From NCBI GenBank assembly GCA_964408825.1, contig CAYPAU010000001.1, forward strand, positions 76,789 through 140,788: a stretch of DNA of 64,000 bases, written 5' to 3'. The notes beneath the pieces are model-generated. The model ran no database searches, was not told where the DNA came from, and worked only from the letters and a program-made list of their open reading frames with translations. The translations under genes were made by a program, and so were the position numbers. Positions within the stretch are counted from its first letter, which is position 1. Each line of letters starts with the position of its first letter. Below, piece by piece: positions 1 through 64,000 of the stretch. Source of the stretch: an uncultured Gammaproteobacteria bacterium (lineage in GTDB: Bacteria; Patescibacteriota; Microgenomatia; Levybacterales; UBA12049).

Positions 1-61
1 AAAGGAGGTCTTTTTTTGTGACCCTTCTAGATATTCAGGGTCATATTGAAGAATTTGAAAT

Positions 62-796
62 ATGAAAGGTGTAATTTTAGCAGGCGGTCTTGCAACCAGA
101 CTTAGACCGCTCACTTCGATTACGAATAAGCATCTTCTTCCTGTTTATAACAAGCCAATGATTTTTTATCCTCTTGAGGCTATGGTAAAAGCCGGAATAA
201 AGGAAGTTTTGATAAATAGCTCTCCGGATCATGCTGGACATTTTGCGAATCTGCTTAAATCGGGGGATGACTTTGGGCTCAAGATTTATTATGGCGTTCA
301 GCAAAATGCAAAAGGAATTGCGGACGGCATTTCTTATGCAAGAGAATTTGCTAAAGATGAAAAAATTTTAGTAATTCTTGGAGACAACATTTTTAATACC
401 AACCTTAAACCAACTATAGAAAAATTTGAGAAGAGAGAAAAGGGAGCAGTTATTTATGGAGTAAAGATGTCAACCGGTTCTCAGCAATATGGAGTGATAG
501 AGATCGATGATGACGGAACTGTTTTATCTATTGAGGAAAAGCCACGGAGTCCTAAGTCTGACATAGTGCAAACCGGGATATATATGTATGATGATAGAGT
601 CTTTGATTTTATTGGAAGACTAAAGCCCTCCGCAAGAGATGAACTTGAGGTTACAGATCTCAACAATATTTATCTTGAGGAAGGAACTCTTCAATGTGAG
701 CTTTTGGATTGGTGGGTTGATGCAGGAACATCCTATGACGAACTTTTAAGAGCCAATAATCTAGTTGCCGAGAAAGTCAAAAATGGCGAGTTATAA
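62..796 (+). CDS. rmlA: Glucose-1-phosphate thymidylyltransferase-like sugar nucleotidyltransferase (short RmlA-type)
   Basis: N-terminal motif GGLATRLRPLT and the sugar-nucleotidyltransferase fold; sits next to rmlB. At 244 aa it is shorter than canonical RmlA. Confidence 0.65.
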   Translation: MKGVILAGGLATRLRPLTSITNKHLLPVYNKPMIFYPLEAMVKAGIKEVLINSSPDHAGHFANLLKSGDDFGLKIYYGVQQNAKGIADGISYAREFAKDEKILVILGDNIFNTNLKPTIEKFEKREKGAVIYGVKMSTGSQQYGVIEIDDDGTVLSIEEKPRSPKSDIVQTGIYMYDDRVFDFIGRLKPSARDELEVTDLNNIYLEEGTLQCELLDWWVDAGTSYDELLRANNLVAEKVKNGEL

Positions 797-801
797 ATTT
801 T

Positions 802-1272
802 ATGATTGTTTGTGAATTTGAAAACGGCGGAAAAGGAAATCTTCGACATGTCACAGTTGGCGCAATTGCAATTAATAATAAACAAGAGGTGCTTCTTATA
901 AAACGTGCCAGCTCCCACAGATTTGGAACATATACCATTCCGGGAGGATTCTTAGATCGAGATGAAAACACTGAGAAGGCAACCCTAAGGGAATTAAAAG
1001 AGGAGACAGGATATAACGGTGAAATTGTTAATCTGTTCCGTGTTAACGACAATCCCAAAAGACCCAAGGAAGATCGACAAAATGTTGATTTTTTATATAT
1101 CGTAAAAATAACAAGTGGTAAACCAATGCTAAATAAAGAAGTATCTGAGGTTGGTTGGTTTGACGAAACCAGTCTTCCATCTGAGGAAGAATTTGCATTT
1201 GATCATAGAGACTCGATTCTTAGGTATTTTGATCATCTAGAGCAACCAATCAGTCTTCCAATATTAGGATAA
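802..1272 (+). CDS. Nudix hydrolase, likely a sugar-nucleotide hydrolase (Gmm/NudD-like by context)
   Basis: Nudix box GGFLDRDENTEKATLRELKEETGY; located inside the sugar-nucleotide operon. Confidence 0.75.
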   Translation: MIVCEFENGGKGNLRHVTVGAIAINNKQEVLLIKRASSHRFGTYTIPGGFLDRDENTEKATLRELKEETGYNGEIVNLFRVNDNPKRPKEDRQNVDFLYIVKITSGKPMLNKEVSEVGWFDETSLPSEEEFAFDHRDSILRYFDHLEQPISLPILG

Positions 1273-1273
1273 T

Positions 1274-2284
1274 ATGAAAATTTTGGTGACCGGAGGAGCC
1301 GGTTTTATCGGTTCGAATTTTATAATTTACTGGATGAAGAATCATCCGGATGATTTTGTAGTTAATTTTGATGCCCTAACATATGCAGGAAATTTAGAAA
1401 ATTTAAAGGAAGTTCAAAATAATTCGAATTACTCGTTTGTAAAGGGAAATATAGTTCAATCAAATGAGGTTGCATCTGTGATTGAGGGGGTAGATATCGT
1501 TGTTCACTTTGCAGCAGAAAGCCATGTAGATCGATCTATCTTAGGTCCTCAGCCTTTTATATTAAGCAATGTAGTTGGAACTCAGGTGTTGCTGGATGTT
1601 GCCCGTCAGAACAATGTTAAGCGCTTTCATCATATATCCACAGATGAAGTATTTGGAAGCCTTAATCTTGGTGATTCGAAGAAATTTAATGAACGAACAA
1701 GATATGATCCCAGAAGTCCGTATTCTGCAAGTAAAGCCGGATCAGATCATATTGTGAGAGCATATTACCATACGTATAATTTTCCTATCACTATTACTAA
1801 TTGTTCTAATAACTTTGGGCCCTATCAGTTCCCGGAAAAATTAATCCCTCTTGCTATAACAAATTTACTCGAAAATAAAAAGGTTCCGATATACGGGGAC
1901 GGACTTTATGTAAGAGACTGGCTTTACGTTGAGGACCACTGTCGCGCAATTGAAGTTGTTTTACAAAAAGGAAAGATAGGAGAAACTTATTGCGTAGGTG
2001 GATTAACAGAGGATATTAATAATCTAGAGGTCGTGAAAAAAATAATAAAGATTTTGGGCAAGGATGAAAGCTATATAGAGTTCGTAAAGGATAGACAGGG
2101 GCACGACAGAAGGTATGCTGTTGACTGGTCGAAAATAAAAAATGAACTTGGCTGGTTTCCTCTTCATAGCTTTGACGAGTGGCTTGAGAAAACAATAGGA
2201 TGGTATAAAGAAAATAAAAAATGGTGGCAGGATGTAAAAAACGGAGAATACAAGAATTATTATAAAAAGCAATATGGATCATGA
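1274..2284 (+). CDS. rmlB: dTDP-glucose 4,6-dehydratase
   Basis: MKILVTGGAGFIGSNF Rossmann N-terminus, YSASKAGSDH catalytic motif, 336 aa. Confidence 0.85.
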   Translation: MKILVTGGAGFIGSNFIIYWMKNHPDDFVVNFDALTYAGNLENLKEVQNNSNYSFVKGNIVQSNEVASVIEGVDIVVHFAAESHVDRSILGPQPFILSNVVGTQVLLDVARQNNVKRFHHISTDEVFGSLNLGDSKKFNERTRYDPRSPYSASKAGSDHIVRAYYHTYNFPITITNCSNNFGPYQFPEKLIPLAITNLLENKKVPIYGDGLYVRDWLYVEDHCRAIEVVLQKGKIGETYCVGGLTEDINNLEVVKKIIKILGKDESYIEFVKDRQGHDRRYAVDWSKIKNELGWFPLHSFDEWLEKTIGWYKENKKWWQDVKNGEYKNYYKKQYGS

Positions 2285-2286
2285 CC

Positions 2287-2345
2287 ACCCCTCGTTAAAA
2301 CTCCGGATTGGTCATGCTCCGAAGCTTGCAGTTTAAGTTTTTACA
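2287..2345 (+). repeat. Conserved intergenic motif, copy 1 (rmlB-rmlD spacer)
   Basis: CCTCgTTAAAACTCCGGATTGGTCATGCTCCGAAGCTTgcAGTTTAAGTTTTTA, near-identical to copy 2. Confidence 0.6.
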
Positions 2346-2396
2346 GATTTAGAACAATCAAAAACGATTAATGGAATTAAGTAATAGCGTAGGAGC

Positions 2397-3215
2397 ATGA
2401 AGATAATAGGAACAGGACTTACGGGACTTGTGGGGTCCCGAGTTGCAGAGCTTTTAAAAGATAAATATGAATTTGTAAATTTTAGCAGAAGAAGTGGTAA
2501 TGACATAACTGACAAGAATGAAGTTTTTAATTTTCTAGGATCATCAGACGCGCCCCTCGTAATTCATCTTGCAGCAAAAACAGACGTAGATGATTGCGAA
2601 AAGGATAAAGAAGAAGATAGTAAAATATTGGGATATAAAGATATTAAGGAACAGGAAGAGGAATTTAAAATAAAGAAAACGGCTTGGGCAGTTAATGTTT
2701 TAGGAACAAAAAATATTGTTGACGCATGCAGAAAAACTAAGAAAAAATTAATATACATATCAACCGACTTTGTCTTCGACGGGACAAAAGATTTTTACAA
2801 AGAGGAAGATACCCCAAACCCGATTAATTGGTATGGAAAAACAAAATATGAAGGGGAGAAACTGGTTTCTTCTTCGGAAATTCCGAATGCGATAATAAGA
2901 ATTTCGTATCCCTATAGAGCAAAATTTCCCAAAAAAGATTTTATAAGAGTTTTAATTGATCTTTTGGCAAATGGTAAATCTTTAAGAATGGTAAGCGATC
3001 AGATTATTACACCGACATTTATAGACGATCTTGATTTTGTTTTCGACTATTTTCTTAAAAACCAAACGGAAGGTGTTTTTCACGCATGCGGAGGGGACTC
3101 TCTGACTCCTTTTGAAATAGTAAATAAAATTGCTGAAGTTTTTGGTTTTAATAAAAATTTAATATCAAAAACAATAAGGAAAGAATTTTTCAGAGGAAGA
3201 GCAGAACGCCCTTAA
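2397..3215 (+). CDS. rmlD: dTDP-4-dehydrorhamnose reductase-like protein (RmlD). The annotated ORF ends at an in-frame TAA; the same frame stays open to 3308 (see findings).
   Basis: RmlD-like N-terminus MKIIGTGLTGLVGSRV and an acidic low-complexity insertion. The in-frame continuation ends in an ATGA overlap with ugd. Confidence 0.6.
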   Translation: MKIIGTGLTGLVGSRVAELLKDKYEFVNFSRRSGNDITDKNEVFNFLGSSDAPLVIHLAAKTDVDDCEKDKEEDSKILGYKDIKEQEEEFKIKKTAWAVNVLGTKNIVDACRKTKKKLIYISTDFVFDGTKDFYKEEDTPNPINWYGKTKYEGEKLVSSSEIPNAIIRISYPYRAKFPKKDFIRVLIDLLANGKSLRMVSDQIITPTFIDDLDFVFDYFLKNQTEGVFHACGGDSLTPFEIVNKIAEVFGFNKNLISKTIRKEFFRGRAERP

Positions 3216-3304
3216 CATCTTCTTATGAAAAATGATAAAATTAACAAATTGGTAATAAAATTCAAAAGACTTGAAGAAGGCATTTTAGAAACGAGAAAAC
3301 AAAT

Positions 3305-4594
3305 ATGACAATAACTTTCATCGGCCACGGATATGTTGGACTTGTTACAGCATCCATCTTTGCAGATTTAGGCAATAAGGTTTGGGTGATTGGCAGGGAC
3401 CCTAAGAAAATAAAAGATCTTAAAAAAGGAAAATCTCCATTCTTTGAACCCGGACTTGAAGAACTTGTAAAACGAAATATTAGAGCAAAGAGGCTTTTTT
3501 TTACGCTTGATTATAAGCCTTCAGTTTCGGATTCAGACATAGTTTTCATAGCCGTTGGAACTCCACCGAATAAAACAGGCGATGCAGAACTTCTTGGAGT
3601 TTTCGCCGTTGCGGAAAATATTGGAAAAAATCTGAAAGGTTATACGGTTATTGCTACAAAAAGCACGGTTCCTCCCGGCACAAATAAAAGAATAAAACAA
3701 TTGATAGATGAAGTTAAGCCTCATGAAGCAACATTCGACATCGCATCGGTTCCTGAGTTTCTTCGTGAAGGAACAGCGATTCAAGACACCTTGGCGCCCG
3801 ACAGGATTGTTATAGGAACCGAAAATAAAAGAGCCCAGAATTTGCTTATTGAACTTCATAAGCCTATCGACAGACAGTTTGTTCTAACAAATCTTGAGAC
3901 AGCGGAGCTCATTAAATATGCATCAAATTCATTTTTGGCCACTAAAATTTCATTTGCAAATGCGATAGCAAAATTATCAGAACTAGTCGGAGCAGATGGT
4001 ATTGCCGTTATTGAAGGACTAGGTCTGGACAAAAGGATTGGCAATGAATTTCTTGCTCCAGGTCCTGGCTACGGCGGAAGCTGTTTCCCAAAAGACGTAA
4101 AAGCCCTAATTGCAATCGCCAAGAATTATGATTATAGCTTTGCTTTACTTGATGAGGTAGAAAAAATTAATGGACAGGCAAAGCGCGATATCGTTAGAAA
4201 AGCAAGAAAATTGCTGACAGATTTAAACAAAAAGACCATTGGAATATTGGGTCTTTCCTTCAAACCCAATACCGATGACATGCGGGATGCTCAGTCTGTC
4301 GATATTATAGAAATGTTAAAGCAAGAAAGAGCAAGTATTAAAGCTTTTGACCCTCAAGCTATGGCAAATGCAAAAAGAATCATAACTAACGTTGAATTTT
4401 GCGATAACGTTTACGATGTAGCCAAGGGATCAGATGCACTTATTATTATTACAGATTGGAACGAATTTAAAGAACTTGATTTTAAAAAAATAAAAAAACT
4501 CATGAAAAACCTTATTATTATCGATGGAAGGAATATTTATAATCCTGAAAAAATGAGGGAATTAGGTTTCACCTATGTTGGAATTGGAAGATGA
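3305..4594 (+). CDS. ugd: UDP-glucose 6-dehydrogenase
   Basis: ITFIGHGYVGLVTA NAD-binding N-terminus, GGSCFPKD catalytic Cys motif, 429 aa. Confidence 0.85.
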   Translation: MTITFIGHGYVGLVTASIFADLGNKVWVIGRDPKKIKDLKKGKSPFFEPGLEELVKRNIRAKRLFFTLDYKPSVSDSDIVFIAVGTPPNKTGDAELLGVFAVAENIGKNLKGYTVIATKSTVPPGTNKRIKQLIDEVKPHEATFDIASVPEFLREGTAIQDTLAPDRIVIGTENKRAQNLLIELHKPIDRQFVLTNLETAELIKYASNSFLATKISFANAIAKLSELVGADGIAVIEGLGLDKRIGNEFLAPGPGYGGSCFPKDVKALIAIAKNYDYSFALLDEVEKINGQAKRDIVRKARKLLTDLNKKTIGILGLSFKPNTDDMRDAQSVDIIEMLKQERASIKAFDPQAMANAKRIITNVEFCDNVYDVAKGSDALIIITDWNEFKELDFKKIKKLMKNLIIIDGRNIYNPEKMRELGFTYVGIGR

Positions 4595-4595
4595 G

Positions 4596-4651
4596 CCTCC
4601 TTTGTTAAAACTTCGGATGGATCATGTCCCCGAAGCTTTAGTAATTTTTAT
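4596..4651 (+). repeat. Conserved intergenic motif, copy 2 (ugd-rmd spacer)
   Basis: CCTCctTTGTTAAAACTTCGGATGGATCATGTCCCCGAAGCTTtAGTAATTTTTA, with a CTTCGG/CCGAAG stem. Confidence 0.6.
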
Positions 4652-4702
4652 GAGTAGAACATTTTGGAAAATAAAAAAAAATACGAGAGAGCGCGAAGGG
4701 GC

Positions 4703-5662
4703 ATGAAGAAAGTTTTGATAACGGGAGTCTCTGGTTTTGCAGGCAGTTTCTTAGCAGAAAGGCTTGTTTCAGAAAATAATGTAGATGTATATGGCGTATA
4801 TTTAAATGAAAAAACTCTTTCTAACTTAAGTTCAATAAGAGATAGAGTAAAACTTCTAAGGCTTGATCTGTCCGATGGAAAAGGAGTTTTAAAGCTCATT
4901 GGGGAGGAAAAACCAGATTATATATATCATTTGGCAGCCTTACCTTCTTCCGGGGAAAGCTTTGAGATGCCCTACCACACTTTTCAAAGTAATGTACAGC
5001 CTGAAATAAATATTCTTGAAGCTTTGCGTAAATTAGATTTAAATTCTACTAGAGTGATGATTGTCTCATCCGCTGAAATCTATGGGTTGGTGGCCAAAAA
5101 AGATTTGCCAATTGATGAAAATACCCCCTTTAATCCGACTAACCCTTATGCAGTATCAAAACTTGCTCAGGATTTTTTAGGTCTTCAATATTTTTTGTCA
5201 CATAAACTTCAGATTATCAGAGTTCGTCCCTTCAATCATATTGGTCCAAGACAATCTTCTGATTTTGTTGTTTCAGCTTTTGCAAAAAAAATTGCAGAAA
5301 TAGAAAAAGGAAAAAGAGAGCCAATTTTACCGGTGGGTAATTTAGAAAGTTCAAGAGATTTTACAGACGTTAGGGATATGGTAAGAGCCTACCATCTTGC
5401 TATAGAAAAAGGGGAAGTTGGAGATGTATACAATATCGGATCAGGAAAATCTTACAAGATTTCTGAAATTCTTAGGAGATTATTATTGCTTTCAAGAGTA
5501 AATATCAAAATTGAAACTGATAAAATTCTCCTAAGGCCTTCAGATAATCCCATTCTTCTATGCGATAAAACGAAGTTCTCAAATCTTACAGGTTGGGAGT
5601 TAAGGATTCCAATAGAAAAGACACTGAAAGATACGCTTGAGTATTGGAGAAATATAATTTAA
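4703..5662 (+). CDS. NAD-dependent epimerase/dehydratase, GDP-4-dehydro-6-deoxy-D-mannose reductase (Rmd)-like. The ORF-track start is 4664; MKKVLITG at 4703 is the likelier start.
   Basis: GVSGFAGSFLAERL Rossmann motif, YAVSKLAQD, FNHIGPRQS; adjacent to gmd. Confidence 0.55.
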   Translation: MKKVLITGVSGFAGSFLAERLVSENNVDVYGVYLNEKTLSNLSSIRDRVKLLRLDLSDGKGVLKLIGEEKPDYIYHLAALPSSGESFEMPYHTFQSNVQPEINILEALRKLDLNSTRVMIVSSAEIYGLVAKKDLPIDENTPFNPTNPYAVSKLAQDFLGLQYFLSHKLQIIRVRPFNHIGPRQSSDFVVSAFAKKIAEIEKGKREPILPVGNLESSRDFTDVRDMVRAYHLAIEKGEVGDVYNIGSGKSYKISEILRRLLLLSRVNIKIETDKILLRPSDNPILLCDKTKFSNLTGWELRIPIEKTLKDTLEYWRNII

Positions 5663-5674
5663 AATCTATAAAAC

Positions 5675-6649
5675 ATGGCAAAAAAAGCTTTGATTACCGG
5701 AATTACTGGGCAAGATGGTTCATATCTTGCATAACTATTATTGTCCAAGGGCTATAGGGTTTTTGGGCTAACGAGACGGACAAGCACGATAAATTTTGAG
5801 CGAATTAAAAATATCGAAGATAAGATAACTTTAATTCAAGGAGATCTTCTCGATCAAAGCTCATTGTCGTCTGCTATTTTGGAATCAGAACCAGATGAAG
5901 TTTACAATCTCGCTGCTCAATCATTTGTTAAAACCTCCTGGAATCAGCCTGTTTTAACCGGTGAATTTACAGCATTGGGAGTAACAAGGCTTCTTGAAGC
6001 AATTCGTGCAGTTAATCCTAAGATTAAATTTTATCAGGCTTCTTCTTCTGAAATGTTTGGTAAGGTTACCGAAACTCCCCAGAAAGAAACTACAAGATTT
6101 CATCCAAGAAGTCCATACGGAGTTGCAAAGGTTTATGGACATTATATTACATTAAACTATAGAGAAAGTTATGAAATGTTTGCATGTTCTGGGATTTTCT
6201 TTAATCACGAGTCTCCAAGACGAGGACTCGAGTTTGTAACAAGAAAAATAAGTCATGCAGTTGCCCGAATCAGTCTTGGAAAACAAAAGATACTTGAGCT
6301 TGGCTCTCTTGAGCCAAAAAGAGATTGGGGATATGCAGGAGATTATGTTGAAGCAATGTGGCTTATGCTGCAGCAAGAAAAGGCGGATGATTTCGTAATA
6401 GCAACCGGAGAAAACCACAGCGTCAAAGAATTTGTTGAGCTTGCTTTTGCCTTCGTTAAGATAAAAGATTGGCAAAAGCATGTTAAGTCAGATGTAAATG
6501 AACATTTAAGACCGGCAGAAGTGGATTATCTTATAGGCGATGCAAGTAAGGCAAGAAAAGTTCTGGGATGGAAACCTGAGACAGGCTTTAAAGAATTAGT
6601 TGAGCTTATGGTAGAAGCTGATATTGAAAGGGAAAAGGGCACTAAGTGA
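5675..6649 (+). pseudogene. gmd: GDP-mannose 4,6-dehydratase interrupted by an in-frame TAA at 5732-5734 (codon 20). The ORF track only sees the TTG-initiated remnant 5741..6649.
   Basis: The frame from ATG 5675 reads [31 protein letters not shown]. Canonical GMD reads ...GSYLAEFLLEKGY..., so a conserved GAA (Glu) is TAA here. Downstream GMD motifs are present. Confidence 0.7.
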
Positions 6650-7617
6650 TAATGAAGACAGCTCTTGTGGCCGGAGGAGCAGGTTTTATGGGCTCTCATC
6701 TTTGCAAAAAACTCCTCGATAAAAATTTCAGGGTAATATGCTTAGATAATTTAGTAACCGGAAATGATGGTGTCATTAAAAAATTTCTTTCCGCAAAAAA
6801 TTTTAAATTTTTAAAAGCAAATGTTAGTGATAGCAAAGATCTAAAAAACTTAAATGATGTAAGTTTTATATTTCATTTGGCCTCTCCCGCATCTCCGAGT
6901 CAAAAAAGTCCGAGAAGTTATCTTGCCTTCCCCATAGAGACTCTTCTAGCAAACTCATTGGGCACTTATAACTTACTCAATATTGCAAAAAATTCAAATG
7001 CAAAATTTCTTTATGCGTCTTCGTCTGAAGTTTATGGAGATCCAAAGGTTTCTCCTCAGGGAGAAGATTATTTTGGAAATGTAAATCCAGTTGGAATTCG
7101 TTCGGTCTACGATGAAGGAAAAAGATTTGGTGAGGCAATCACTATGGCATATGTTAGAAAATTCAACACAGACGCAAGAATAATAAGAATATTTAATACT
7201 TTTGGTCCAAACATGAGGAATGATGATGGACGGGTCATCTCAAACTTTATAAATCAGGCGATTAGAAACGAACCTCTTACAGTTTATGGGGACGGAAAAC
7301 AAACCAGAAGTGTATGCTATATAGATGATCTTATTGAGGGGTTACTGCTTTCAATGTTTTCCGATAAAACAAAGGGAGAAGTTATTAATCTTGGAAATTC
7401 TGAAGAAAAAACAATTATTGAGCTCGCAAACCTAATAAAAAAATTGACCAATTCTAATTCCGAGATTATTTTTGAGCCACTTCCCGATGATGATCCTAAG
7501 CAAAGAAAGCCTAACATAGAGAAAGCAAAAAGACTTCTTTCTTGGAAACCAAAAGTGGATATTGACCAAGGACTTTTAGAAACAATAGAATATTTTGAGA
7601 AGATAAAAAATAGCTGA
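6646..7617 (+). CDS. UDP-glucuronate decarboxylase (UDP-xylose synthase, UXS/ArnA-C-like)
   Basis: [14 protein letters not shown], the [15 protein letters not shown] motif, and a short-chain dehydrogenase fold; follows ugd. The GTG/ATG start overlaps the gmd stop. Confidence 0.75.
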
Positions 7618-7697
7618 ATGGCTAAATAGCTAGACGGTTAAGATTTGTACACTTTGAAAACTATTTGACCGTTCAGCCATTTTAGCTATTCTGTTTT
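7617..7697. promoter_or_regulatory. Long imperfect inverted repeat in the UXS-GT2 spacer (possible terminator or attenuator)
   Basis: GAATGGCTAAATAGCTAGACGGTTAAG ... TTGACCGTTCAGCCATTTTAGCTATTC. Confidence 0.3.
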
Positions 7698-8831
7698 ATG
7701 AAGGTAGCTATTATAAACCCCACTTATAACGAAAAAGGTAATATTGACCGCCTTATCCCAACTCTTGAGAACGAAATTTTTCCAAAAATAAAAAATCACG
7801 ATATGCACATTTTAGTTGCAGATGACAATTCTCCAGATGGAACAGAAAAAGAAGTAAGAGAACTTATGGGGAAATGGAAAAACATAGATATCTCCTCGGG
7901 CGAGAAGCTTGGCTTGGGTGCGGCATATATAAGAGGAATGACCTACGCAATTGAGAAGATGGGGGCAGATGTTGTTTTTGAAATGGATGCTGATCTTCAG
8001 CATGATCCCGAAAAAATACCCGAATTTCTCAAAAAGATTGACGATGGATACGACATGGTTATCGGCAATAGATACAGTGATGGAGGATCGATTCCCAAAA
8101 ATTGGCCAATTTTGAGAAAAATATTTTCAGTTGTAGCAAATCTCTTTGTAAGAACCATATTTATGAAATTTTCAATCCATGATTGGACAGGAGGATACAG
8201 GGCTCTTAAAAAAGAAGTATTTCTAAGAGAAAAAGAAGAATTAACAAATTATAAAGGTTACATTTTTCAGATATCTTTTCTTCACAAAGCCGTAAGAGAC
8301 GGATTTAAAATAGGTGAGGTTCCTTTCCACTTTTCAGATAGAAATCTTGGTAAATCAAAAATTGCTCCCTTAGGATACATTATTGAGGTATTCAAATTTG
8401 TAATTTCAACCAGAATGAAAGAAATACTCCTTGGAAAATTTGGTAAATTTCTGGTAGTTGGGGGTACGGGTTTTATAATTAATGCAGTAGTATTAAGAGT
8501 TCTGGTTGAGATTTTCGGATGGGATGCTTCACTAGCTAATTTAGTTGGTGCGGCTTTGGCAATATTTTCTAATTATAATTTTAATAATCTCTGGACATTT
8601 GGGGAGAATAAGGCATCTACTATTTCAAGTTACTTTATCAAGATGGCACAATTTTATCTAACTTCCTCGTTTGGCGTTATCTTTATCCAAACAGGAACAA
8701 TATTCCTGGGACAGCGCCTAATCGGAGAAAATTATTACTTTATATATTTTTTAATAGGCACCTTCTTCCTTCTTATTTGGAACTTTACGGTATATAATAA
8801 AATCATCTGGCGCAAGAAGGCTCCTAAATGA
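7698..8831 (+). CDS. GT2 polyprenyl-phosphate glycosyltransferase (DPM1/ArnC-like) fused to a C-terminal GtrA-like membrane domain
   Basis: ADDNSPDGTE and EMDADLQHDP motifs; the C-terminal GtrA-type transmembrane region reads FLVVGGTGFIINAVVLRVL...SNYNFNNLWTF. Confidence 0.8.
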   Translation: MKVAIINPTYNEKGNIDRLIPTLENEIFPKIKNHDMHILVADDNSPDGTEKEVRELMGKWKNIDISSGEKLGLGAAYIRGMTYAIEKMGADVVFEMDADLQHDPEKIPEFLKKIDDGYDMVIGNRYSDGGSIPKNWPILRKIFSVVANLFVRTIFMKFSIHDWTGGYRALKKEVFLREKEELTNYKGYIFQISFLHKAVRDGFKIGEVPFHFSDRNLGKSKIAPLGYIIEVFKFVISTRMKEILLGKFGKFLVVGGTGFIINAVVLRVLVEIFGWDASLANLVGAALAIFSNYNFNNLWTFGENKASTISSYFIKMAQFYLTSSFGVIFIQTGTIFLGQRLIGENYYFIYFLIGTFFLLIWNFTVYNKIIWRKKAPK

Positions 8832-10426
8832 AAGTTTCCCTAAAGAAGTTTAAAGCTTTTGTTTTAAATCCCAATTTAGTGATTATTGTTATTCTTGTTT
8901 TAGCCTCCTTTTTGAGACTATACAGAATACAGGATTACATGACCTTCCTTGGAGATGAGGGAAGAGATGTACTGGTTGTCTATAATATTCTCCATGGGAA
9001 TTTAACACTCCTTGGCCCGGCTGCTTCGGTAGGAGGTTTTTTCCTTGGTCCTATTTATTACTATTTTATGGTCCCCTTTCTGTGGATGTTTAATTACAAT
9101 CCTGTCGGACCGGCTATTATGGTAGCACTTTTTGGGGTCGCTACGGTTTATCTACTTTATAGATTTGCATCCGAGCTTTTCAATAAAAGAATAGGTCTTA
9201 TTGCAGCACTTTTATACTCAATTTCTCCTATCGTGATAGCATATTCTCGTTCTTCCTGGAATCCAAATCTAATGCCGTTTTTCTCACTTTCTTCCCTGTA
9301 TGTTTTATATAGAGCTGTAAAAATTAACAGCTGGAAGCTTTTTCTACTTTGCGGATTTCTTTTGGGAATTTCAATGCAGCTTCATTATCTTGCATTTTTC
9401 TTAGGTGCTGTTGTGGCTTCTTATATTTTAATAGTCGATCTTTTAGGAAAGTTTTATGCAGGGAAAAAGAGCTTGGATTTTGTTAAACAATACTTTCTGG
9501 TTTTCATAGGTTTTCTAATTGGTTTGTCTCCTTTTCTTGCATTTGAAGCAAGGCATGGTTTTCAAAATATAACAAGTATTTACGGTTTTGTATTTAAATC
9601 GGACGAGACCGGAGTCGGTCTTTCTTTCTTCTCAAGTGTTTATGATGTTTTCTTTAGGCTATTTGCGAGGCTTGTCGCAAATTTTCCGGCGTATGATCAA
9701 ATTGCGGCAGGACAACACTCAAATATAGCGCTATGGTATGTCTTGGCGTTTCTCCTGGGACTTAGCTCGCTTTCTATTTTGGTTTATAAATTTATTAAAA
9801 ATTTTCCTTATTCTAAAGAAAAGTACAAAAAAAACTATGGTGAATTCCTGAAAATTTACTTGCTATTTGCATGGCTTGGCGTTGGCATAATTCTCTTTGG
9901 GTTTTATAGAAAACCGATTTATGAGTATTATTTTGGTTTTATGTTTGTTTTACCCTTTATTCTTTCGGCCCACGCCTTAGATTTTCTTAATTCAAAAAAG
10001 ATTCTATTAAAAATAACTTCAGTTATAGCTTTTATCGCACTTCTTGCTGTTAATCTTTACGGCATGCCATTTAAATATGAGCCGAACAGACAATTAAAGC
10101 AGGTCAAAACCATTGCAGAGTTTGTTTTGAATAAAACAGAAAGTAGGCCGTTTAACTTTGCCTTGATTACCGGCGGGAATTCGGATCATGCCTACCGCTA
10201 TTTTTTCAAGCTAAGAAATCAGGATCCGGTAGCAATTGAGCCTCCGGTAACTGATCCCGCGAGAAAAACGGTTACTGACCAACTTTTGGTGGTTTGTGAA
10301 GGACCATGTCAACCTCTAGGAAACTCTCTTTGGGAAGTGGCAGGGTTTGGAAGAGCGGAAATCGCAGGCGAGTGGAACATCATTGTCGTAAAAGTATATA
10401 AACTGGTCCACTATAAGGAAAAGTAG
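8828..10426 (+). CDS. ArnT/PMT-family (GT-C, GT39/GT83-like) polytopic membrane glycosyltransferase
   Basis: 532 aa with many transmembrane helices and an N-terminal loop with a DE motif (FLGDEGRDVLV); directly downstream of the ArnC-like GT2. Confidence 0.6.
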   Translation: MKVSLKKFKAFVLNPNLVIIVILVLASFLRLYRIQDYMTFLGDEGRDVLVVYNILHGNLTLLGPAASVGGFFLGPIYYYFMVPFLWMFNYNPVGPAIMVALFGVATVYLLYRFASELFNKRIGLIAALLYSISPIVIAYSRSSWNPNLMPFFSLSSLYVLYRAVKINSWKLFLLCGFLLGISMQLHYLAFFLGAVVASYILIVDLLGKFYAGKKSLDFVKQYFLVFIGFLIGLSPFLAFEARHGFQNITSIYGFVFKSDETGVGLSFFSSVYDVFFRLFARLVANFPAYDQIAAGQHSNIALWYVLAFLLGLSSLSILVYKFIKNFPYSKEKYKKNYGEFLKIYLLFAWLGVGIILFGFYRKPIYEYYFGFMFVLPFILSAHALDFLNSKKILLKITSVIAFIALLAVNLYGMPFKYEPNRQLKQVKTIAEFVLNKTESRPFNFALITGGNSDHAYRYFFKLRNQDPVAIEPPVTDPARKTVTDQLLVVCEGPCQPLGNSLWEVAGFGRAEIAGEWNIIVVKVYKLVHYKEK

Positions 10427-10429
10427 GAT

Positions 10430-10822
10430 TTGTCTCGTCTCATGAAGATTTATATTGCTTCAAGAACAGCGCGCCGAGAAGAAGTAAAAAAAATAAACAA
10501 TCTTTTCAAGGATAAGGGATATGAAGTTCTTGATTGGACTTGGCATAAGTATATTAAGCCTTATTTTAAGAATAAAAAACTAGCCAAAGATTATGCCATT
10601 GAAGATATACAAAACATTAAGGAATCTGACATATTTATATTTCTTGCTGATAAAACTTTTGGAGCCGGTTCGACTACAGAGCTTGGGTCAGCCATTGCCT
10701 TTTTTGTAGAAAGAAAAAAGCCAAAGATCTACGTGGTTGGTGATAATTCAGCTAACTTATTTTATTACCACCCAGCTATAAATTATAGAAACTCAGTAGT
10801 TGAGATAATAGAAGAAATGTAA
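10430..10822 (+). CDS. Nucleoside 2-deoxyribosyltransferase-like (Rossmann-like) protein
   Basis: KIYIAS...DIFIFLADKTFGAGSTTELGSAIAF pattern typical of the NDT-like fold. Confidence 0.45.
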   Translation: MSRLMKIYIASRTARREEVKKINNLFKDKGYEVLDWTWHKYIKPYFKNKKLAKDYAIEDIQNIKESDIFIFLADKTFGAGSTTELGSAIAFFVERKKPKIYVVGDNSANLFYYHPAINYRNSVVEIIEEM

Positions 10823-10830
10823 TTTCAATA

Positions 10831-10870
10831 AAAAACCCCACTGAGCAGAAGGAGGGGTTTTTTATTTTTT
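10831..10870. terminator. Bidirectional rho-independent terminator between convergent genes
   Basis: AAAAAACCCC-loop-GGGGTTTTTTATTTTTT, with an A-run on one side and a T-run on the other. Confidence 0.6.
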
Positions 10871-10914
10871 TGTTCTTGAAGGTAAATTATTTTCCTTGCA
10901 AGGACCTTCAAGGA

Positions 10915-11058
10915 TTAAGACGAGCCAATCTTGTACATGCCGGTTCCACATACTGGGCATTTGCCCTTAAGAGCTGGTTTGCCGTTTTTCATTGTAACTT
11001 TTTGGGCATTCGGGTCATCTCTTTTGGCTCGGCATTTTACACAATACATTGTAGCCAT
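10915..11058 (-). CDS. Small CxxC...CxxC zinc-ribbon protein (47 aa)
   Basis: MATMYCVKCRAKR...GKCPVCGTGMYKI preceded by a strong RBS AGGAGGTGAT. The longer ORF-track version (to 11166) lacks an RBS. Confidence 0.55.
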   Translation of the reverse strand: MATMYCVKCRAKRDDPNAQKVTMKNGKPALKGKCPVCGTGMYKIGSS

Positions 11059-11075
11059 TTTTATATCACCTCCTT

Positions 11076-11372
11076 TCAATAGGAAATTCCAGGTAAAGTA
11101 ATAACATGGATTTTCAGCATTAGTAAAAGAAAAATCTGAAATGCGATAATCAGTGCTGTTACCCAAGCAGTTTTCGTAATATCTTTTATAAGATATGGGT
11201 AGTTACTTACGGTTATTTTAGGTTCCGCAAGTTGAGGTTCTAAAGTTGTGGTTTCAGTTTTAGTTTCTTTTAATTCTTCCCTTGCGGTATAAGAGTTTAA
11301 CTTAGTAGCATTAAGTCTGCGATGAAGGTCTGCTAGAACTTTTTCCCTGCGGGTTTTCCTTTTTTTATTCAT
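11076..11372 (-). CDS. Hypothetical small protein with a basic N-terminus and a C-terminal transmembrane helix
   Basis: 98-aa ORF placed 17 nt upstream of the zinc-ribbon gene on the same strand. Confidence 0.4.
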   Translation of the reverse strand: MNKKRKTRREKVLADLHRRLNATKLNSYTAREELKETKTETTTLEPQLAEPKITVSNYPYLIKDITKTAWVTALIIAFQIFLLLMLKIHVITLPGISY

Positions 11373-11435
11373 GTTTTCCGCGATAGAGCCTAGATTACAC
11401 TATTGACATCGTGCCTGTCAAGAGGCTAATATAGA

Positions 11436-11909
11436 TTGATACACATGTTATCGAATTTACCCCTTCTTCTGGCCGGCTTTCTGTTTATCTGGGTATTTAT
11501 CCTTACGTTCTTTTTTTGGCAAATGTATGCTCATTACAATAGATTAGTAAAAGGAGCAAATAACAAGAGTCTTAAATCGATTCTTGAAGAAATTATTGAA
11601 AGAATGGATGAATATAAAAAGAATATTAAGGCCCTCGAGGATTATTGTGACAATTTAAATAAGGAAGAGCTTCTTCACATAAAAAAAATAGGACTTCATA
11701 GATTCAATCCTTTTAAAGATACTGGAGGAGATCAAAGTTTTACACTTTCTCTCGTTGACTCAAGCGATACCGGAGTGGTAATTTCGGCCCTGTATTCACG
11801 TTCGGGAACCCGCTGGTACGCAAAAAAGATAGTAAACGGTAAGGGGGTAGAAATAGAACTTTCAGAAGAAGAGAAAAAGGCTCTTAAGTTAGGGAATAAA
11901 GAAAATTAA
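11436..11909 (+). CDS. DUF4446 family protein
   Basis: N-terminal transmembrane helix plus GLHRFNPFKDTGGDQSFTLSLVD...ALYSRSGTRWYAK. A TTGACA-17-TAATAT promoter lies upstream. Confidence 0.55.
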   Translation: MIHMLSNLPLLLAGFLFIWVFILTFFFWQMYAHYNRLVKGANNKSLKSILEEIIERMDEYKKNIKALEDYCDNLNKEELLHIKKIGLHRFNPFKDTGGDQSFTLSLVDSSDTGVVISALYSRSGTRWYAKKIVNGKGVEIELSEEEKKALKLGNKEN

Positions 11910-11910
11910 T

Positions 11911-13089
11911 ATGAATAGAAGGAATTTATTAACACTAGGTCTTATTATTTTGATTTATGTTCTCTCGGCAGGAGTTTCCTACAAGATTTTATCAAGCGTC
12001 AATGTTCCGGACTTTTCAAAACCGGTATCACCTCCAAAACCCGGGGAGGGTGGACGTCTTGTTTTTGATCCAAATCTTCCAAGAACTCAAGAGTGCCCCT
12101 TAAATGGTGCAAAGTATTCAAAACAACAAGAGCAGTGGTTTAGAAAACATAGACCCCTCGGAGTTATGATCGAAAATCATCAAGAAGCAAGACCACAATC
12201 AGGCCTTTCTTTTGCAGATGTAATATACGAAGCAGTTGCCGAGGGCGGGATAACGCGATTTTTGGCAGTTTACCTTTGTCAAGACCCGGGTACAATAGGG
12301 CCTGTAAGGTCTGCAAGGACCTATTTTATAGATTTTCTGTCTGAGTATGGAGAATACCCGTTATATGCGCATGTGGGAGGAGCTAATCAACAGGGACAGG
12401 CAGATGCAATATCTCAACTCTCAACCTATAAATGGGCCGCATATAATGATCTAAATCAGTTTTCAATAGGTTTCCTTGTATTTTGGAGAGATTACGAAAG
12501 ACTGGGACGCACCGTAGCAACAGAGCACACCATGTATTCTTCCGCAGAGAAACTGTGGGAGTACGCTTCGGAGGAAAGAAAACTTACAAATGAGGATGAA
12601 GATGGGAATTCTTGGGACGAGAATTTTACTCCCTATACTTTTAAAGAAGATGAGGATGTTTCAAAAAGAGGAAAATCCCAAGCAATACATCTTCAGTTTT
12701 GGGATTCACAGCCCGACTATTTTGTTGACTGGAAGTATGATCCAACAACAAATCTATATAGAAGAAATAACGGGAAAAATGGGGACCAGCCGCAATTGGA
12801 TAAGAATACCAATAAACAGTTGACTTCGAAGAATATTGTAGTATTATACATGCAGGAAAGAAATGCAAATGATGGTTACGAAAATAATATCCATTTGCTG
12901 TACAGGACTAGGGGAAGCGGTAAGGCTCAGATATTCATGGATGGAAAGGAAATAAAAGGAACATGGAGGAAAGACAACAGAGCATCAAAAATTAAACTTT
13001 TTGATAGCAGTGGTTCTGAAGTTGAGTTTAACAGAGGTACTTTATGGTTTGAAATTCTGCCCACAGATGGAGTAGTAACTGTAAAATAA
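11911..13089 (+). CDS. DUF3048 domain protein (YerB-like lipoprotein)
   Basis: RPLGVMIENHQEARPQSGLSFADVIYEAVAEGGITRFLAVY is the hallmark N-domain motif. Confidence 0.6.
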   Translation: MNRRNLLTLGLIILIYVLSAGVSYKILSSVNVPDFSKPVSPPKPGEGGRLVFDPNLPRTQECPLNGAKYSKQQEQWFRKHRPLGVMIENHQEARPQSGLSFADVIYEAVAEGGITRFLAVYLCQDPGTIGPVRSARTYFIDFLSEYGEYPLYAHVGGANQQGQADAISQLSTYKWAAYNDLNQFSIGFLVFWRDYERLGRTVATEHTMYSSAEKLWEYASEERKLTNEDEDGNSWDENFTPYTFKEDEDVSKRGKSQAIHLQFWDSQPDYFVDWKYDPTTNLYRRNNGKNGDQPQLDKNTNKQLTSKNIVVLYMQERNANDGYENNIHLLYRTRGSGKAQIFMDGKEIKGTWRKDNRASKIKLFDSSGSEVEFNRGTLWFEILPTDGVVTVK

Positions 13090-13108
13090 TTCTATCCAAG
13101 GGCGGCCT

Positions 13109-13684
13109 ATGTTGTCAGATCTTATTACATCAAAATCTAGAATAAAACTTCTGAATGTATTCTTTTCTAGTCCTTCCGACATGTTTCATGTAAGAGAGCT
13201 TGTCAGAAGAACGGGGGATGAGATAAATGCCGTAAGACGTGAACTCCTTTTCCTAGAAAAAAAAGGTATTCTCTCCAAAGAACCAAGGGCAAATAGAGTA
13301 TATTATTTCCTCTCTAAAAATTACCCATTTTATTTTGATCTTCTTAGACTGGGGATTAAAACGGTCGGGCTTGGTGAAGGAATTATGGAAAATAGAGCAA
13401 AATTGGGAAAAATAAGATACGCCATGTTTTCAGGAAAGTTTGCGCGAAGAATGAAACTTGATCCCGACGAGATTAATCTTCTCATAGTAGGCACTATTGT
13501 TCTTCCTGAGTTGACCCTTCTTGTAAGGGCAGAGGAAAAAAGACTGAATGCTGAAATAAACTATACGGTAATGTCTGAGGAAGAGTTTGATTTCAGAAAA
13601 AAAAGAAGGGATCCATTTATAACTTCTATCCTTTCAGGATCCCGGGTTATGTTAATAGGTGATGAGGAAACGATGCTCCAATGA
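13109..13684 (+). CDS. Winged-helix DNA-binding domain protein (putative regulator)
   Basis: N-terminal wHTH-like segment (HVRELVRRTGDEINAVRRELLFLEKKGIL); its stop overlaps the secD start. Confidence 0.4.
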   Translation: MLSDLITSKSRIKLLNVFFSSPSDMFHVRELVRRTGDEINAVRRELLFLEKKGILSKEPRANRVYYFLSKNYPFYFDLLRLGIKTVGLGEGIMENRAKLGKIRYAMFSGKFARRMKLDPDEINLLIVGTIVLPELTLLVRAEEKRLNAEINYTVMSEEEFDFRKKRRDPFITSILSGSRVMLIGDEETMLQ

Positions 13685-15036
13685 AAAAATCTCCGCGGCT
13701 TACCTTTTGGTTAATTATTCTGATAATGCTCGCATCTCTTTTTATAAACCTTCCAAAGCTAGATAATGTAAGTGTCGGTCCCCTCAGAAATGTAAGTTTT
13801 GACCCGTCGAAAATTCTAAAACCTTTAAGACTTTCTCGCGAGTTTGCATTCAGAAGGGGCTTGGATCTTGAAGGGGGGACATCAATTACCTTCAGGGCGG
13901 ATGTGAGAGATATTCCGGCAAGTCAACGAAGCGATGCCCTAAATTCTGCAAAAACCGTTATTGAAAAAAGAATAAATTTGTTTGGAGTGTCAGAGCCCAT
14001 AATTCAGACGGCTGCGGTAAACCAAGATTCAAGGATAATCGTGGAACTACCGGGAGTTACCGATATTGAACAGGCAATAAATTTGATAGGCGCTACAGCC
14101 CAATTGACCTTTTGGGAACAGGGAGCAACTCAATCGGCAAAACAAGCGTCCCCTTCGGCATACCCATTGGGCATAACCCAAATCTTAGGAGAAAATGCTG
14201 TTAAAACCCCTCTTTCCGGTAGTGATCTTGAAAGAGCAGATGTTACATTTGACCAAACAACGGGAGCTCCTCAGGTTCAATTGCGTTTCTCTCCGGAAGG
14301 AACAAAAAAGTTTGCAGATATAACCAAAAGAAACGTAAATAAAATAGTGGCAATAGTCTTGGATAATCAAGTTATTGAGGCACCCGTTGTGAATCAACCG
14401 ATCCTATCGGGAGACGCTGTAATTACCGGCAAATTTACGGTTGAGAATGCGAAACTTCTCTCAACTCAGCTAAATGCAGGTGCTCTTCCCGTTCCACTTT
14501 CTGTTTTGGAACAGCGAGTGATTGGTCCGACACTCGGGGCTGTCTCTCTTGCAAAAAGTCTTTTTGCAGGGATAATCGGATTTTTAATAATAGTTGTTTT
14601 TATGAGTATTATTTACAAAAAGTTCGGAGTTATTGCAAGCTGTGCCCTTGTAATCTATGTGCTTATTAATCTTGCGATCTTTAAAATCAGTAATATTACG
14701 CCGTACGGAATTACCCTTACTCTTTCTGGAATTGCAGGATTTATCCTCTCCGTCGGAATGGCGGTTGATGCAAACATATTGATTTTCGAGAGGATAAAAG
14801 AAGAACTAAGAGGAGGGAGAAGACAGGAGATAGCAATTGAGGTCGGTTTTGCAAGAGCTTGGTCCTCTATCAGGGATTCCAATATATCTACCCTAATAAC
14901 GAGTGCTATTTTATATCAATTCGGTACGGGTGTCGTAAAAGGTTTTGCATTGATTTTGGCAATTGGAGTCCTGGTATCTATGTTCTCGGCGATAATAGTA
15001 ACTCGTACATTTTTAAGATTTGTATATGAAAAATAA
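13681..15036 (+). CDS. secD: Protein translocase subunit SecD
   Basis: N-terminal transmembrane helix, periplasmic domain, and C-terminal SecD/F transmembrane bundle; followed by secF. Confidence 0.85.
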   Translation: MKKSPRLTFWLIILIMLASLFINLPKLDNVSVGPLRNVSFDPSKILKPLRLSREFAFRRGLDLEGGTSITFRADVRDIPASQRSDALNSAKTVIEKRINLFGVSEPIIQTAAVNQDSRIIVELPGVTDIEQAINLIGATAQLTFWEQGATQSAKQASPSAYPLGITQILGENAVKTPLSGSDLERADVTFDQTTGAPQVQLRFSPEGTKKFADITKRNVNKIVAIVLDNQVIEAPVVNQPILSGDAVITGKFTVENAKLLSTQLNAGALPVPLSVLEQRVIGPTLGAVSLAKSLFAGIIGFLIIVVFMSIIYKKFGVIASCALVIYVLINLAIFKISNITPYGITLTLSGIAGFILSVGMAVDANILIFERIKEELRGGRRQEIAIEVGFARAWSSIRDSNISTLITSAILYQFGTGVVKGFALILAIGVLVSMFSAIIVTRTFLRFVYEK

Positions 15037-15949
15037 AATTATAAACCTTGATGTTATAGGAAGAAGAAATATTTATTTTGCCATATCTCTTGCTATTTTA
15101 ATTCCGGGGCTTGTAGCGCTCTTTTTGTTTGGGCTTAATCTTTCTATTGATTTTACGGGAGGTTCAAGACTTTTGGTTGAGTTTAAAGATAAAGCCGAGG
15201 ATAAGAGTATTCATAAGGTAAGGACAATTTTGGAGGCTAAGGGTATTAAAGTCTATACTTTGGAGAAATCCGGCAAGTCGATTTTGGTGCGGACAAGACC
15301 AATGGATCAGAAAGAAAATACAGAATTTCAAAACGAGCTTAAAAAACAGATAAAAGATGCCAATCAGACAGGCTTTGAGACGATTGGTCCAACGATCGGA
15401 AAAGAAACAACAATAAACGCCATAAAAGCCGTAATAGCGGCATCAATACTTATAGTTTTGTATATAGCATGGTCTTTTAGGAAGGTTCCCAAACCTGCGA
15501 GCGGTTTAAGATTTGGCGTAAGCGCAATAATTGCTCTTATTCATGATGTTTTAGTGGTTGTGGGAATTTTTGCAATTTTGGGAAAAGTGTTCGGTGTTGA
15601 AATAGATTCGCTTTTTGTAACAGCCCTTCTTACTGTTATTGGATTTTCTGTTCACGATACGGTTGTGGTTTTTGACAGGATAAGAGAAAATTTAAGGCGA
15701 GAAAGTGTATCTTTCCCGCAAATCGTAAATGATTCAATACTTCAGACACTCGATAGGTCTTTAAATACTTCGCTTACTGTTATCCTAGTTCTTATGGCGC
15801 TTCTAATTTTCGGAGGAGAGACAATTAGATGGTTTGTGGTTGCGCTTCTTATCGGAATAATCTCAGGAACCTATTCTTCAATCTTCAACGCCTCCCCGAT
15901 TCTCGTCGTCTGGCAGGAATGGGTTGATAAAAGAAAAAAGAAAAGCTAA
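15020..15949 (+). CDS. secF: Protein translocase subunit SecF
   Basis: SecF-type six-transmembrane protein directly after secD. Confidence 0.85.
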   Translation: MYMKNKIINLDVIGRRNIYFAISLAILIPGLVALFLFGLNLSIDFTGGSRLLVEFKDKAEDKSIHKVRTILEAKGIKVYTLEKSGKSILVRTRPMDQKENTEFQNELKKQIKDANQTGFETIGPTIGKETTINAIKAVIAASILIVLYIAWSFRKVPKPASGLRFGVSAIIALIHDVLVVVGIFAILGKVFGVEIDSLFVTALLTVIGFSVHDTVVVFDRIRENLRRESVSFPQIVNDSILQTLDRSLNTSLTVILVLMALLIFGGETIRWFVVALLIGIISGTYSSIFNASPILVVWQEWVDKRKKKS

Positions 15950-15958
15950 GATATAAAT

Positions 15959-16336
15959 ATGGAAGCTCCTGTTAAATCCGAACAAAAAAGAAGAATATCA
16001 ATTCCGCTTCATGAAGTCGACCCTGGTGAAATAGCAAGATCATTAAAAGACTGGGAATTTTACGGAGGAGGGTCACACCCTAATAGAGACTGGAATTTTA
16101 AGCTAAACCAAATGACTGAAATCCTCCAATTGCGAATACAAGAAAAATTTGATCCAAGAGATGAGGAAAAATGGTCATTCTTTTTACTAGATTTCAAAAG
16201 TAGAGATCGAAAGAAAGCTTATATATTAGAGGATTTTACGGGATTAGTTGTTGAGAAAGTAAGTCTATTTGAAGACGAAGTAACATTTACACGCGGGAAT
16301 AACATGGATAAGGACTATACCAGTGTTAGAGTTTGA
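15959..16336 (+). CDS. Hypothetical protein
   Basis: 125-aa ORF; no recognisable motif. Confidence 0.35.
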   Translation: MEAPVKSEQKRRISIPLHEVDPGEIARSLKDWEFYGGGSHPNRDWNFKLNQMTEILQLRIQEKFDPRDEEKWSFFLLDFKSRDRKKAYILEDFTGLVVEKVSLFEDEVTFTRGNNMDKDYTSVRV

Positions 16337-16456
16337 AATGACGGCGAACTCGTAATTGTAATAGATGGAATAAATTTAGGGCATGCCCTTCTTAGCAGGA
16401 ACCCCAGAGAACCAGAACCATATTGGAAAAAAAGAAAGAGAGAAGAAGCAGAAGAA

Positions 16457-16948
16457 TTAAGAAGACGGCAAGACTAAAGAGTCTTTAACTATTTTACTTA
16501 CCAAATTTCCATCGGCGCGGCCTTTTAGTTTTGGCATTAAAGCACCCATGACTCTTCCCATATCTTGTATTGTACTTGCTCCCGTCTCTGAAATTGTTTC
16601 TTCGATAAGTTTTTTTATTTCATCTTCGCTCATTTGCTCGGGTAAATATTTTTGGAGAATTTCAAGTTCCTTTGTTTCCTTATCCACCAGTTCCTGTCGT
16701 CCTGCCTTTCTGAATTCCTCAATTGAATCCTGCCTCTGTTTTGCCTCTTTCTCTATTACAGATAAAACATCTTTCTCATCCGCCTCATAACCTGCACCGC
16801 CCGCCTTGACTTGCGTACGGCGAGGCAGGCCTTTTTGAATCTCATAATAATTTATTGCTGATAAAAGAAGACGAAGAACAGAAGTTTTTAGCTCATCCCT
16901 TGCCAGCATCGATTGTTTGAGTTCTTCTTGTAAGTTTTTCTTTGTCAT
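16457..16948 (-). CDS. GatB/YqeY domain protein
   Basis: Typical YqeY start LKQSMLARDELKTSVLRLLLSAI and C-terminal KGRADGNLVSKIVKDSL. Confidence 0.8.
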   Translation of the reverse strand: MTKKNLQEELKQSMLARDELKTSVLRLLLSAINYYEIQKGLPRRTQVKAGGAGYEADEKDVLSVIEKEAKQRQDSIEEFRKAGRQELVDKETKELEILQKYLPEQMSEDEIKKLIEETISETGASTIQDMGRVMGALMPKLKGRADGNLVSKIVKDSLVLPSS

Positions 16949-16949
16949 A

Positions 16950-17738
16950 CTAAGACAGATTTCCCATTCCCAGTTGTTTACTTTTGTTAAACATATAAAT
17001 AAAGAACGACGTTGATATTATAAGATAAATTATATTCAATGCAAAGCTTAAAACAATCATGTTAGCCTGAATTTCTCCTTTGAAGAGAAAGCTTCTCATT
17101 TGTTCAAAGATGTAGCTTGAAGGGACAACTTTGGCAATCTCTTGCGCCCAAGATGGTAAGACGTCAACAGGATAAAATGCTGCCGAAAAAGGCGATAAAA
17201 CCGCAGCTCCGGCCCACGCCAATGTTTGAATTCTGGTTCCAAATCTTATAATAAAACCGGCAATAAGAAAGCCGAATGCCCAACCGGTCATAAGAAGACT
17301 TAGGCAAAAAACAATCAGGTAGAATCCAAAATCAAATATGTTATATCCGTAAAGGAAATACGATAAGGTTGCAGAAAAAGAAACACTGATAATTGTTTTT
17401 ATGAATCCGAAAATTAAGAAAGAAATTATCCATTCCTGAACCTTCAGGGGGGACACAAACAAATTTACAAGATTTCTGTCCCAAAACTCTGCGAGAATAT
17501 TTAGATTTATTTCATACTGAGCCCTCCAGATAACTATCCAAAAAACAAGTCCTGTAAGAATAATCGGGACCGACTGAATTGAGTTAGAACTTCTTTTGGC
17601 AAAATATAATCCAACCAGCCCCCAGATGAATAAATCTAAAGCAGGCCAATAAAACAGATCTGTTAGTCTGTCGTAGTTATGTGTTAGATTAAGCCAGTAC
17701 CTGTAGATTATGGCCTTGATACGGTTAAGATTTATCAT
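16950..17738 (-). CDS. ABC-2 type transporter permease
   Basis: 262-aa six-transmembrane protein overlapping the ABC ATPase gene. Confidence 0.7.
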   Translation of the reverse strand: MINLNRIKAIIYRYWLNLTHNYDRLTDLFYWPALDLFIWGLVGLYFAKRSSNSIQSVPIILTGLVFWIVIWRAQYEINLNILAEFWDRNLVNLFVSPLKVQEWIISFLIFGFIKTIISVSFSATLSYFLYGYNIFDFGFYLIVFCLSLLMTGWAFGFLIAGFIIRFGTRIQTLAWAGAAVLSPFSAAFYPVDVLPSWAQEIAKVVPSSYIFEQMRSFLFKGEIQANMIVLSFALNIIYLIISTSFFIYMFNKSKQLGMGNLS

Positions 17739-18675
17739 CGTGCACTACCTCCAAAAAGAAATCTTCAAGGCTCGGTTTATCTATGCTAATTTCCTCATAT
17801 TGGATCTTATGTTCTGACAGTTTATTGAGCAAATCAACAATATTCTTTTCTTTTAAAATGATTCTGAAGCGGAACTTTTTTTCTATAAACTTATAATTAG
17901 TAGATTTTAATAAACTAACCGCCTTACCATAGTCATCTTTAATGAGTAGTTCAACAGTGCTCTCCTTAATTGATCTTGCAAGATTTTCAGGGGTATCCTC
18001 TGCGATAATTTTTCCATGATTTATAACGATTATTCTATCGCACATTTCCTCAACCTCGCTCATATTGTGGGAAGTTAATAAAATACTTACGTCATATTCC
18101 TCTCTTTCCTTCTTAAGAAACTCCCTTATTCTTACAGATATCTCAGGATCTAAGCTTGCTGTAGGCTCATCTAAAAGAATAATTCTTGGATAGTTTAAGA
18201 ATGACTTTGCAAGTAGAAGCCGTGTTGATTCCCCTGCCGAAAGCATATAATACTTTCTGCCCGATAAAAAATTAAGGTCAAATGCTTTAAGTAATTTGTC
18301 AATTCGCTTTATGTCCTTGATTTCATAAAGACCTGCAAAAACTTTCATAATCTCAAATACGGTAAATTGCCATGGAAAACTAATATAAGTAGACGAAAAA
18401 TTTATTTGTTTTAAAATTTCCTCCCTGTTCTTGCTTAAAGATTTTCCAAAATAATTTATATTTCCGCTTGTTGGCTCCATGATACCTAAAAGCATCTGCA
18501 TAGTTGTTGTTTTACCTGCGCCGTTGGGTCCTAAAAATCCCAGTATTTCACCTTCATTTAAAGAAAATGAAATATTATCGACTGCAATAAACTCACCAAA
18601 TTTTTTGGTAAGATTTTTAACCTCTAGGATTTTATTCATAAGAATTATTGTACAGCTTTGGGGATTTAAGGGCAA
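17725..18675 (-). CDS. ABC transporter ATP-binding protein
   Basis: Walker A GPNGAGKTTT, signature LSAGESTRL, Walker B ILLDEPT. Confidence 0.85.
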   Translation of the reverse strand: MPLNPQSCTIILMNKILEVKNLTKKFGEFIAVDNISFSLNEGEILGFLGPNGAGKTTTMQMLLGIMEPTSGNINYFGKSLSKNREEILKQINFSSTYISFPWQFTVFEIMKVFAGLYEIKDIKRIDKLLKAFDLNFLSGRKYYMLSAGESTRLLLAKSFLNYPRIILLDEPTASLDPEISVRIREFLKKEREEYDVSILLTSHNMSEVEEMCDRIIVINHGKIIAEDTPENLARSIKESTVELLIKDDYGKAVSLLKSTNYKFIEKKFRFRIILKEKNIVDLLNKLSEHKIQYEEISIDKPSLEDFFLEVVHDDKS

Positions 18676-18681
18676 TTGCGG

Positions 18682-20043
18682 TTATTTTACTTCTTTTATT
18701 CTTTTTTCTAAATATTCTTTTGTGTTTCTTGATAAATCTTCGTCAACTTCTTCGAAAAGTTTTTGAAGAATTTCACCGACCTTTGGTCCGGGTTTAATAC
18801 CTAATATTTTCATTACGTCATTCCCGTCAATTGCGAGATCATTTATAGAAAACGGGGCAGGCTTAAGCTGGTCTTCGACCCTCTTTTTAAACAGTTTAAG
18901 TCTCCAACTTTCGGCAGTCTGCGTTCCTCCTCCGAGTCTGTCTCCAATTCTAAGATCCATCATGTCTTTTACATTCTCAACCCCGACTCTTCGTATAAAT
19001 CTTCTGACAGCAGCATCTGTAATCTTTTCATCCACGGTAAACATGTGCCATCTTATAAGATTGACAATTTTTTCCCTGTCTTTTTTTGAGAATTTTAATC
19101 TTTCACAGATTTCCTTTGCAATTTTTGAGCCTTTCATTTCATGATTGTGAAATATGACAAGCCCCTCTTCATCGAAGGACACAACATACGGTTTTCCAAC
19201 ATCATGAATAAGAGTTGCAAATCTTACAATTGGATCTTTTGACGGGCAATATTTCAAAGACAAAACATTATGAGTAAAGACATCAGTCGTATGGTGTCTG
19301 CCCGGTCTTGCCTGGGAAACTCCGACCCCTTTTATAAGTTCCGGAATAATTTGTTCTAAGAGCCCTGAATTTTTAAGAAGCATAATGCCTTCGTAGGGAT
19401 AAGAACTTTTAAGAATTCTTAAAAGTTCGTCGTGAATTCTTTCCTTGGAGATATCATTGATAAGACTTGCATCGCTTACAATTTCCCTCCATGTTTTCTC
19501 ATCTATCGTAAAAGATAATTCTGTCGCAATTCTTATTGCCCTCATCAGTCTTAGTGCATCCTCTTTGAATCTTTTTTTTGGATCTCCTACGGCCCGTACG
19601 ATTTTATTTTCTAAATCTTTCTTTCCCAAAAAAGGATCAATAATCTCAGTTTTGAGTCTTAAGTTTTGAGTTATGAGCTTAAGCGCTATGGCGTTTATGG
19701 TGAAATCCCTCCTCGAAAGATCTTCTTCGATTGTTTTTCCCCATTCTATTTTTTTTTTTTTTCTTCTGTCTATGTATCCGTGCTCGGTTCTAAAGGTTGT
19801 AACCTCAATGACTTGGTTTTTTCGGTACGGAATACCCACTGTGCCAAACGTGTTGTTGTAGAAAGCACTTGGAAAAAGTTTTAGTAAATCCTTCGGAGTT
19901 GCACTTGTTGTAAAATCCCAATCCTTAACAGGTTTTTTAAGAATTATATTCCTTACACACCCTCCTACAAGGAAGACACTAAAACCACCATTTTCGATTT
20001 TTTTATAAATTTTGATGATTTCATCTGGAATAGGAAGCTCCAT
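18682..20043 (-). CDS. cca: CCA-adding tRNA nucleotidyltransferase (polymerase head plus HD domain)
   Basis: GGCVRNIILKKPVKDWDFTT nucleotidyltransferase motif and an HD domain (HDVGKP). Confidence 0.8.
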   Translation of the reverse strand: MELPIPDEIIKIYKKIENGGFSVFLVGGCVRNIILKKPVKDWDFTTSATPKDLLKLFPSAFYNNTFGTVGIPYRKNQVIEVTTFRTEHGYIDRRKKKKIEWGKTIEEDLSRRDFTINAIALKLITQNLRLKTEIIDPFLGKKDLENKIVRAVGDPKKRFKEDALRLMRAIRIATELSFTIDEKTWREIVSDASLINDISKERIHDELLRILKSSYPYEGIMLLKNSGLLEQIIPELIKGVGVSQARPGRHHTTDVFTHNVLSLKYCPSKDPIVRFATLIHDVGKPYVVSFDEEGLVIFHNHEMKGSKIAKEICERLKFSKKDREKIVNLIRWHMFTVDEKITDAAVRRFIRRVGVENVKDMMDLRIGDRLGGGTQTAESWRLKLFKKRVEDQLKPAPFSINDLAIDGNDVMKILGIKPGPKVGEILQKLFEEVDEDLSRNTKEYLEKRIKEVK

Positions 20044-20073
20044 ATTTGCTATAGTATACCAAGATTTTGTTGT

Positions 20074-21786
20074 ATGAAGAAATGGAAGATATTAAATAAA
20101 AGATTAAATATAAAAAATAAAAGATCCAAGATCGAGGATATAATTAAAATTTTATTGAAAAATAGAGGATTAAAAACTAAGAAAACGATTAATGCATTCT
20201 TAAACCCCAAACTTTCAAATTTAACAGTTGAAAATGCAGGAATCAACAGAACAGAATTAGAAAAATCAATTAAAAGAATCAGGAAAGCGATTATAGATAA
20301 GGAGCAGATTATTATTTTTGGAGATTATGACGTAGATGGGATTTGCGGCAGTGCAATTTTGTGGGAGACTCTTAACGGTCTTTCGGCAAATGTTTTTCCT
20401 TACATTCCTCACCGAGTGGAAGAGGGTTATGGGATTTCAAAAATTGGAATTACAAATGTTCTTTTAAAATATAATAAAACAAGTTTGATAATTACGGTTG
20501 ACAATGGAATTGTTGCAAATGAAGCGATAGAGTTTGCAAAAAAGAAAAACATCGATGTTATTATTACAGACCATCATGTCCCGTCTTCAAATCTTCCAAA
20601 AGCATATTCTATAGTTCATACCACCAAGCTTTGCGGAGCAGGAGTAGCGTATCTGCTGGCGCAGGAGTTAAAAGTTAAAAGTGAAAAGTTACAAGTTAAG
20701 GATAGCCATCTAGAGCTTGTTGCTCTTGCGACGGTTGCAGATCTGGTTCCCGTAAGAGATTTAAATAGAATCATTCTTAAGTTTGGACTTTTAGAGCTAA
20801 AAAAAACCCAAAGGCCAGGATTAAAGGCTATGATTAAGGAGGCTGGCCTTGAACCTAACAATATAGATGTTTTTGAAATTGGACATATTCTTGCTCCAAG
20901 GCTAAATGCCATGGGCAGAATTGAGTTTGCCATAGACAGTCTTAGACTTTTGTGTACCAAAGACGAAAAAAGTTGCGAGAAACTCGCCAGAAAATTGGGA
21001 GAGACAAACAAAAGAAGGCAAGATATCACAATTTCCTCTTTTGAGCATGCAAAACAAAAAGTCAAAAGTCAAAATGCAAAACTCAAAAGTTTGATTATTG
21101 TTGCTGATAAAACTTACAACGTTGGGATTATAGGGCTTATAGCTGGGAGACTTACGGAGGAATTTTATAGACCGGCTATTGTTTTATCAATTGGTGAAAA
21201 ATACAGCAAGGCTTCTGCAAGATCGATTGCGGGATTTAATATTATAGAGTTTATAAGAAAAGCCGAAGAGTTTTTAGTTGATGCGGGTGGTCATCCTATG
21301 GCAGCCGGATTTACAATAAAAAATTCGAAGATTAAAAAAATTTTGAAAAAATTCGAAGAGCTATCAGAAAATATTATCACCAAGGAAATGCTTAAAAGGG
21401 TTATTAAAATAGATACAGAAATTCTTCTTGAAGATGTGGGGAGCGAACTTTACGAAAAGCTGACAAAGCTTTCTCCGTTTGGAGTCGGTAATCCCCAACC
21501 TATTTTTCTCACGAGAAATCTTTTGATATCGGATGCTAGGATTGTGGGTATAGATGGCCGTCACATGATGCTTCGATTGATAAGTCCCGATGGTAAACCA
21601 ATAGATGCAATAGGATTTAATTTTTCAGGCAGAGCTGATGAGATAAAAATAGGCGATAGGATTGATGCGGTTTACGCAATTGATAGGGAAGTATGGCCTG
21701 CTCGCAATACTACGCAAAGCGTTGCAGGCGGGAACGGGAATATTCGTTTCAAATTGAAGATGAAAGATTTTAGAAAGATCAATTAA
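20074..21786 (+). CDS. recJ: Single-stranded-DNA-specific exonuclease RecJ
   Basis: DHH motifs (IIFGDYDVDGICGSAIL, TDHHVP) and a DHHA1 domain. Confidence 0.85.
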   Translation: MKKWKILNKRLNIKNKRSKIEDIIKILLKNRGLKTKKTINAFLNPKLSNLTVENAGINRTELEKSIKRIRKAIIDKEQIIIFGDYDVDGICGSAILWETLNGLSANVFPYIPHRVEEGYGISKIGITNVLLKYNKTSLIITVDNGIVANEAIEFAKKKNIDVIITDHHVPSSNLPKAYSIVHTTKLCGAGVAYLLAQELKVKSEKLQVKDSHLELVALATVADLVPVRDLNRIILKFGLLELKKTQRPGLKAMIKEAGLEPNNIDVFEIGHILAPRLNAMGRIEFAIDSLRLLCTKDEKSCEKLARKLGETNKRRQDITISSFEHAKQKVKSQNAKLKSLIIVADKTYNVGIIGLIAGRLTEEFYRPAIVLSIGEKYSKASARSIAGFNIIEFIRKAEEFLVDAGGHPMAAGFTIKNSKIKKILKKFEELSENIITKEMLKRVIKIDTEILLEDVGSELYEKLTKLSPFGVGNPQPIFLTRNLLISDARIVGIDGRHMMLRLISPDGKPIDAIGFNFSGRADEIKIGDRIDAVYAIDREVWPARNTTQSVAGGNGNIRFKLKMKDFRKIN

Positions 21787-22070
21787 ATCCTTTTTCCGTG
21801 ATAAAGCCTATGAACTGCATTTGAAATTCTTCCTTCAACGTCGCCCCATCTAGGAAGTCCAGTTCCACCCACCTGCATACTTTCTTGAATAACGTTCTCA
21901 ATGTGCTCATGCGTTATTCCATGACCTATTAAACAGCCTGCTCTTCTTGCTATTCTTCTTTGGACAGCAGGAGGCGCTTCATACTCTCTTAAAGTTCGCT
22001 CTAACTGTCCTACAGGCCTAACACCTCCGAATTGTCTTCCATTTTCGTGTTTGCTTCCCATGCTTGTCAC
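21783..22070 (-). CDS. Hypothetical protein (95 aa) with elevated GC
   Basis: Strong RBS GGAGGTG upstream; its 3' end overlaps the recJ stop by 4 nt, convergently. No assignable family. Confidence 0.35.
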   Translation of the reverse strand: MTSMGSKHENGRQFGGVRPVGQLERTLREYEAPPAVQRRIARRAGCLIGHGITHEHIENVIQESMQVGGTGLPRWGDVEGRISNAVHRLYHGKRI

Positions 22071-22075
22071 CTCCT

Positions 22076-22112
22076 AAAAACAAAAACTCCCTTTTATAAA
22101 TAATTTAGGGAG
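22076..22112 (-). terminator. Minus-strand terminator-like hairpin CTCCCT-14-AGGGAG plus a TTTTTGTTTTT run, abutting the SD of ORF 21783..22070
   Basis: Reverse complement reads ctccctaaattatttataaaagggagtttttgtttttaggaggtgacaagcATG. Confidence 0.4.
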
Positions 22113-22249
22113 ATTGTTTTCCATAAAATCCCCCCCTTTTTACTTAATGAAAAAGAGAGGATTATTGATATTTACGGAAAATTTCATACTACAGTATAAA
22201 TGTATATCAGAATAAATCAGCTTGTCAAGAGGGTAAGCTTTCGGCTAAA

Positions 22250-23611
22250 ATGAGAAAAGTGGAAAGCAAAAGAAATTTAGCCTTAGAAACTACCTCTCTT
22301 AAGGACCAAAGGGTTCTTCTTAAAGGTTGGGTTAAGACGCGAAGAGATCATGGGAAATTAATATTTATTGATCTTAGGGACCGTTCAGGAATTGTACAGC
22401 TTGTTATAAATCCCAAAGTTTCACAAGAGGTTTACAGAAAAGCAACAGGTCTCAAACCGGAATCTGTCATTCAAACAACAGGTATTGTAAAGGAGAGACC
22501 TCAAGATACGGTTAATAAAGATTTAGAGACTGGAGAGATTGAGATAAGCGTTGAAGATTTAGAAATTTTGGCAGACGCTCAAACTTTGCCGGTTGATATG
22601 GGAGCAGACACTTTAAATCTTGAGCTTCCCACGCTTTTGGACCACAGATCTCTTTCGCTTCGTCATCCCAAAACTTTTGCAATATTTAAGGTTCAGGAAA
22701 CAATAGCAAAAACTTTTAGAAAGGTGCTTTCGGAAGAGAACTTTACAGAGATTTTTGTACCTACAATTGTTCCTTCTGCAACCGAAGGAGGAGCCGAAGT
22801 TTTCCCCATAGAATATTACAATCGCAAGGCATATCTGGCGCAGTCTCCTCAGATGTATAAGCAAATCATGACTTCTATATTCGAAAGAGTTTTTACTATT
22901 GCGCACGCTTATAGGGCAGAACCTTCTGTGACAACGAGACACTTATCCGAATATGTAAGCCTTGATGCCGAAATGGGATTTATAGATTCCTGGGAAGATT
23001 TGATGGATATGGCAGAAAAGGTTATAGTCTCAATTATAGAAGAAGTTGGAAGCAAAAATAAAAAAGAACTTAAATTATTAAACGCAAAAATACCTAAGAC
23101 CAGAAAGAAAATTCCAAGGTTGAGACTGCGAGAAGCACAGGGAATTATTTTTAAACGCACAAAACGGGATCACCGAAATGAGCCTGATCTTGACCCTTCG
23201 GATGAAAAAGAAATTTGCAATTGGGCAGAGGAAGAAACAGGAGCTCCTTTTGTATTCATAACTCATTACCCGGTTAAAAAGAGACCCTTTTATACAATGC
23301 CCGATAGGGGCGATCCTGAATTTACCTTAAGCTTTGATCTTCTTGGAATAAATGAGGAATGGGTAACGGGAGGACAAAGAATAAACGATTATGAAATGCT
23401 TTTGTCAAATATAAAAAAATGGGGAAATTCTCCTTCGAATTTTGAAATATATCTTCAGGCCTTTCTCTACGGCATGCCACCTGAGGGAGGATTTGCAATG
23501 GGTCTTGAAAGGATTACCAAAGATATATTAGGACTTTCAAACGTAAGGGAAGCAAGTCTTTTTCCAAGAGACATGGAGAGAGTGGATGAGCGATTTTCAA
23601 AGACTGGTTAA
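22250..23611 (+). CDS. aspS: Aspartate--tRNA ligase, archaeal/eukaryotic type (class IIb; could be Asp or Asn)
   Basis: N-terminal OB fold (GWVKTRRDHGKLIFIDLRD) and class II motifs (FRAEPS-like AYRAEPS, GGQRI). Carries a Lys/Arg-rich insertion. Confidence 0.65.
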   Translation: MRKVESKRNLALETTSLKDQRVLLKGWVKTRRDHGKLIFIDLRDRSGIVQLVINPKVSQEVYRKATGLKPESVIQTTGIVKERPQDTVNKDLETGEIEISVEDLEILADAQTLPVDMGADTLNLELPTLLDHRSLSLRHPKTFAIFKVQETIAKTFRKVLSEENFTEIFVPTIVPSATEGGAEVFPIEYYNRKAYLAQSPQMYKQIMTSIFERVFTIAHAYRAEPSVTTRHLSEYVSLDAEMGFIDSWEDLMDMAEKVIVSIIEEVGSKNKKELKLLNAKIPKTRKKIPRLRLREAQGIIFKRTKRDHRNEPDLDPSDEKEICNWAEEETGAPFVFITHYPVKKRPFYTMPDRGDPEFTLSFDLLGINEEWVTGGQRINDYEMLLSNIKKWGNSPSNFEIYLQAFLYGMPPEGGFAMGLERITKDILGLSNVREASLFPRDMERVDERFSKTG

Positions 23612-24536
23612 ATTTCTTAAAAACAATTTCCCCAAGGGAGAACTACTAGTTATTCCGGGAATTTTAGTAAGTATACTTTTTCTGCTTGTAATATTAGATG
23701 TTTTTGTAAAAGGCAGGAATTTTCTTATTTCTTCAACAGAATCTCCCGTACCGTCATATGAGACAAAGAAAATCCCCTTTCTTAAGAATAGGTATCAGCC
23801 AGCAATTTCCGCCAAGGCGGCCTTGATTATGGATAAAGATACCGGTACTATTCTTTATCAAAGAAATGGAAACCTTAGATTCTCTCCTGCCTCAACTACA
23901 AAGATAATGACTGCATTGATTGGACTAGATTATTATAAACCCGAGGATGTGCTTGAAGTAAAAGAGGAGATTTCGGAAGGATCTGTTCTGGGGTTTGCTT
24001 CCGGACAAAAATTTACTTTTGAAAACCTCTTATACGCGATGATGCTCCCATCGGCAAATGATGCGGCTTTTACAATAGCTCAAAATTACAAAGGCGGTTA
24101 TGACGGCTTTATAAAAAAAATGAATGAAAAAGCTCAAAATCTAAATCTTCCCAATACACATTTTGAGGATCCGGCAGGACTCATGGATGAGAAGAATTAC
24201 ACTACTGCGATGGAACTTGCAAGACTTGCATCTTTTTCCATTAATAATAAAAAATTCGCAAGGGTCGTCTCAACACCAAAGATGCAAATAACAGATACCC
24301 TGGGAAATTCTTATGCTATCTTTAACAGAAATAAGCTTTTAGGAGTGGAGGGTGTCAACGGAATAAAAACTGGGTTTACCGAGGAGGCGGGCGATGTCTT
24401 GGTAACATCAAAAGAGAGCAGCGGCCACACAATAATAATTATTGTTCTTAAGAGTCAGGACAGATTTGCGGACACTTATGAATTATTGAATTTGGTAGAC
24501 TTCGATAACCTTACTTTTCTATCCATTCATCCTTGA
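23586..24536 (+). CDS. D-alanyl-D-alanine carboxypeptidase (S11 penicillin-binding protein)
   Basis: SxxK motif in PASTTKIMTAL, an SxN motif (PSANDAA), and an N-terminal transmembrane helix. Confidence 0.75.
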   Translation: MSDFQRLVKFLKNNFPKGELLVIPGILVSILFLLVILDVFVKGRNFLISSTESPVPSYETKKIPFLKNRYQPAISAKAALIMDKDTGTILYQRNGNLRFSPASTTKIMTALIGLDYYKPEDVLEVKEEISEGSVLGFASGQKFTFENLLYAMMLPSANDAAFTIAQNYKGGYDGFIKKMNEKAQNLNLPNTHFEDPAGLMDEKNYTTAMELARLASFSINNKKFARVVSTPKMQITDTLGNSYAIFNRNKLLGVEGVNGIKTGFTEEAGDVLVTSKESSGHTIIIIVLKSQDRFADTYELLNLVDFDNLTFLSIHP

Positions 24537-25560
24537 CTGCCGAAAGGTAGGCTACAAAACCATTACTGCCTTTAAAAACAATAATAGGCATAAGACAATC
24601 CTGCCTTTTGTCGCTTAAATAATAGGCAAGAAAGATTTCCTGTATTAATATGTTCTCGGTAATTCCACTTTCTGCTATATAGGCTTTTCCTTCCTTAAGT
24701 TCTGAAAAAACTTCCTCTGGAGTTTTTATTGGATAAGTTGCAGATTCTTTTGAAATAGTCTGATGGAAGAAATTTGCCGCAACTACTTCCGGAAGATTTT
24801 GTCCGCCCCCTATAAAAATTTTCATCGTAGACTGTGAGGGATTTGAATAATAGATTGGTAATTTTTCTACATCTTTTTGAAAAAAATTAACTTCTATAAT
24901 ATGTGCATTGGCGACATTCGCAATGGGAATAAGTTGCGAGTTTTGAATCGAGAAAAGGAATGGTTGTCTGCTGTCTTCTAAATTTAAATCATCCGGCAGA
25001 AGAGAGACTTTGGATAAAAAGGATTCAGCATAATCTTTAGCACCATCAGGGCCGGGTAAATTATTTCTGCTCAAAACATTTTGGTTGGTAAAATAGGATG
25101 AGGTTATCTCAAAATCTGATGTAAAAATGTCTATGCTTATCTTCCTTACAATCTCCGAGTCAGGATCAGACCACTGATAAATATTATCCCTTACTCTTAT
25201 AGGGCCAGAAGTAAATCCTTCTTTTTCCACTTTTTCTTCTGTTTTCTGAAGAGCCAGAAGATCCGGTTGTTCCGAAGCTATTTTGTATACACCAGTTCTA
25301 TCAGGAAACTTAGGAAGCTCCCCTGTTGCAGTATCAATCGTGTAGGAATATTTTTTTTCGGAAGTTTCTTTGGGGAATTCAATGGGAGGAAGTTTTCCGA
25401 AGGAAACTGTGGGGGGAGGCGGAGGGGTTGGGGCAATGATATTTTTAATTAAGACACCTATTTTAAACAGTATAAAAATAAGAAAAATCGCTCCTAAAAT
25501 TATCGCAGACCACTTGGCAACATTCTTCGTCATTGACGTTGCCTGATTTAGTGTAAGCAT
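24511..25560 (-). CDS. Hypothetical membrane-anchored protein with a Pro-rich linker
   Basis: N-terminal transmembrane helix followed by PTPPPPPTVSFGKLPP. Confidence 0.4.
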   Translation of the reverse strand: MLTLNQATSMTKNVAKWSAIILGAIFLIFILFKIGVLIKNIIAPTPPPPPTVSFGKLPPIEFPKETSEKKYSYTIDTATGELPKFPDRTGVYKIASEQPDLLALQKTEEKVEKEGFTSGPIRVRDNIYQWSDPDSEIVRKISIDIFTSDFEITSSYFTNQNVLSRNNLPGPDGAKDYAESFLSKVSLLPDDLNLEDSRQPFLFSIQNSQLIPIANVANAHIIEVNFFQKDVEKLPIYYSNPSQSTMKIFIGGGQNLPEVVAANFFHQTISKESATYPIKTPEEVFSELKEGKAYIAESGITENILIQEIFLAYYLSDKRQDCLMPIIVFKGSNGFVAYLSAVKDEWIEK

Positions 25561-25565
25561 GTCTT

Positions 25566-25590
25566 GATACGTTCATTAAATGAACGTATC
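25566..25590. promoter_or_regulatory. Perfect 25-nt palindrome (12-nt arms, 1-nt spacer): GATACGTTCATTaAATGAACGTATC
   Basis: Read directly from the sequence. It lies in the divergent intergenic region between 24511..25560(-) and gltX. Confidence 0.45.
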
Positions 25591-25757
25591 TTGAGTATAG
25601 AAAATATATGGGGTACAATGCAACAAAGGAGGAGAATTAATTCGGCGCGGGTCCTGCCGCTCGTCACCTCGCCAGTGCTCATTCGGAATATCCGTCTTTG
25701 GCGGATAACTCTTGCGCGCTGGCAAGGCCTCTGACTCGCGTCACCCGCTAAGAATAT

Positions 25758-26987
25758 ATGGTAAAAGTTAGATTTGCGCCAAGTCCTACCGGGATTCCGC
25801 ATATAGGCAATATAAGAACCGCTCTTTTTAATTTTCTTTTTGCAAGACATAACAAAGGAAAATTCACATTAAGGATTGAGGATACAGATAGAGCGCGGTA
25901 CGTTAAGGAGGCAGAGGAAGCAATTATTGAGTCTCTCAATTGGCTTTCCTTAAGATGGGATTCGGAAATAGTTCGCCAGTCTGAAAGATTACCGGCGTAC
26001 AAGGAGCATGCCGAAATTTTAAAGAAAAAAGGTCTGGTGTATGAAGACGGGGGCGCCTTAAGATTTAAAATGCCAAAGGAAGATGAAACTTTGTGGAAGG
26101 ATGCTGTAGGAGGTAAGGAAATTTCATTTAAGAACGAAACCCAGGAAGATTTTGTAATATTAAAATCAGACGGTTTCCCGACTTATAACTTTGCAAATGT
26201 AGTTGATGATTATCTTATGGCGATAACCCATGTTATAAGAGGTGAGGAATTTATTTCCTCGACTCCAAAACATGTTCAATTGTACAAAGCTTTCTCATGG
26301 AATCAGCCTGTCTTTGTTCATTTACCCGTAATATTAGGGCCTGACAAGGGCAAGCTTTCAAAAAGGCACGGAGCAAAACCAGTTCTAGATTATAGAAGAG
26401 AGGGTTTCTTAAAAGAAGCAATCATAAACTTTATGGCCCTACTAGGATGGAATCCCGGAGGAGATCGAGAGCAAATGAGCATGGGTGAAATGATTAAGTT
26501 CTTTAAGCTCGAGGACATAAACACCGCAAATCCAGTATTTGATATCAAAAAACTTGAATGGCTTAATGGGGTTTGGATAAGAAGCATCGACGATTTCGAT
26601 AAAAGATTGATCGAGTTTTACAAAAAGGATAAAAAAGCTCTTAAGTTATTAAATTCTGAAAAGGCCCCCTTACTGATAAGTTCAACAAGATCTCGTATGA
26701 GAACTCTTTTGGAATTTAAAAATTTAGTCGATATAAAAAAACAGAGAAAATATACAAAGGAAGAAAATCAACACGCCTTAATGCTTCTTAAGTTCTTGAA
26801 TTTAAAACTGGGGGAGAATTGGGGAGATGAAAAACTATTGTTTGCTCTTAAAGATTTCTCGGAAAAACAAAGACTGCCCTTTAAAAAAATATATTTTATT
26901 TTGACAGGACGAGAGCAAGGAATAGGAATTCTGGAACTTAATAAAATTTACGGCAAAGAGTTTTTTATAAAAAATCTTTCCGGATAA
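25758..26987 (+). CDS. gltX: Glutamate--tRNA ligase
   Basis: HIGH-class motif PSPTGIPHIGN and KMSKS-class motif KLSKRHG; 409 aa, shorter than canonical. Confidence 0.85.
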   Translation: MVKVRFAPSPTGIPHIGNIRTALFNFLFARHNKGKFTLRIEDTDRARYVKEAEEAIIESLNWLSLRWDSEIVRQSERLPAYKEHAEILKKKGLVYEDGGALRFKMPKEDETLWKDAVGGKEISFKNETQEDFVILKSDGFPTYNFANVVDDYLMAITHVIRGEEFISSTPKHVQLYKAFSWNQPVFVHLPVILGPDKGKLSKRHGAKPVLDYRREGFLKEAIINFMALLGWNPGGDREQMSMGEMIKFFKLEDINTANPVFDIKKLEWLNGVWIRSIDDFDKRLIEFYKKDKKALKLLNSEKAPLLISSTRSRMRTLLEFKNLVDIKKQRKYTKEENQHALMLLKFLNLKLGENWGDEKLLFALKDFSEKQRLPFKKIYFILTGREQGIGILELNKIYGKEFFIKNLSG

Positions 26988-26999
26988 AATTATTAAGAG

Positions 27000-27593
27000 A
27001 TGAATGGGTTTGAAATTTTTGCAAAACCCTTTTGGGTAAATTTCCTTATACTTATTCCAATTTCACTGTTTTTATATTGGAGAAAACATAAGCTTAACAT
27101 TTCCGGAAAAACTCTTCTGTATGTCCTTATATTTGGAATTGCTTTTGGTGTAATTGAGGCAAGTGTGGTCATATACCTTCGGGCCGCAACAGGACTCCTT
27201 CCGGGATATGAGGGGACCGTGTTTGATATCTGGAGAGAAAGTTTCGAGATTTATTATAATCAGGAACTTTTAGAAAAGCAGCTTCCTCCAAGTCTCCTGA
27301 CTTATGAACTGATTCGTGAAGTCGCTACAATGTTTATGCTCTGGGCAGTTGCTTTTATTGCCGCTCAAAAGTGGAAAGAGAGAGTCGCATTATTCTTTTG
27401 GGCTTTTGCAGTTTGGGATGTTGTTTATTACATACATCTTTGGCTTACTGTTCGTTGGCCACAAAATTTAACTACTCCCGACGTTTTATTCCTAATTCCA
27501 GAGCCGTGGTTTAGTCAAGTCTGGTTTCCACTTCTTGTCAGTGGTCTGACAATGTTTGGCATTTTTGTAAATAGAATGGAGAGACCAAAATAG
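27000..27593 (+). CDS. Hypothetical polytopic membrane protein
   Basis: 197 aa with about 5 predicted transmembrane segments. Confidence 0.4.
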   Translation: MNGFEIFAKPFWVNFLILIPISLFLYWRKHKLNISGKTLLYVLIFGIAFGVIEASVVIYLRAATGLLPGYEGTVFDIWRESFEIYYNQELLEKQLPPSLLTYELIREVATMFMLWAVAFIAAQKWKERVALFFWAFAVWDVVYYIHLWLTVRWPQNLTTPDVLFLIPEPWFSQVWFPLLVSGLTMFGIFVNRMERPK

Positions 27594-27619
27594 AACGCTC
27601 TCACCTCAAGTATTCTCGT

Positions 27620-27648
27620 TTGTCCGAGCTTTATAAATTTGGTAAAAT
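27620..27648 (+). promoter_or_regulatory. Sigma70-like promoter for tRNA-Gln (TTGTCC-17-TAAAAT)
   Basis: Its -10 end lies about 10 nt upstream of the mature tRNA 5' end. The tRNA-Glu promoter shares the same GGTAAAATAA -10 context. Confidence 0.4.
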
Positions 27649-27658
27649 AAGCCTACAT

Positions 27659-27729
27659 TGCTGGGTCATCTAACGGTAGGATAGCGGACTCTGAATCCGT
27701 TCATCTTGGTTCAAATCCAAGCCCAGCAG
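27659..27729 (+). tRNA. tRNA-Gln (anticodon CUG)
   Basis: Hand-folded: acceptor TGCTGGG/CCCAGCA with U1-A72 and G73, D-loop with GG, anticodon loop CUCUGAA, T-arm CTTGG-TTCAAAT-CCAAG. No encoded CCA. Confidence 0.8.
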
Positions 27730-27730
27730 C

Positions 27731-28109
27731 TATCCTTCGCCAAGGCTACGGAATAGCATGCAATTACGAAGCTGAGAGCGAAGTATTACATGCACTATTG
27801 TTATGTATTGTTGAGTTCAAAATCTCATATTTTTTATTTTGGTTCAACAAATAACTTGAAAAGCAGATTAAAATCGCATAACAATGGGAGTATTAAATCA
27901 ACTAGACCACATAGGCCTTGGGATTTAATTTGGTACGCCGGATTCAAAACCGAAAAAGAAGCAAGAGATTTTGAGCTTTATCTAAAATCTGGTTCAGGAA
28001 GATCGTTTGCCTACAAAAGATTAATTTCCGTAACGTTGAAGAAGGATTTCTCTGATGGGCGAAGAAGTAGTCCGAAGTCTAAGACGTAGGATACCAAGCC
28101 CAGCAGCTA
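27731..28109 (+). mobile_element. About 360-bp GIY-YIG cassette inserted at the tRNA-Gln 3' end. The 16-bp direct repeat CCAAGCCCAGCAGCTA sits at 27717-27732 and 28094-28109; imperfect inverted ends are TATCCTTCGCC and GACGTAGGATA.
   Basis: Exact 16-nt duplication of the tRNA 3' end 362 bp downstream. The second copy has no upstream T-arm, so it is not a tRNA. Confidence 0.5.
27790..28089 (+). CDS. GIY-YIG nuclease family protein (YhbQ/UPF0213-like, 99 aa)
   Basis: YCYVLLSSKSHIFYFGSTNNLKSRLKSHN is a GIY-YIG motif, followed by the family's downstream Arg/Glu helix. Confidence 0.75.
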   Translation: MHYCYVLLSSKSHIFYFGSTNNLKSRLKSHNNGSIKSTRPHRPWDLIWYAGFKTEKEARDFELYLKSGSGRSFAYKRLISVTLKKDFSDGRRSSPKSKT

Positions 28110-28190
28110 CGACGGGTAACCTTGTTAACTAGTTATTTTTGTTATTCTTAGAGAAGGCGGAGATAAAAAAGGATGGGGAAAAATAAAGTA

Positions 28191-28610
28191 TTAAAATACT
28201 CTTCGCCTTCCTGCGATTCTTTCTTGAATACTTTCTCTAAAGTCAGGAGAATCTCGAAAAACAACTGCGCTTTGGATGACACCTTCTATTTGAAGTCCCG
28301 TAACCTTACTGTCTCCTAATTCTTGAATTTCTAAATATACTTGCTGTTGTTGGGGAGACATATGATAAAAGGCTGGATCATGCTTCCATCTTGGTGCGCC
28401 ATATTGCACTAATCTTAAGTCTTCCGGAAATATATCTGGAACTGACTGTAGAATTTTTATAATCTGGTTACTGGAAGCAAAGCTCACTCTCCTTATTCTA
28501 GAACGTCCCCAACGAAAACAAAAAGCTTCCAGAATTTCACTTCTTGGATTTCCTAACTGATCTAACAGACTTGGTGTTTTCTCACCTGTCTCGTGTTCTC
28601 CTTGCACCAT
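28191..28610 (-). CDS. Hypothetical protein (139 aa)
   Basis: ORF with somewhat elevated GC, immediately downstream of the tRNA-Gln cassette. Confidence 0.35.
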   Translation of the reverse strand: MVQGEHETGEKTPSLLDQLGNPRSEILEAFCFRWGRSRIRRVSFASSNQIIKILQSVPDIFPEDLRLVQYGAPRWKHDPAFYHMSPQQQQVYLEIQELGDSKVTGLQIEGVIQSAVVFRDSPDFRESIQERIAGRRRVF

Positions 28611-28665
28611 ATTATATTACGCGGGAGAAATTATATCCTATATAGCTTATACTTGCAAATTTTGT

Positions 28666-29742
28666 TTAGTCTATTATTGTCTCGGGGTAGAAGGAGGACC
28701 AGGAGTACCAGAAGGCCTGCGTATGGAAAGGTGCCTCCAGTTTTTTTCCTTTTAAGTTTCCAGAGACAGCATTGCCATTGTAATCCCAGACACTTTTTGT
28801 TTCCTTGTCGATAAGTTTTCCGTCTCTTATTTCAAAGGTTAATCTTTTCCCATCAATAAATCTCCGAAAGATTTTATGCGAACCAAGTTCTTCATCGAAA
28901 ACTACCAAAACAGCCCATGGGCCCACTACGGAATTAATTACCTTTTGCCTCTCAATAAAACTCGTTGGAAAAAACTTTTCTTCTTTTCCTATTACAATGC
29001 CCAGTCCATTTGCAAATTCAGAGAGGCGCGCGTCCGGTTGTTTTCCCGGAGGAAGAGAAGCGAGTCCTATATTTGAATTTTTATAGATAATATATCGACT
29101 GCGATAAAACTCAATATCTTTTTGCGGGGAGAGGACCAGAAGATCTCTGCGGTCTTTGATATTTTTCCATTTTGTTTGTTCTGTAAAGCCTATTGGTTCA
29201 AGTCTTTTTCCAGAAAATTTTCCGCGGAAAGATTCACCAGTCAGTTGTAGCCAATACGTATCACTTACCTTGTCATACATAATTAAATTCCCGTAATATA
29301 ATGCTCCTAAAACTCCAAATTCAAGAGTTTCTCCCTCAAGCTCTCTTGAGAAGGCCGCCGGAGTGTTTGAAAGAAGACAATAAGTTATGGCAACTGGTAT
29401 CCCTTCGATATTATCATTTACGATATGGTGGAAGGTCATAATAGAAATAGGGTAGACATAAGTCTTATTTTTTGCTTGAAAGAGAAAAACGTCTTCGTCG
29501 TCTTTTATGAAACTACCAGCTTCTTTTGAATCCACATACTTAGGGTTTACAATATCGGGGAATAAATCCTTCTCAGGCCCTCCCCACATCTCCTCAGCGT
29601 TTAAATTTGTTTTGTTAGAAAATTGAGAAAGCTTTTCAGAAGCTTTAATTGTTTGAAAACTATAGAAATCCCATAAAAAAATTATTCCCACTAAAATAAG
29701 AAGAAGAGTTATACGAGCTATATACTTTCTCAACATAAGCAC
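28666..29742 (-). CDS. DUF3179 domain protein (N-terminal transmembrane helix)
   Basis: VAITYCLLSNTPAAFSRELEGETLEFGVLGALYYGNLIMYDKVSDTYWLQ matches the DUF3179 core pattern. Confidence 0.55.
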   Translation of the reverse strand: MLMLRKYIARITLLLILVGIIFLWDFYSFQTIKASEKLSQFSNKTNLNAEEMWGGPEKDLFPDIVNPKYVDSKEAGSFIKDDEDVFLFQAKNKTYVYPISIMTFHHIVNDNIEGIPVAITYCLLSNTPAAFSRELEGETLEFGVLGALYYGNLIMYDKVSDTYWLQLTGESFRGKFSGKRLEPIGFTEQTKWKNIKDRRDLLVLSPQKDIEFYRSRYIIYKNSNIGLASLPPGKQPDARLSEFANGLGIVIGKEEKFFPTSFIERQKVINSVVGPWAVLVVFDEELGSHKIFRRFIDGKRLTFEIRDGKLIDKETKSVWDYNGNAVSGNLKGKKLEAPFHTQAFWYSWSSFYPETIID

Positions 29743-29809
29743 TTTTGGTATTATAACTGACTATTTAGCAATTTGACATTCCGGAAATAAAAAGAATACT
29801 ATAGTATAG

Positions 29810-31462
29810 ATGAAAGGTATTCTTGCGATATTTTTGCTTTTGGTTTTAGGCGCTGCATTTCTTCTAATATCCGGCTCTCCATTTTCCAAAATGCTTCAGG
29901 AGGACCTTTTAAAGAAATTACCCTCTCCCGGAAAATCAACAAAAACGATTATTCTATCCGATGAAGACGTAAAGAAATTAAAAGAAATTCCTCAAAAAAC
30001 AATTATAAAGCTGGATGTCTCAAAGACGCTCGAGTTTGAAGGAAAAAAATATTATCTTATTGGTAAGGATGTAGGAACCTCCATTCTTACTACAGCTCCA
30101 AAGAGTCAAAAAGGATGGGGGGTTTTAACCGGAGTTAAACTTTCCCACCCTGATTATAAGAAAATCTATAAGCCGACAGATCCCTGCCCTTTATATCAGA
30201 ATGCTTCAAATCAGAATGCCCCTGCGGCTCCCTGCGCCAATCATAAAGGCGTTACTCTTGCGGGACATCTTTATGCACTAAAGACAGTGGTAAATCAGAG
30301 CAGAACAGACAATGACCCTATACATGCATATAACATTTTCGACGTATATTACGAGAAACCTATGTTGTCCCAGGCAGCGGAAAAGGAACAGGAATACCCC
30401 ATCTACAATAGCGGCGGAGTATCGGGACCGGTAGTTGTATCAGGAGGCAGTGGGCTTGAGGTCGAGCTCGATGAGTCAGTTACCCCACCGGTTCTTAGAG
30501 TTAGCGGAGTTTTTTTAGGAATAAAACTCCCTAATGAAACGGCAGAAAAAGAATTTACGCTTCAAGGCAAGAATATTAAAACACAAAGCGAGGCAGCAAA
30601 AGAGTTTTCTTACCTGGGGAAGCTAAGCGATATAAGCTCGACTCCTCTTGAGAATGGTGATCCTTCAACGCTTCATGTTTACTATAAAGAACCATATGCG
30701 TACCTTACGGATTTAAATCCGGATGAGCTAAAGAAAAGAATAGGAGATGATCTTAAGTTTGTAAGTGGAGCTGATTTTGGTCAGGCTGAAGATGAAAAGA
30801 ACAATCTTCAGCTTAGGGCATTTACTCCTCAAAGACCTACGATCCCCTTTGATGTGTATATTCTTTCCGATCTTTCCGTCCTAAAGCCTGTATTAGGTTA
30901 TGTAAGACCTACGATAACCAATCTTCATATCGGTGTTCCTGAGTGCCCGGCTCTCTATCTTTATGGGCAGAATGGTCAAAAGTTCACCGTTTCTCTTCCT
31001 CAAGATGCTATAGATACAATCCCTATCACCTCGGACTTTTGGGAAGGAACAATTGTGCCCGGTGGGGTAGAAATCGGAAAGAAATTTTACAATTATTTGT
31101 TTTACACAGTAAAGCCAGATTTGGTAAGTTTGCCTCAAAAAGAAGGGTGGGTGATATCTGAAGGAGAGTGGTACACATTGAAATCAAAATTAAGAATGGT
31201 TGGGTTTAACCAAAGAGAAAGTGAAGATGCAGTTGATTATCTACAGACTGCGGTGCCTCCTTCCCCGTACTATCTTATCTCGGTAAATCTTAATAGCCAA
31301 AACTATCCTTTGTCGATAACTCCAAGACCGGATACCTTCCTTCATTACCAGATAGTTGTAAAGTCTCTTGATAAACCGGTTTCGGTTTCTCCCCCTTCAA
31401 AGATTAGTCCCAAACGCGAGGGTTTTGCTGCTGTAATGTGGGAGGAGAAAATTATTCACTAA
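29810..31462 (+). CDS. Hypothetical secreted protein (550 aa, signal peptide)
   Basis: N-terminal hydrophobic signal; no recognisable domain. Confidence 0.4.
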   Translation: MKGILAIFLLLVLGAAFLLISGSPFSKMLQEDLLKKLPSPGKSTKTIILSDEDVKKLKEIPQKTIIKLDVSKTLEFEGKKYYLIGKDVGTSILTTAPKSQKGWGVLTGVKLSHPDYKKIYKPTDPCPLYQNASNQNAPAAPCANHKGVTLAGHLYALKTVVNQSRTDNDPIHAYNIFDVYYEKPMLSQAAEKEQEYPIYNSGGVSGPVVVSGGSGLEVELDESVTPPVLRVSGVFLGIKLPNETAEKEFTLQGKNIKTQSEAAKEFSYLGKLSDISSTPLENGDPSTLHVYYKEPYAYLTDLNPDELKKRIGDDLKFVSGADFGQAEDEKNNLQLRAFTPQRPTIPFDVYILSDLSVLKPVLGYVRPTITNLHIGVPECPALYLYGQNGQKFTVSLPQDAIDTIPITSDFWEGTIVPGGVEIGKKFYNYLFYTVKPDLVSLPQKEGWVISEGEWYTLKSKLRMVGFNQRESEDAVDYLQTAVPPSPYYLISVNLNSQNYPLSITPRPDTFLHYQIVVKSLDKPVSVSPPSKISPKREGFAAVMWEEKIIH

Positions 31463-31985
31463 ACTTAAGGTTTTGAAGATTCCGAAGTTGCAATTCTATA
31501 TTCCTATCTTCTTTCGGTCCGTAGGAAACAAGTAATCTATCTTCGTTTTTGATCTCCCTATCAAGAGTCTTATCATCTTTCGCCCCATTTATAAAAAATT
31601 TAAGTGTATGCGTTTGATTTGAGCAAAATACTTGTCCGGTTCCTGTCGTAATACAAGTTTTTTCAAGTTTCATAGGCAATGTTTTGAAAAAATCATTCCA
31701 AGTAACTCCTTTTTTTATGACATTAATAACACTTGGATTACCAGAACTTATAAAAACATCTTCTGAGCGATTATGATACCGAGGATCAGTAAATATGCGA
31801 AATGTCCCATTGGTATAAATAGCAAAAGTAGCTTCAGTTTTGCCTCTTGTATCCGAAGATGGGGTACTCGATATATTATTTGTCGGAGCAGAAATAGTGG
31901 GATAATTGGTTTGATTTTTAAATAACAGATAGCTTGCGCCGGCCAGTACGATTGCTGAGACAAAAAATCCAAGCAAATATTTCAT
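31452..31985 (-). CDS. Hypothetical secreted or lipoprotein-like protein (177 aa)
   Basis: N-terminal signal/transmembrane segment with a Ser/Thr-rich linker. Confidence 0.4.
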   Translation of the reverse strand: MKYLLGFFVSAIVLAGASYLLFKNQTNYPTISAPTNNISSTPSSDTRGKTEATFAIYTNGTFRIFTDPRYHNRSEDVFISSGNPSVINVIKKGVTWNDFFKTLPMKLEKTCITTGTGQVFCSNQTHTLKFFINGAKDDKTLDREIKNEDRLLVSYGPKEDRNIELQLRNLQNLKFSE

Positions 31986-32044
31986 AATACATTCTATATT
32001 AACACATAGAAAAGAATATCTATTCCTGATACAATTTAAAATCT

Positions 32045-33226
32045 ATGATTGACAAGAAACTCTTCGTTTTACTTTTGGTAGTTTTTATTGATCTTTTGGG
32101 ATTTGGAATAGTAATACCCATACTCCCTATCTTAATTGAAAGAATCGGTGGGGGAGCATTTATGGTAGGAGTTATAATCTCCATTTTTTCTCTTTTCCAG
32201 TTTATTTTTGCTCCCATACTTGGAAGACTGTCTGATAAATACGGCAGAAGACCAATCCTTATACTGACTGCTTTTATAAATTCTTTATCTTATTTCCTGA
32301 TTTTCTTTTCACAAAGTTTATTTATTATCCTCGCTGCCCGAATTATTGCAGGTATCGGAAGTGCCAATCTCTCGGTTGCTACAGCCTATGTTGCAGATAC
32401 ATCCAAGTCCCATGAAAGAACAAAAAAGATGGCATTAATCGGTTCAATATTTGGATTGGGTTTCATCATAGGCCCTCTTATAGGAGGAGTCGCATCTGAA
32501 AAAATTTCAACAAGCGCACCCTTTTTGATACCGGCGATTTTGTCATTAGTCAATACTGTTTTAATGTTCTTTGTCTTACCCGAATCAAATAAAATTCTTC
32601 AAAAGCATATAAAAATCGAGCTTTTTAGCTTAAGAGTTACCAGAGAAGTATTGCGTCCCAAGAATATGTCTTTCCTTCTTTTTCTTTTCTTCTTTGCAAA
32701 TTTGGCCCTTGCACTTATTATAGGCGTCTTTCCTCTGTTCTCACATGAGAGGTTCGGCTGGAATGAAGCTCAAAACGGTTACTACTTCGGTCTTATAGGA
32801 GTGGGGTCTTTTATAACTCAGGCATTTTTAATAAGATTTCTCTTGAAAAGATTTGACGAGACACAACTTATTAGACTTTCTCTTTTGGTTTTTGGTATCT
32901 CTATACTAATAGTAGGGTTTTCCCATTGGGGACTTTTGACGCTTTTTATCGGGCCATTTACTTCTTTTGGTTTTAGTCTCACAAACGTAAATGTTCAGTC
33001 TCTTATATCTTTAGAATCCAAACAGGACGAGCAGGGGATAGTCCTTGGTGTCGCACAATCTTTTGGCTCTATGGCAAGAGTTATCGGCCCTTTGATAGGC
33101 GGAACAATTGCAACTCTTAATTTGGGAGCCCCCTATATCGTTTCAGGGATCTTTACTATTCTTATTCTCGTCTTCGGCCAGAATTATTTAAAATATATAA
33201 AAGCAACGAGAAAGGCAACGAAGTAA
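32045..33226 (+). CDS. MFS transporter (drug:H+ antiporter-like)
   Basis: 12-transmembrane topology and MFS motif GRLSDKYGRRPILIL. Confidence 0.8.
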   Translation: MIDKKLFVLLLVVFIDLLGFGIVIPILPILIERIGGGAFMVGVIISIFSLFQFIFAPILGRLSDKYGRRPILILTAFINSLSYFLIFFSQSLFIILAARIIAGIGSANLSVATAYVADTSKSHERTKKMALIGSIFGLGFIIGPLIGGVASEKISTSAPFLIPAILSLVNTVLMFFVLPESNKILQKHIKIELFSLRVTREVLRPKNMSFLLFLFFFANLALALIIGVFPLFSHERFGWNEAQNGYYFGLIGVGSFITQAFLIRFLLKRFDETQLIRLSLLVFGISILIVGFSHWGLLTLFIGPFTSFGFSLTNVNVQSLISLESKQDEQGIVLGVAQSFGSMARVIGPLIGGTIATLNLGAPYIVSGIFTILILVFGQNYLKYIKATRKATK

Positions 33227-33235
33227 AGATATTTC

Positions 33236-33358
33236 ATGAAAAAATATAACTATATTTTATTCGATTGGGATGGTTGTCTGGGAAGAACGCTTGAAGTCCA
33301 CCTAGATAGCTATAAAAGAAACAAAAGAAGACAAAACCTATATGGGGATGCCCTATAA
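33236..33358 (+). pseudogene. Remnant of a HAD-family hydrolase gene (N-terminal 40 codons only)
   Basis: MKKYNYILFDWDGCLGRTLEVHLDS carries HAD motif I (hhhDxDGxL), then stops after 40 aa. Confidence 0.35.
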
Positions 33359-33412
33359 AGGTAAATCCTAATTTTTGTTTCCTAATCTAGAAAGAGTTTT
33401 TTTAAAAGAGAG

Positions 33413-33754
33413 TTAATAAGACCTTCCTCCTCTTGAGCCTCCTCCGCGTCTATCACTGCCCCTGTCCCCGCCTCGGAAGTTTCCTCCTCCAAAGTTTTCT
33501 CTGGGGACCATTGGTTTGGCTTCGTTTACAGTAATTGCTCTTCCGTCAAGTGTTTGACCATTGAGTTTTTCGATTGCATCTTTTGCTTCTTGTTCATTTG
33601 ACATTTCAACAAATCCAAATCCCTTTGATCTTCCGGAATATTTGTCTTTTATGATAGTTGCAGATACAACGTTTCCTGCTTGGGCAAAAAAGTTTTTAAG
33701 AGAGTCTTCGGTGGAATCCCAAGAGATTCCCCCAACAAACAGTTTAGTTGCCAT
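33413..33754 (-). CDS. RRM-type glycine-rich RNA-binding protein
   Basis: RNP2 LFVGGISW and RNP1 KGFGFVEM, with a C-terminal RGG/Gly-rich tail. Strong RBS GGAGGTGATTAATTAATG. Confidence 0.8.
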   Translation of the reverse strand: MATKLFVGGISWDSTEDSLKNFFAQAGNVVSATIIKDKYSGRSKGFGFVEMSNEQEAKDAIEKLNGQTLDGRAITVNEAKPMVPRENFGGGNFRGGDRGSDRRGGGSRGGRSY

Positions 33755-33946
33755 TAATTAATCACCTCCATTCTTTTATGAACCTGTACGAACACTTACT
33801 TCCTTAGACAACATCTGTTTATCGGGATATGCTAAAAGAAGAATGGGTACAAGATTACAATATTAGGACCTATTATACACTATATTTTTAGGAAAACCAA
33901 CAAGAATTGCTCTAAGACTTCCCATTCTGTTATTCTAGATATTGGA

Positions 33947-36367
33947 ATGGATAAAAATCAAGCTTTAATTTTATGGTTTAACGAGCTGTCTCTTGCCGAT
34001 GTAGGTTTGGTAGGCGGAAAAAATGCTTCCTTGGGAGAGATGTATTCCAACTTAACAAATCAGGGAATAGACGTTCCTGATGGTTTTGCAATAACGGCTT
34101 ATGCTTACAGATTGTTTCTTCAAAAGGCAGGACTTGAAAATCAAATACAAGAAATTCTTTTTAAGCTTAAAAAAGATGATGTCGAAGATTTAAGAACAAG
34201 AGGGGAGAAAATAAGAAATCTTATTCTTTCTGCAAATCTTCCTTTGGAGCTTATCCAAGAGATAAAAAAAGCCTATCAAAAATTGTCTGAAGTTTACGGG
34301 GAAAATACAGATGTTGCGGTAAGGTCATCCGCAACTGCCGAGGATCTTCCGGGCGCATCGTTTGCAGGAGAGCAGGAGACTTTTTTAAATATCAAAGGAT
34401 CGGATAATCTTTTGGATGCGGTAAGAAAATGTTTTGCTTCACTTTTTACAGACCGCGCAATCTCATATAGAGAGGATAAGGGATTTCCCCATCTTAAAGT
34501 TTATCTTTCCGTAGGAGTTCAAAAAATGGCAAGGTCGGACCTTGCCTCATCGGGTGTTGCATTTACCATAGATACGGAAACCGGATTTGACAAGGTGGTA
34601 ATTATAAATAGCTCTTACGGGCTTGGTGAGGCAGTTGTTCAAGGTAAGGTGACTCCCGATGAGTTTGTAATTTTTAAACCTGCTCTTGAAAAGGGACTCT
34701 CGGCAATTATCTCAAAAAAACTTGGAGAAAAAAATACAAGGATCGTTTATGGAGAGGGTGGTTCCACCAAAGAGGAAGAAGTACCATCTGATCTTAAGGA
34801 CAAATTTTCAATAAGCGATGAAGAGGCGCTCACGCTTTCTAAGTGGTGTGTAAAAATAGAGAAATATTTTTCAGAAAAATACGGAAAGTATCAGCCCATG
34901 GATATTGAATGGGCCAAAGACGGTAAACTTAATAAACTTTTTATCATACAAGCCCGTCCTGAAACAGTTCAGTCAATAAAGAAAGAAAAAGCTTTTGAGG
35001 AGTATAAACTTCTTAAGACAGGCAAGATTCTTATAAAAGGAATTGCGGTGGGTACAAAGATAGCGACCGGCACAGTAAGGGTTTTGGAAACGGCAGAGGA
35101 GATAAACAAAATAAAAAAAGGAGACGTTCTGGTTACAAAAATTACAGATCCCGACTGGGAGCCTGTCATGAAAGTGGCATCGGCAATCATAACAGATGAG
35201 GGAGGAAGAACCAGCCATGCCGCAATTGTTTCAAGAGAATTGGGGATACCCTGTATTGTCGGAGCAGGAAATGCTACGACTATTTTAAAAGAAGCTGGTG
35301 AGATAACAGTTGATTGTTCAAGCGGAGGGGAGGGGATTGTCTATGAAGGGAGATTAAAATTTTCCGTGACTTCGCATAAGCTTTCGGATCTTCCCAAGCC
35401 AAAAACAAAAGTGATGGTAAATATAGGTTCTCCGGATGAAGCGTTCAAGTATTTTTATCTTCCTGTTCAGGGCGTTGGTCTTGGTCGAATCGAATTTATA
35501 ATAAACAATGTTATAAAGATTCACCCAAATTCTTTAATTAATTTTGAGGAGATTAAAAGAGATCCTAAGAAAGCGGATTTAATTGAGAAAATTGAAAGAC
35601 AGACTAGGGGATATCAGGATAAAAAAGAATTTTATGTCGATAAACTTTCAGAGGGGATTGCAAAAATTGCCGCGTCTTTCTGGCCCCATGATGTAATTAT
35701 AAGATTTTCCGATTTTAAGACCAATGAGTACAGAATGCTTTTGGGAGGAAGTATGTATGAGCCGGAGGAACAGAATCCGATGCTTGGTTTCAGAGGCGCA
35801 TCAAGATATTATAATCCTGACTTTAGACAAGCCTTCGGACTTGAATGCCGGGCAATCTTAAGAGTAAGAGAAAAGATGGGACTTTCAAATGTAGTTCCTA
35901 TGATTCCATTTTTAAGAACCTTAGAAGAAACAGAAAAAGTAATAAATACCATGAATGAGTTTGGTTTATCTAGAGAAAAAGACTCAAGCCTTCGGATTTA
36001 TATGATGTGTGAGATTCCTTCCAATATAATTTTGGCGGAGGAATTTTTAAAATTTTTTGACGGGTTTTCTATCGGGTCCAACGATCTTTCGCAGCTAACG
36101 CTTGGCATAGACAGGGACTCAAATATTGTAGATAAAGTCGGGAACGAAAATGATGAGGCTGTAAGAAAACTTATAAAAGAGGCAATAGAAATTTGTTTAA
36201 TGAAGAACAAATATATAGGAATCTGCGGGCAGGCTCCTTCCGATTTCCCGGATTTTACAGAGTTTCTTATTAAAAACAAAATAGACAGTATTTCCCTTAA
36301 TCCCGATTCGATTCTCAGAATGCTAAATGTAATCTTTCAAGCCGAGAGGAAGATTTCCGATCTGTAA
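33947..36367 (+). CDS. ppsA: Phosphoenolpyruvate synthase (pyruvate, water dikinase)
   Basis: N-terminal ATP-grasp VGGKNASLGEMY, phospho-His domain GGRTSHAAIVSRELGIPCIVG, C-terminal PEP-utilising domain; 806 aa. Confidence 0.9.
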   Translation: MDKNQALILWFNELSLADVGLVGGKNASLGEMYSNLTNQGIDVPDGFAITAYAYRLFLQKAGLENQIQEILFKLKKDDVEDLRTRGEKIRNLILSANLPLELIQEIKKAYQKLSEVYGENTDVAVRSSATAEDLPGASFAGEQETFLNIKGSDNLLDAVRKCFASLFTDRAISYREDKGFPHLKVYLSVGVQKMARSDLASSGVAFTIDTETGFDKVVIINSSYGLGEAVVQGKVTPDEFVIFKPALEKGLSAIISKKLGEKNTRIVYGEGGSTKEEEVPSDLKDKFSISDEEALTLSKWCVKIEKYFSEKYGKYQPMDIEWAKDGKLNKLFIIQARPETVQSIKKEKAFEEYKLLKTGKILIKGIAVGTKIATGTVRVLETAEEINKIKKGDVLVTKITDPDWEPVMKVASAIITDEGGRTSHAAIVSRELGIPCIVGAGNATTILKEAGEITVDCSSGGEGIVYEGRLKFSVTSHKLSDLPKPKTKVMVNIGSPDEAFKYFYLPVQGVGLGRIEFIINNVIKIHPNSLINFEEIKRDPKKADLIEKIERQTRGYQDKKEFYVDKLSEGIAKIAASFWPHDVIIRFSDFKTNEYRMLLGGSMYEPEEQNPMLGFRGASRYYNPDFRQAFGLECRAILRVREKMGLSNVVPMIPFLRTLEETEKVINTMNEFGLSREKDSSLRIYMMCEIPSNIILAEEFLKFFDGFSIGSNDLSQLTLGIDRDSNIVDKVGNENDEAVRKLIKEAIEICLMKNKYIGICGQAPSDFPDFTEFLIKNKIDSISLNPDSILRMLNVIFQAERKISDL

Positions 36368-36371
36368 AAAT

Positions 36372-36800
36372 TTACTGCATTCTTTCCAGAAATTCGGCTG
36401 GTGTTAGGATGCTGATCTTTTTATACTCGCCTAATTCCAAAAGCTCTTTGTCCCCCGTAACGATATATTGACACCTTCCTTCTATCGCCGCCTCAAGAAC
36501 TCTGTTGTCATCCTTATCTTCAGTAATGTTTAGCGTCGTGCTTGGATGAACTTTTTTAAAATTTTTTTTAATAATTCTTTCAAATTGATCAATTCTTCTG
36601 GTTTCGAAATTAAACTTTTTGGCTAGTGTTTCTACGAGTTCTGATATTAAAACAGGGGAAGTTATTGCAATAATTTTCCCCTCAATCACTAAATCGTAAA
36701 TCTTCTGAGGTTTTCCTCCAAAAACATGCGCTGAGATAAGAACATTTGTGTCTAAGAGGACTCTAGGAGGATTTTTTGCCATGCCTATACTCCCAGACAA
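36372..36800 (-). CDS. PIN-domain toxin (VapC-like)
   Basis: VLLDTNVLISA acidic N-terminal motif and the PIN fold (...ITGDKELLEL). Confidence 0.75.
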   Translation of the reverse strand: MSGSIGMAKNPPRVLLDTNVLISAHVFGGKPQKIYDLVIEGKIIAITSPVLISELVETLAKKFNFETRRIDQFERIIKKNFKKVHPSTTLNITEDKDDNRVLEAAIEGRCQYIVTGDKELLELGEYKKISILTPAEFLERMQ

Positions 36801-37014
36801 TTTTATTTACATCTTCCTCGCTTTTAATGCCCATCTTCTTACCAACAGTCTTTCCATATGCTAAAAGATCATCCCACTCCTGTTTTTTTTCCAAATACGA
36901 TCTTAAAGCTTCTCTGATAAGCTCACTTCTGTTTCTATATTCTTTTTTAGCCCTTTTATCTACTTCTTTTATTAGTTCTCTAGGCAGAGCAATATTTAAA
37001 GTTTTTGTTTGCAT
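36763..37014 (-). CDS. Ribbon-helix-helix (CopG-like) antitoxin
   Basis: MQTKTLNIALPRELIKEVDKRAKKEYRNRSELIREALRSYL. Overlaps the PIN gene by 38 nt. The ATG at 37014 sits downstream of the predicted promoter; the ORF-track start at 37044 would be upstream of the transcription start. Confidence 0.6.
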   Translation of the reverse strand: MQTKTLNIALPRELIKEVDKRAKKEYRNRSELIREALRSYLEKKQEWDDLLAYGKTVGKKMGIKSEEDVNKIVWEYRHGKKSS

Positions 37015-37032
37015 AGATTCGATCCCCTCACT

Positions 37033-37075
37033 ACAAGTATACAAGTATTGTATATATTTTGTATTTACTTGTCAA
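37033..37075 (-). promoter_or_regulatory. Promoter/operator of the RHH-PIN operon: TTGACA-17-TACAAT (minus strand) overlapping ACAAGTAT tandem repeats and an inverted ACAAGTAAATAC copy
   Basis: Plus strand: ACAAGTATACAAGTATTGTATATATTTTGTATTTACTTGTCAA. Reverse complement: TTGACAagtaaatacaaaatataTACAAT. Confidence 0.5.
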
Positions 37076-37099
37076 TAGTTATTGTTTTAGTATATTAGT

Positions 37100-38146
37100 T
37101 TATTGCATTCCGAGGTAAGAGAGGCGGTTGTATTTAGCGACTCTTTCTCCTCTGTCCATTCCTCCGAATTTTACGAAGTCCGCATCAACCCACAGCGCAA
37201 AATCTACGATCCAGTCATCTATGGTTTCCTCTCCTCTATGGGACACAATAATTTTAAGTTTGGCTTTTTTGGCAATTCTAACTGCTTCAAGGGTTCCCGA
37301 GATAGTTCCGTTTTGATTGGGTTTTATTACTGCCGCATTTATCGCTTTAAAATCTATGGCTTTTTGAAGCCTTTTTGGATTTGTAGCTGTTAAATCATCC
37401 CCAACTATCATTATTTTTTCGGAAAACCTTGAGCAGAAAGAAATCCACTCCTCCCAATCTTCATCGGGAAAAGGGTCCTCTATGGATTTTATATTATAAT
37501 TTGAGACAAGCATGTCGAAATTTACCACTTGTCCTTCCCCAAAATTTGCTGCAGCATCCACGGCAATTTCTTTTTTGGGAAAAACTTTTTTGATAGTATC
37601 AAGTGCGATAATATTATCAAAACCTACGGGAGAAAATCCTCCTTCTGCCCCTACGGTACTTTGCAAATTGTTTTTTTCAAGATAGGCTCTTAACATTTTA
37701 AAGTCTAAAATGGCCTCTCTTAAAGAATCCTCAATTATCATAAATTCTTGCATAGAGATATTGGGATTTCCGTGTTTACCTCCTTCAAAAAGAAGAAGCA
37801 TGAGTCGCGGGAATTTTAAATTTTGATGTTTAGAAACTTTGGATTGAGCTTTCCAAAATGCTCCCGAGAGAGCAAGCGAAGCATTTCCTCCTAAGCCCAA
37901 CTCATCGAGCCTTTTGTCAAGTTCTTCCTGTGTCCATCTTTTATTTAATATAATATTTTTTATTTTTCTGATTTGAGATATTGCTTCGTCTGCGGTTACA
38001 ATTCTTGCTTCATATTTTCCCGTAGAGATTCCGGCCGGTACGATAAGTTCTTCGGAGGTTCCATTTTCAAGTTCGATTTTAACTTTTATTGTCTCATTGC
38101 CAAGCGATGCTAAGGTTTTGCCTTCTGTTAAGTTTTTGATCCTCAT
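37100..38146 (-). CDS. eno: Enolase (short form, 348 aa)
   Basis: C-terminal IVGDDLTATNPKRL...IKPNQNGTISGTLEAV...SHRGEETIDDWIVDFALW matches enolase catalytic-domain motifs. Confidence 0.75.
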   Translation of the reverse strand: MRIKNLTEGKTLASLGNETIKVKIELENGTSEELIVPAGISTGKYEARIVTADEAISQIRKIKNIILNKRWTQEELDKRLDELGLGGNASLALSGAFWKAQSKVSKHQNLKFPRLMLLLFEGGKHGNPNISMQEFMIIEDSLREAILDFKMLRAYLEKNNLQSTVGAEGGFSPVGFDNIIALDTIKKVFPKKEIAVDAAANFGEGQVVNFDMLVSNYNIKSIEDPFPDEDWEEWISFCSRFSEKIMIVGDDLTATNPKRLQKAIDFKAINAAVIKPNQNGTISGTLEAVRIAKKAKLKIIVSHRGEETIDDWIVDFALWVDADFVKFGGMDRGERVAKYNRLSYLGMQ

Positions 38147-39138
38147 TCTACTATGTTTATTGGCTTCTGGTTAATAAATGCGTTTATATTTTCTACTGTT
38201 GTATCTAAAATTCTGTCGAGTGCCTCTTTGGAATTAAAGGCATTATGGGGAGTTATTAAAACTTTGGGATGGTTAAGCAAGATATGATTACCTATTAAAG
38301 TTTCATAATCTACTTCTTTTTTAAATCCGCGGGTTAATATTTCTGCTTCTTCCGCAAGCTCTCTTTCCTCTTCAAGTACATCAAGGGCCACCCCCTCAAG
38401 TATTCCTTGCTCAAGTCCTATTATTAAAGCCTCTGTATCAATCAGTCCTCCTCTTGCGGTATTAATTAGGTAGGACCCCTTTTTAAATTTGAGAATATTT
38501 TCAGTATTTATTAAATGTTTTGTTTGGGGAGTTAAGGGAAGGTGAAGCGTTATTACATCCGAATTCGCAAGAAGATTATCAAGTTCTGCATATTCAAAAC
38601 CCACCTTTTCTTTAATTTGAGGATCTTTGCTTCTGGTAGAAACCAAAATCTTCATTCCAAATCCCTTTGCAATTTCTGCCACATTGATACCAATTTTTCC
38701 AAGCCCAATTATTCCTATTGTTTTTCCAAAGAGGTCTGTCCCTCTCAATTTACTGTGTTCAAAATTAAGAATTTTTGATTGGTTTATTGATTGGTATATT
38801 TTTCTGGTTAAGTTAAGGATTAGTCCAAATGTATATTCCGCAACGGTTCTTGAACCATATTCAGGAATATTTGATATTTTTATCCCGGAAGTTCTGCAGT
38901 AGGGTTGATCAATGTTATCAAACCCTGTCGCCCTTATGGAAATGAATTTAAGGTTTGGAAGTTTTTTAAGAGTTTTCTCATTTAGGGTAGAGTTTATAAA
39001 AGTTGAAACTATTTCGGAGTCTTTGAAAAGATCTGCGTTTTCTTCTGTAAGTTCATCCTCGTTAGAACCTGCATCCGGAAACTTATTTAAGAGACTTGTC
39101 TTCTCCCACTCTTGAACTTCAAAAAAAGAAATTTTCAT
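38143..39138 (-). CDS. D-isomer-specific 2-hydroxyacid dehydrogenase (D-LDH/PGDH family)
   Basis: NAD-binding GIIGLGKIG and catalytic region LHLPLTPQTKHLIN...INTARGGLID. Confidence 0.75.
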   Translation of the reverse strand: MKISFFEVQEWEKTSLLNKFPDAGSNEDELTEENADLFKDSEIVSTFINSTLNEKTLKKLPNLKFISIRATGFDNIDQPYCRTSGIKISNIPEYGSRTVAEYTFGLILNLTRKIYQSINQSKILNFEHSKLRGTDLFGKTIGIIGLGKIGINVAEIAKGFGMKILVSTRSKDPQIKEKVGFEYAELDNLLANSDVITLHLPLTPQTKHLINTENILKFKKGSYLINTARGGLIDTEALIIGLEQGILEGVALDVLEEERELAEEAEILTRGFKKEVDYETLIGNHILLNHPKVLITPHNAFNSKEALDRILDTTVENINAFINQKPINIVE

Positions 39139-39145
39139 TAAGATA

Positions 39146-40267
39146 CTAAAGAGATAACCTTATTATTTTATCATCATTCTTCTTGGGAATGCCACGACCA
39201 TCAGTATTACTTGTCAAAATATAAAGAGCTCCGTCGGGTCCTTCGACTACCTCTCTTATTCTTCCGTAATTTCCTTCAAAAAACTTACTTAATGAACCTG
39301 AACTTGGATCGTATTTGAACAAAGAAACACCCCTAAGTCCTGCAAAATAAAAAGCGTTTTTATGGAAGGTGAGGCCTGAGGGCGCCCAGGTCTCGGAACC
39401 GCTGTTTATTACAGGAGAGAATATACCGCTTTTGGTTTGGTCGCCCGTAACATTGGGCCAGCCGTAGTTTCCTCCCTTTTCTATTTTATTAAGTTCATCT
39501 TTTGCAGATGCTCCATGTTCTGTTGCCCAAAGATTGCCTTGATCATCCCAAGAGAGTCCCTGTACATTTCGGTGTCCGTATGAATAAACCTCATTATTAA
39601 AAGGATTCCCCGGAGCAGGTTTGCCTTGGTCCGTTACTCTGAGAATTTTTCCGGCCAGTGAATTTTTATTTTGTGAAAGAGAAGGGTTTTGGGCATCTCC
39701 GGTTCCTATGTAAAGAAATCCGTCCGGCTCGCCTCGCTGAGTCGAAGCGGGTCCAAATTTTATTCTCCCGCCGTTATGATTAATATTCCCCGGGATATTG
39801 TCCACGATTATTTTTTCATCCTGAAAAGAGTTATTCTCAAAAACAAATCTCGAAACTCTGTTTAGGGTGCTGCCATTATTATTTTCAAAAGTATAATAAA
39901 GGTAAATATATTTGTTTTGATTAAAATCAGGATGAATCGCAACTCCCATAAGTCCGCCTTCGCCTTGCGCTTTAACATTTGTAAGATCTGCAATTTGCTG
40001 GGGGTTTTCCTTAAATTCCTTATCGGTCAAAAGAACTTGTCCTTCTCTTTGAGTCAGAAGGAAATCTCCGTTTGGGAGAAACGCAATCGCCCATGGGATT
40101 CTCAGATTTTTAGCAACAATGTCTTCTTTACCATAATTTTTTTCTTGTTTAACGTTGTCCTGAGGTTTAAATATCTTGGGCATGCCTAGTTTTGAATTGT
40201 TGATCAGAAGAAGATATGCGGAGGTTCCAAGGATTAAGGTTATAAAAAACAACTTAATTTTTTTCAC
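39146..40267 (-). CDS. PQQ-dependent sugar dehydrogenase-like beta-propeller (soluble aldose/sorbosone dehydrogenase family)
   Basis: PWAIAFLPNGDFLLTQREGQV, NHNGGRIKFGP...FLYIGTGD, and a signal/transmembrane N-terminus. Confidence 0.65.
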   Translation of the reverse strand: MKKIKLFFITLILGTSAYLLLINNSKLGMPKIFKPQDNVKQEKNYGKEDIVAKNLRIPWAIAFLPNGDFLLTQREGQVLLTDKEFKENPQQIADLTNVKAQGEGGLMGVAIHPDFNQNKYIYLYYTFENNNGSTLNRVSRFVFENNSFQDEKIIVDNIPGNINHNGGRIKFGPASTQRGEPDGFLYIGTGDAQNPSLSQNKNSLAGKILRVTDQGKPAPGNPFNNEVYSYGHRNVQGLSWDDQGNLWATEHGASAKDELNKIEKGGNYGWPNVTGDQTKSGIFSPVINSGSETWAPSGLTFHKNAFYFAGLRGVSLFKYDPSSGSLSKFFEGNYGRIREVVEGPDGALYILTSNTDGRGIPKKNDDKIIRLSL

Positions 40268-40353
40268 ATTTTTTATTATATTCTTAATTTCTTAAGTTTG
40301 CACACATAATTCTTGATCTCCCTAAAGCTATCTGTTATTATTTAATTTAATTA

Positions 40354-40380
40354 GTTAACCCTCCGGGGTTGACTTTTTTT
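40354..40380 (+). terminator. Terminator-like hairpin (8-bp stem GTTAACCC/GGGTTGAC, tetraloop) plus T7 run, 8 nt before the next start codon
   Basis: gttaaccc-tccg-gggttgac-ttttttt, read directly. Confidence 0.5.
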
Positions 40381-40387
40381 GAACAAA

Positions 40388-41890
40388 ATGTATAAAATTA
40401 TATCAGACAAAGCAAACATGGTGTCCCTTGAGACTGTAGATGGGCGCATCGACCTACCGGAGAGGACCAAACTGGTTCCCCTAGATTTCCTTGAACAAAT
40501 TTCACATCAAATAAATCCACAAATTAGAGCAGACGGTATAAGAGCATCTTCTTCAACCGACAGATTTGGCCCAGCATCCGAATCAAACTCAAACGGGAGG
40601 CGTGGCTTAAGGCTCTTTGTAAGAGACGGACTGCAGGTTATTGAGGATAAAATACATGCTGATAGTCTTTTTCAAAACGGACTCTTCAAGCTTCCAATAG
40701 AAGAAGCCTTTTTTAGCTTATTAAAATATGTAGGAACAGAGGATGTACCCGAACGGGGAATTTATAGAGGCAAACAGGTACATGAGATTGGATATGTTGC
40801 GGATGGATTTCCAAGGCATTGGGTTTCTGATCCAAATGAGCTTGGAGTAAATCCTGACTCAAGAGATGCAACTCCTCACACTCTAATTGTCATGGACAAG
40901 ATGCTTAAAATACTTCCCGATAGACCTGATTTATTCGAAAGATTTTTATCATACGCAGTACCAATGCTTGAATGGGATTTGAAAGACTCAGAAGAGCATG
41001 GAGGATTTCCGACATACACCGGTGCCGAATTTGATAAGGAGAGGAAAACCGAAGGCCTTACTAACCACAGATGGACAGACTGCGGCTATTTTGTAACAAA
41101 TGAAAATGGGACAATTCCCAAACACCCAATAGCTGCGGTAGAAATTGCTGCGATGACATGGGCCGCAAGGCTCAGATGGGCAGATAGGCTTGAGGGCAGG
41201 GAAGGATTTGAAGAATTAAGTCGAAAATTAAGAATATCGGCCGGAGAACTTCAGGGAAAATTTATGGAACATTTTGTTTTTGAAGATGAGGGAGGACCGT
41301 TTCTTGCAGATGCACTTGACGGAGACTTAAAGCCGGTAAAATCTGTTACCTGTAATCCAATAATCGCATTGTCCTACGATTATGAAGGGAACCAAATTGT
41401 TCAAGATGAAGATTTGGTAAGAGAAATAATAGAAAGAACGTTTACCTTCTTTGATCCACGTGGCGGAATTTTGACGGTAGATCCGAAATCTTATACGCAT
41501 CCTAAGAATATATACCAGGGGAAAGAAGCTTTATGGATTAAGGTTCAGTCAAATGCCATGAGAGCACTTCTTATAGCATCCAAAAGATTAAGAAAGTTAA
41601 ATCCAACACTTTCAGGACAATATGAGAAGATGGCAATAACACTAGCCCAGGCATCTCTTAAGCCACCTCATCATTTTGCTTCCCCAATTGAAGTTGTTCT
41701 TCTTCTCCCCTCAGGAGGTTATAGGCGGTATGAAGAATACGATGAGGATGGGAAAAAGATTGGAGAAGCCTGCCGAGTTCAGTCATGGACAGGGAGTGCC
41801 ATGGAATATGCAATTTCATTCCTTAGGTCAAGGGGAATAAGTAATGTAGACATTTCCATACCAAACCCAAGTCTCTCTCAGGTTGTCTGA
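40388..41890 (+). CDS. Hypothetical protein (about 500 aa, GC-elevated); possibly an (alpha/alpha)6-barrel glycosidase-like fold
   Basis: Long soluble ORF; the fold guess is a weak impression only. The ORF track starts at TTG 40379; the first ATG is at 40388. Confidence 0.35.
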   Translation: MYKIISDKANMVSLETVDGRIDLPERTKLVPLDFLEQISHQINPQIRADGIRASSSTDRFGPASESNSNGRRGLRLFVRDGLQVIEDKIHADSLFQNGLFKLPIEEAFFSLLKYVGTEDVPERGIYRGKQVHEIGYVADGFPRHWVSDPNELGVNPDSRDATPHTLIVMDKMLKILPDRPDLFERFLSYAVPMLEWDLKDSEEHGGFPTYTGAEFDKERKTEGLTNHRWTDCGYFVTNENGTIPKHPIAAVEIAAMTWAARLRWADRLEGREGFEELSRKLRISAGELQGKFMEHFVFEDEGGPFLADALDGDLKPVKSVTCNPIIALSYDYEGNQIVQDEDLVREIIERTFTFFDPRGGILTVDPKSYTHPKNIYQGKEALWIKVQSNAMRALLIASKRLRKLNPTLSGQYEKMAITLAQASLKPPHHFASPIEVVLLLPSGGYRRYEEYDEDGKKIGEACRVQSWTGSAMEYAISFLRSRGISNVDISIPNPSLSQVV

Positions 41891-42357
41891 GACTGCCTCC
41901 CTTTACCGTTTTGTGAGGGAAGCTTTTCAATAGAGCTTATTTTTTCCTGAATAAAACTCATTGCGCTTTTGATATCATCCAAATCTTTTTGAATGTCTTC
42001 CACATCTTCTTCCAATTCCTCTTTTTCTTTTTCTTCTTCCTGCTGTTCTTTTTCTTCTTCAAGCTCACGATACTCATCAATAAGCGCCTGTCTTTTCTGA
42101 GCTACTAAAATAAAGGTTGCCAAAAAGACAGCCTCCAATGAAAGAAGTATATTGAAAATTTCAATTTGAAAAGGTCTGGTAATGAAAAAAAGCACGAAAG
42201 CAATTACATGAAAATAAACAAAAAACATGCCCCCCGAGAGGTTTGTTATTAATTCTGCCATACGTCCCTCAGTGGATTGAAGCCTTTTTTTTAGTTGTTC
42301 CGGCGTTATCTTCTTGGCTATTCTAAATGGTATCGTAGCTATTGTTTTTCTTGTCAT
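41878..42357 (-). CDS. DUF1003-like membrane protein with an acidic coiled-coil tail
   Basis: Two transmembrane helices (FFVYFHVIAFVLFFITRPFQIEIFNILLSLEAVFLATFILVAQKRQ) then a Glu-rich region. Confidence 0.5.
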   Translation of the reverse strand: MTRKTIATIPFRIAKKITPEQLKKRLQSTEGRMAELITNLSGGMFFVYFHVIAFVLFFITRPFQIEIFNILLSLEAVFLATFILVAQKRQALIDEYRELEEEKEQQEEEKEKEELEEDVEDIQKDLDDIKSAMSFIQEKISSIEKLPSQNGKGRQSQTT

Positions 42358-42410
42358 ATTTAAATTTTAGTCCCGATCGTAAAGCGGTGTCAACCCCGCA
42401 CCGCCTCCTC

Positions 42411-42439
42411 TTGACAACTAGCAAAGTGTATGATAGAGT
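42411..42439 (+). promoter_or_regulatory. Candidate sigma70 promoter for lon (TTGACA-17-TAGAGT)
   Basis: Perfect -35 hexamer. Its position implies the lon start is the second ATG at 42460. Confidence 0.35.
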
Positions 42440-42459
42440 GCCAATACTACGATAAATTT

Positions 42460-44880
42460 ATGGAAAAATTAATCCCGGTAATTCCAATAAGAGACGGGAT
42501 CATCTTTCCAAAGATAGATTCTGTTTTAACTTTTGGAAGGCCCAAGAGCCTTGCCGCACTTGAGAGTTCTTTTCAGGGAGAAAGAGTCGTTTGTTTTGTC
42601 CTTCAAAAAAACCCAAGACTCAATGAGCCTGAATCTCAGGATTTATATGAAATAGGGACCCTTTCCAGAATAGAAAGAATGATAAGATCGGACGGGGAGA
42701 TAAATGCTCAGGTAAAAGGTATTTCAAGAGCAAAAATATTATCTTATGAGCCCCACGAACAATTCTTACTTGCAAAAGTAACTGAGCTTGAAGATGTTCT
42801 TGCGGAAGATCCCCAAATAAAGGCTCTTTGCAATCACATAACCAATCAGTTCAGAAAAGCAATAAACCTTGGAAAATCAGTAGACTTTCTTGCCTTCATG
42901 AATATAATGTCTGATAATTCCCCTTCGGAGCTTGCAGATCTTATAGCTTCTGTATTGGATGTAAAACCACAGGAGCGGCAGGAGCTTTTGGAAATGATAG
43001 ATGTAAAACAGAGACTTGAAAAAGTTTCAGACCTTTTAAGTAAAGAAATAAAAGTCTTGGAACTTGAAAGAAAGCTTGCCTCAAAGACTCAGGAAAGATT
43101 TGAAAAAGGAGCAAAAGAGGCATTGCTTAGGGAAAGACTTAAGACTATCGAAAAAGAACTTGGGCAAAGTGAGGAAGATGGCGAAATAAGAGAGCTTTTG
43201 GACAAAATAAAAGAGGCAGGGATGCCTGAGGACGTTGAGGAAAAGGCAAGGAAAGAGCTTAAGAAACTTGGGCAAATGAATCAATTTAATCCGGAAGCAG
43301 GTTACATCAGAAATTATCTGGATTGGCTTGTAAGTCTTCCATGGAGCAAGGAAAGCAAGAGCGATGTTGATATAAAATCGGCAGAAAAAATTCTAGATGA
43401 GGACCACTATGGACTTAAAAAGATTAAAGAAAGAATTGTTGAGTACTTGGCAGTTCATAAGCTCTCGGGGAAGATGAAAGGTCCGATCCTCTGTTTTGTG
43501 GGACCACCGGGTGTTGGAAAAACATCTATTGGAAAATCCATAGCAAGAGCATTAAATCGCAAATTTGTAAGGGTTTCTTTGGGCGGTATTAGAGACGAAG
43601 CAGAGATTAGGGGACACAGGAGAACCTATGTTGGGGCTCTTCCCGGAAGGATAATTCAAGGTGTTAAGGACGCAGGTACCAGAAATCCTGTCTTTATGCT
43701 CGATGAAATAGATAAGGTAGGGGCAGATTTTAGAGGCGATCCATCCTCGGCACTCTTAGAAGCATTGGATCCCGAGCAAAATAATTCCTTCTCAGACCAT
43801 TATCTTGAAGTACCTTTTGATCTTTCGGACGTAATGTTTGTTACAACCGCAAACGTTTTAGATACAATTCCTCCGGCACTTCGCGACAGACTTGAAATTA
43901 TTAACTTCGCTGGTTACACCCATGATGAGAAGTATAAAATTGCCAAAGAGTTCCTTCTTAAGAAACAAATGGAAAGCCACGGACTTTCCGATAAAACTGT
44001 CGAAGTAAAAGACGATGCCATAAAGTTCGCAATCCAGCATTACACACGAGAAGCAGGAGTAAGAAGTTTGGAGCGACAAATCGCATCGGTTCTGCGGAAA
44101 ATTGCAAAGATTATTGCGGAGGCTATGCCTGCCGCCCGCCTGCCGGGCGGACAGGGCAGGCAGGGCAAAAAGACAAAGATTGCAATTGGGGCAAAAGATA
44201 TACCTAAATACTTGGGTCCAATAAAGCTAAGAGGTACTTTGGTTGAAAAGAAGGATGAAATAGGGATGTCCACTGGTCTTGCTTGGACAGAGGCAGGGGG
44301 AGACATACTATTTATAGAGGTAGCTCTTATGCCGGGCAAGGGGAATTTGATACTTACGGGTCAGCTTGGAGATGTCATGAAGGAATCCTGTCAGGCTGCG
44401 ATGAGCTACATAAGGGCAAGAGCAAAGCTAATGGGACTTCCTGAGAAGTTCTATTCAAAAATTGACGTACATGTTCATGTTCCGGAAGGCGCAGTTCCCA
44501 AAGACGGGCCTTCGGCAGGAATTGCTATAACAACTGCAATTGTTTCTGCACTGACCCGAATACCGGTTAATCGAAAAGTCGGGATGACAGGTGAGGTTAC
44601 GCTTCGGGGAAGAGCGCTTGAAATAGGCGGAGTCAAGGAAAAAGTGATAGCTGCTCACAGAGCGGGTTTAAAGACCATAATAATGCCAAAGGATAATAAG
44701 AAAGACCTCGAAGATGTGCCAAAAGAAGTAATAAAAGACTTAAGTTTTAAGTTTGTCAATCACATGGACGAGGTTTTAAATATTGCTCTTATGAAACCGC
44801 TTCAGAGAATTAAGGCTCATGAGGCAGAGCCGGCACCAAGACCCATGCTCCACGCCACCCCTCCAACTCAGGCAGACTAG
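42460..44880 (+). CDS. lon: ATP-dependent protease Lon
   Basis: LON N-domain, AAA+ Walker [10 protein letters not shown], protease domain [17 protein letters not shown] with catalytic Ser/Lys. The ORF-track start is 42430. Confidence 0.9.
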
Positions 44881-44916
44881 TTTGCGCAGGGATTTTTAAT
44901 CCAATATAATGTTTAG

Positions 44917-45624
44917 ATGGAGTTGCTTCTTCAGGTTTCTGATTTTTTTCTTCATCTCGATAAATACCTCGCAGTTATAATCTCAGCAGTCGGACCTCTT
45001 ACATACGTAGTCTTATTTGCAATAGTTTTCGTTGAAACCGGATTTGTAATCATGCCTTTTCTTCCCGGGGATTCGCTTCTTTTTATATCAGGCGCACTGT
45101 CCGGAACAGGACACTTAAATGTTTTTTTGGTTTACGCTACCCTATTTTTGGCAGCTGTAATAGGGGATACCGTGAACTATTGGGTGGGTCATCACATAGG
45201 GCCGCGGGTTTTCTCAAAAGAAAATTCAAGAATTTTCAAAAAAGAATATCTCGAGAGGACTCGGGAATTTTACGAAAAGCATGGAGGAAAGACCATTATA
45301 CTTGCCCGCTTTATTCCAATAATTCGCTCTTTTGCTCCTTTTGTGGCAGGAGTAGGCAAAATGCATTACAAAACGTTTTTAATGTACAACGTCTCAGGGG
45401 CATTTGTCTGGGTAACTCTATTTGTGCTTGGTGGCTATTTCTTTGGAGGACTTCCGATTATCAAAGAAAACTTTCACTACACTGTATTTATAATCGTGTT
45501 CCTATCCTTCCTTCCAATGGTTATCGAGTATATAAATCACAAACGCAGAAAAAGATTGGCAAGAGAAAAGACCACATATGAGGAAATAGAAAAAACTTTC
45601 GAAAAAGAACACCTCGCCGACTAG
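44917..45624 (+). CDS. DedA/SNARE-associated family membrane protein
   Basis: FVETGFVIMPFLPGDSLLFISGAL and RFIPIIRSFAPFVAG motifs. Confidence 0.8.
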   Translation: MELLLQVSDFFLHLDKYLAVIISAVGPLTYVVLFAIVFVETGFVIMPFLPGDSLLFISGALSGTGHLNVFLVYATLFLAAVIGDTVNYWVGHHIGPRVFSKENSRIFKKEYLERTREFYEKHGGKTIILARFIPIIRSFAPFVAGVGKMHYKTFLMYNVSGAFVWVTLFVLGGYFFGGLPIIKENFHYTVFIIVFLSFLPMVIEYINHKRRKRLAREKTTYEEIEKTFEKEHLAD

Positions 45625-45633
45625 CGTTTGAAA

Positions 45634-45662
45634 TTGTAATTAAACCCAGATTAAGGTAAAAT
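45634..45662 (+). promoter_or_regulatory. Sigma70-like promoter for tRNA-Glu (TTGTAA-17-TAAAAT)
   Basis: Its -10 lies 10 nt upstream of the tRNA 5' end. It shares the GGTAAAATAA context with the tRNA-Gln promoter. Confidence 0.4.
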
Positions 45663-45672
45663 AATGGCAGTT

Positions 45673-45745
45673 GGCCCCATCGTCTAGTGGCCTAGGACGG
45701 CAGGTTCTCATCCTGCAAACCCGGATTCGACTTCCGGTGGGGTCA
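45673..45745 (+). tRNA. tRNA-Glu (anticodon CUC)
   Basis: Hand-folded: acceptor GGCCCCA/TGGGGTC, D-arm TCGTCTAGTGGCCTAGGAC typical of tRNA-Glu, anticodon loop UUCUCAU, T-arm CCGGA-TTCGACT-TCCGG, discriminator A. Confidence 0.8.
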
Positions 45746-46126
45746 CTTCGGCAAGCTCAGTGCAAGCACTTCTATGCTAAAGGCTTCAGAGTGGTTCATC
45801 TATATGCTTCTTTGCGATAATAAAACTTTCTACACGGGGATTACTGATAATTTTATCGAGAGGTTTATAAAACATATAAATAAACAGAATATATCTACAA
45901 AAAAGTTTTTAAAAATTAAATTTGTTTATGCAGAAAAATATCGAGACAAATATCAAGCGGCAAGGAGAGAAAAACAGCTCAAAGGTTGGTCGCATGCAAA
46001 GAAGCAGTTAATGATTGACGGAAAACTTGGAATTAATACTTGTACTGAGTTTGTTGAAGATCTCATTTCGAAGCTGAATCTTTGAGTTTATTCCGAGCCT
46101 GCCGAGGAAACTTCCGGTGGGGTCAC
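45746..46126 (+). mobile_element. About 360-bp GIY-YIG cassette at the tRNA-Glu 3' end. The 17-bp direct repeat ACTTCCGGTGGGGTCAC sits at 45730-45746 and 46110-46126; the 13-bp inverted ends CTTCGGCAAGCTC and GAGCCTGCCGAGG match at 11 of 13 positions.
   Basis: Exact 17-nt duplication of the tRNA 3' end 380 bp downstream; inverted repeats sit immediately inside the duplications. Confidence 0.5.
45774..46085 (+). CDS. GIY-YIG nuclease family protein (YhbQ/UPF0213-like, 103 aa)
   Basis: WFIYMLLCDNKTFYTGITDNFIERFIKH (compare E. coli YhbQ [28 protein letters not shown]) and ARREKQLKGWSHAKKQL. Confidence 0.75.
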   Translation: MLKASEWFIYMLLCDNKTFYTGITDNFIERFIKHINKQNISTKKFLKIKFVYAEKYRDKYQAARREKQLKGWSHAKKQLMIDGKLGINTCTEFVEDLISKLNL

Positions 46127-46132
46127 AAGAGC

Positions 46133-46996
46133 TCATAAGTTTTTAAAGGCGTATTCCCTGCTTGATCGAACTACATATCCTACGGTTGGGGGAGCAAAAT
46201 GCGCTCCTATAAGAAGGATTTCCTTGTCGGTAATTTCTTCCAATAATTTCCTGCGTGTTTCTATAGCTTTGTCCGGATAAGTATCGTATTCTATTGTCCA
46301 TTCGGGATTTGCCAACTGACAAGGATGATGAATAAAATCTCCCGAAAATAAAGCATTTTTGCCTTTTGATTCAATTTTTAAACTAACATGTTCCGGTGTA
46401 TGTCCGGGCGCAGAGATTAGTTTCAAATTCTTATCTATCATATAATCGGATGAGATAAATTTTCCAAGCCCTGCATCCACCACGGGTTTTACTGAATCAT
46501 CAAAGGCGTCTTTATCATCGGCAACTTCACGTTCTGGATTAGTCTTCCAGTAATCATATTCTTTCTGCACAAATAGATATTCAGCATTTGGGAATGTAGG
46601 TTTCCAAACCCCATCGATCAATTCCGTATTCCATCCCACGTGATCAGTATGAAGATGTGTACTAATAACCACATCTACTTTTTCTTTTGCAACTCCCAGT
46701 TTTCTTAGTTTATCTAAAAAATCCGTTTTTAATCTTGACCATTCCGGAAGATCCGTGCGAATTTTGTCATTGCCATTTCCCGTATCAACTAAGATATTCT
46801 TACCTTCCGATTTGATGAGAAATGAAGCAACAGTAGCTTTAAATTTACCATTTTTGTCTGCAAAATGAGGAAATAGCCATTTTATTCTTCTGATTTTTTC
46901 GGGGGTTGCCGGTTTTATCCCATCCTGCAAAACTTTCCCTGCATCGGGAATTTCGATAATTTGGAAAATCTCAACATCACCAATTTTCCACTTCAT
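46133..46996 (-). CDS. MBL-fold metallo-hydrolase (AHL-lactonase-like)
   Basis: HLHTDHVGWN zinc-binding motif and GHTPEH. Confidence 0.7.
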   Translation of the reverse strand: MKWKIGDVEIFQIIEIPDAGKVLQDGIKPATPEKIRRIKWLFPHFADKNGKFKATVASFLIKSEGKNILVDTGNGNDKIRTDLPEWSRLKTDFLDKLRKLGVAKEKVDVVISTHLHTDHVGWNTELIDGVWKPTFPNAEYLFVQKEYDYWKTNPEREVADDKDAFDDSVKPVVDAGLGKFISSDYMIDKNLKLISAPGHTPEHVSLKIESKGKNALFSGDFIHHPCQLANPEWTIEYDTYPDKAIETRRKLLEEITDKEILLIGAHFAPPTVGYVVRSSREYAFKNL

Positions 46997-47003
46997 GAGG
47001 AAA

Positions 47004-47474
47004 TTATAGCAGTTTTTTTATTGCCTTCTGATAAATGATGTTATCGACTATCCAACCTTCTTTTTCTCTTTTTATCTCTCTATATCCATTCTTTTCATAA
47101 AATCTCTGTGCAGAAACTTGCTTGGCAGAAGTATTAAGCTGAAGTGTTTTATATCCTAGCTCTTTTGCTCTTTTTTCAAGCACGTCGAGAATCATTTGCC
47201 CATAACCTTTTCTTTGATAAGTCGGGTCAACTCTCATTCTTCTTATTTCCCCAATTTCATCTGTCATTTTTCGCAATCCTCCCATTGCGATTATCTTGCT
47301 ATCTAATAATCCTACTAAAAACTCTCCTCGGTTATTTAGATAAATTCTTTCTATGTCATCAAAGTCCTTTTCCCATTTGCCTGTATACATATATGCGTCT
47401 TCATTTTTCAAAGCGCGAACATGAAGATTAAAGATCTCATCTTTGTCAGAGGGTTGATATTGTCTGATTATCAT
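47004..47474 (-). CDS. GNAT family N-acetyltransferase
   Basis: Acetyl-CoA-binding motif RRMRVDPTYQRKGYGQMIL. Confidence 0.8.
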   Translation of the reverse strand: MIIRQYQPSDKDEIFNLHVRALKNEDAYMYTGKWEKDFDDIERIYLNNRGEFLVGLLDSKIIAMGGLRKMTDEIGEIRRMRVDPTYQRKGYGQMILDVLEKRAKELGYKTLQLNTSAKQVSAQRFYEKNGYREIKREKEGWIVDNIIYQKAIKKLL

Positions 47475-47499
47475 AAAAGGTTGCTTGATGTACGAGCTA

Positions 47500-48129
47500 T
47501 TATCGGAAGGAAACTTTTTCTCCTGTTTTTAGAGATTTAAATTCAATTTCTCTGTCAGAAAAGTATTTTACAAGTCTTTGATAAAAAGCTTCTCTTGCTT
47601 TTTCATTCCAATGCCAGTCATGAATTGGAATTATGTATCTTGGTTTTAACAAAAGCGCATAAGCAACAGATTGAGTTAAACTACACCATGGGGCTTGTAC
47701 CGGAAGAGCCAAAACCTCGACAGTCTTTTTGAATTGTAAAGAATCTCCAGGATGAACGATCTTGTTAAATAATGTAAATACGATATTTTTTGGAGGGATA
47801 ATACCAAAAACTTCTTCGTGCGGACTTTCTTTAAAAGATATGCCCACATCTGCGTCTGATGATGCATCGATACTTTCCTTTTTTAATATAGACACTACAG
47901 AATCGCTTGAAATAATCTTTACATTAGGAAACTTGTTTATTATATCTTTAATGAATGGGAGATACATATGATCAGGATGTTCATGAGTAATTAAAATGTA
48001 ATCAAGCTTTGTAAGCTTGTCTAGATTAAGCCCGCCCTCTTCGTAGGTGTAATTGCCTGGATCAATAAGGAAAACCTTATTATTTTCTTCAATGAGTAAG
48101 CATGAATGAATATGTTTTGAAATAATCAT
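47500..48129 (-). CDS. MBL-fold metallo-hydrolase
   Basis: ITHEHPDHMY (HxHxDH) motif. Confidence 0.7.
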   Translation of the reverse strand: MIISKHIHSCLLIEENNKVFLIDPGNYTYEEGGLNLDKLTKLDYILITHEHPDHMYLPFIKDIINKFPNVKIISSDSVVSILKKESIDASSDADVGISFKESPHEEVFGIIPPKNIVFTLFNKIVHPGDSLQFKKTVEVLALPVQAPWCSLTQSVAYALLLKPRYIIPIHDWHWNEKAREAFYQRLVKYFSDREIEFKSLKTGEKVSFR

Positions 48130-48278
48130 AGCTCAATTATATCACTGGGCATTGGCAAAATTGTAAGGAAGGCCTAAGATCCCTAGGTGTCAATATGATT
48201 CCACCTCCCAGGTGTACCTTGAAACGGGGAAAGGATTTTAAATTGTAAGTAGCCTTGCATTCTTGATATAATCTTTTT

Positions 48279-49034
48279 GTGAACAACCCTTTTCTTTCTG
48301 TCGTCGTCCCCTCATATAATGAGCTTGGTAATCTTCATAAGGGAGTTCTGGATAAAGTTGATCATTATCTTTCTAGGCAAAAATACACATGGGAAGTAAT
48401 AGTGGTTGATGACGGCTCAACAGATGGAAGTGTAGAGTTTGTAGAAAATTTTGTTAAAGAAAATGAGGGATTTAGGGTGGTGAAAAACGGCCATACCGGA
48501 AAAGCAGGTGCCGTAACGCGCGGTGTTTTAGATGCAAAAGGAGAGATCATACTTTTTACAGACATGGATCAGGCAACTCCCATAGAAGAAATAGAAAAAT
48601 TTTTTCCTTCTTTCGAAAGAAACTTCGATATAGTTATTGGTTCGCGAAATTCCGAAAGAAAAGGAGCCCCATGGACAAGACTTGTTATGGCAAGGAGCAT
48701 GATGATACTCCGCACGCTAATAGTAGGAGTTTACGGAATTTCAGACACGCAGTGCGGGTTTAAAGCTTTTAGGAATGATGTCGCAAAGAAATTATTTAAA
48801 AAAATAAACGATATAAATAAAGGATTCAAACAAGTTACCGGATCACATGTGACTGCCGGATTTGATGTAGAACTTCTGTATCTTGCCCAGAAGTTGGGTT
48901 ACAGGATAAAAGAGGTACCTGTTAACTGGCTTTATGTAGAAACAAGAAGAGTAAGCCCTCTAAAAGATTCCATAGATGGCTTTTTCGATCTTTTCAAAAT
49001 AAAATTTAATTCTTTAAAAGGGACTTACGACTAA
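48279..49034 (+). CDS. GT2 glycosyltransferase (polyprenyl-phosphate sugar synthase-like, DPM1/GtrB type)
   Basis: LSVVVPSYNELGNL and VVDDGSTDGS. The GTG start lies about 7 nt after a perfect TATAAT -10, so the transcript is probably leaderless. Confidence 0.8.
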   Translation: MNNPFLSVVVPSYNELGNLHKGVLDKVDHYLSRQKYTWEVIVVDDGSTDGSVEFVENFVKENEGFRVVKNGHTGKAGAVTRGVLDAKGEIILFTDMDQATPIEEIEKFFPSFERNFDIVIGSRNSERKGAPWTRLVMARSMMILRTLIVGVYGISDTQCGFKAFRNDVAKKLFKKINDINKGFKQVTGSHVTAGFDVELLYLAQKLGYRIKEVPVNWLYVETRRVSPLKDSIDGFFDLFKIKFNSLKGTYD

Positions 49035-50225
49035 ATGTCGAAATTTAAATTTACCATTTTTCATTTACCATTTATCATTTTTTGTTATCTAATAGTTATC
49101 ATTGCTCTTTTTCTTTATTCTTTTACACAGATTGATTTAAGTTTGACTTTGACAGAGATTTCATGGTGGCAGGGGATTCAAAAATTTTTTCAGAACATCG
49201 GTTACTTTAACAGACCTCTTTCTGCGTTTTTTTATTTGACAATAACCACATTTCTGTTTGTTTTATATATTTTATTTTTGATACTTGCCAAAAGAAATAA
49301 ACTTTCATACAAAGCAGTATGGGGATTAGTTATTTTTACATCAGTGCTTCTTACCTTTTCCTATAATGCCTTTTCTTACGACCTTTTTAATTATATGTTT
49401 GATGCAAGAATCATAACCAATTATCAGCAGAACCCTTATCTTCATAAAGCCCTGGACTATCCGGGTGATCCCATGCTTTCTTTCATGCACTGGACACACA
49501 GGACTTATCCCTATGGTCCTTCATGGCTTATTCTTACGGTACCGCTTTCATTTATCGGAGGAAATTTTTTCCTTTTTACTTTTTTCATGTTCAAAGCCAT
49601 ATCCTCTTTAAGCTATTTGGGAACCGCATATTTTATTTCAAAAATATTAAAAAAAGTTAATACCGAGAATGCACTGCTTGGTCTTGTATTTTTTGCATTC
49701 AACCCCTTGGTTATAATTGAGGGCTTAGTTAGTGCTCACAATGACATGGCCATGATTTTTTTCGCGGTTTTTTCGTTGTATCTACTTTTAAATAGCCAAA
49801 AAATATTTTCGTTCTTGGGATTCCTATTTTCAATAGGAATAAAATTTGCAACCGTTTTTATGATACCGGCGTATATCTATTTTTTTATAAAGAAGAAAAT
49901 AGATAAGAGATTTTTTAAAATTTTATTTTTCTCGATGTTTATTCCTCTCATTTTTGTAACAATAAGAACAAATTATCAACCATGGTATCTTCTTTATATT
50001 CTTCCTTTTGCAAGTTTGGCCCCTCAAAAAAAATACACAATGGGAGCAGGAATTATTTTAGCTTTTTTCTCACTTATTCAATACATTCCCTTTCTTTATA
50101 CAGGGAATTGGGATAAGCCAATCCCACAGATTCTGTTTTATATCACAGTATCAGGCTTCGTAGTTTATCTTTTGTATTCTATGTTCGGAAGTCTAAATAT
50201 TTTAGGCAGGAAAATGCTAAAATAA
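49035..50225 (+). CDS. Polytopic membrane protein, possible GT-C glycosyltransferase (DUF2029/GT87-like?)
   Basis: 396 aa with about 10 transmembrane helices, inside the glycosylation cluster. Confidence 0.35.
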   Translation: MSKFKFTIFHLPFIIFCYLIVIIALFLYSFTQIDLSLTLTEISWWQGIQKFFQNIGYFNRPLSAFFYLTITTFLFVLYILFLILAKRNKLSYKAVWGLVIFTSVLLTFSYNAFSYDLFNYMFDARIITNYQQNPYLHKALDYPGDPMLSFMHWTHRTYPYGPSWLILTVPLSFIGGNFFLFTFFMFKAISSLSYLGTAYFISKILKKVNTENALLGLVFFAFNPLVIIEGLVSAHNDMAMIFFAVFSLYLLLNSQKIFSFLGFLFSIGIKFATVFMIPAYIYFFIKKKIDKRFFKILFFSMFIPLIFVTIRTNYQPWYLLYILPFASLAPQKKYTMGAGIILAFFSLIQYIPFLYTGNWDKPIPQILFYITVSGFVVYLLYSMFGSLNILGRKMLK

Positions 50226-50229
50226 TCTT

Positions 50230-51744
50230 ATGTTTGCTTTGCAAAAACTCTTTGTAAAATATAGATTTGAAATCCTTGCCTTTGCAGCACTTACAGCTTT
50301 GTATTTTTACCTTCGTTTATACAACGTAATGTCCCTTCCCATATTTACGGATGAGGCAATTTATGTAAGATGGTCACAAATTGCAAGATATGATCCTTCA
50401 TGGAGATTCATATCTTTAACGGATGGGAAACAACCTCTTTTCGTTTGGCTTGCCTTAAACGTTATGAGACTAGTTGAAGACCCTCTTTTTGCTTCAAGGC
50501 TTGTCTCAGTCGCAGCAGGATTTTTTACAATGGTAGGCTTGTTTTTCTTAGGGAGGGAAATCTTCAAAAACCGATTCGTAGGTTTAATTTCCTCCTTTCT
50601 GTATATACTGTATCCCTTTGCCTTAGTTTATGACCGCATGGCACTTTACGAGAGCTTGGTGGGTGTTTTTACTGTCTGGGCTCTTTATCTTGAAGTGCTT
50701 TTAATAAGAAGAATCCGCCTTGATGTCGCTTTGATATTAAGTATGGTTCTTGGCGCCGGAGTACTTACTAAGTCCTCCGCCTTTTTTAATATTTATCTTA
50801 TTCCCACCACGCTTCTTTTGTTCGATTTCAAAAATAAGAAATCAATGCTTTTTAGATGGGCTTTGTTAGTTATTGTTTCTACAGTTCTTGCCTATGGATA
50901 TTATTCGGTCTTAAGACTTTCCCCCTTTTTTCACATAGTTAATGAAAAAAACTCCATATTTGTATATCCTTTCAAGGAGTGGATTACTCATCCTTTCACG
51001 TATTTGAGAAGTAATTCAATGGGCCTTTTAGATTGGTTTTATAGCTATATGGGTTTGCCGGCAATTCTTTTAATAATCCTATCGTTTTTCATAAATACTA
51101 AATATTTGAAAGAAAAAATTCTTTTTTCCAGTTGGTTTGTGATTCCCTTTGTAGCTCTTATTTTTTTTGGTAAAACCCTTTACCCAAGATTTATCTTTTT
51201 TATGACGCTTTCGCTTTTGCCTCTGGTAGCTTTTTCGCTCTTTGAAATTTTTAATAAAATTAAAAAGAGATACTTAGCAATCCTTATCCTTGTAGTTTTC
51301 CTAATTCCTTTTTTAAGAACAGACTTTTATATTATTTCAGACTTTGCAAAAGCTCCTATAGCAAAGCCAGATATTCACCAGTACATCAATGACTGGCCGG
51401 CAGGAGGAGGCATTAAAGAAGCGGTTGATTATTTAGGGGAGCAAGCTAAGGAAAGAAAAATCCATGCGGCTTCCCTTGGCACTTTTGGTTCTCTTCCTAC
51501 TTATTCAATAGAGATTTATTTAGGAGACAATAATAATGTAGATAGAGGAGGTATTTTCCCCGTGCCCTCAGAAATACCAAAAGAACTATTGGAAAAGGCA
51601 AAGAAGATACCAGTTTTTCTTCTTGTTTCAAATCAGAAGGAATTTGAGAATAATATAAAAACCTGGCCTCTTAAGCTTATTTTTGAAATAAAAAAGGGCG
51701 AGGGAGATTCATTCACACGGCTTTATAGAGTAAAAGCTTCTTAA
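50230..51744 (+). CDS. ArnT/PMT-family GT-C membrane glycosyltransferase
   Basis: N-terminal loop with a DE motif (IFTDEAIYVRW); polytopic; 504 aa. Confidence 0.6.
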   Translation: MFALQKLFVKYRFEILAFAALTALYFYLRLYNVMSLPIFTDEAIYVRWSQIARYDPSWRFISLTDGKQPLFVWLALNVMRLVEDPLFASRLVSVAAGFFTMVGLFFLGREIFKNRFVGLISSFLYILYPFALVYDRMALYESLVGVFTVWALYLEVLLIRRIRLDVALILSMVLGAGVLTKSSAFFNIYLIPTTLLLFDFKNKKSMLFRWALLVIVSTVLAYGYYSVLRLSPFFHIVNEKNSIFVYPFKEWITHPFTYLRSNSMGLLDWFYSYMGLPAILLIILSFFINTKYLKEKILFSSWFVIPFVALIFFGKTLYPRFIFFMTLSLLPLVAFSLFEIFNKIKKRYLAILILVVFLIPFLRTDFYIISDFAKAPIAKPDIHQYINDWPAGGGIKEAVDYLGEQAKERKIHAASLGTFGSLPTYSIEIYLGDNNNVDRGGIFPVPSEIPKELLEKAKKIPVFLLVSNQKEFENNIKTWPLKLIFEIKKGEGDSFTRLYRVKAS

Positions 51745-51745
51745 T

Positions 51746-54136
51746 ATGTACGAGAAAATCCGCTTGTTTTCCTTTCGGAACAAGATTTTTTTATTTATAG
51801 TTCTAATTGTTTTATTTTTCTTCTGGCCCGTTTTTAAAGGCGATATTCCTTTTCCTGGAGATACGCTTGTAGGATTTTATGAACCTTATAAAGCTTATCC
51901 AATACTGGGTTTTTCTCCCGGGAGTGTACCTAATAAAGCACAGGGACCGGATGTTATAAAAGAACTGTTCCCATGGAAAAATTTTGTCATAGAGTCTTTA
52001 AGGCAAGGACAGGTTCCTTTTTGGAATCCTTACAATTTTTCAGGAAATCCTCTTATGGCAAATTTTCAATCGGGGACATTTTACCCTCCTAATGTTATTT
52101 TTCTCATTTTTCCTTTCACGATTTCCTGGACAATCTTTATTCTTCTTATTCCAATTTTGGCTTCTTCTTTCACCTACCTTTTCCTGCGAGAGCTAAATTT
52201 AAGTAAAACCTCAAGTTTTTTCGGAGGCATTGTTTTTGCATTTTCTTCCTATATGGTTGTTTGGCTTCAATATGGAAATATAGGTCATACCTTGTTATGG
52301 ATTCCGCTGGGACTTTTAATAACTGAAAAATTAATAAAGAAATTTGAATGGAAATTTTTATTTTTTCTAACTCTTATTTTATGGTTTTCTATCCTCGCAG
52401 GGTATATTCAAGGCTATTTCTATTCAGCGAGTCTAATATTTGCATATTTTCTTTTTAAAGGTTTTACGGAAGGAAAGATTAATCTCAGAAGATTCTTGTA
52501 TTTTATAACTGCATTAATTTCTCCAGTTGCTCTTTCTCTTTTCCAGATCTTGCCCACGATTGAATTATTTAATGCATCTTCAAGATCGGACTATACTCTC
52601 TCCCAAATCCAAAATTTACTTAATCCCTGGTGGTACGCAATAACTGCTATAGCACCTAATTTTTTCGGAAATCCGGCAACATTTAATCATTGGTTCTGGG
52701 GAACTTATATTGAAAGAGTTTCATACATTGGTCTTGTTCCTTTTATTCTTTTTTTGTCCGCTGTTTTATCCTTCAAAAGAAGAAAAGAAAAATTATTCTT
52801 CGGGGTAGTTGCAATACTTAGCTTCATTATATCACTTGATCTTTTTATAACAAAATATTTTTTTAAAATACCAGTTCCTATTATATCAACAGCCGTACCG
52901 ACCAGAATTCTGAGTCTATTCCAATTCTCCGCGGCGATTCTTTCAGCTTTTGGGCTTGAATATTTTTTGAAAAATCAAGGAAAGAGAAAATTTTACATTG
53001 CTACATTTATCACCCTTTTTCTTATTGGTCTATCATGGATGCTCGCATTTTTCGGAGGAGAAATCTTTCAGATCGACCCAGTAAATCTATCAATATCTAA
53101 AAAAAATTTAATTATTCCCACTTTTCTAGCAATTGCTTTTCTCTTAGTGATTTATATCTGGTTTAAAACTAAATCAAAATTAACTATTTTTGCAATTTTA
53201 TTACTTACTATTTTTGATCTATTTTATTTTTTCCAAAGAATTACCCCATTTTCACCTCCTGAGTTTACTTATCCTGAGACACCAGTTGTTAGGTATCTTA
53301 AGGAAAATGGTTCAATAAACAGATTTTGGGGATATGGTTCAGGATATATCGAAAGCAATTTCCAACTAATGGATAAGACTTTTTCACCGGAAGGGAATGA
53401 CCCTTTGCATATTAGGACATACACAGAGCTTCTTTCCTCATCTAAAAATGGAAAGCTTTCAGAGAATCTTCCTCGTCCGGATGCCAATATTGAAAGAGGT
53501 TTTGGAGAGAAAAATCTGCGCGAAAATAAATATCGTCAGAGATTGCTTAATCTTTTGGGAGCAAAATATGTTCTCCATAAGACAGGCTCAGATTCTCCTG
53601 ATTACACTACTTTTCCCGATAGAATTTATCGGTTGGTACAAAGTGACGGATATTATCAAATTTATGAGAATAAAGAAGTTTTGCCAAGATTTTTCCTAAC
53701 GGGAGATTATACAGTTGAGGATGATGAGGGAAAAATTATATCCCTTATTTATGATGAAGACATAGATCTTAAAAAAACCTTAATTCTTAAGGAAGACCCC
53801 AAAATCAATATTGATAAAAATTCAAAAGGGGTAGCACAGCTTATAAATTACTTACCAAATAAGGTTTCTGTTAAGACAAAAAGTAATGGAAATAGTTTAC
53901 TATTTATATCGGATACCTATTATCCCGGGTGGGAAGTAAAAATCGATAATACGCCCTCACAGATTATACTTTCTGATTATGCATTCAGAGCCGTACCAGT
54001 TGAGGAAGGCGAACATATTGTAGAATTTTTATATAGACCAAAGAGCTTTTACAAGGGTTTAACTCTCTCCCTTTTTAGTTTAATTATTTTGGCTCTTTTT
54101 TTATCTTATGTCAGGAATCTTGAAAAAAAACTTTAA
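51746..54136 (+). CDS. YfhO-family membrane protein (GT-C-like glycosyltransferase)
   Basis: 796 aa; WNPYNFSGNPLMANFQSGTFYPPN and about 13 transmembrane helices plus a C-terminal extracytoplasmic domain. Paralogous to 62106..>64000. Confidence 0.6.
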   Translation: MYEKIRLFSFRNKIFLFIVLIVLFFFWPVFKGDIPFPGDTLVGFYEPYKAYPILGFSPGSVPNKAQGPDVIKELFPWKNFVIESLRQGQVPFWNPYNFSGNPLMANFQSGTFYPPNVIFLIFPFTISWTIFILLIPILASSFTYLFLRELNLSKTSSFFGGIVFAFSSYMVVWLQYGNIGHTLLWIPLGLLITEKLIKKFEWKFLFFLTLILWFSILAGYIQGYFYSASLIFAYFLFKGFTEGKINLRRFLYFITALISPVALSLFQILPTIELFNASSRSDYTLSQIQNLLNPWWYAITAIAPNFFGNPATFNHWFWGTYIERVSYIGLVPFILFLSAVLSFKRRKEKLFFGVVAILSFIISLDLFITKYFFKIPVPIISTAVPTRILSLFQFSAAILSAFGLEYFLKNQGKRKFYIATFITLFLIGLSWMLAFFGGEIFQIDPVNLSISKKNLIIPTFLAIAFLLVIYIWFKTKSKLTIFAILLLTIFDLFYFFQRITPFSPPEFTYPETPVVRYLKENGSINRFWGYGSGYIESNFQLMDKTFSPEGNDPLHIRTYTELLSSSKNGKLSENLPRPDANIERGFGEKNLRENKYRQRLLNLLGAKYVLHKTGSDSPDYTTFPDRIYRLVQSDGYYQIYENKEVLPRFFLTGDYTVEDDEGKIISLIYDEDIDLKKTLILKEDPKINIDKNSKGVAQLINYLPNKVSVKTKSNGNSLLFISDTYYPGWEVKIDNTPSQIILSDYAFRAVPVEEGEHIVEFLYRPKSFYKGLTLSLFSLIILALFLSYVRNLEKKL

Positions 54137-55643
54137 ATTTATTTTTATATTTCTTTCCGTTTTATTAGTGGTTCCAGGTGTCGTAGGACTTTTACATTCA
54201 GGTTTTCCCTTAACCGATGACGGCAACTGGATGGTTATAAGGTTTTCCGCATTTTATGAGGCTTTTAGGAACGGACAATTTCCCGTAAGATTTCTTCCGC
54301 GTTTAAATAATGGATTCGGTTATCCGGTTTCTAATTTTCTTTATCCTCTTTTTATGTATATAGGCATCCCGATTCATCTTGCGGGCTTTAGCTTCGTAGA
54401 TACCATTAAGGTAATCATGGGGGGCAGTTTAATTTTTTCTTCTTTATTCACATTTTTGTGGCTTAGAAAGATATTTGGATCAATTGCATCTTTGGTCGGA
54501 GCGGTCTCCTACTCATTATTTCCGTATCATTTATATGATTTATATAAAAGAGGATCTGTTGGAGAGCTTCTTGCTCTTTCTATTGTCCCGTTTATTCTTT
54601 GGGGGATAGAAAAGAGAAACTTGGCTATTTCCTCTTTAGGATACGGTCTTCTGATCCTCTCACATAACACTTTGGCAATTTTATTTATTCCTACTATTTT
54701 TATATATCAACTCTTAAGGTATAAATTTTCCCTAAAGTCCTTAATGCCCCTTCTTCTTGGTCTTTCTCTTTCTGCCTTTTTTTCAGTGCCCGCTCTATAC
54801 GACAGGCAATATACAATTTTTAGTCAAGTTAAAATATCAGATTATTCCATGTATTTCGTTAACTTCGACAATTTGAATTTATACGGCTTAATATTCTTTA
54901 CATCGATCGCTGCCTCTTTCTATTTATTAATTAAAAACAAAGGAAAAACTAATATTTATTTTTTGATACTTTCACTGTTAGCCCTATTAATAACAATTCC
55001 TAAAGCTGTTCCAGTCTGGGAATTTACATTTTTGCAAAATTATATTCAGTTCCCATTTAGATTCGTCTCAATTGCTGTTTTATCGTCCTCTTTTCTTCTC
55101 GCGTCATTTTTGGATTTATTTAAGGTAAGAAGATTAATCTTTGCCTTTATAATCTTAATTATAATTTATTTATCCAGCCTAAACTTTATTTATCCTAAAG
55201 TTTTTCAATACCATCCGGATACCTTTTACTCTACCAACCAAGACACAACTACAGTCAAAAACGAATATATGCCAAAATGGGTCAAGAAAATACCAACTAG
55301 AAGATACGAAAGCAAGGTCGAGATTATCAATGGAGAAGGTGAGATTAAAGATTTTAAAGATTCAGGCAATAGGGTTTCATTTATATATGTATCTAAAGAG
55401 CCGTCCTTACTTGCGCTTAATACTATATATTTCCCAGGCTGGAAGCTAAGTATTGATAAAAAAAATTCTCAAATTTTATACAATAATGAAGGAGGTCTTA
55501 TTCAATTTAAGGTAGACCGCGGTAAGCATTTTATTGAAGCAAAATTCGGAGAAACCGGAGTAAGACTTTTAAGCGATCTTGTATCGCTGGGGAGTCTTTT
55601 TGTGCTTTTGTACTTGTCTTTAAAAAGAAAATATTTAATATGA
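54108..55643 (+). CDS. Uncharacterised polytopic GT-C-like membrane protein (paralogue A)
   Basis: FPLTDDGNWMVIRF...GQFPVRFLPRLNNGFGYPVSNFLYPLFMY; resembles the next gene. Confidence 0.4.
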   Translation: MSGILKKNFKFIFIFLSVLLVVPGVVGLLHSGFPLTDDGNWMVIRFSAFYEAFRNGQFPVRFLPRLNNGFGYPVSNFLYPLFMYIGIPIHLAGFSFVDTIKVIMGGSLIFSSLFTFLWLRKIFGSIASLVGAVSYSLFPYHLYDLYKRGSVGELLALSIVPFILWGIEKRNLAISSLGYGLLILSHNTLAILFIPTIFIYQLLRYKFSLKSLMPLLLGLSLSAFFSVPALYDRQYTIFSQVKISDYSMYFVNFDNLNLYGLIFFTSIAASFYLLIKNKGKTNIYFLILSLLALLITIPKAVPVWEFTFLQNYIQFPFRFVSIAVLSSSFLLASFLDLFKVRRLIFAFIILIIIYLSSLNFIYPKVFQYHPDTFYSTNQDTTTVKNEYMPKWVKKIPTRRYESKVEIINGEGEIKDFKDSGNRVSFIYVSKEPSLLALNTIYFPGWKLSIDKKNSQILYNNEGGLIQFKVDRGKHFIEAKFGETGVRLLSDLVSLGSLFVLLYLSLKRKYLI

Positions 55644-57352
55644 GAATTTTAGAACGGATTTTATTTCCGGTAGTGTTACTGATTCTTTCTTACCCTCTTA
55701 TAAATCATCTTTTTGCACCGGGGTTTTTTCCTATTCACGACAACACTCAAGTTCAAAGAGTATTTGAAATGGCCAAGAGCTTATCTGAGGGGATGTTTCC
55801 CGTAAGATGGGTTTCTGACTTGGGATACGGATATGGATATCCAATTTTCAATTTTTATGCCCCTCTGTCATATTATGTCGGTTCGTTTTTTGTGCTCTCA
55901 GGTTTTGACTCTCTTTTTGCAACAAAGCTTATGATGGCGCTGGGCGTTTTGACTTCTGGTTTTACTATGTATTTACTTTCGAAAACATTATGGGGAAGAG
56001 TTGGAGGCTTAATCTCTGCGCTATTTTATCTATATGCTCCATATCATGCTCTTGATATCTATGTGAGAGGAGACATTTCTGAATTTTGGGCATATGCATT
56101 TATTCCTTTAGTATTCTATTCACTTATAAAAACCCTTAATAACAGAAGGTATATTGTTCTTGGTGCCTTTTCATACTCGTTTGTTATCCTTTCTCACAAT
56201 CTTACGGCATTTATGTTGACTCCTTTCCTGATTTTATTCGCTTTAATTTTTTACCCTTCCTTTAAAGAGAAAATTCTGATACCCTTTTTTCTAATTATTC
56301 TTGCAGGACTAGGCTTATCTTCGTTTTATACTCTTCCTGCAATTTTTGAAGCAAAATATACTAACATAATTTCACAAGTCGGTGGAGGAGCCGATTTTAA
56401 TGATCACTTTGTTTGTCTTTCTCAATTTTGGCAAAGTCCGTGGGGTTTTGGGGGTTCTGCCTCAGGTTGCATAGATGGGATGTCTTTTCAGCTTGGAAAA
56501 CTCCATTTCCTTTCTTTTATAGCGGCTTTTGGTCTTTTTTTAATGTCGGCAGTAAATAAAAGGTTTAAATTAAATGAAATCTTAAGAAAGGATAAAATAA
56601 TATATGGTTTTACACTTTTTTCTCTTGTTGGATTTATTCTCTCGGTTTTCTTAATGATTAATATGTCAAAATTTGTTTGGGAGGCAGTTCCTTTTATGGA
56701 ATTTCTTCAATATCCATGGAGGTTTCTTACCTTTGCCTCATTTTTTATGTCATTAGTTTCGGGAATCCTAGTCTTAAGTATAGATCTGTTTGTTTTCAAA
56801 ACAAAAAAGGGAAAATTAAGTATTATTTTTCCGGTTTTTTTAATAATAATCTTACTTTATATTAATGCCAAATTTTTTATCCCTCAGACTCTTATAGATC
56901 AAACAGGCAAAGATCTGACAAGTAAAAATAATTTAGTATGGAATACTTCGAGAATTTCAGATGAGTATATGCCAAAAAATTTTAACAAGCCAAAATCTTT
57001 GGAAGATGTTCCAAAAGGAAAGATTTCAAAGGAGGAGGGCATTCAGGCGCTCTACGAAGATTCAGGTGTTTCATTCCTTCATGCAACGGTTAAGGCAGAG
57101 AAAGATCAAAAAGCAATAATAAATACAGCATATTTTCCCTCATGGACGGGATTTTTAGATAACAAAAGAGTTGCTCTTAATAAAGAAGATTCGGGAATGT
57201 CGGTCAAGATTCCAAAGGGAGTCCATTCACTAGATCTTTTTTTCGTTGAAACGCCAATCGAAAAGCTTGGAAATTCTATTAGCCTCGCTTTTTTATTTAT
57301 TATCTTTGTTAGTATAATTATTCCTGCAAAGATACCCAAATATGAAAAATAA
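55640..57352 (+). CDS. Uncharacterised polytopic GT-C-like membrane protein (paralogue B)
   Basis: FFPIHDNTQVQRVF...GMFPVRWVSDLGYGYGYPIFNFYAPLSYY; same family as 54108..55643. Confidence 0.4.
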   Translation: MRILERILFPVVLLILSYPLINHLFAPGFFPIHDNTQVQRVFEMAKSLSEGMFPVRWVSDLGYGYGYPIFNFYAPLSYYVGSFFVLSGFDSLFATKLMMALGVLTSGFTMYLLSKTLWGRVGGLISALFYLYAPYHALDIYVRGDISEFWAYAFIPLVFYSLIKTLNNRRYIVLGAFSYSFVILSHNLTAFMLTPFLILFALIFYPSFKEKILIPFFLIILAGLGLSSFYTLPAIFEAKYTNIISQVGGGADFNDHFVCLSQFWQSPWGFGGSASGCIDGMSFQLGKLHFLSFIAAFGLFLMSAVNKRFKLNEILRKDKIIYGFTLFSLVGFILSVFLMINMSKFVWEAVPFMEFLQYPWRFLTFASFFMSLVSGILVLSIDLFVFKTKKGKLSIIFPVFLIIILLYINAKFFIPQTLIDQTGKDLTSKNNLVWNTSRISDEYMPKNFNKPKSLEDVPKGKISKEEGIQALYEDSGVSFLHATVKAEKDQKAIINTAYFPSWTGFLDNKRVALNKEDSGMSVKIPKGVHSLDLFFVETPIEKLGNSISLAFLFIIFVSIIIPAKIPKYEK

Positions 57353-58055
57353 AATTCCCGAGCTTTCTGTTTTTTTTCCTTTCTGGAACGAGGAGAAAAA
57401 CATAGAAAATGTTGTTAAAAAAGCAATACCGGTCGTCGAAGAAGTTTCTAAGAAATGGGAAATGATTATAGTCGATGACGGTTCCTCCGATAAAACTTTA
57501 AAAATTGCAAAAGAGTTTGCAAAAGAAAACCCAAATATTCGCATCGTAAGTCACGATCGCAATAGGGGCTATGGGGCATCCTTAAAATCCGGTTTTGAAA
57601 ATGCAAGATATAGCGTAATAGTTTTTACAGACGGTGATGGTCAGTTTGATTTTAAGGAGATTGATGGGTTTTTAGGAAAAATTGATAAAGCTGATATTGT
57701 TATCGGATATAGAAAAAAAAGATATGACAACCCCATTCGTCATGTCCTGATGAACATGCTTAAAATATGGGATTTATTTTTCTTTGGCTTTTGGTTCAGG
57801 GATATTGACTGCGGATTTAAAATGTTTACTAAAAAAGCATTGCTTAAGATCGCTCCACTTAAATCCGAAGGGGCAATGATAACGACTGAAATTTTAGCAA
57901 AGGCAAGAAAGACAAAACTTAAAATTGAACAAGTCGAAGTGACACATTATCCAAGATTCTATGGAGATCAAAGCGGAGGAAATTTAAGAGTAATAGTAAG
58001 AGCTATTAGAGAAAGTTTTGCCCTCTTTAGAGAGCTAAATTATGGAAGACATTGA
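57342..58055 (+). CDS. GT2 glycosyltransferase (DPM1/ArnC-like)
   Basis: FFPFWNEEKNI, IIVDDGSSDKT, and a DxD motif (TDGDGQFD). Confidence 0.8.
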   Translation: MKNKIPELSVFFPFWNEEKNIENVVKKAIPVVEEVSKKWEMIIVDDGSSDKTLKIAKEFAKENPNIRIVSHDRNRGYGASLKSGFENARYSVIVFTDGDGQFDFKEIDGFLGKIDKADIVIGYRKKRYDNPIRHVLMNMLKIWDLFFFGFWFRDIDCGFKMFTKKALLKIAPLKSEGAMITTEILAKARKTKLKIEQVEVTHYPRFYGDQSGGNLRVIVRAIRESFALFRELNYGRH

Positions 58056-59496
58056 CCTTCTTCTTATAAAAAAAAGATCTATTCGTGGAATCTTTGCCCT
58101 CTCGTCCCGGACCTTATTCATACAAATTTTGGGGTTTGTGGCAAATCTTTTCCTTACTATTTTTCTTGCGCCTTCGGTTTTTGGCGTATATTTCGTAGTT
58201 TCGGCGGCGGTTGCTTTCTTATCGTACTTTTCAGACATTGGACTTGCTGCAGCTTTAATTCAGAAAAAAGAATCTGTAACCGAGGAAGATCTTCGGACAA
58301 CTTTTACAATTCAACAGGTTTTGGTTCTTGCAGTTGTGGTTGTCGCTCTTTTTTCCTCGGGGTTTATTAAAGGATTTTACAAACTTGATAATGAAGGGAT
58401 TTTTCTTTTTCAAGCACTAATAATCTCTTTTTTCCTTTCATCTCTTAAGACTATTCCTTCAATAATTCTTGAAAGAAGTCTTAAGTTTGATAAACTTGTT
58501 ATACCACAGATCGTTGAGAGTCTTTTTTTTAATATAACTGCGGTTTTCCTGGCAATAAAAGGTTTTGGGATAACGAGTTTTACCATAGCGGTACTTCTGC
58601 GGGGAGTGGTTGGTCTTATTGCCATTTATATTATCAGTCCTTGGAAAATAGGTTTTAGTCTGTCATCAAATTCTGCCAAAAAATTATTGTCCTATGGTAT
58701 TCCTTTTCAGGCAAATAGTTTTCTTGCTCTTATAAAAGATGATCTTCTGATTGCATATCTTGGAAAGGTATTACCACTTTCTCAAGTAGGATTCGTAGGT
58801 TTTGCCCAGAAATGGGCTTTTATGCCCCTTCGCCTTATAATGGACAATATTATAAGAATAACTTTTCCTTCATTTTCAAGACTTCAGGAAGATAAAAAAG
58901 TTCTCGGAAAGGCAATAGAGAAATCTATTTTTGTATCAGCATTTTTAATATTTCCCGCACTTACCGCTCTAATTTTTTTGGCCCCTTCCCTTACAAAAAT
59001 TATCCCAAGATATGAAAAATGGGAACCTGCGCTTATGTCAGTTACTTTTTTTTCTCTAAATGCCTGTCTTTCATCTATATCTACCCCTCTTACAAATACT
59101 TTAAATGCAATAGGGAAAATTAAGACTACCCTTTATTTAATGGTCTTCTGGACATCATCAACTTGGATACTTACGCCTTTTTTTATTAATATTTTCGGCT
59201 ATAACGGGGTTTCTATAGCGTCCTTTCTTATAGCAACTTCTGTTTTTATCGTAATATACTTGGTAAAAAAATACGTTGATTTCAACTGGACTGTGGTTTT
59301 CTATCCTTTAACTTCCTCTGTCTTTATGGGTGTAGTTCTGTATTGGCTGACACGTTTTTTGCCTCAGAATATTTATTACCTTAGCTTTTCTCTTGTCCTT
59401 GGACTTATAATATATTTTGGGAGTATATTTATACTTGCAAAAGATATGGTGCTTTCGGATATCAGGTTAATAAAAGAAAATATTTTTAGAAAATGA
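58042..59496 (+). CDS. Polysaccharide biosynthesis protein / oligosaccharide flippase (Wzx, MOP superfamily)
   Basis: 484 aa with about 12-14 transmembrane helices and a Wzx-like N-terminal region. Confidence 0.7.
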   Translation: MEDIDLLLIKKRSIRGIFALSSRTLFIQILGFVANLFLTIFLAPSVFGVYFVVSAAVAFLSYFSDIGLAAALIQKKESVTEEDLRTTFTIQQVLVLAVVVVALFSSGFIKGFYKLDNEGIFLFQALIISFFLSSLKTIPSIILERSLKFDKLVIPQIVESLFFNITAVFLAIKGFGITSFTIAVLLRGVVGLIAIYIISPWKIGFSLSSNSAKKLLSYGIPFQANSFLALIKDDLLIAYLGKVLPLSQVGFVGFAQKWAFMPLRLIMDNIIRITFPSFSRLQEDKKVLGKAIEKSIFVSAFLIFPALTALIFLAPSLTKIIPRYEKWEPALMSVTFFSLNACLSSISTPLTNTLNAIGKIKTTLYLMVFWTSSTWILTPFFINIFGYNGVSIASFLIATSVFIVIYLVKKYVDFNWTVVFYPLTSSVFMGVVLYWLTRFLPQNIYYLSFSLVLGLIIYFGSIFILAKDMVLSDIRLIKENIFRK

Positions 59497-60413
59497 AAAA
59501 AATTTCGGCAGTAATTACAACCTTTAATGAGGAGAGAAAAATTGAGGACTGTTTAAAATCTGTTCGCCAGTTGGCGGATGAGATTATCCTTGTTGATGGA
59601 TCTTCGACCGATGATACAGTGAAGATTGCTAAAAAATATACTTCAAAAATTTACATTCGAGAAAATAATCCCATGCTGAATGTCAATAAAAACTATGGTT
59701 TTATGAAAGCAACTAATGAATGGATCCTAAGTCTTGATGCAGATGAACGAGTTACTCTCGAACTTGCGAAAGAGATAAAAGAGATTCTTAAGTCTCCTGT
59801 CTTAAGTCTTAAATCTGATCTCAATGGCTATTATGTTCCCAGGAGAAATTTCATTTTTGGCAGATGGATAAAACATGCTGGATGGTACCCTGATTATCAA
59901 CTGAGATTATTTAAGAGGGGAAAAGGTAGATTTGAGGAAAAGCATGTACATGAAATGCTTAATGTCGAAGGTAAAACAGGGCATCTAAAATCTGATATTC
60001 TCCACCTTAACTATGAAAATGTTTCTCAGTTTTTAAAAAAACTTCTACTATATACGCAAAATGAGGCAGAGCAACTATTGGGAAGTGGATATATTTTTGA
60101 CTGGCGTGACTGTCTGAGAATGCCTTTCAAGGAATTCTTAAGCCGCTTTTTTGCAAGAAAAGGATATAAAGATGGACTTCATGGTCTAGTGTTATCTCTC
60201 CTAATGGCTTTTTACCACTTAATAGTTTTTACCGTCATTTGGGAAAAGACCAAATTCAGAGAATATGATAGCGAGAATTTTTTAAAGGAAACTACCGAAG
60301 AAATTGGTAAAGCAAAGAAAGAGTTTTCGTATTGGCTTAAAAAAGAAAATTCAAACAATGCAAGAAATCCAATCGAAAGAAGCCTTCAAAAGATAACAGA
60401 CAAATTATCCTAA
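59493..60413 (+). CDS. GT2 glycosyltransferase
   Basis: ISAVITTFNEE, ILVDGSSTDDT, LDADER. Confidence 0.8.
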   Translation: MKKISAVITTFNEERKIEDCLKSVRQLADEIILVDGSSTDDTVKIAKKYTSKIYIRENNPMLNVNKNYGFMKATNEWILSLDADERVTLELAKEIKEILKSPVLSLKSDLNGYYVPRRNFIFGRWIKHAGWYPDYQLRLFKRGKGRFEEKHVHEMLNVEGKTGHLKSDILHLNYENVSQFLKKLLLYTQNEAEQLLGSGYIFDWRDCLRMPFKEFLSRFFARKGYKDGLHGLVLSLLMAFYHLIVFTVIWEKTKFREYDSENFLKETTEEIGKAKKEFSYWLKKENSNNARNPIERSLQKITDKLS

Positions 60414-60422
60414 AATTATTTT

Positions 60423-61331
60423 GTGTTAAAAGTTTTTGTAACAATAATCACCTTTAATAGTCACAATGCAACACTTGAGTGTTTGGAAAGTGTTGAGAGG
60501 ATTGAGAAGAAAGGTTTCGAACTTTTTGTTAACGTTATCGATAACGGTTCAAGAGAAGTTTTTAAGACTAAAAATGAATATAAAAATTTCGTTCTTAAAA
60601 TTTTAAGATCCGATCAAAACCTGGGGTTTTCAGGAGGGCAAAATCTTGGAATTAAACAAGCCCTTAGGGATGGAGCAGATTATATAGTCGTTTTGAATAA
60701 CGATACGATTCTCGATAAAAATTTGATAGTTTCTCTTATAACAACATTTAAAGAAGGCATGGGTATTGTTTCTCCCAAAATATACTTTGCAAAAGGATAT
60801 GAATTTCATAAAGAAAGATATAGCGAGAAAGAAAAGGGTAAGGTTTTTTGGTATGCAGGAGGTATATTTGATTGGAGCAATATGATAGCAAGCCACAGAG
60901 GCGTAGACGAGGTCGATAAAGGACAATATGACAAGCTTTCGGAGATTGATTTTGCTACAGGTTGCTGTATGGCAATAAGGAGTGATGTTTTTGAGAGGGT
61001 AGGTTTTTTTGATGAGAAATATTTTTTATATCTTGAAGACAGCGACTTGTCAAATAGACTGAAAAAAAAGGGTTTAAAGATTATTTATCAGCCAGAGGCA
61101 GTCCTTTGGCATAAAAACGCTTCATCGGCGGGTGGATCTGGATCTATCTTGCAAGACTACTATATTACAAGAAACAGACTACTATTTGGTTTCAAATACG
61201 CTAATTTAAGGACAAAGCTGGCCCTGATAAGAGAAAGTGTCAAAATTATAATCTCTGGAAGAAGATGGCAAAAACAAGGAGCAATTGATTTCTACTTAGG
61301 TAAATTTGGAAGAGGAAGTTTTAATCCATGA
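60423..61331 (+). CDS. GT2 glycosyltransferase (rhamnosyltransferase-like)
   Basis: VTIITFNSHN and VIDNGSRE, with a DxD-like motif. Confidence 0.75.
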   Translation: MLKVFVTIITFNSHNATLECLESVERIEKKGFELFVNVIDNGSREVFKTKNEYKNFVLKILRSDQNLGFSGGQNLGIKQALRDGADYIVVLNNDTILDKNLIVSLITTFKEGMGIVSPKIYFAKGYEFHKERYSEKEKGKVFWYAGGIFDWSNMIASHRGVDEVDKGQYDKLSEIDFATGCCMAIRSDVFERVGFFDEKYFLYLEDSDLSNRLKKKGLKIIYQPEAVLWHKNASSAGGSGSILQDYYITRNRLLFGFKYANLRTKLALIRESVKIIISGRRWQKQGAIDFYLGKFGRGSFNP

Positions 61332-62131
61332 AAATTTCGGCAGTTGTAATTGCAAAAAATGCAGAAGATGTAATAAGAGAATGTTTTTCATCGTTGAAAT
61401 TCTGTGATGAAATTATAGTTGTAGATAATGGGTCTTCCGATAAAACTTCCGATATTGCAAGAGAATTTGGAGCTAAAGTTATTTCGGAAAAATCGGCCGA
61501 TTTCTCAAAGCTTAGAAATGCTGGCTTAAAAGAGACTTCTTTTGACTGGATTTTATATATTGACTCTGACGAAAGAGTTCCGAAGGAGCTTTCGGAAGAA
61601 ATATTGTTAAAAATAAAAAATCCGGAAGAGCTTGTGGCTTTTAGAATAAAAAGAAAAAATTATTATCTTGGTTCTTTAAAGTTGAATGAATGGCCGTTTA
61701 AAGAGAAGCTTGAGAGATTATTTAAGAAACAGTACTTAAAGGGATGGCAAGGTAAGATCCACGAAAGCCCAATTGTGGAGGGTGAAATCGGAGATTTAGA
61801 AAACTGTCTTCTTCATTTTACCCATCGGGATTTAAGTCAAATGCTTACCAAAACCATTGAGTGGTCTGAGATTGAAGCTGACCTTCGTTTTAAAAGTGAC
61901 CATCCGGTAATGTCTTGGTGGAGATTCCCGAAAGTGATATTTTCTGCCTTTTTTGAATCTTACTTTAAGCAAGGTGGGTATAAGGCTGGTACAGTAGGAA
62001 TTATAGAAAGTATATATCAAGCATTCAGTGCTTTTATTACATACGCAAAGTTATGGGAAAAACAGCAGGAGAGCAAAATTCCCGCTTCGCAGCGAGGCGA
62101 GCAAAATGCAAAAGTCAAAAATACAAGTTAA
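61328..62131 (+). CDS. GT2 glycosyltransferase
   Basis: ISAVVIAKNAEDVI, IIVVDNGSSDKT, IDSDER. Confidence 0.8.
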   Translation: MKISAVVIAKNAEDVIRECFSSLKFCDEIIVVDNGSSDKTSDIAREFGAKVISEKSADFSKLRNAGLKETSFDWILYIDSDERVPKELSEEILLKIKNPEELVAFRIKRKNYYLGSLKLNEWPFKEKLERLFKKQYLKGWQGKIHESPIVEGEIGDLENCLLHFTHRDLSQMLTKTIEWSEIEADLRFKSDHPVMSWWRFPKVIFSAFFESYFKQGGYKAGTVGIIESIYQAFSAFITYAKLWEKQQESKIPASQRGEQNAKVKNTS

Positions 62132-64000
62132 AATTCAAAATCTTTTATTTAAGTTTTGGCCGCTACTATTTATAGTAATTGTCTGGTCTGTTTTCGCAAG
62201 TCCGTATTTTTTAAAGAATCTTGTTCCGTTCCCCTCAAATTACCTTGTTAATTTTTTTCCGCCCTGGGCATCATATGGAGAATTTGCAGGGCCTGTAAAA
62301 AATAATGCAATGCCGGATATTATATCCCAGATTTATCCTTGGAAAAAACTGACCATAGACTCCCTTAAGAGTGGCGAAATTCCTTTTTGGAATCCTTATA
62401 GTTTCTCCGGAAATCCCCATCTTGCAAATTACCAATCGGGAGTTCTCTCCCCTTTTAATCTTATTTTTTTTATACTTCCGTTTGTTGATGCATGGAGTGT
62501 CCTTATTTTACTTGCGCCCCTTCTCTCGGGTTTTTTTACTTATCTTCTTATGAGAAGTTTAAATGTCTCGAAATTAGGATCAACTTTAGGCGGTATCGTA
62601 TTTATGTTTTGTGGTTTTATGGTAGTATGGATGGCTTATGGGACATTATCTTATGCTATACTTTACCTTCCCTTAGCGTTTTATGCGATTCAAAATTTTG
62701 CAAATAGCAAAAAAATTAGATATTTAATACTCCTTTCTCTAACAATTCCTTTTTCTTTTTTTTCGGGTCATTTTCAAATAAGTTTTTATTTTCTAATCTC
62801 AATATTTGTTTTTTTACTCTTTAGGATCTATAAAGAAACACTTAAAACCAAATTTTTTCTTACAACAGCACTGTTTACAGGCATTCTTTTATCTATGCCT
62901 CAGCTTCTACCTTCCTGGGAACTTTATACGCATTCTATAAGAAAGGCAATTTTTCGCTTAACGGAGACAGTACCAATAGGGTATATAATTACATCCTTTG
63001 CTCCTGATTTTTATGGCAATGCCGTTACCCGCAATGATTGGTACGGACATTATGCCGAGTGGGCTTCTTTTGTGGGAATAATTTCTCTTATTCTTGCCAC
63101 AATTTCTTTTCTTAAGCCAAAAAAGGAGATTATATTTTTTGGGATTTTAGGTCTTGCATCACTTCTTCTTAGCCTTCAGACTCCACTTGCTGAATTAATT
63201 ATCAATCTTAAGATACCAGTCGTTTCAACAAGTGCCCTATCAAGAATAATAGTAATTTTCAGTTTTTCGGCAGCAGTTCTTGCAGGATATGGACTGGATA
63301 TTCTTAAAGAATATATAGTAAAAAGCAAATCAAAAAGAATAATTGTTGTATTTTCCGCCTGGATAGTTTTTATCTTTCTAATTTGGACATCTCTTTTCTT
63401 TTTCCCTCTTTTGCCACCCGAGAAGATACTTATAGCAAAGCGAAATATGATACTTCCAACACTTATCTTAACCCTGGGGTCTCTTACTGTTCTCACGTCC
63501 TTTTATATAAGAAAATTTGCTTTAGTTTTTTTATTTGGACTTTTGATTCTTACCTCCTTGGATAGTCTAAGGTTTGCTCAAAAATGGATGCCGTTTGATC
63601 CTAAAAAATATGTTTTTCCTACCCCCCCCGTTGTAAAAGCTCTTCAAAAAGAAACAAGAGGAGTTGACAGAGTTTTTGGAAATATAGGCGGAGAGCTTGT
63701 AAATTACTACAAACTTCCCGGAGTTGAGGGATATGACCCGCTATATATTGAAAGATACGGAGAATTTTTAAGAAGTGGAGTCGTGGGACATTTCGCTCCA
63801 CCTGAGAGATCTGTTGTAAAGTTGGGAAGAAGCGGGGAAAATACAGATAAGATTATAGATCTGTTGGGTGCTAGTGTAATTTTCCATCCAAATGCTGACA
63901 CCGGTCAGGAGTGGGCGTATCCAGTTTGGAAAAATACCGATAGGTTTGTCCCCATTTATAAAGATGGAAGTTTTCAACTTTACAGAAACAATACTGCTCT
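62106..64000 (+). CDS. YfhO-family membrane protein, second paralogue; partial, running off the window end
   Basis: Open frame from ATG 62106 (MQKSKIQVKIQNLLFKFWPLLF...) with PFWNPYSFSGNPHLANYQSGVLSPFN matching the first YfhO. No stop before 64000. Confidence 0.55.
   Translation, partial: MQKSKIQVKIQNLLFKFWPLLFIVIVWSVFASPYFLKNLVPFPSNYLVNFFPPWASYGEFAGPVKNNAMPDIISQIYPWKKLTIDSLKSGEIPFWNPYSFSGNPHLANYQSGVLSPFNLIFFILPFVDAWSVLILLAPLLSGFFTYLLMRSLNVSKLGSTLGGIVFMFCGFMVVWMAYGTLSYAILYLPLAFYAIQNFANSKKIRYLILLSLTIPFSFFSGHFQISFYFLISIFVFLLFRIYKETLKTKFFLTTALFTGILLSMPQLLPSWELYTHSIRKAIFRLTETVPIGYIITSFAPDFYGNAVTRNDWYGHYAEWASFVGIISLILATISFLKPKKEIIFFGILGLASLLLSLQTPLAELIINLKIPVVSTSALSRIIVIFSFSAAVLAGYGLDILKEYIVKSKSKRIIVVFSAWIVFIFLIWTSLFFFPLLPPEKILIAKRNMILPTLILTLGSLTVLTSFYIRKFALVFLFGLLILTSLDSLRFAQKWMPFDPKKYVFPTPPVVKALQKETRGVDRVFGNIGGELVNYYKLPGVEGYDPLYIERYGEFLRSGVVGHFAPPERSVVKLGRSGENTDKIIDLLGASVIFHPNADTGQEWAYPVWKNTDRFVPIYKDGSFQLYRNNTA

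Follow-up and report, generated by a model that had tools for sequence, protein, structure and literature searches.

The RmlD-like gene of the glycan operon studied here ends at an in-frame stop codon that its relatives lack, and the explanation we favor, with modest confidence, is a real and very recent nonsense mutation that truncated a gene of 303 codons. The window, by which we mean the whole stretch of DNA analyzed (64,000 nucleotides), comes from an uncultivated member of the Levybacteria (Patescibacteria) and carries the publicly annotated ORF, a truncated RmlD-like extended-SDR protein of 272 aa identified from the ORF list, Pfam, and TIGR01214, at 2397..3215 on the forward strand, where the other features of this operon also lie. 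Its terminator is a TAA at 3213..3215, codon 273 of the former gene, preceded by the proline codon CCT and followed by C. Beyond this TAA, the frame stays open for a tail of 30 codons (3216..3305, HLLMKNDKINKLVIKFKRLEEGILETRKQI) that is homologous to the family C-terminus by gapless alignment and profile score. The tail runs to the ancestral TGA (3306-3308), which overlaps the ATG start codon of ugd (3305-3307) as ATGA (3305..3308). The ugd gene itself (3305..4594, 429 aa) is assigned to the UDP-glucose/GDP-mannose dehydrogenase family from its ORF and from the domains of its orthologs, UDPG_MGDP_dh domains being present in those of the related loci L001, L004, and L005. The original prediction had described the early end of the ORF, the 30 open codons leading to a second stop, and the ATGA overlap with ugd; coordinates and frame agree with the sequence, and the overlap is plainly visible in it. 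Full-length orthologs carry a sense codon at the position of this TAA, and homology to them resumes behind it, so that by its sequence the gene qualifies as nonsense-truncated, a young pseudogene. Because the RmlD-like gene is otherwise free of decay, the lesion is either a very recent truncation of an ordinary kind or an assembly error; neither amounts to a new mechanism.

The openness of the frame is by itself unremarkable, since a run of 30 open codons has an estimated chance of about 11% given the base composition of the window. The homology of the tail is another matter. Against a profile of the last 30 alignment columns of 33 relatives, the tail scores 36.3 bits, whereas the highest score in 2000 shuffles was 12.7. 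When the C-terminal-tail profile was run over all six frames of the 64 kb, the sole significant match was this site (22.7 bits; runner-up, −2.4). The family profile gives 464.8 bits to the protein as it stands and 502.5 bits to the read-through version (+37.7), the Pfam RmlD_sub_bind match crosses the stop (protein residues 85-296, profile positions 66-278 of 287), and alignments to solved RfbD structures cross it as well. The tail aligns without a gap to the consensus of the 33 relatives, RPFHLALKNDKIxKLGIxMKTFEEGLxEIKxQL, and retains the invariant residues K278, N279, and I282; it deviates at two nearly invariant positions (G286V and M289F). Its identity to the family consensus is 63%, versus 74% for the body of the protein, the third lowest tail value of 34 sequences and within the spread of the intact relatives. 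We considered relaxed selection on the tail as the source of this slight extra divergence; intact relatives match it, and the test is not decisive. On the opposite strand below 3216-3304, there are no ORFs of at least 40 aa. A promoter-like match at 3212-3241 that spans the TAA was set aside as uninformative, there being 12 such matches versus 7.6 expected in AT-rich DNA.

The same stretch could be read as an unrelated spacer (3216-3304), open by chance, behind a gene that ends naturally at 3215. The 11% chance of such an open run would allow this, as would the existence of relatives with a spacer before ugd. In the relative that illustrates the point (L004), however, the 85-nt spacer comes after a complete 305-aa RmlD-like gene; relatives are full length, and shuffled tails come nowhere near the score of the real one. 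We therefore give a natural end at 3215 virtually no probability.

Full length is the rule among homologs. With the read-through protein as query, a search that covered 5.8 billion proteins listed 120 matches, from Levybacteria, Microgenomates, and other Patescibacteria. All but one of these are 286-359 aa long and cover 98-100% of the query, in keeping with the view that the span 2397..3308, about 303 aa, has the usual RmlD length. The exception, and the sole 272-aa protein among the 120 listed matches, is the product of the window itself, which is on record exactly once, from an NCBI contig of 148,023 bp. At the DNA level, we aligned 85 related loci, from 80 species genomes and metagenome contigs, by tblastn. 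In 84 of them, the alignment crosses the stop column without an in-frame stop, and in the remaining one it is interrupted by the end of the contig. The residues found at this column in the 84 loci are Phe (71), Ser (5), and Tyr (3), with Met, His, Leu, Cys, and Glu once each; the codons are TTT (54), TTC (17), TCC (4), TAT (2), TAC (1), and five single others. The corresponding column of the 33-relative protein alignment reads Phe 28, Ser 4, Leu 1. None of these relatives ends at the equivalent of 3215 with an unrelated spacer behind it. With a homologous tail, full-length relatives, and a stop unique to the window, the proposal that the TAA lies prematurely inside a once longer gene is supported.

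One of the related loci, L001 from a JGI metagenome, is syntenic gene for gene with the operon of the window: rmlA, Nudix, rmlB, RmlD-like (302 aa), ugd, epimerase, gmd (324 aa), a UXS-like SDR, and GT2/GtrA. Both gmd and the RmlD-like gene are intact in L001. The latter has CCT TCC CAA where the window has CCT TAA CAT, and it terminates in CAA TTA TGA, so that the same ATGA junction joins it to ugd through a 4-nt overlap. A separate observation, distinct from the premature stop, is that the junctions rmlB/RmlD-like and ugd/epimerase contain an intergenic RNA element with structure.

The interrupted RmlD-like gene has a companion. As had been noted from the sequence, gmd of the same operon (5675..6649, 324 codons, starting at ATG 5675) carries its own in-frame TAA at 5732-5734, codon 20, which is likewise followed by C. 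This TAA occupies the Glu position of the motif GQDGSYLAE, where L001 has GAA; the residue is Glu in 63 of 63 orthologs, none of which has an in-frame stop there. Read through, gmd scores 428.7 bits against TIGR01472 (cut-off 415) and is 79-88% identical to its orthologs, the same range as intact orthologs show among themselves. A single base change separates this stop from the invariant GAA. A G:C>T:A signature common to both stops was considered and fits gmd (GAA>TAA); for the RmlD-like gene, the ancestral codon cannot be inferred from the relatives (TTT, TTC, TCC, TAT), and the idea was dropped.

A pair of stops in genes that otherwise look healthy raises the question of whether the consensus sequence is right. 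An erroneous base in each TAA, from low coverage, a mixture of strains, or polishing, would leave the true RmlD-like gene intact at 303 codons, and we hold this to be a serious possibility, less probable than a real mutation. Both interrupted genes are conserved like intact orthologs (for the RmlD-like protein, identity to relatives is 57-67% when the stop is read through, compared with 51-59% for the intact L001 protein and largely the same set), and the invariant residues of the tail are kept. Surface-glycan operons are often variable between strains, and consensus problems arise more readily in regions of this kind. Only one assembly represents the organism, which leaves the base unconfirmed: the proteins flanking the stop are all singletons from this same contig, a look-up of contigs encoding the 272-aa protein returned no entry, and an exact DNA pattern spanning the stop, with the stop codon left free, had no matches in genome and metagenome contig collections. 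Against error, if two mistaken substitutions had each produced a stop in the space of 2.5 kb, many more silent ones should lie close by, barring a systematic cause; single-base substitutions are atypical as errors in modern assemblies, and the 148-kb length of the contig suggests adequate coverage. Nor was a further disrupted gene found in the 64 kb, the rest of which is tightly packed with intact ORFs. Five pairs of adjacent ORFs in the same frame (8828/10430, 15020/15959, 59493/60423, 48279/49035, and, on the minus strand, 18682/17725) were scanned with Pfam, and all five look like separate genes instead of split ones; a seemingly ORF-free 1.9 kb at 62132-64000 is in fact an ORF running off the end of the window, a paralog of 51746..54136. 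The lesions found in the 64 kb thus number two, both in the same glycan operon and separated by 2.5 kb, a clustering more readily explained by relaxed selection on one pathway than by random error.

If the stop is real, a working enzyme might nevertheless be made, either by low-level readthrough of the Pro-TAA-C context or by a restart downstream of the stop. An in-frame ATG lies 9 nt past the RmlD-like stop (3225..3227) and may serve as a reinitiation codon, and a TTG lies 6 nt past the gmd stop. In the split-enzyme version of this idea, the 272-aa piece and a 27-aa piece would assemble, and the restart would also preserve the coupling to ugd. The contexts lend some color to it: a Pro codon precedes the stop at 3213-3215, both in-frame TAAs precede C, whereas only 3 of the 33 TAA codons that truly end genes in the window do so, and in Escherichia coli termination is less efficient when C follows the stop and when the protein ends in Pro. 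Neither the tail of the RmlD-like gene nor the remainder of gmd has decayed. On the other hand, two TAA-C contexts would arise by chance with a probability of about 0.03 given base composition, which makes the pairing weak evidence, and UAA is the least leaky stop codon, recognized by both release factors. A restart at TTG 5741 would remove the GxxGxxG cofactor loop of gmd. A stop at the equivalent site occurs in 0 of the 84 informative loci and in 0 of the 119 other listed proteins, which argues against a conserved recoding site; shuffled sequences fold about as well as the RNA of 3190-3330 (z = 0.27), giving no sign of a stimulatory RNA structure; and the window holds no suppressor tRNA, its tRNAs being tRNA-Gln(CUG) and tRNA-Glu(CUC) only. 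Because the stop is unshared, the downstream RNA unstructured, and a suppressor tRNA absent from the window, programmed readthrough at 3213-3215 is not supported. A literature search on readthrough in Patescibacteria returned nothing relevant. Overall, we consider it very unlikely that a functional enzyme is still produced by leakage or restart.

Two in-frame TAAs within conserved genes could also mean that this organism has reassigned TAA to an amino acid. TAA is, however, the main genuine terminator of the window, ending 33 of its 57 other genes at the lengths expected from orthologs, and for this reason we conclude that it has not been reassigned. The two sites also differ in the residue that would have to be inserted (Phe, Ser, or Tyr in the RmlD-like gene, the invariant Glu in gmd), and a tRNA with the anticodon UUA is absent from the window. 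The probability that we attach to reassignment is negligible. A more general proposal takes both TAA-C codons to be real and tolerated, either because leaky termination or restart (at ATG 3225 and TTG 5741) maintains a low level of both enzymes or because nonsense alleles switch off the surface glycan at the level of the population. We think this very unlikely; were it true, the apparent pseudogenes would represent a regulated or balanced state instead of decay.

We return, then, to a recent nonsense mutation as the preferred reading and to the history that it would entail. The ancestral state would have been a 303-codon RmlD-like nucleotide-sugar reductase whose TGA at 3306-3308 shared an ATGA with the start codon of ugd. 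The TAA at 3213-3215 would have replaced a codon of the Phe/Ser/Tyr type, the immediate ancestor probably being TAT or TAC, TTA, or TCA, since each of these is one step from TAA. Translation would now stop after the conserved Arg271-Pro272, and the 30-codon tail (3216..3305) is either untranslated or translated by reinitiation only.

The likely effect on the protein can be judged from its fold. The AlphaFold model of the read-through protein is of high confidence (pLDDT 94, pTM 0.91), and its best matches in the PDB are 1vl0 and 3sc6 (E ≈7e-24, TM 0.82-0.89), with MAT2B also ranking high. All catalytic residues lie upstream of the stop: the extended-SDR motif GTGLTGLVG is at residues 5-13, and S122/T123, Y146, and K150 fall in columns that are invariant or nearly so in the alignment with relatives. 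In the model, the tail contributes a bridge residue near position 277 and two helices, 280-284 and 292-302 (pLDDT 89-92). A 272-aa product would be missing this bridge residue together with the final two helices of the domain that binds the substrate. In Salmonella RmlD, the substrate is bound by the C-terminal domain, and Glu292 of its 299 residues helps bind the Mg2+ of the dimer (review PMC9415975). Because the tail is part of the modeled fold and by analogy with the C-terminal role in Salmonella RmlD, we infer that a protein ending at residue 272 would most probably be inactive or unstable. A second copy of the gene may nevertheless exist elsewhere in the genome.

A second effect may fall on ugd. 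The 20 nt upstream of its start (ttagaaacgagaaaacaaat) lack a clear Shine-Dalgarno sequence, and for that reason its translation is probably coupled to that of the upstream gene. With ribosomes terminating and being released 90 nt before the ugd start, this coupling would be weakened. A restart at ATG 3225, of the kind seen in bacterial reinitiation, may preserve it.

Together with the stop in gmd, these considerations suggest that the glycan of this operon has recently disappeared from the strain or is in the process of doing so. The main value of the finding lies in annotation: the public 272-aa protein and the 302-aa "gmd" merit a flag as truncated or interrupted, and metabolic reconstructions should treat neither pathway as intact until reads confirm it. 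Should the stops be real, they capture a Patescibacteria strain just after the loss of two branches of one glycan operon, a single anecdote that bears on surface variation in these episymbionts.

Three known systems offer points of comparison, the first being the RmlD/RfbD enzymes of known structure (PDB 1vl0, 3sc6, and 1kbz). The protein of the window shares with them the extended-SDR fold, the GxxGxxG motif, and the STD and YxxxK catalytic residues. It also shares, within the tail, the C-terminal motif "RP..(S/L).L...K" and the terminal helix. Its gene adjoins rmlA-like and rmlB-like genes. Unlike the solved structures, it contains some 25 additional, charged residues (approximately 68-93), and its gene is truncated at codon 273. 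The gene lists of the operon neighborhoods examined (L001, L004, and L005) contain no RmlC domain (PF00908) and thus no rmlC. By Pfam, the protein belongs to the RmlD_sub_bind family (PF04321; 190.1 bits, cut-off 27); against the TIGR01214 rmlD equivalog model, it scores 175.9 bits even when read through, below the cut-off of 224.05. Because of this shortfall, the defensible name is RmlD-like reductase, which stops short of proven RmlD status.

The second comparison is with termination-reinitiation coupling through ATGA. As in that arrangement, the ancestral TGA overlaps the ATG of ugd, and the RmlD-like gene ends in the same way in 43 of the 85 related loci, L001 included. The original prediction had called ATGA the standard coupling arrangement; it is indeed frequent, although the spacer in L004 shows that it is not universal. 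The window departs from the usual pattern in that its upstream ribosomes stop 90 nt earlier, so that coupling is presumably broken or dependent on a restart at ATG 3225.

A third parallel, to the history proposed here, is found in inactivated O-antigen clusters, known from Yersinia pestis, Shigella, and E. coli K-12, in which surface-polysaccharide genes are disrupted by nonsense mutations. The organism of the window differs from these in that its Patescibacteria lineage is uncultivated and represented by one assembly. What it has in common with them is a single lesion in an otherwise intact sugar-nucleotide gene, more than one lesion per cluster, and sequence beyond the lesion that is still recognizable.

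The sugar-nucleotide operon carries a conserved intergenic element of 113–135 nt, two copies of which lie on the + strand of the window, at the rmlB/RmlD-like junction (2281–2400) and at the ugd/epimerase junction (4591–4706). Among related loci from other genomes and metagenome contigs, copies are present in L004 (5877–6004 and 8290–8402), L009 (6208–6322), L036 (6273–6407), L037 (6160–6278), L041 (1664–1781), L055 (8162–8280), L058 (1292–1414 and 2675–2795), L071 (1117–1247), L072 (1469–1598), and L027 (732–829); overall, the element was found in only ≈10 of 82 loci. Every copy is flanked at both ends by ATGA, which holds the stop of the upstream gene at the 5′ end and the start of the downstream gene at the 3′ end. 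The syntenic locus L001 lacks the element, and both corresponding junctions there are simple 4-nt ATGA overlaps. The element is possibly mobile.

A structure of 20 pairs is backed by 13 copies, with 94.6% of cells paired and compensatory changes at nine pairs, figures that far exceed those of shuffled and slid controls. One hairpin sits directly 3′ of the stop codon, and a long-range helix joins UCAUGCYUC to GRAGGRGCAUGA, the latter comprising the Shine-Dalgarno sequence and AUG of the downstream gene. At the start of the RmlD-like gene, this helix pairs 2311–2319 with 2392–2400. A search of Rfam with the element returned no matches at E ≤ 1. The element looks like an undescribed RNA element that sequesters the start site of the downstream gene.

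The listed 332-aa epimerase ORF begins at TTG 4664, which is probably a wrong start call (window 4664–4702): its orthologues are 317 to 318 aa long and begin at the codon equivalent to ATG 4703 (MKKVLITG). ATG 4703 doubles as the 3′ ATGA of the second element copy in the window. Across the window, many genes lack a Shine-Dalgarno sequence and carry a TATAAT-like hexamer 6 to 10 nt upstream of their start codons (e.g., upstream of 48279, 47500–48129 (−), 46133–46996 (−), 28666–29742 (−), and 29810), a combination suggesting that mRNAs of this organism are often leaderless or have very short leaders.

A third operon spacer (7618–7697), which separates the UXS-like and GT2/GtrA genes, holds an inverted repeat (GCTGAATGGCTAAATAGC ... 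GCTAAAATGGCTGAAC-like) and is not related to the 113–135-nt element; in L001, the genes at this junction overlap. Farther along the window, an ORF (62132–64000, + frame 1) is still open at the window end after 622 or more codons; it lies downstream of a GT2 glycosyltransferase block and is a paralogue (36% identity) of the 796-aa protein encoded at 51746–54136.

The gmd gene (5675–6649) contains an in-frame TAA (5732–5734) at codon 20, the Glu of GQDGSYLAE, and this column is Glu in all 63 of 63 orthologues. The stop aside, gmd shares 79 to 88% identity with its orthologues. The public record gives a 302-aa product starting at TTG 5741, without the GxxGxxG cofactor loop.

The operon (62–10426) encodes rmlA, a Nudix gene, rmlB, and an RmlD-like reductase. 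Because rmlC, the 3,5-epimerase gene, is absent from the neighborhood gene lists examined (window 62–10426 and the L001 and L004 operons), the dTDP branch may end in a product other than L-rhamnose. The RmlD-like family also features a Lys/Glu-rich insertion of ≈25 residues (EKDKEEDSKILGYKDIKEQEEEFKIKK; residues ≈68–93, window 2598–2680), which is modeled as helices. A few relatives (the homologous proteins P0043 and P0093) lack this insertion, as do the solved RmlD structures, from which the RmlD-like family differs in this respect.

Follow-up and report, generated by a model that had tools for sequence, protein, structure and literature searches.

A surface-glycan operon in a Candidatus Levybacteria (Patescibacteria) genome carries two premature in-frame TAA codons, one at the start of gmd (GDP-mannose 4,6-dehydratase) and one near the end of an RmlD-like reductase gene. 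On balance we favour the reading that both are genuine and very recent loss-of-function alleles, i.e. nascent pseudogenes, because they lie in one functionally coherent glycan operon and the rest of the window (the whole 64,000-nt stretch of DNA analysed here) is clean. Error in the deposited metagenome-assembled genome (MAG), leaky termination, and an altered genetic code were weighed as alternatives.

The window is densely coding, with 36.7% G+C. Its near relatives are all Candidatus Levybacteria or Patescibacteria MAGs. The first 10.4 kb show full synteny with relatives such as L001, and the same operon layout is found in about eighty Levybacteria relatives. Many genome records with a Levybacteria-type operon (L009, L015, L018, L021, and others, with GMD identities of 80-86%) are titled ‘uncultured Gammaproteobacteria bacterium’; on these TPA assemblies the titles are probably placeholder or wrong taxonomy labels. 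The features of the operon are listed in Table 1.

Table 1. Genes of the surface-glycan operon and sites of its two interruptions, in window positions.
Feature	Position	Strand	Evidence and state
RmlA-like nucleotidyltransferase	62-796	+	TIGR01207 rmlA 242 bits, below cutoff; intact
NUDIX	802-1272	+	Synteny with L001; intact
RmlB dTDP-glucose 4,6-dehydratase	1274-2284	+	PDB 6bi4 390 bits; intact
RmlD-like NDP-4-keto-6-deoxyhexose reductase	2397-3308	+	303 codons, interrupted at codon 273
Second premature TAA	3213-3215	+	RmlD-like codon 273, 2.5 kb upstream of gmd; context CCT TAA CAT, +4 base C
UDP-glucose 6-dehydrogenase (UGD)	3305-4594	+	Three UDPG_MGDP_dh domains, full length; TIGR03026 455 bits; intact
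rmd-like GDP-6-deoxy-D-lyxo-4-hexulose reductase	4703-5662	+	ATG 4703; PDB 2pk3 251 bits, E 1.4e-73; 6x3b 167 bits; intact
gmd (GDP-mannose 4,6-dehydratase)	5675-6649	+	324 codons, interrupted at codon 20; TIGR01472 and PF16363 matches
GxxGxxG NAD(P)-binding loop (G9 ITG12 QDG15)	5699-5719	+	Stranded upstream of the gmd stop
Premature TAA in gmd	5732-5734	+	Context GCA TAA CTA, +4 base C; replaces conserved Glu codon
Remnant gmd ORF from TTG	5741-6649	+	302 aa; P0001 in source record; without cofactor loop
UDP-glucuronate decarboxylase (UXS)-like	6652-7617	+	PDB 4gll/2b69 308 bits, E 5e-91; intact
GT2-GtrA polyprenyl-phosphate glycosyltransferase	7698-8831	+	Pfam; intact
PMT_2/ArnT-like transferase	8828-10426	+	Pfam; intact

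As reconstructed from these genes, the operon would make three activated sugars. A dTDP-6-deoxyhexose would come from the RmlA-like, RmlB, and RmlD-like enzymes, UDP-xylose from UGD and UXS, and GDP-D-rhamnose from GMD and Rmd. All three would be handed to the GT2-GtrA and PMT_2 transferases, which are the presumed users of activated sugars. A second large glycan and cell-envelope cluster (48279-64000) contains five GT2 genes, PMT_2, YfhO-like, a PTPS_related membrane glycosyltransferase-like gene, and a Polysacc_synt_3 flippase, all of them intact, and the organism invests heavily in surface glycans. Elsewhere in the window, an enolase-like gene on the minus strand (37100-38146, 348 aa) matches only positions 137-274 of 296 in Enolase_C and may be a divergent or reduced enolase, of a kind often found in Patescibacteria.

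Several intergenic spacers in the operon have no counterpart in relatives. RmlB and UGD both end in TGA, and the spacers that begin right behind these stops (2285-2345 and 4595-4655) have a motif of about 55 nt in common (…GTTAAAACTYCGGATNGRTCATG…GAAGCTT…AGT); at both points the closest relatives show 4-nt gene overlaps. The motif has only these two copies in the window (zero expected by chance) and is absent from the loci of eighty-six relatives. It gave no Rfam match and no convincing common fold, and may be a small lineage-specific inserted element. The spacer between UXS and GT2-GtrA (7612-7700), where the genes overlap in relatives, holds a long imperfect inverted repeat (-27.2 kcal/mol, z = -4.3, with one of 200 shuffles as good). 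A scan of the operon for promoters and terminators returned forty-four promoter-like sites against about thirty-three expected, which is uninformative in such AT-rich DNA.

An earlier reading of the sequence alone (hereafter the sequence-only reading) had proposed that gmd is interrupted by an in-frame TAA at codon 20, and the profile searches confirmed this. The frame opens at the ATG, meets the TAA, and then continues without further stops to a TGA at 6647-6649. With an X placed at the stop, the 324-aa product scored 428.7 bits against TIGR01472 (gmd), for which the curated equivalog cutoff is 415. Residues 3-318 align with model positions 1-340 of 342, residue 3 falling on model position 1, and PF16363 is covered end to end (profile positions 1-332 of 332). 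Since both matches start at the N-terminus, the nineteen codons upstream of the stop are the genuine GMD N-terminus, as the sequence-only reading had held. The translation contains GITGQDG (residues 9-15), ASSSEMFG (S-x-E), and YGVAKVY (YxxxK), each identical in relatives; the roles of the GxxGxxG, Ser/Thr-x-Glu, and YxxxK residues are those established for E. coli GMD.

The two closest full-length GMD relatives (P0002 and P0003, found in metagenomes of groundwater and sediment and 89% identical) have the same first twenty-seven residues as the window except at the stop, where they carry Glu at their position 20. Across the fetched loci, this column is Glu in 82 of 85 orthologues (GAA in fifty-nine and GAG in twenty-three), so the residue is as conserved as had been claimed. 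A single G>T change (GAA>TAA) would suffice to produce the stop. The cofactor loop G9-x-x-G12-x-x-G15 is encoded wholly upstream of it, and the remnant frame does lack the GxxGxxG motif. This 302-aa remnant is already an NCBI protein record (P0001) on one 148,023-bp contig, and the gmd stop is therefore present in the deposited assembly. No second gmd was found within the 64-kb window.

The other premature TAA, at 3213-3215, leaves the RmlD-like gene with an ORF of only 272 aa, compared to 302-304 aa in relatives, where the gene overlaps both of its neighbours. The thirty codons past the TAA stay in frame, align with the C-termini of relatives, and end at the ancestral ATGA overlap with UGD. 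Global alignments of 2397-3308 to L001 (6836-7744) and to L087 (578-1489) cross the stop and continue to a common C-terminus, and the PF04321 (RmlD_sub_bind) match (190 bits, residues 85-296) spans it too. With 175.9 bits against TIGR01214, the product falls below the equivalog cutoff of 224.05 and belongs to PF04321 at the family level only; we therefore call it RmlD-like. No RmlC was seen, so its substrate and product are uncertain.

Among forty orthologues, the residue at the RmlD-like stop column is F in thirty-one, S in six, Y in two, and C in one. The codon is TTC in the closest relative (L087), and the closest relatives as a group have TTC or TCC. A single substitution in TTA, TAY, or TCA would give TAA, and the relatives do not fix the ancestral codon at 3213; for this reason, a common G:C>T:A signature for both stops was considered and dropped. 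The TAA also lies within a -35-like TTAACA that is separated by 18 nt from a TG-extended -10-like TAAAAT; the whole promoter-like match (3212-3241) stands about 64 nt before UGD begins. This match may be due to chance, as consensus matches are common in this AT-rich DNA.

We scanned all six frames of the window for same-frame ORF pairs split by one stop and examined every candidate. Only two of the roughly sixty-five genes are interrupted, gmd and the RmlD-like gene, and the other 54 kb contain no broken genes or frameshifts. The pairs at 15020/15959, 48279/49035, 59493/60423, 18682/17725 (minus strand), 25641/25758, and 33782/33947 were rejected, as each consists of independent genes whose N-termini are normal and whose Pfam domains are complete. 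An apparent gap at 62131-64000 was considered as a decayed gene or RNA and likewise rejected; it is occupied by a long ORF that starts at ATG 62106 and runs off the window end, and Rfam returned nothing.

Comparison with the orthologous operons, which the sequence-only reading had called for, showed that neither stop is shared. The gmd stop was found in none of 85 orthologues and the RmlD-like stop in none of 40, and the gmd stop was also absent from 119 database homologues, all of them 322-334 aa long. Taking all orthologous operon gene copies in the loci of the eighty-six relatives, only 2 of 647 have an in-frame stop, which makes such stops rare.

The interrupted genes are otherwise well preserved. 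Codons 1-19 of gmd differ from L001 at ten nucleotides, of which ten are synonymous and none is nonsynonymous, and codons 21-324 have pN 0.067 and pS 0.70 (saturated). In the RmlD-like gene, the tail beyond the stop (pN 0.24, pS 0.50) and the body (pN 0.18, pS 0.60) are about equally constrained. For both genes pN/pS is as low as in intact relatives. We also counted private changes, defined as residues that depart from a column conserved at 95% or more, and scored each orthologue in the same way as background. Over the ten operon genes such changes number ten, a stop among them, where the background means add up to about 15.6, and no gene among the ten is an outlier, which argues that the operon has undergone no decay beyond the two stops. 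Long-standing decay is ruled out by the conserved-site and pN/pS tests. Both genes were under strong purifying selection until very recently, and the stops, if real, would be very young. Of the earlier suggestion that a GDP-D-rhamnose branch is decaying, the branch itself is supported by the Rmd match to 2pk3, while the decay is not, given that the other operon genes are intact and conserved sites show no excess of changes.

The sequence-only reading had listed a real mutation, an error, and readthrough as the possible explanations. This is the correct set; the second TAA was missed in that reading. The foremost alternative to genuine alleles is that both TAAs are sequencing, assembly, or consensus artefacts in the deposited MAG and that both genes are intact and functional in the living organism, a possibility that we take seriously but doubt. 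Low coverage could be the cause, as could a consensus that is chimeric between strains at a strain-variable glycan locus, or G>T/C>A miscalls of the damage type. Apart from its stop each gene is without a flaw, and an error would equally leave no other decay behind. In gmd, the G>T transversion belongs to a class typical of oxidative-damage artefacts. The truncated protein P0001 is known from a single record, and its cluster has one member and no accession. A second assembly of the population was sought by exact-protein look-ups of P0001, UGD, and GT2-GtrA, which gave no match; a 36-nt pattern with N at the gmd stop site had no match in metagenome contigs, and a scan of genome contigs recovered only relatives at 86% identity or less.

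Such artefacts do reach deposited MAGs, and two relatives look like cases of local quality problems. In the Lake Baikal MAG L050 (SIBS01000001.1, Baikal-deep-G183), three stops lie in frame within the first twenty-six codons of the RmlD-like orthologue (L050 6839-6920). Two of them are TGA and fall exactly on the GxxGxxG glycines, and the third is a TAA at a Glu/Val column; a G>T change could account for each, and together they are either a damage-type artefact or the mark of a decayed copy. TGA at Gly recalls code 25, in which Gracilibacteria and Absconditabacteria read UGA as Gly, but the TAA in L050 argues against that. In L044 (CAZBFH010000021.1), codon 101 of the UGD orthologue (~8018-8020) is an in-frame TAA, about twenty codons before a run of N (scaffold gap), which probably reflects local assembly quality.

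What speaks against error in the window is the kind of change and its setting. Consensus substitution errors should be mostly missense or silent; in these genes, nonsense changes make up 4.9% of random single-base substitutions, or about one in twenty. Because nonsense is so rare among random errors, two error-derived stops should bring many odd residues with them. A random-error model gives about four conserved-site missense changes per nonsense change, and the operon shows no surplus of that kind, although the argument against error that follows from this is a weak one (p about 0.04-0.11). Two errors that are both nonsense and both in one operon would also be improbable at normal MAG accuracy. 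Elsewhere in the window no gene is broken or frameshifted. Judged by the background among relatives, two stops in one operon would not be expected from generic MAG noise, and the second TAA makes a pathway-level event somewhat likelier than a lone error.

If the two stops are genuine recent nonsense alleles, as we prefer, gmd translation would end after nineteen residues, and a product re-initiated from the TTG at 5741, having no GxxGxxG loop, is predicted to be inactive. Because there is no other gmd in the window, GDP-4-keto-6-deoxymannose and GDP-D-rhamnose would no longer be supplied, and Rmd would be left without its substrate. The RmlD-like protein would lose its last thirty residues, part of the substrate-binding domain, and translational coupling to UGD may also be weaker once the ATGA overlap is lost. 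Neither the UDP-xylose branch nor the transferases would be affected. The pair of hits could mean that selection favoured a changed or missing surface glycan (e.g. under pressure from phages or partner cells), or that after the first hit the second gene was under weaker selection. Phages of Patescibacteria are reported to have rmlB, rmlD, gmd, and rmd among their auxiliary genes (PMC12911398). These phage-borne genes place the sugars at the phage-host interface, which offers a plausible ecological frame for glycan remodelling.

It is improbable, in our judgement, that the stops are real but leaky, with a little full-length GMD and RmlD-like enzyme made by low-level near-cognate readthrough or by suppression through a tRNA gene outside the window, such that the deoxyhexose branches are throttled and not abolished. 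Both premature stops read TAAC, compared to three of thirty-three normal TAA terminators in the window. The chance of both being TAAC is about 0.018, given the first-base composition of codons able to mutate to stops, but the pattern was noticed post hoc, and in gmd the +4C is just the first base of a conserved Leu codon. In bacteria +4U makes for strong termination and +4C goes with inefficient termination, but UAA, a stop that both RF1 and RF2 recognize, leaks least of all (PMC5289835). Disrupted Salmonella genes yield low but detectable protein (PMC9122581). The downstream frames are perfectly intact, but a very recent mutation would equally leave them so. Programmed recoding keeps the stop at the same site across relatives, and here the stops are conserved in no relative, which argues against conserved programmed readthrough as well as against reassignment.

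The only tRNA genes in the window are tRNA-Gln(CTG) and tRNA-Glu(CTC), and no tRNA with a UUA anticodon or other suppressor tRNA was found in the 64 kb. Each of the two tRNA genes is followed directly by an ORF with a GIY-YIG nuclease domain, a pairing that thus occurs twice: tRNA-Gln (27659-27730) by an ORF of 99 aa (27790-28089) after a gap of about 60 nt, and tRNA-Glu (45673-45746) by one of 103 aa (45774-46085) after 28 nt. More speculatively, and very unlikely in our estimate, both TAA-C codons could be real and tolerated, the deoxyhexose branches being merely throttled or restored under some conditions, through low-level readthrough or suppression at a weak UAA-C context, or through complementation by phage-borne gmd and rmlD, which would make surface-glycan composition switchable.

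Reassignment of TAA to an amino acid can be set aside, as the sequence-only reading had judged: there are two in-frame TAAs where relatives carry amino acids, and some other Patescibacteria lineages recode UGA, but TAA closes thirty-five of sixty-four genes in the window (TGA nineteen, TAG ten), the next gene start is often 1-6 nt away, gene ends at TAA agree with those of relatives (e.g. RmlA, NUDIX, and Rmd), relatives have different amino acids at the two sites (Glu at one, Phe/Ser/Tyr at the other), and none of the other conserved genes in the window has an in-frame TAA. With TAA as the commonest normal terminator, the genome appears to use the standard genetic code, and stop usage together with gene spacing rules out global recoding. 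The two stops have no bearing on open questions about the genetic code; each looks like an ordinary, very recent loss of a gene, or else like an error in the consensus.

Should both stops prove real, the genome would only just have lost the synthesis of GDP-D-rhamnose, and probably a dTDP-6-deoxyhexose too, and would have kept the UDP-xylose branch and the transferases. The remodelling of surface glycans would then be caught in progress in an ultra-small, episymbiotic bacterium, in which cell-surface sugars probably mediate attachment and phage recognition. There is also a caution for annotation. The 302-aa (gmd) and 272-aa (RmlD-like) ‘proteins’ are fragments and worth flagging, and metabolic reconstructions of this MAG should either credit it with no GMD activity or flag the site for read-level checking.

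The interrupted genes can be set beside well-characterized enzymes. Like GMD (E. coli 1db3, P. aeruginosa 1rpn) acting with Rmd in the GDP-D-rhamnose pathway, the window's gmd product has full-length homology above the equivalog cutoff, an N-terminal GxxGxxG, and the SDR catalytic motifs S-x-E and YxxxK, and its gene directly follows an rmd-like one. It differs in the TAA at 5732-5734, which parts the cofactor loop from the catalytic body and occurs in no relative. Thus, gmd here is an orthologue that departs from the family only in lacking an uninterrupted reading frame, and it falls in the well-known class of nonsense-disrupted genes or MAG consensus errors. The RmlD-like protein shares PF04321 with RmlD (dTDP-4-dehydrorhamnose reductase; 3sc6, 1kbz), has RmlD enzymes as its best PDB matches, and has RmlA-like and RmlB neighbours; it differs from RmlD in an acidic insertion of 20-30 residues, in its sub-cutoff TIGR01214 score, and in the TAA at codon 273.

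Code-25 Patescibacteria belong to the same superphylum and also have in-frame stops at conserved residues. In the window, by contrast, the codon is TAA and not TGA, TAA is the dominant terminator, and only two sites are affected, with different amino acids at each. Another comparison is with bacterial nonsense pseudogenes, including ‘pseudo-pseudogenes’ with low-level translation (PMC9122581). The features in common are a single in-frame stop in a conserved gene, here one that is intact in all functional orthologues, and a second hit in the same pathway. Unlike those pseudogenes, the genes here show no measurable relaxation of constraint and no further disabling changes, so that they are nascent pseudogenes at most.

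What the first reader, a model, noticed from the sequence alone, without database searches (positions are those of the whole stretch)
27620..28109. tRNA-Gln(CUG) followed by a minimal GIY-YIG cassette with target-site-like duplication of the tRNA 3' end
The sequence shows a well-folding tRNA-Gln ending at 27729. The last 16 nt of its T-stem and acceptor strand, plus 2 nt (CCAAGCCCAGCAGCTA), recur exactly 362 bp downstream at 28094-28109. The second copy has no D-, anticodon- or T-arm, so it is not a tRNA. Between the copies lies one ORF (27790..28089) with a clear GIY-YIG motif of the YhbQ/UPF0213 type. Imperfect inverted ends sit just inside the duplications: TATCCTTCGCC on the left and GACGTAGGATA on the right, matching at 9 of 11 positions. 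Reconstituting a tRNA 3' end beside a displaced partial copy is the classic footprint of integration into a tRNA gene. Here the inserted DNA is only about 360 bp and carries a nuclease rather than an integrase. This looks like a previously undescribed minimal mobile or homing element, or the last remnant of a larger one. The ORF has no promoter or SD of its own and may be co-transcribed with the tRNA.
Basis: partly seen in the sequence, partly recalled or inferred. Interest (0 to 1): 0.8.

Follow-up and report, generated by a model that had tools for sequence, protein, structure and literature searches.

The report
Tiny nuclease element targeting tRNA genes
A roughly 360-base selfish DNA element encoding only a 99-residue nuclease sits directly behind a glutamine tRNA gene and has copied the gene's last 14-16 bases onto its far side; relatives sit the same way behind many tRNA genes across ultra-small (CPR) bacteria, and I found no description of the family.

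Summary
The window holds tRNA-Gln(CUG) at 27659-27729. An exact 16-nt repeat lies at 27717-27732 and 28094-28109, with 0 matches expected by chance. Between the copies is an intact 99-aa GIY-YIG ORF (Pfam E=1.5e-18) of the SLX1/UPF0213 type.

It is one member of a family. I examined 81 elements from CPR/Patescibacteria genomes. In 53 of the 73 with both flanks readable, the 14 nt left of the element recur after the ORF with at most 2 mismatches (shuffled null: 4 of 723). The repeat starts at tRNA position 61±1 and ends at 73/74. Its sequence follows the host tRNA (Gln, Ser, Asn, Trp, Tyr, Leu).

Both termini are inverted copies of a ~24-nt hairpin module with compensatory base changes. A third copy lies inside the ORF. 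No integrase or transposase is nearby.

Orthologous ftsX-tRNA-Gln loci exist both occupied (L009, L010) and empty (L089, L091). The nuclease is more conserved than the neighbouring FtsX.

Best reading: an autonomous, nuclease-driven mini-element inserted at tRNA 3' ends with a ~14-bp target duplication that keeps the tRNA intact, probably read through from the tRNA promoter. The insertion chemistry is inferred, not shown. The closest precedent is phage T4 SegB.

The parts
27620..27648 (+). Promoter-like site (TTGTCC-17-TAAAAT, TG-extended) upstream of the tRNA. It is the probable source of transcription for the tRNA and, by read-through, the element.
   Evidence: This is a consensus match only. 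No promoter-like site lies between the tRNA and the ORF start.
27659..27729 (+). tRNA-Gln(CUG), intact. This is the target gene.
   Evidence: ARAGORN; Rfam RF00005, 57.8 bits.
27717..27732 (+). Direct repeat copy 1. It covers tRNA nt 61-73/74 (the 3' strand of the T stem, the 3' strand of the acceptor stem and the discriminator) plus 2-3 nt.
   Evidence: The family-wide repeat starts at nt 61±1.
27729..27757 (+). Left terminal hairpin module A (core motif ATCCTTCGCCAAGGCTACGGA at 27732-27752). Its two basal pairs use tRNA nt 73-74.
   Evidence: the motif occurs once in the window. Alignment A3: 96.6% of cells paired, 7 of 10 pairs with compensatory changes, 0 of 500 shuffles reaching the observed value.
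27733..28093 (+). Body of the inserted element between the two repeat copies (361 nt).
   Evidence: Empty versus occupied orthologous sites.
27790..28089 (+). ORF of 99 aa: a stand-alone GIY-YIG nuclease domain of the SLX1/UPF0213 type plus a C-terminal helix and a basic tail.
   Evidence: All 33 columns invariant across the 25 aligned family members (which include the window protein) hold one residue throughout. PDB sequence search. AF2 model with pLDDT 83. Foldseek top hits are Slx1 at 31-36% identity.
28026..28047 (-). Module B: an inverted copy of module A inside the ORF (family codons ~80-86, consensus S-V-A-L-A-K-D).
   Evidence: pair I2 (22 nt, 82% complementary). Present at the same ORF position in nearly every locus. 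A and B co-vary. RNAfold predicts an A:B duplex.
28066..28095 (-). Right terminal hairpin module C (AGTAGTCC-GAAG-[GTC TAA GAC]-GTA-GGATACC). It is an inverted, diverged copy of A. It encodes the protein's last residues and the stop codon. Its basal pairs use the first two nt (CC) of repeat copy 2.
   Evidence: showing compensatory variants ggtAgTCC/GGAtAcc, ggtCtTAC/GTAgAcc and ggtGaTAC/GTAcAcc.
28094..28109 (+). Direct repeat copy 2: a displaced partial tRNA 3' end, not a tRNA.

Best explanation
The segment 27733-28093 is an autonomous miniature mobile element of a family spread through CPR/Patescibacteria. Its only gene encodes a ~99-aa SLX1/UPF0213-type GIY-YIG nuclease.

Shown:
- The element lies immediately 3' of a tRNA gene.
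- It is bounded by a ~14-nt direct repeat equal to tRNA nt 61-74, so the tRNA stays intact.
- Its termini are inverted hairpin modules that overlap the repeats by 2 nt on each side.
- Occupied and empty orthologous sites both exist.
- No recombinase accompanies it.

Inferred:
- The nuclease recognises the universal T-arm/acceptor region of tRNA genes (GGTTCRANYCC...). T4 SegB, another GIY-YIG enzyme, does this.
- It breaks the DNA with a ~14-nt stagger, at about nt 60/61 on one strand and 74/75 on the other.
- Both break ends then carry the 14-mer. They can anneal to, or be ligated with, the 14-mers flanking a resident copy. This could work by priming repair synthesis (copy-in homing) or as cohesive ends (cut-and-paste), using host polymerase and ligase.
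- That would regenerate the tRNA and create the repeat.
- The hairpin modules would be the cis sites for a structure-specific nuclease.
- The gene is expressed mainly by read-through from the tRNA promoter, because the element lies between the tRNA and its terminator.
For: - Association with tRNAs: in most of the 80 genome loci, a same-strand tRNA ends 25-229 nt (median 40) upstream of the start codon.
- Repeat: in 46 loci an exact repeat of at least 10 nt (mode 14) of the tRNA 3' end follows the ORF.
- Repeat against null: of 73 elements with both flanks readable, 53 show the left 14-mer again with at most 2 mismatches. The shuffled null gives 4 of 723. In 24 control tRNAs without an element the longest copy is at most 8 nt.
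- Repeat position: it starts right after the T loop in 35 of 46 loci, and one nt later in seven more. Its sequence tracks nine tRNA species.
- Conserved hairpin termini with compensatory changes.
- The three module copies co-evolve: A versus rc(B) identity is 18.25 of 21 within elements and 16.56 of 21 between elements, with 0 of 5000 permutations reaching the observed value.
- The GIY-YIG ORF is the only ORF family shared by all loci.
- Empty versus occupied orthologous sites share a homologous downstream flank.
- Patchiness: L010 is occupied, while its closest FtsX relative L089 (72% identity) is empty. The nuclease is 67-81% identical between genomes whose FtsX is only 36-52% identical.
- Several genomes carry two copies (L029+L050, L070+L073, L003+L080).
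- In elements with a mismatched repeat, the right-hand copy equals a genuine tRNA 3' end seen in other genomes (L003=L014, L062=L074, L026=L041). The repeat can therefore travel with the element.
- Precedent: T4 SegB recognises GGTTCRANTCC in tRNA genes and cuts near the CCA end (PMC2330249).
- Expression: a promoter-like site lies upstream of the tRNA only, with none between tRNA and ORF. A terminator-like hairpin lies between tRNA and ORF in 1 of 44 loci.
Against: - No biochemical or population data show cleavage, excision or insertion. The stagger and the use of cohesive or priming ends are inference.
- The protein has no recognisable DNA-binding domain. Sequence-specific recognition of tRNA genes is therefore unexplained.
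- Copy number is low, at 1-2 per genome.
- One lineage shows a stable position: P0002 was on 24 contigs read and all 5 distinct places shown share one gene context. Most copies may therefore be old and vertically inherited.
- 20 of 73 elements lack a matching left repeat or an adjacent detectable tRNA.
- Occupied and empty genomes are not close relatives (FtsX at most 72% identical). Loss rather than gain cannot be excluded at any one site.
- G.U-type wobble in hairpin A and a predicted A:B RNA duplex allow an RNA-level role for the modules instead of, or besides, a DNA role.
Confidence: 0.72

Rival explanations
1. This is a domesticated, no-longer-mobile tRNA-linked nuclease gene. The hairpins and the downstream 14-mer act at the RNA level in the tRNA-mRNA co-transcript, for example as processing or stability signals or as a decoy for tRNA 3'-end enzymes. 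They are kept by selection rather than being transposition scars.
For: - The protein is very strongly conserved: 67-82% identity across distant CPR lineages with intact ORFs.
- Copy number is low and the position is stable in one well-sampled lineage.
- Hairpin A tolerates U.G pairs on the sense strand.
- A long-range A:B duplex is predicted in the RNA, z=-3.3.
- The right-hand repeat stays tRNA-like even where the left flank has decayed.
Against: - Empty orthologous sites exist, and the distribution is patchy relative to FtsX phylogeny.
- The same module sits behind nine different tRNA species, each time with that tRNA's own 14-mer.
- Closely related genomes show tandem or solo ends and rearrangements around the element.
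- No RNA family matches the region.
- Domestication would not by itself create a host-specific repeat at each tRNA.
Confidence: 0.13
2. This is a classical free-standing homing endonuclease gene. The nuclease makes an ordinary double-strand break in element-free tRNA loci and spreads only by homologous recombination with long flanking homology. The 14-nt repeat and hairpins would be historical accidents of the founding insertion, inherited by all copies.
For: - GIY-YIG homing endonucleases are common.
- T4 SegB targets the T-arm motif of tRNA genes and lies in a tRNA cluster.
- Occupancy at an orthologous site is patchy.
Against: - The repeat differs at every tRNA identity and matches the local tRNA. 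It must therefore have been made anew at each target switch.
- Flanks outside the repeats are unrelated between most loci. Long flanking homology is therefore unavailable for spread between lineages.
- The protein belongs to the SLX1/UPF0213 branch and lacks the DNA-binding domains of I-TevI/Seg enzymes.
- The terminal hairpins show compensatory evolution, so they are under selection.
Confidence: 0.1
3. This is an att-site scar or remnant of a larger integrase-borne island that once integrated into the tRNA gene. The GIY-YIG ORF would be leftover cargo.
For: Duplication of a tRNA 3' end is the classic footprint of tyrosine-integrase elements. The same tRNA-Gln locus carries a large serine recombinase gene in L093-L096.
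Against: - Element size is narrow: 330-557 nt between repeats, median 350, in 46 loci.
- The same conserved termini abut the repeats everywhere.
- No integrase or other shared gene lies within about 3 kb in 81 loci.
Confidence: 0.03

Closest known systems
Phage T4 SegB, and Seg/I-TevI-type GIY-YIG homing endonucleases generally
   Same: It has a GIY-YIG catalytic domain and is a selfish nuclease gene lodged among or next to tRNA genes. SegB recognises the conserved T-arm motif GGTTCRANTCC and cuts near the tRNA 3' (CCA) end (PMC2330249). That is the same region that bounds the repeat here.
   Different: SegB is described there as closely resembling I-TevI, a two-domain enzyme with a separate DNA-binding domain, and it gives 2-nt 3' overhangs. 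It is phage-borne and spreads through flanking homology without target duplication or structured termini. The protein here is a bare 99-aa SLX1/UPF0213-type domain. It sits in cellular CPR genomes and was not found in viral contigs. Its element has a ~14-nt repeat and hairpin ends.
tRNA-targeting integrative elements and casposons
   Same: They insert at the 3' end of tRNA genes without destroying them, and are flanked by terminal inverted repeats and a target-site duplication. Casposon targets overlap the last 4-7 nt of tRNA genes (PMC4046053).
   Different: Those elements are kilobases long and encode an integrase (tyrosine or serine recombinase, or Cas1 plus PolB). This one is ~350 bp with no recombinase. 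Its duplication covers tRNA nt 61-74.
SLX1 / UPF0213 (YhbQ, BH0048) structure-specific GIY-YIG nucleases
   Same: These are the closest relatives by sequence and fold. SLX1 structures are solved with branched or flap DNA, which fits an enzyme acting on hairpin or cruciform termini.
   Different: SLX1 is a repair enzyme that works with SLX4 and has an extra RING domain. I know of no mobile-element context or tRNA linkage described for it or for UPF0213 proteins (own knowledge plus searches).
REP/RAYT units (REPtrons) and IS200/IS605-type hairpin-ended elements (comparison from my own knowledge)
   Same: A single small nuclease gene is flanked by inverted copies of an imperfect palindromic hairpin module that co-evolves with the gene.
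   Different: Those use HUH/Y1 transposases, make no target duplication and have no tRNA specificity.
Penelope-like retroelements (comparison from my own knowledge)
   Same: A GIY-YIG nuclease makes staggered target nicks that lead to target-site duplications of more than 10 bp.
   Different: They are eukaryotic, depend on reverse transcriptase and are kilobases long. No RT is present here.

Membership tests
GIY-YIG nuclease superfamily (Pfam PF01541) | Significant match to the GIY-YIG catalytic domain profile | tested here: met
   E=1.5e-18, 67.3 bits against a cutoff of 22.6, covering profile positions 1-74 of 78.
GIY-YIG nuclease superfamily (Pfam PF01541) | Conserved catalytic residues (Tyr of GIY, Tyr/Gly of YIG, Arg, metal-binding Glu) and the beta-beta-alpha-alpha-beta-alpha fold | tested here: met
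   Y5, Y16, G18, R26, H30 and E62 are invariant in 25 family members. The AF2 model has the secondary-structure order E-E-H-H-E-H-H with pLDDT 83. Enzymatic activity was not testable.
SLX1 / UPF0213 (YhbQ) branch of GIY-YIG | Closer in sequence and structure to SLX1/UPF0213 than to the I-TevI or UvrC branches | tested here: met
   phmmer against PDB: BH0048 at 3.6e-4, SLX1 at 6.9e-4, and no I-TevI or UvrC hit. Foldseek: Slx1 and BH0048 at probability 1.0 and 31-36% identity, I-TevI at probability 0.5, UvrC at 0.6. NCBIfam gave no family above its cutoff.
Free-standing homing endonuclease gene | Nuclease with its own sequence-specific DNA-binding domain and a long recognition site | tested here: not met
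   Only the catalytic domain plus a ~25-aa helix and tail. There are no further Pfam domains and the protein is 99 aa.
Free-standing homing endonuclease gene | Patchy presence at an otherwise conserved locus, and better conservation than the host genes | tested here: met
   Occupied L009/L010 versus empty L089/L091 at ftsX-tRNA-Gln. Nuclease 67-81% identical against FtsX 36-52%.
Free-standing homing endonuclease gene | Insertion without target duplication, and spread through flanking homology | tested here: not met
   A ~14-nt host-specific repeat is present in 53 of 73 elements. Flanks are unrelated between most loci.
DNA transposon / insertion sequence | Encodes a transposase (DDE, HUH, serine or tyrosine) | tested here: not met
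   The only ORF is the GIY-YIG domain. No other shared ORF lies within about 3 kb.
DNA transposon / insertion sequence | Terminal inverted repeats plus a target-site duplication of fixed length | tested here: met
   Inverted hairpin modules A and C. Repeat mode is 14 nt.
DNA transposon / insertion sequence | Multiple near-identical copies at different sites in one genome | tested here: inconclusive
   Two copies occur in three MAGs, but they are only 72-86% identical or not alignable. There is one copy in this 64-kb window.
Integrase-mediated tRNA-att integrative element | Tyrosine or serine integrase within the element | tested here: not met
   The element is ~350 bp.
Casposon | Cas1 casposase and PolB | tested here: not met
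Group I intron-encoded endonuclease / tRNA intron | Ribozyme core around the ORF, interrupting the tRNA | tested here: not met
   An Rfam E-value scan of 27500-28300 finds only the tRNA. The tRNA upstream is complete. The NCBIfam group-I-intron endonuclease match scored 15.6 bits against a cutoff of 56.

The most novel reading that the evidence does not exclude
This is a new class of autonomous DNA mobile element, among the smallest I know of at about 350 bp. Its sole protein is a 99-aa structure-specific GIY-YIG nuclease acting as a 'restriction-enzyme-like transposase'. The nuclease makes the same 14-nt staggered cut at tRNA nt 60/61 and 74/75 in empty targets and at both borders of resident copies. 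Element and target then carry mutually cohesive 14-nt ends, which could also serve as primers. Host ligase and polymerase complete insertion and precise excision. Because the cohesive sequence is the conserved tRNA 3' end, the element could cross between very divergent genomes without flanking homology. Related mini-families do the mirror-image thing at tRNA 5' ends.
Probability: 0.3. Interest if true: 0.9.

Novelty: new variant of a known kind. Interest (0 to 1): 0.8.

Why it matters
If the reading holds, this is an unusually small self-contained mobile element. It would show that a bare nuclease domain with two hairpin ends is enough to persist and spread, with the host's most conserved sequences (tRNA T-arm and acceptor) serving as the landing pad.

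It would add a fourth way of exploiting tRNA genes as safe harbours, alongside integrases, casposases and SegB-type homing. It would also bear on how genome-reduced CPR bacteria, which carry few classical transposons, still host selfish DNA.

Practically, these elements plant false partial tRNA ends and 100-aa ORFs next to tRNAs in MAGs. Two things could interest enzymologists and tool builders: a compact nuclease that reads tRNA-gene structure, and a defined 14-nt stagger.

Tried and rejected
- Empty site in the window's own lineage. The upstream 197-aa protein gave only 3 metagenome loci, none with a tRNA after it. The downstream DUF3179 protein has no relative above 45% identity. Exact-protein look-ups failed. 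I abandoned this route and found the empty site at the orthologous ftsX-tRNA-Gln locus of other family members instead.
- Remnant of an integrase island. Rejected; see the rival explanations.
- Known RNA family, ribozyme or intron around the ORF. None found.
- Phage carriage. No relative in viral contigs.
- Different contexts for one identical protein. P0002 was on 24 contigs read; all 5 distinct places shown share one gene context. This gave no evidence of recent jumps.
- Strand test for the hairpins, comparing G.T with A.C non-Watson-Crick pairs. Hairpin A gave 14 versus 7 and hairpin C gave 5 versus 7. The result is inconclusive.
- Guide-like complementarity between the B-C spacer and the host 14-mer. 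The longest run averaged 4.5 nt with the element's own repeat and 4.1 nt with other tRNA types. This is not convincing.
- Own promoter. Extended -10 or TATAAT-like boxes appear in the leader of only 5-6 of 44 elements, and none in the window.
- tRNA-less loci. ARAGORN and Rfam find no tRNA upstream in 18 loci. Some are intron-containing or truncated tRNA-Asn. The rest remain unexplained.
- Literature. Five full-text searches found no description of tRNA-flanking mini GIY-YIG elements. Papers outside the held library cannot be excluded.
Full report
**Observation.** The window carries tRNA-Gln(CUG) at 27659-27729/30 (ARAGORN; Rfam 57.8 bits). The 16-mer CCAAGCCCAGCAGCTA occurs exactly twice in 64 kb, at 27717-27732 and 28094-28109. 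None was found in 100 dinucleotide-preserving shuffles, even with two mismatches allowed (D3). The first copy is tRNA nt 61-73/74 plus 2-3 trailing nt. The second is not part of any tRNA. Between them lies one ORF, 27790-28089, 99 aa. It matches Pfam GIY-YIG at E=1.5e-18.

**The protein.** By sequence, the nearest solved structures are UPF0213 BH0048 (1zg2) and SLX1 nuclease domains. An AlphaFold model built on 25 homologues (pLDDT 83) hits Slx1 (31-36% identity, probability 1.0) and BH0048 by Foldseek. I-TevI and UvrC score far lower. The residues expected for catalysis (Y5, Y16, G18, R26, H30, E62) are invariant across the aligned family. There is no second domain, only a long C-terminal helix and a basic tail. 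It is therefore a bare structure-specific-type GIY-YIG domain, not an I-TevI/Seg-type homing enzyme with a DNA-binding module.

**A family, always behind tRNAs.** The protein has 371 homologue clusters at 67-82% identity, essentially all from CPR/Patescibacteria and all about 100 aa long. A profile search of 1.84 billion representatives gives 8 clusters at E<=1e-30 and 1,967 at E<=1e-10, mostly 63-145 aa among the best 150 listed. I fetched 80 genome loci. In most of them a same-strand tRNA ends 25-229 nt (median 40) upstream of the start codon. Among the 46 exact-repeat loci the counts are:

| tRNA | Loci |
|---|---|
| Gln(CTG) | 11 |
| Gln(TTG) | 10 |
| Asn(GTT) | 9 |
| Ser(GCT) | 6 |
| Ser(GGA) | 4 |
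| Ser(CGA) | 3 |
| Trp, Tyr, Leu | 1 each |

**The repeat is systematic and host-specific.**
- In 46 loci an exact copy of at least 10 nt (mode 14) of the tRNA 3' end follows the ORF.
- Using a uniform test on the 73 elements with both flanks readable, the 14 nt left of the element recur after the ORF with at most 2 mismatches in 53 cases, 39 of them exact. The shuffled null gives 4 of 723.
- In 24 control tRNAs without an element, the longest downstream copy is at most 8 nt.
- The repeat begins immediately after the T loop (nt 61) in 35 of 46 loci, and one nt later in seven more. It ends at nt 73/74, or after CCA where that is encoded.
- Its sequence is that of the local tRNA, for example CCAAGCCCCGCAGC for Gln, CCCTCCCTCTCCGC for Ser and CCTACCCGGGGAGC for Asn.
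- The DNA between the copies is 330-557 nt, median 350.
- The GIY-YIG ORF is the only ORF family shared among the loci. No integrase, transposase or RT is present.

**Structured termini.** Directly after the tRNA comes a conserved module, (N)ATCYTTCGCYAARGCTWCRGAAT(N')GC. In the window the core motif is at 27732-27752 and occurs only once in the 64 kb.
- On an ungapped alignment of 74 copies, the hairpin whose two basal pairs use tRNA nt 73-74 has 96.6% of cells paired. Seven of its ten pairs show compensatory changes, and 0 of 500 shuffles reach the observed value.
- For example, the N/N' pair appears as C-G 27 times, A-U 18 times and U-A 10 times. Where the tRNA ends in ..AC instead of ..GC, the partner reads GT.
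- The right terminus (window 28066-28095) is an inverted, diverged copy: GG-T-N-(n)-TCC-GAAG-[variable inner hairpin]-CGWAG-GGA-N'-A-CC. Its basal GG pairs with the first CC of the second repeat. Compensatory variants are clear: ggtAgTCC/GGAtAcc, ggtCtTAC/GTAgAcc and ggtGaTAC/GTAcAcc. This module also encodes the last residues (SSPKxKx*) of the protein.
- A third, inverted copy lies inside the ORF at codons ~80-86 (S-V-A-L-A-K-D; window 28026-28047). It sits at the same position in nearly every locus (I2, 31).
- Modules A and B co-vary. Within-element identity is 18.25 of 21 against 16.56 of 21 between elements, with 0 of 5000 permutations reaching the observed value. The set includes independent singleton co-changes.
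- RNAfold predicts a long-range A:B duplex in the window's transcript, z=-3.3.
- I could not decide whether the modules act as RNA or as single-stranded or cruciform DNA.

**Empty sites and patchiness.** The window's lineage has no close relatives in the databases, so I used the family.
- L009, L010 and L061 share the synteny prfB-ftsE-ftsX-tRNA-Gln(CTG)-element.
- Look-ups of FtsX orthologues found the same locus empty in two forms. In L091/L092 the tRNA ends ...GGTTCGAATCCAAGCCCCGCAGC and is followed directly by accagtcagcgcaGTATCGAGGccGACCGAGatgcc. In L089 the tRNA is followed by a terminator.
- In occupied L009 the homologous flank (GTATCGAGGaGACCGAGacccc) follows the second 14-mer. The difference between the two states is therefore exactly the element plus one 14-mer.
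- L010 (occupied) has L089 (empty) as its closest FtsX relative at 72% identity.
- The nuclease is 67-81% identical among genomes whose FtsX is 36-52% identical.
- Three MAGs carry two copies.
- L012 and L015 are about 98% identical over 2 kb downstream. Their elements are 98-99% identical up to the exact end of the right repeat, yet the surroundings are rearranged and L015 has a solo left end. L061 also has a solo left end behind its element.

**Mechanism (inferred).** T4 SegB, a GIY-YIG homing enzyme, recognises the GGTTCRANTCC T-arm motif of tRNA genes and cuts near the CCA end (PMC2330249). A GIY-YIG nuclease reading this region therefore has precedent.

The repeat here spans exactly from the T-loop border to the tRNA end. 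The simplest model is a break staggered by about 14 nt (60/61 and 74/75), leaving the 14-mer on both ends. Those ends can pair with the 14-mers that flank a resident copy. They would act either as primers for repair synthesis or as cohesive ends if the nuclease cuts the same positions at the element borders. This needs only host polymerase and ligase.

The model accounts for several observations:
- The repeats are host-specific.
- The tRNA is preserved.
- The element needs no flanking homology.
- The universally conserved end dinucleotides (CC at 61-62, GC at 73-74) are built into the bases of the terminal hairpins.

The model also predicts occasional foreign right-hand repeats, and these are seen. 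In elements whose repeats do not match, the right copy equals genuine tRNA 3' ends from other genomes: L003=L014 Gln, L062=L074 Asn and L026=L041 Gln. L046 is closer to L023 than to its own tRNA.

On expression, the only promoter-like site lies upstream of the tRNA (27620-27648). None lies between the tRNA and the ORF, and few elements have -10-like boxes in the leader. None of these mechanistic steps is demonstrated.

**What does not fit.**
- 20 of 73 elements have a tRNA-like right repeat but a left flank that neither matches it nor belongs to a detectable tRNA. Some of these upstream tRNAs are tRNA-Asn genes with group I introns, which ARAGORN misses (L028, L057; compare PMC13011429). Others look like decayed T-arm/acceptor remnants, and L012 folds as a minihelix.
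- Copy number is low, and one lineage keeps the element in one place across many samples. Many copies may therefore be old.
- The role of the internal module B is unexplained.

**Comparison and novelty.** The element works most like a free-standing GIY-YIG homing gene of the SegB kind. It fails that family's structural definition on two counts: it has no DNA-binding domain, and it has a target duplication with structured termini. It has the formal marks of a DNA transposon (inverted ends and a fixed-length duplication) but no transposase. It shares the tRNA-3'-end safe-harbour logic of integrases and casposons without their enzymes. Five full-text searches found no description of such elements. 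I rate it a new variant of a known kind. There is a real chance (about 0.3) that it is a mechanistically new class.

**Verdict.** Interest is 0.8.

Noticed in passing
L018 2572-2898; L029 2587-2906; L077 ~2600-2915; L011 755-1086: A second, distant small GIY-YIG family (36-44% identity) is inserted at the 5' end of tRNA genes. It is flanked by a 13-18-nt direct repeat of the tRNA 5' end: TATACACGGAGAGGTCG in L018 and TTGCGGGATCGTC in L029. It has its own paired hairpins. tRNAs in L018, L029 and L077 are flanked by mini GIY-YIG elements on both sides.
   Followed up: partly
L090 2790-3125: At the orthologous ftsX-tRNA-Gln(CTG) locus there is a third type of small GIY-YIG ORF (2860-3111). It lies a few nt downstream of the tRNA and has no 14-nt repeat. 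The conserved flank GTATCGAGG resumes 15 nt after its stop codon.
   Followed up: partly
L093-L096 2713-4277: The same tRNA-Gln(CTG) is followed by a 508-aa large serine recombinase gene on the opposite strand. This tRNA's 3' end is therefore a hotspot for several unrelated elements.
   Followed up: no
L011 ~1078-1395; L028 and L057 upstream of the element: tRNA-Asn genes interrupted by a group-I-intron-like insert after the anticodon region. Both ARAGORN and the Rfam gathering scan miss them. This matches the 35/36 introns reported for Patescibacteria (PMC13011429).
   Followed up: partly
L012 2590-2632: The left flank of a 'tRNA-less' element folds as an acceptor-stem plus T-arm minihelix (GTGTCGA...GTTCGAAA...TCGACAC), with no D or anticodon arm.
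   Followed up: partly
L012 2400-3420 vs L015 2700-3900: Two genomes are 98% identical downstream and carry 98-99% identical elements. The elements sit on opposite sides of a ~57-nt segment. L015 also has an extra solo left-end module at 3368-3395.
   Followed up: partly
L036 2670-2790 (-); L045 4614-4740 (-): LOOT RNA (Rfam RF03000) matches at 84 and 72 bits, near the elements.
   Followed up: no
L055 1217-2012: A tmRNA gene (1217-1609) is followed by a distant small GIY-YIG ORF (1767-2012).
   Followed up: no
L048, L051, L022, L036 leaders; L019, L027, L032 module A: Tandem repeats of ~30-40 nt lie between hairpin A and the start codon in some elements. In others, a nested extra hairpin insert (..atccgtcgctactacgtagctatggaatagc..) sits inside module A.
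   Followed up: no
L003, L005, L006, L013, L026, L043, L048, L057, between the stop codon and the right repeat: Extra C-like hairpin modules, sometimes with a partial 14-mer, lie between the ORF and the final repeat. They may be remnants of earlier insertions at the same tRNA.
   Followed up: no
window 45673-45746: The second tRNA in the window, tRNA-Glu(CTC), carries no element, no module A motif and no downstream copy of its 3' end.
   Followed up: yes

Follow-up and report, generated by a model that had tools for sequence, protein, structure and literature searches.

A putative family of small GIY-YIG nuclease elements behind tRNA genes of Patescibacteria

Two cassettes and their host tRNAs

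Our analysis indicates that two cassettes in the window (the whole 64 kb stretch of DNA analysed) are selfish DNA of about 360 bp, whose sole gene encodes a tiny stand-alone GIY-YIG nuclease of about 100 aa. They appear to represent one widespread, apparently undescribed element family of Patescibacteria that inserts behind tRNA genes and leaves the tRNA undamaged; a published description of such elements was not found in the literature. According to ARAGORN the window contains only two tRNAs, and each of them carries a cassette (Table 1). The element begins 0-2 nt past tRNA nucleotide 74, its right end is an inverted repeat of its left end, and a direct copy of the host tRNA 3′ end follows. 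The geometry of this repeat is constant per family, namely tRNA nt 61-74 in family 1 (tRNA-Gln locus) and nt 57/58-74 in family 2 (tRNA-Glu locus). These bracketing repeats were absent from the first-pass annotation of the window.

Table 1. Features of the two cassettes and related sequences in the window.
Feature	Position	Strand	Description
Degenerate relative of the 4598 hairpin	2288-2307	+	CCCCTCGTTAAAACTCCGGA; like 4598, directly after a stop codon
Stray family-1 terminal hairpin copy	4598-4617	+	TCCTTTGTTAAAACTTCGGA; sugar-operon intergenic spacer; no attached ORF or tRNA
Promoter-like site, tRNA-Gln	27620-27648	+	TTGTCC-17-TAAAAT, within GGTAAAATAA; outside element
Host tRNA-Gln(CTG)	27659-27730	+	ARAGORN; Rfam tRNA 57.8 bits; G73 discriminator 27729, C74 27730; intact
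Family 1, target copy 1	27717-27732	+	tRNA nt 61-74 (T-stem 3′ strand, acceptor 3′ strand, G73, C74) + TA
Family 1, left-end imperfect palindrome (LE)	27733-27752	+	TCCTTCGC-CAAG-GCTACGGA; model R1 51.6 bits, R2 30.4 bits; covariation
Family 1, GCATGC-centred palindrome, then second hairpin in inverted orientation	27752-27785		
Family 1, GIY-YIG nuclease ORF	27790-28089	+	99 aa; Pfam PF01541, E 1.5e-18
Family 1, inner right-end hairpin	28027-28046	-	TCCGTAACGTTGAAGAAGGA; within ORF 3′ part; inverted copy of LE (inverted repeat I2); R2 13.2 bits
Family 1, outer right-end imperfect palindrome (RE)	28071-28093	-	TCCGAAGT-CTAAG-ACGTAGGA + TA; includes stop codon; covariation
Family 1, target copy 2	28094-28109	+	tRNA-Gln nt 61-74 + TA repeated; arrangement common to 52 loci
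Promoter-like site, tRNA-Glu	45634-45662	+	TTGTAA-17-TAAAAT
Host tRNA-Glu(CTC)	45673-45746	+	ARAGORN, Rfam tRNA; A73 45745, C74 45746; intact
Family 2, target copy 1	45730-45746	+	tRNA nt 58-74; start inside T-loop
Family 2, left terminal inverted repeat	45747-45769	+	TTCGGCAAGCTCAGTGCAAGCAC; family consensus ACTTCGGCAAGCTCAGTGCAAGC
Family 2, GIY-YIG nuclease ORF	45774-46085	+	103 aa; Pfam PF01541, E 6e-13; alignment A2
Family 2, right terminal inverted repeat	46093-46109	-	CCGAGCCTGCCGAGGAA; family consensus CTGAGCTTGCCGAAGG
Family 2, target copy 2	46110-46126	+	tRNA-Glu nt 58-74 repeated

The family-1 cassette is bracketed by the perfect 16-nt direct repeat CCAAGCCCAGCAGCTA, the repeat common to the whole family being a 14-nt block. 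Each terminal inverted repeat is itself an imperfect palindrome, and TATCCTTCGC in LE recurs in inverted form at the right end, where the family consensus is GCGAAGGATA and the window has ACGTAGGATA. LE and the following palindrome and second hairpin (27765-27785, TACGAAGC-TGAGA-GCGAAGTA) form a hairpin doublet directly ahead of the start codon; model searches gave 26.3 bits (minus strand) and 18.5 bits (E 0.019) for the stretch after LE. The ORF keeps the conserved catalytic positions Y5, Y16, R26, H30 and E62 (alignment A1), and the closest solved relatives of its product are UPF0213 and SLX1. The inner right-end hairpin encodes the conserved peptide SV(A/T)LxKD, and its position scored 19-34 bits in many loci.

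Family 2 shows the same design with a block of 18 nt and Tyr, Asn, Gln, His and Glu tRNAs as hosts. Here the perfect direct repeat ACTTCCGGTGGGGTCAC comprises 17 nt, the consensus AC of the left end coincides with tRNA nt 73-74, and the right end agrees with the reverse complement of the family-2 left end at 12 of 15 positions. Public annotation starts this ORF at an internal Met, giving 93 aa over which P0121 is 100% identical.

Conserved left ends directly after both tRNAs and CGAAG-type inverted sequences near both right ends had been described in the first-pass annotation, and both were found again. The left ends TCCTTCGCCAAGG (27733-27745) and CACTTCGGCAAGC (45745-45757) have 9 of 13 positions in common (chance about 2e-3 at fixed positions by a binomial estimate) and contain the core CTTCG-N-CAAG shared by both families, and the right-end sequences are TCCGAAGTCTAAGACGTAGGA (28071-28091) and that of the family-2 right repeat (46093-46109). 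The more general CTTCGG/CCGAAG theme did not hold up, since the bare hexamer, with 35 matches in 64 kb, occurs at chance level. Similar host promoters had also been noted, and the window indeed has exactly two occurrences of GGTAAAATAA (27641 and 45655), although two matches were reached in 8 of 100 shuffles and chance is not excluded. The motif was missing from 61 host tRNAs of other genomes and lies upstream of the tRNA, outside the element; it is therefore a property of the host tRNAs and uninformative on the element family. Between tRNA-Gln and the ORF we detected no promoter-like or terminator-like site. The nuclease gene lacks a promoter of its own, so its transcription presumably starts at the tRNA promoter and reads through, and the tRNA-Gln promoter probably drives the cassette ORF in this manner.

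Copies in other genomes

A scan for further copies, as suggested previously, recovered many at tRNA 3′ ends in other Patescibacteria. Recurrence of the left ends exceeds chance: the family-1 motif was kept in 74 of 80 loci of that family, and ACTTCGGCAAGCTCAGTGC, the left end of family 2, in 14 of 16 close loci of its own family. Since the conserved ends are located outside the tRNA and do not change with the tRNA that precedes them, tRNA conservation does not explain them. The earlier proposal of one element family thus stands at the level of a superfamily, within which two subfamilies differ in end sequences and repeat length (14 versus 17-18 nt).

A same-strand tRNA ended 25-60 nt ahead of the ORF in 53 of the 80 family-1 loci, and a tRNA T-arm directly preceded at least 56 of 70 testable ones, with TTCRA directly ahead of the 14-nt block in 54 of 70 loci and variant T-loops in two more. 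The repeat was perfect (14/14) in 38 of 52 loci and always fitted the local tRNA, mostly Gln, Ser or Asn and otherwise Tyr, Trp or Leu. Agreement between the two copies amounted to 0.83-0.96 per position over the 14 nt, compared with 0.35-0.58 immediately downstream of the block and values mostly near 0.1-0.3 upstream. Cassettes whose proteins are 80-83% identical occupy tRNAs of different types and in each case show a perfect repeat of the particular host (e.g. L004 on Ser versus L023 on Gln), which suggests that the repeat is regenerated after a host switch. Closest cassette pairs nevertheless shared the tRNA type in 74% of cases versus a background of about 30%, and orthologous dnaX-tRNA-Gln(TTG), tRNA-Gln(CTG) and tRNA-Asn loci were each occupied in several species. 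In relatives that share the gltX-hyp197 neighbourhood, neither the tRNA nor the cassette is present at that place. A conserved left flank that is not a tRNA, with no matching repeat, was seen at about 10 of 70 family-1 loci and at several of family 2. Comparison of loci in other genomes yielded no empty orthologous site and insertion was not seen directly, so we infer the mechanism.

In family 1 the left end pairs with the right end, the left-end model matches right ends on the opposite strand, and compensatory changes occur symmetrically within each end. The variable positions of the left end are not those of the right end, so the two are not mere copies of a single site for protein binding. 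In thermodynamic terms the end palindromes are weak, and they folded no better than shuffles.

Nuclease evolution

The two nucleases of the window share 29% amino acid identity and the cassettes 55% nucleotide identity, in agreement with the previous view of divergent paralogues and no recent duplication. Among family-1 relatives the catalytic residues are invariant (alignment A1), and dN/dS of 0.05-0.19 at dS 0.4-2.5 shows strong purifying selection. Within the same genome pairs GIY-YIG identity was 79-85% where DnaX, encoded beside the same tRNA-Gln, reached only 49-64%. Family 1 extends across many Patescibacteria classes at 65-82% identity and forms 8 clusters at 50% identity. Judged from these comparisons, the nuclease looks functional and horizontally mobile. 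Copies within one genome have diverged (68-82% nucleotide identity), so that no recent intragenomic burst is visible, and cassette GC content equals that of the host. The insertions had been considered old; this is true of the lineages but doubtful for the insertions themselves, which we argue are young or continually renewed because the flanking repeats are mostly perfect.

Copies without a nuclease gene

ORF-less derivatives consisting of a left and a right end also occur. One (L100, 7-83) stands in tandem with a full copy, with a target copy after each unit; further ones are L016 2005-2096 and L003 150-260, and the hairpin at 4598 of the window belongs with them. ORF-less copies outside tRNAs showed no obvious target duplication. 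By blastn the 4598 hairpin is identical at 19 of 20 positions to the reverse complement of RE from four other genomes (L004, L030, L050 and L080) and at 21 of 22 to the ORF-less element in L016 (R2 24.5 bits, E 4e-4). Two sugar-operon motifs had been tentatively linked to the cassettes before, as tRNA-like pseudo-target sites or footprints. Of these, the one at 4598 does belong with the element, yet it is a stray copy of the terminal hairpin and no tRNA-like pseudo-target or footprint; the one at 2288, which resembles it, is only degenerate and not significant (R2 10.7 bits).

Possible mechanism of insertion

We consider it probable that the cassette is a mobile element that is driven by its nuclease, is directed at the 3′ ends of tRNA genes and creates a second copy of its target when it inserts, i.e. 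a specialised selfish element of Patescibacteria. By analogy with SegB of phage T4, the nuclease would recognise the conserved stretch from the T-arm to the 3′ end of tRNA genes and might introduce staggered cuts, with one strand opened after nt 74 and its partner 14 (or 17-18) bp away, at or in the T-loop. Its inverted-repeat ends would serve to recognise the element, which would then be joined in, and gap filling would duplicate the target. The flanking repeats could then permit scarless loss, and homing or recombination may spread cassettes among same-type tRNA genes and reshuffle downstream DNA. Several points count against this scenario. GIY-YIG enzymes cut by hydrolysis and as a rule produce 2-nt 3′ overhangs, none is known to generate 14-18-nt staggers or to serve as a transposase, and the 99-aa nuclease has no separate DNA-binding domain. 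The missing empty site, the weak palindromes, the lack of an intragenomic burst, the non-tRNA flanks, the differing variation of left and right ends and the ORF-less non-tRNA copies lacking target duplication were counted on the same side.

The strongest alternative, although we regard it as unlikely, is homing only. GIY-YIG is a classic homing-endonuclease fold, and the cassette could be a free-standing homing-endonuclease gene whose product breaks both strands of a vacant tRNA gene in the T-loop, with repair copying the cassette from an occupied allele. Copy 2 would be a built-in right homology arm, physically the recipient's own tRNA 3′ end, and its sharp left edge the cut site, which would account for a perfect copy 2 despite saturated dS between lineages. 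The shared tRNA type of closest pairs and the occupied orthologous loci also fit, and SegB homes at tRNA genes (PMC2330249). Homing alone, however, provides no correct copy 2 or intact tRNA upon a change of host type, whereas such switches happened, always with perfect new-host repeats and the same geometry. It leaves the inverted-repeat ends and the ORF-less non-tRNA copies without a role, and an occupied tRNA with intact T-arm would stay a target.

We give little credence to a resident, non-mobile module, in which the nuclease gene, linked to the tRNA, is passed on vertically, the hairpins are processing or stability signals of a tRNA-mRNA co-transcript, and function holds the repeated tRNA 3′ end identical. 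The promoterless ORF 25-60 nt past the tRNA, purifying selection, host-like GC content and occupied orthologous loci would agree with it, as would compensatory changes that fit RNA helices and a left-to-right pairing that tolerates G.U. Yet conservation of the protein far exceeds that of DnaX in the same genomes and extends across classes, closely related cassettes occupy different tRNA types, there are tandem and ORF-less copies, the gltX-hyp197 relatives lack tRNA and cassette, the hairpins are weak, and a 14-nt single-stranded tRNA fragment has no apparent function.

Integration in trans, by the integrase of another element or by Xer, seems very improbable. A repeat from T-loop to 3′ end is the usual signature of integrase insertion into tRNA genes and would be an att core shared by element and tRNA, as in tRNA-integrating islands; tandem arrays occur, and other islands lie beside cassettes at the same tRNAs (L005, L051, L075 and L099 with tgtctcatttgtctcattt repeats, L015 with helicase genes). 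But the 360-bp element has no recombinase gene, its 14-18-nt repeat tracks the sequence of each host tRNA including species-specific variants, such that the element would need a matching att for every host, and att sites do not need inverted-repeat ends.

Least credible of all is single-strand "peel and paste" of the IS200/IS605 or REP-RAYT style, with subterminal hairpins recognised on one strand, insertion 3′ of a short matching target and the tRNA fragment carried along as part of the right end: asymmetric hairpin ends with structure-preserving covariation, strict orientation relative to the tRNA, stray intergenic hairpins, agreement limited to the final ~4 nt where repeats are mismatched or the left flank is not a tRNA, and a copy 2 that in several mismatched loci is the authentic 3′ end of another same-type tRNA speak for it, but an HUH transposase is lacking, GIY-YIG enzymes have to our knowledge no covalent intermediate, family-2 ends are plain inverted repeats without hairpins, and mismatches would be frequent if the copy were carried to a new host type, while no cross-type mismatch was seen.

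The nuclease-driven element we favour resembles SegB in its targeting of tRNA-gene 3′ ends, and SegB offers a precedent for the geometry. Its recognition sequence is GGTTCRANTCC and cleavage takes place at the tRNA 3′ end, the site consisting of the T-arm motif, a degenerate middle and CCAR, followed by the cut; nine of nine sites lie at tRNA 3′ ends, the best one being tRNA-Asn (PMC2330249).

Two nuclease cassettes bracketed by copies of tRNA 3′ ends

Both tRNA genes of the window are followed by a small GIY-YIG nuclease gene that is enclosed between a left end and a right end and is succeeded by a second copy of the tRNA 3′ end. The perfect direct repeats which in this way bracket each cassette are the most telling feature of the two loci, and they had not been stated in the first-pass annotation. 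The sequences quoted there were found in place: TCCTTCGCCAAGG starts 3 nt past the tRNA-Gln gene, CACTTCGGCAAGC overlaps the final two bases of the tRNA-Glu gene, and the only two occurrences of GGTAAAATAA in the window both lie about 10 nt upstream of a tRNA. The host organism belongs to the Patescibacteria (CPR), with best protein matches to Levybacteria and a GC content of about 37%. The two nuclease proteins are 29% identical, and a recent duplication linking the cassettes was ruled out by their nucleotide identity of only 55%. Of the earlier proposal that both belong to one element family with shared ends, the common design and the terminal CTTCG-N-CAAG motif that had been noticed then held up, but the cassettes represent two subfamilies, here called family 1 (the tRNA-Gln(CTG) type) and family 2 (the tRNA-Glu(CTC) type). 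A scan of the window with a generic end-palindrome pattern matched both ends of cassette 1 only.

Features of the two tRNA-linked cassettes in the window
Feature	Position	Strand	Remarks
tRNA-Gln(CTG)	27659-27730	+	one of the two tRNA genes in the window
tRNA-Glu(CTC)	45673-45746	+	the other of the two tRNA genes in the window
Family-1 GIY-YIG ORF	27790-28089	same as tRNA-Gln	99 aa; Pfam PF01541, E 1.5e-18
Family-2 GIY-YIG ORF	45774-46085	same as tRNA-Glu	103 aa; Pfam PF01541, E 6e-13
Direct repeat of tRNA-Gln 3′ end	27717-27732 and 28094-28109		perfect, 16 nt; brackets cassette 1
Direct repeat of tRNA-Glu 3′ end	45730-45746 and 46110-46126		perfect, 17 nt; brackets cassette 2
Promoter-like site upstream of tRNA-Gln	27620-27648	+	
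Promoter-like site upstream of tRNA-Glu	45634-45662	+	

Relatives of both cassettes at other tRNA genes

The family-1 protein has hundreds of relatives with 65-82% identity in many classes of Patescibacteria. The family is covered by eight representatives in a library clustered at 50% identity and lies among 1,807 more distant small GIY-YIG clusters (E ≤ 1e-10). Among 80 family-1 loci sampled from species-representative genomes the conserved left end was present in 74, and a tRNA gene stood upstream of the ORF on the same strand in 53, mostly at a distance of 25-60 nt. Linkage to gltX was considered as a general context of the cassette and was absent from the other loci.

The left end is preceded by a block of 14 nt that corresponds to tRNA nucleotides 61-74, namely the 3′ strand of the T-stem, the 3′ strand of the acceptor stem, the discriminator and C74. 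A canonical T-loop (TTCRA) was located exactly before this block in 54 of the 70 loci with enough upstream sequence, and two further loci of these 70 showed variant T-loops. The same block reappears directly after the right end. When the block of the tRNA itself (copy 1) was compared with the downstream repeat (copy 2) at 52 loci, agreement per position was 0.83-0.96 over the 14 nt, against 0.35-0.58 just past the block and mostly near 0.1-0.3 ahead of it, and all 14 positions were identical in 38 loci. The repeat carried the sequence of the local tRNA in every case, with Gln (23), Ser (18) and Asn (9) as the main hosts and Tyr, Trp and Leu as single cases. Unoccupied tRNA genes in family-1 loci were mainly those for Arg, Thr, Leu and Lys, together with some for Ser and Asn.

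Most tRNA genes in the loci that we retrieved from other genomes and metagenomes (L001-L164) lack an encoded CCA, yet have a C at position 74. In filled loci copy 2 is often followed by CA, giving a full CCA, whereas the tRNA-proximal copy is followed by an element-derived TA or AA; this suggests an insertion point between nucleotides 74 and 75.

Relatives of the family-2 protein were collected from metagenomes, 16 of the loci having at least 49% identity. The left end ACTTCGGCAAGCTCAGTGCAAGC was found directly behind a tRNA-type 3′ end in 14 of these 16, the hosts being tRNA-Tyr, tRNA-Asn and tRNA-Gln, with tRNA-His in the closely related loci L098 and L101 and tRNA-Glu in the window. The right end CTGAGCTTGCCGAAGG is an inverted repeat of the left end, in which ACTTCGGCAAGCTCAG pairs with CTGAGCTTGCCGAAGG, and the downstream tRNA copy begins within the T-loop (GAATCC...) and is 17-18 nt long. 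A third type of left end (TTCGACTCGC...) occurs at more distant small GIY-YIG genes that are also located behind tRNAs; most distant small GIY-YIG relatives are not.

Structure and covariation of the family-1 ends

The family-1 left end reads (T/A/C)A-TCCTTCGC-yAAr-GCTACGGA-AT-nGCATGC, where the ATG within GCATGC serves as start codon in the shortest versions. The right end has the form TCCGAAGC-loop-GCG(T/A)AGGA-TA, followed by the tRNA copy, and often overlaps the final codons of the ORF. Since TATCCTTCGC and GCGAAGGATA are reverse complements, family 1 has terminal inverted repeats, and a covariance model of the left end matches the right ends on the opposite strand as well as a second, inner inverted copy in the 3′ part of the ORF. 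Each end forms an imperfect palindrome in which two mismatches are invariant and paired positions clearly change together in a symmetric way. On the left, pair 5-20 was CG (n=40) or UA (n=28) and pair 11-14 was UA (n=49) or CG (n=21); on the right, pair 2-19 was CG (n=13) or AU (n=8) and pair 7-14 was GC (n=19) or AU (n=4). The observed covariation score was reached by no shuffle, and the variable positions differ between left and right ends. A long-range RNA stem between the two ends, which is largely retained when G.U pairs are allowed, was rejected as the sole cause of the inverted repeats because in 11 of 41 elements it is disrupted by the GTA variant of the right end, with local pairing preserved. 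Stable end hairpins were likewise rejected, as the predicted structures are weak (-2 to -7 kcal/mol) and no better than those of shuffled sequences.

Some further observations concern the same ends. The C-terminal peptide SV[A/T]LxKDF...SSPK is encoded by two inverted end hairpins (window 28027-28091), so that its conservation may reflect nucleic-acid as much as protein constraint. An insert of about 45 nt (TCCGTCGCTACTACGTAGCTATGGAATAG...) with GCTA on both sides splits the left-end hairpin in three unrelated loci (L019 ~2380-2425, L027 ~2937-2982, L032 ~815-860) and may be a nested mini-insertion. In four other loci (L048, L022, L051, L036) tandem units of about 31 nt (e.g. GAATGGCAAGCCATTACGAAGTGTTACAAAGT) are present in 3-5 copies between left end and start codon; the unit itself includes end-like hairpin sequence, and the 5′ leader is expandable.

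Evidence bearing on mobility

Cassettes with 80-83% amino acid identity were found behind tRNAs of different types, and in every case a perfect repeat of the host tRNA was present in the same geometry. The closest cassette pairs shared the tRNA type in 74% of cases against a background of about 30%. Strong purifying selection acts on the ORF (dN/dS 0.05-0.19), with synonymous sites near saturation (dS 0.4-2.5) even in the closest pairs. Copy 2, which is 14 nt long and has no obvious function, is mostly perfect and follows lineage-specific changes of the tRNA; L023 and L040, for example, differ at two positions, which are the same in both of their copies. In repeats with several mismatches copy 2 was the authentic 3′ end of another tRNA for the same amino acid and not a decayed copy (in L096 and L026, for instance, it equals the tRNA-Gln 3′ end of L041), as recombination of cassettes at two isoacceptor genes would give.

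An arrangement of dnaX, tRNA-Gln(TTG) and cassette is common to seven species, in which DnaX is 40-64% identical (49-64% in the compared pairs) versus 79-85% for the GIY-YIG protein. Between loci, synteny was seen on one side, either ahead of the tRNA or behind the cassette, and almost never on both. Derivatives consisting of left and right ends without an ORF were also detected: one lies in tandem with a full cassette with a target copy after each unit (L100 7-83), one in an intergenic spacer without a tRNA (L016 2005-2096), and one at L003 150-260. Partial second left ends are present behind the downstream repeat in L061, L015 and L087.

Several results were counted against recent activity. 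Copies within a genome are 68-82% identical at the nucleotide level, no relatives of family 1 were found in viral contigs (IMG/VR), and the search for empty orthologous sites yielded none. Of the predicted empty junctions (...GGTTCAAATCCAAGCCCAGCAGCTACGACGGGTAACC for tRNA-Gln, ...GATTCGACTTCCGGTGGGGTCACAAGAGCTCATAAG for tRNA-Glu), that of tRNA-Gln gave no match in an exact scan of metagenome contigs. Orthologous tRNA loci were occupied in several species, with no empty allele among those examined. Exact-protein look-ups of four flanking genes returned only short Logan contigs that break in the tRNAs, or filled copies. The gene pair gltX-hyp197 is kept in six relatives, in none of which tRNA-Gln follows, and therefore these relatives offer no comparable orthologous empty site.

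In the Levybacteria the gltX-hyp197 pair is conserved, while the whole downstream region is different from one relative to the next (L165-L176, against window 25758-27730); together with the missing tRNA-Gln this places tRNA-Gln and cassette at a synteny break. The same-strain Logan contigs carrying the flanking genes (L081-L084) end inside or at the edge of both tRNAs, which fits assembly breaks induced by repeats or polymorphism. A left flank other than a tRNA (GTTCnAA..(A)TCGTCC...(G/C)AGC(a/c)a) recurs about 30 nt to the left of the element in both family 1 (L003, L006, L011, L012, L015, L027, L036, L045, L062, L078) and family 2 (L085, L087, L089, L090, L094). Its last ~4 nt alone agree with the downstream tRNA copy, it adjoins island-like genes (helicase/restriction, zinc-ribbon transposase-like), and it could represent the att end of a different integrated element. 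Clusters of tgtctcatttgtctcattt and its complement gagaca upstream of the cassette (L005 ~2790-2830, L051, L075, L099) just precede a partial tRNA 3′ end whose T-loop is unusual (TTCYAGA) and look like arm-type sites of an integrase element using the same tRNA. Finally, a LOOT RNA (RF03000) was detected near two cassettes, on the minus strand of L036 (2670-2790, 84 bits), where the match ends about 120 nt upstream of the left flank of the cassette, and on the minus strand of L045 (4614-4740, 72 bits).

The nuclease protein and its expression

Both proteins consist of the catalytic domain plus only about 25 aa. Their membership in the GIY-YIG superfamily is evident from residues Y5, Y16, R26, H30 and E62, which are invariant in the family-1 alignment, and Y20, G22, R30, H34 and E66, which are invariant in that of family 2. 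A beta-beta-alpha-beta-alpha-alpha secondary structure is predicted, with a low-confidence AlphaFold model (pLDDT 54), and the closest relatives among solved structures are the UPF0213 proteins 1zg2 (BH0048, E 3e-6) and 1ywl and SLX1. As they have no DNA-binding domain, the proteins do not share the SegB/I-TevI architecture with its tethered DNA-binding domain and a total of ~200-250 aa, and the NCBIfam model for group I intron endonucleases gave 19.5 bits versus a cut-off of 56. Searches of Pfam, NCBIfam, PHROG and PADLOC identified no family other than GIY-YIG in the ORF content of the element.

No promoter-like or terminator-like site was present in the spacer between tRNA and ORF in either cassette of the window, and in relatives this spacer is as short as 27 nt. 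These features suggest that the nuclease gene is most likely read through from the tRNA promoter. The first-pass annotation had counted a shared promoter context towards one element family; this view was abandoned, since GGTAAAATAA is not part of the element and is missing from all 61 host tRNAs compared in other genomes. The likeness is a trait of the two tRNA promoters of this genome.

Related hairpins in the sugar operon

The annotation had further linked two hairpin motifs of the sugar operon to the cassettes. Part of its argument was a CTTCGG theme, which dissolves at the hexamer level, as 35 occurrences in 64 kb correspond to chance frequency. The link itself gained sequence support for one of the motifs. 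The 20-mer at 4598-4617 (TCCTTTGTTAAAACTTCGGA) agrees at 19 of 20 positions with the reverse complement of the right ends of L004, L030, L050 and L080, and at 21 of 22 with the hairpin on the left of the L016 element that lacks an ORF (blastn E 5e-4 to 8e-3). It reached 24.5 bits (E 4e-4) with a hairpin model, one training sequence of which was the right-end variant indicated by BLAST. The 2288 motif scored 10.7 bits with the same model and represents a degenerate copy. Both stand just after a stop codon, and rather than tRNA-like pseudo-targets, as had been speculated, they appear to be stray terminal hairpins, which are rare (about three in ~300 kb of flanks).

In a wider view, related motifs of about 45 nt (2286-2330 and 4596-4640) directly follow the stops of ORFs 1274-2284 and 3305-4594. 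Both are composed of a hairpin of the cassette-end type, a CATG-containing spacer and then CCGAAGCTT, and the two halves of each are able to pair with one another (ACTTCGG...CCGAAGCT). A leftover of an ORF-less derivative is one possibility, an RNA stabiliser or processing signal that has been reused another.

A probable mechanism and its implications

The target, the repeats and the ends can be combined into a model of staggered insertion, which we regard as the most likely reading. The patescibacterial enzymes would read the same conserved tRNA stretch as the phage T4 endonuclease SegB and would cut one strand after nucleotide 74 and the other at the border of T-loop and T-stem (family 1) or within the T-loop (family 2). 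Once the element, bounded by its inverted repeats, has been inserted, gap filling would produce the duplication of 14 or 17-18 nt and leave the tRNA intact, and through the flanking repeats the element could be lost without a scar. In this scheme the specificity of cleavage, the stagger, the joining step and the origin of the inserted copy are what we infer. Since the termini CTTCG.../...CGAAG resemble halves of the T-loop palindrome TTCGAA, one might speculate that a very small protein reads a single motif at the target and at both ends.

Pure homing is the main alternative. The fixed, family-specific geometry on all hosts and the inverted-repeat ends favour staggered insertion. Homing that uses copy 2 as its right homology arm probably helps the cassettes to spread among tRNAs of the same type, and would also account for why perfect repeats persist.

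If the nuclease alone drives insertion, a new transposon class becomes possible. Tentatively, and with less than even confidence, we propose a prokaryotic DNA transposon class, widespread in Patescibacteria, whose sole ~100-aa GIY-YIG nuclease would read a TTCG/CGAA-type motif in the T-loop and at its own ends and cut staggers of 14-18 bp at a fixed tRNA-gene position, with joining by host repair; the elements would be safe for the tRNA and form MITE-like derivatives without an ORF. Such a minimal element would unite a protein of the homing-endonuclease type with transposon anatomy, two life styles that are usually separate, and a bare GIY-YIG domain would be able to drive site-specific insertion. 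This would also account for the frequent small genes annotated as 'GIY-YIG nuclease family protein' behind tRNA genes of Patescibacteria and for the gene-order breaks directly behind these tRNAs. The protein is a candidate for a very small natural protein directed at the universally conserved DNA from T-arm to 3′ end of tRNA genes, without inactivation of the gene. For annotation, a partial tRNA 3′ end is to be expected ~350-400 bp downstream of such tRNAs, as well as assembly breaks.

Comparison with known systems

The closest experimentally studied case is SegB of phage T4, a GIY-YIG homing endonuclease encoded in a phage tRNA cluster. Its 27-bp site runs from the T-arm motif GGTTCRANTCC through a degenerate stretch to CCAR, after which the cut is made, and the nine mapped sites, the best of them in tRNA-Asn, all lie at tRNA-gene 3′ ends (PMC2330249). 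Both systems have a nuclease gene among or behind tRNA genes and target tRNA genes of many types, including Asn, Gln and Ser, and the cut point and recognised stretch of SegB match the insertion point and the duplicated block of the cassettes. SegB, however, has ~220 aa with a DNA-binding domain and belongs to an I-TevI-like branch, whereas the 99-103 aa cassette proteins contain the catalytic domain only and are nearest to UPF0213/SLX1. SegB loci have neither inverted-repeat ends nor a duplicated tRNA 3′ end, and the gene spreads through homing among phages that co-infect. UPF0213/YhbQ (COG2827) and the SLX1 nuclease domain, the best matches among solved structures, are of the same size and single-domain; unlike the cassette proteins they are regarded as cellular proteins with an unknown or a structure-specific nuclease function, and the literature searched contained no link of theirs to tRNA genes, inverted repeats or target duplications.

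With insertion sequences and MITEs the cassettes share one small gene, ORF-less derivatives, terminal inverted repeats (TATCCTTCGC/GCGAAGGATA with extended palindromic ends; ACTTCGGCAAGCTCAG/CTGAGCTTGCCGAAGG) and a target-derived duplication of fixed length (14 nt for family 1 and 17-18 nt for family 2), which presumably arises at insertion. They differ in that the sole protein is a hydrolytic nuclease and no transposase of a known class (DDE, HUH, serine, tyrosine or Cas1) is encoded; furthermore, at 14-18 bp the duplication exceeds the usual length, a single structural position of tRNA genes serves as target, and each genome has few copies.

Islands and prophages that integrate into tRNA genes also insert into the 3′ part and leave a direct repeat that restores the tRNA, and casposons produce ~14-15-bp duplications and are often located at tRNA 3′ ends. 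The restored tRNA end is the only resemblance to the islands: islands and casposons are kilobases long and encode an integrase or Cas1, whereas the cassette has no recombinase, and its repeat is not a constant att core but differs with every host tRNA, following the sequence of each. A recombinase acting in trans is a conceivable but unlikely agent of integration.

REP/REPIN-RAYT systems likewise combine a small gene between inverted hairpins with stray hairpins or doublets in spacers after stops, but RAYT is an HUH enzyme and REPs occur in hundreds of copies, in contrast to the rare stray cassette hairpins. Neither REP-RAYT nor IS200/IS605 applies, since the cassettes encode no HUH protein, have a flanking repeat, and the family-2 ends are not hairpins. 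A group I tRNA intron or another known structured RNA is dismissed by insertion after nucleotide 74 and not in the anticodon loop; Rfam gave only the two tRNAs at gathering threshold, nothing credible up to E 10 within 27600-28200, and no family matching the cassette ends.

Full-text searches of the literature found no account of GIY-YIG cassettes that are linked to tRNAs and carry inverted repeats or duplications. Insertions with GIY-YIG ORFs that are 'not similar to either intron' have been described in rRNA genes of the CPR (PMC11270868). They share the host group and the presence of GIY-YIG ORFs within insertions in stable-RNA genes, but lie inside rRNA genes at scattered sites (PMC11270868); they may be related to the tRNA cassettes. 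Set against these systems, the element is best described as a free-standing selfish nuclease gene with transposon-like ends.
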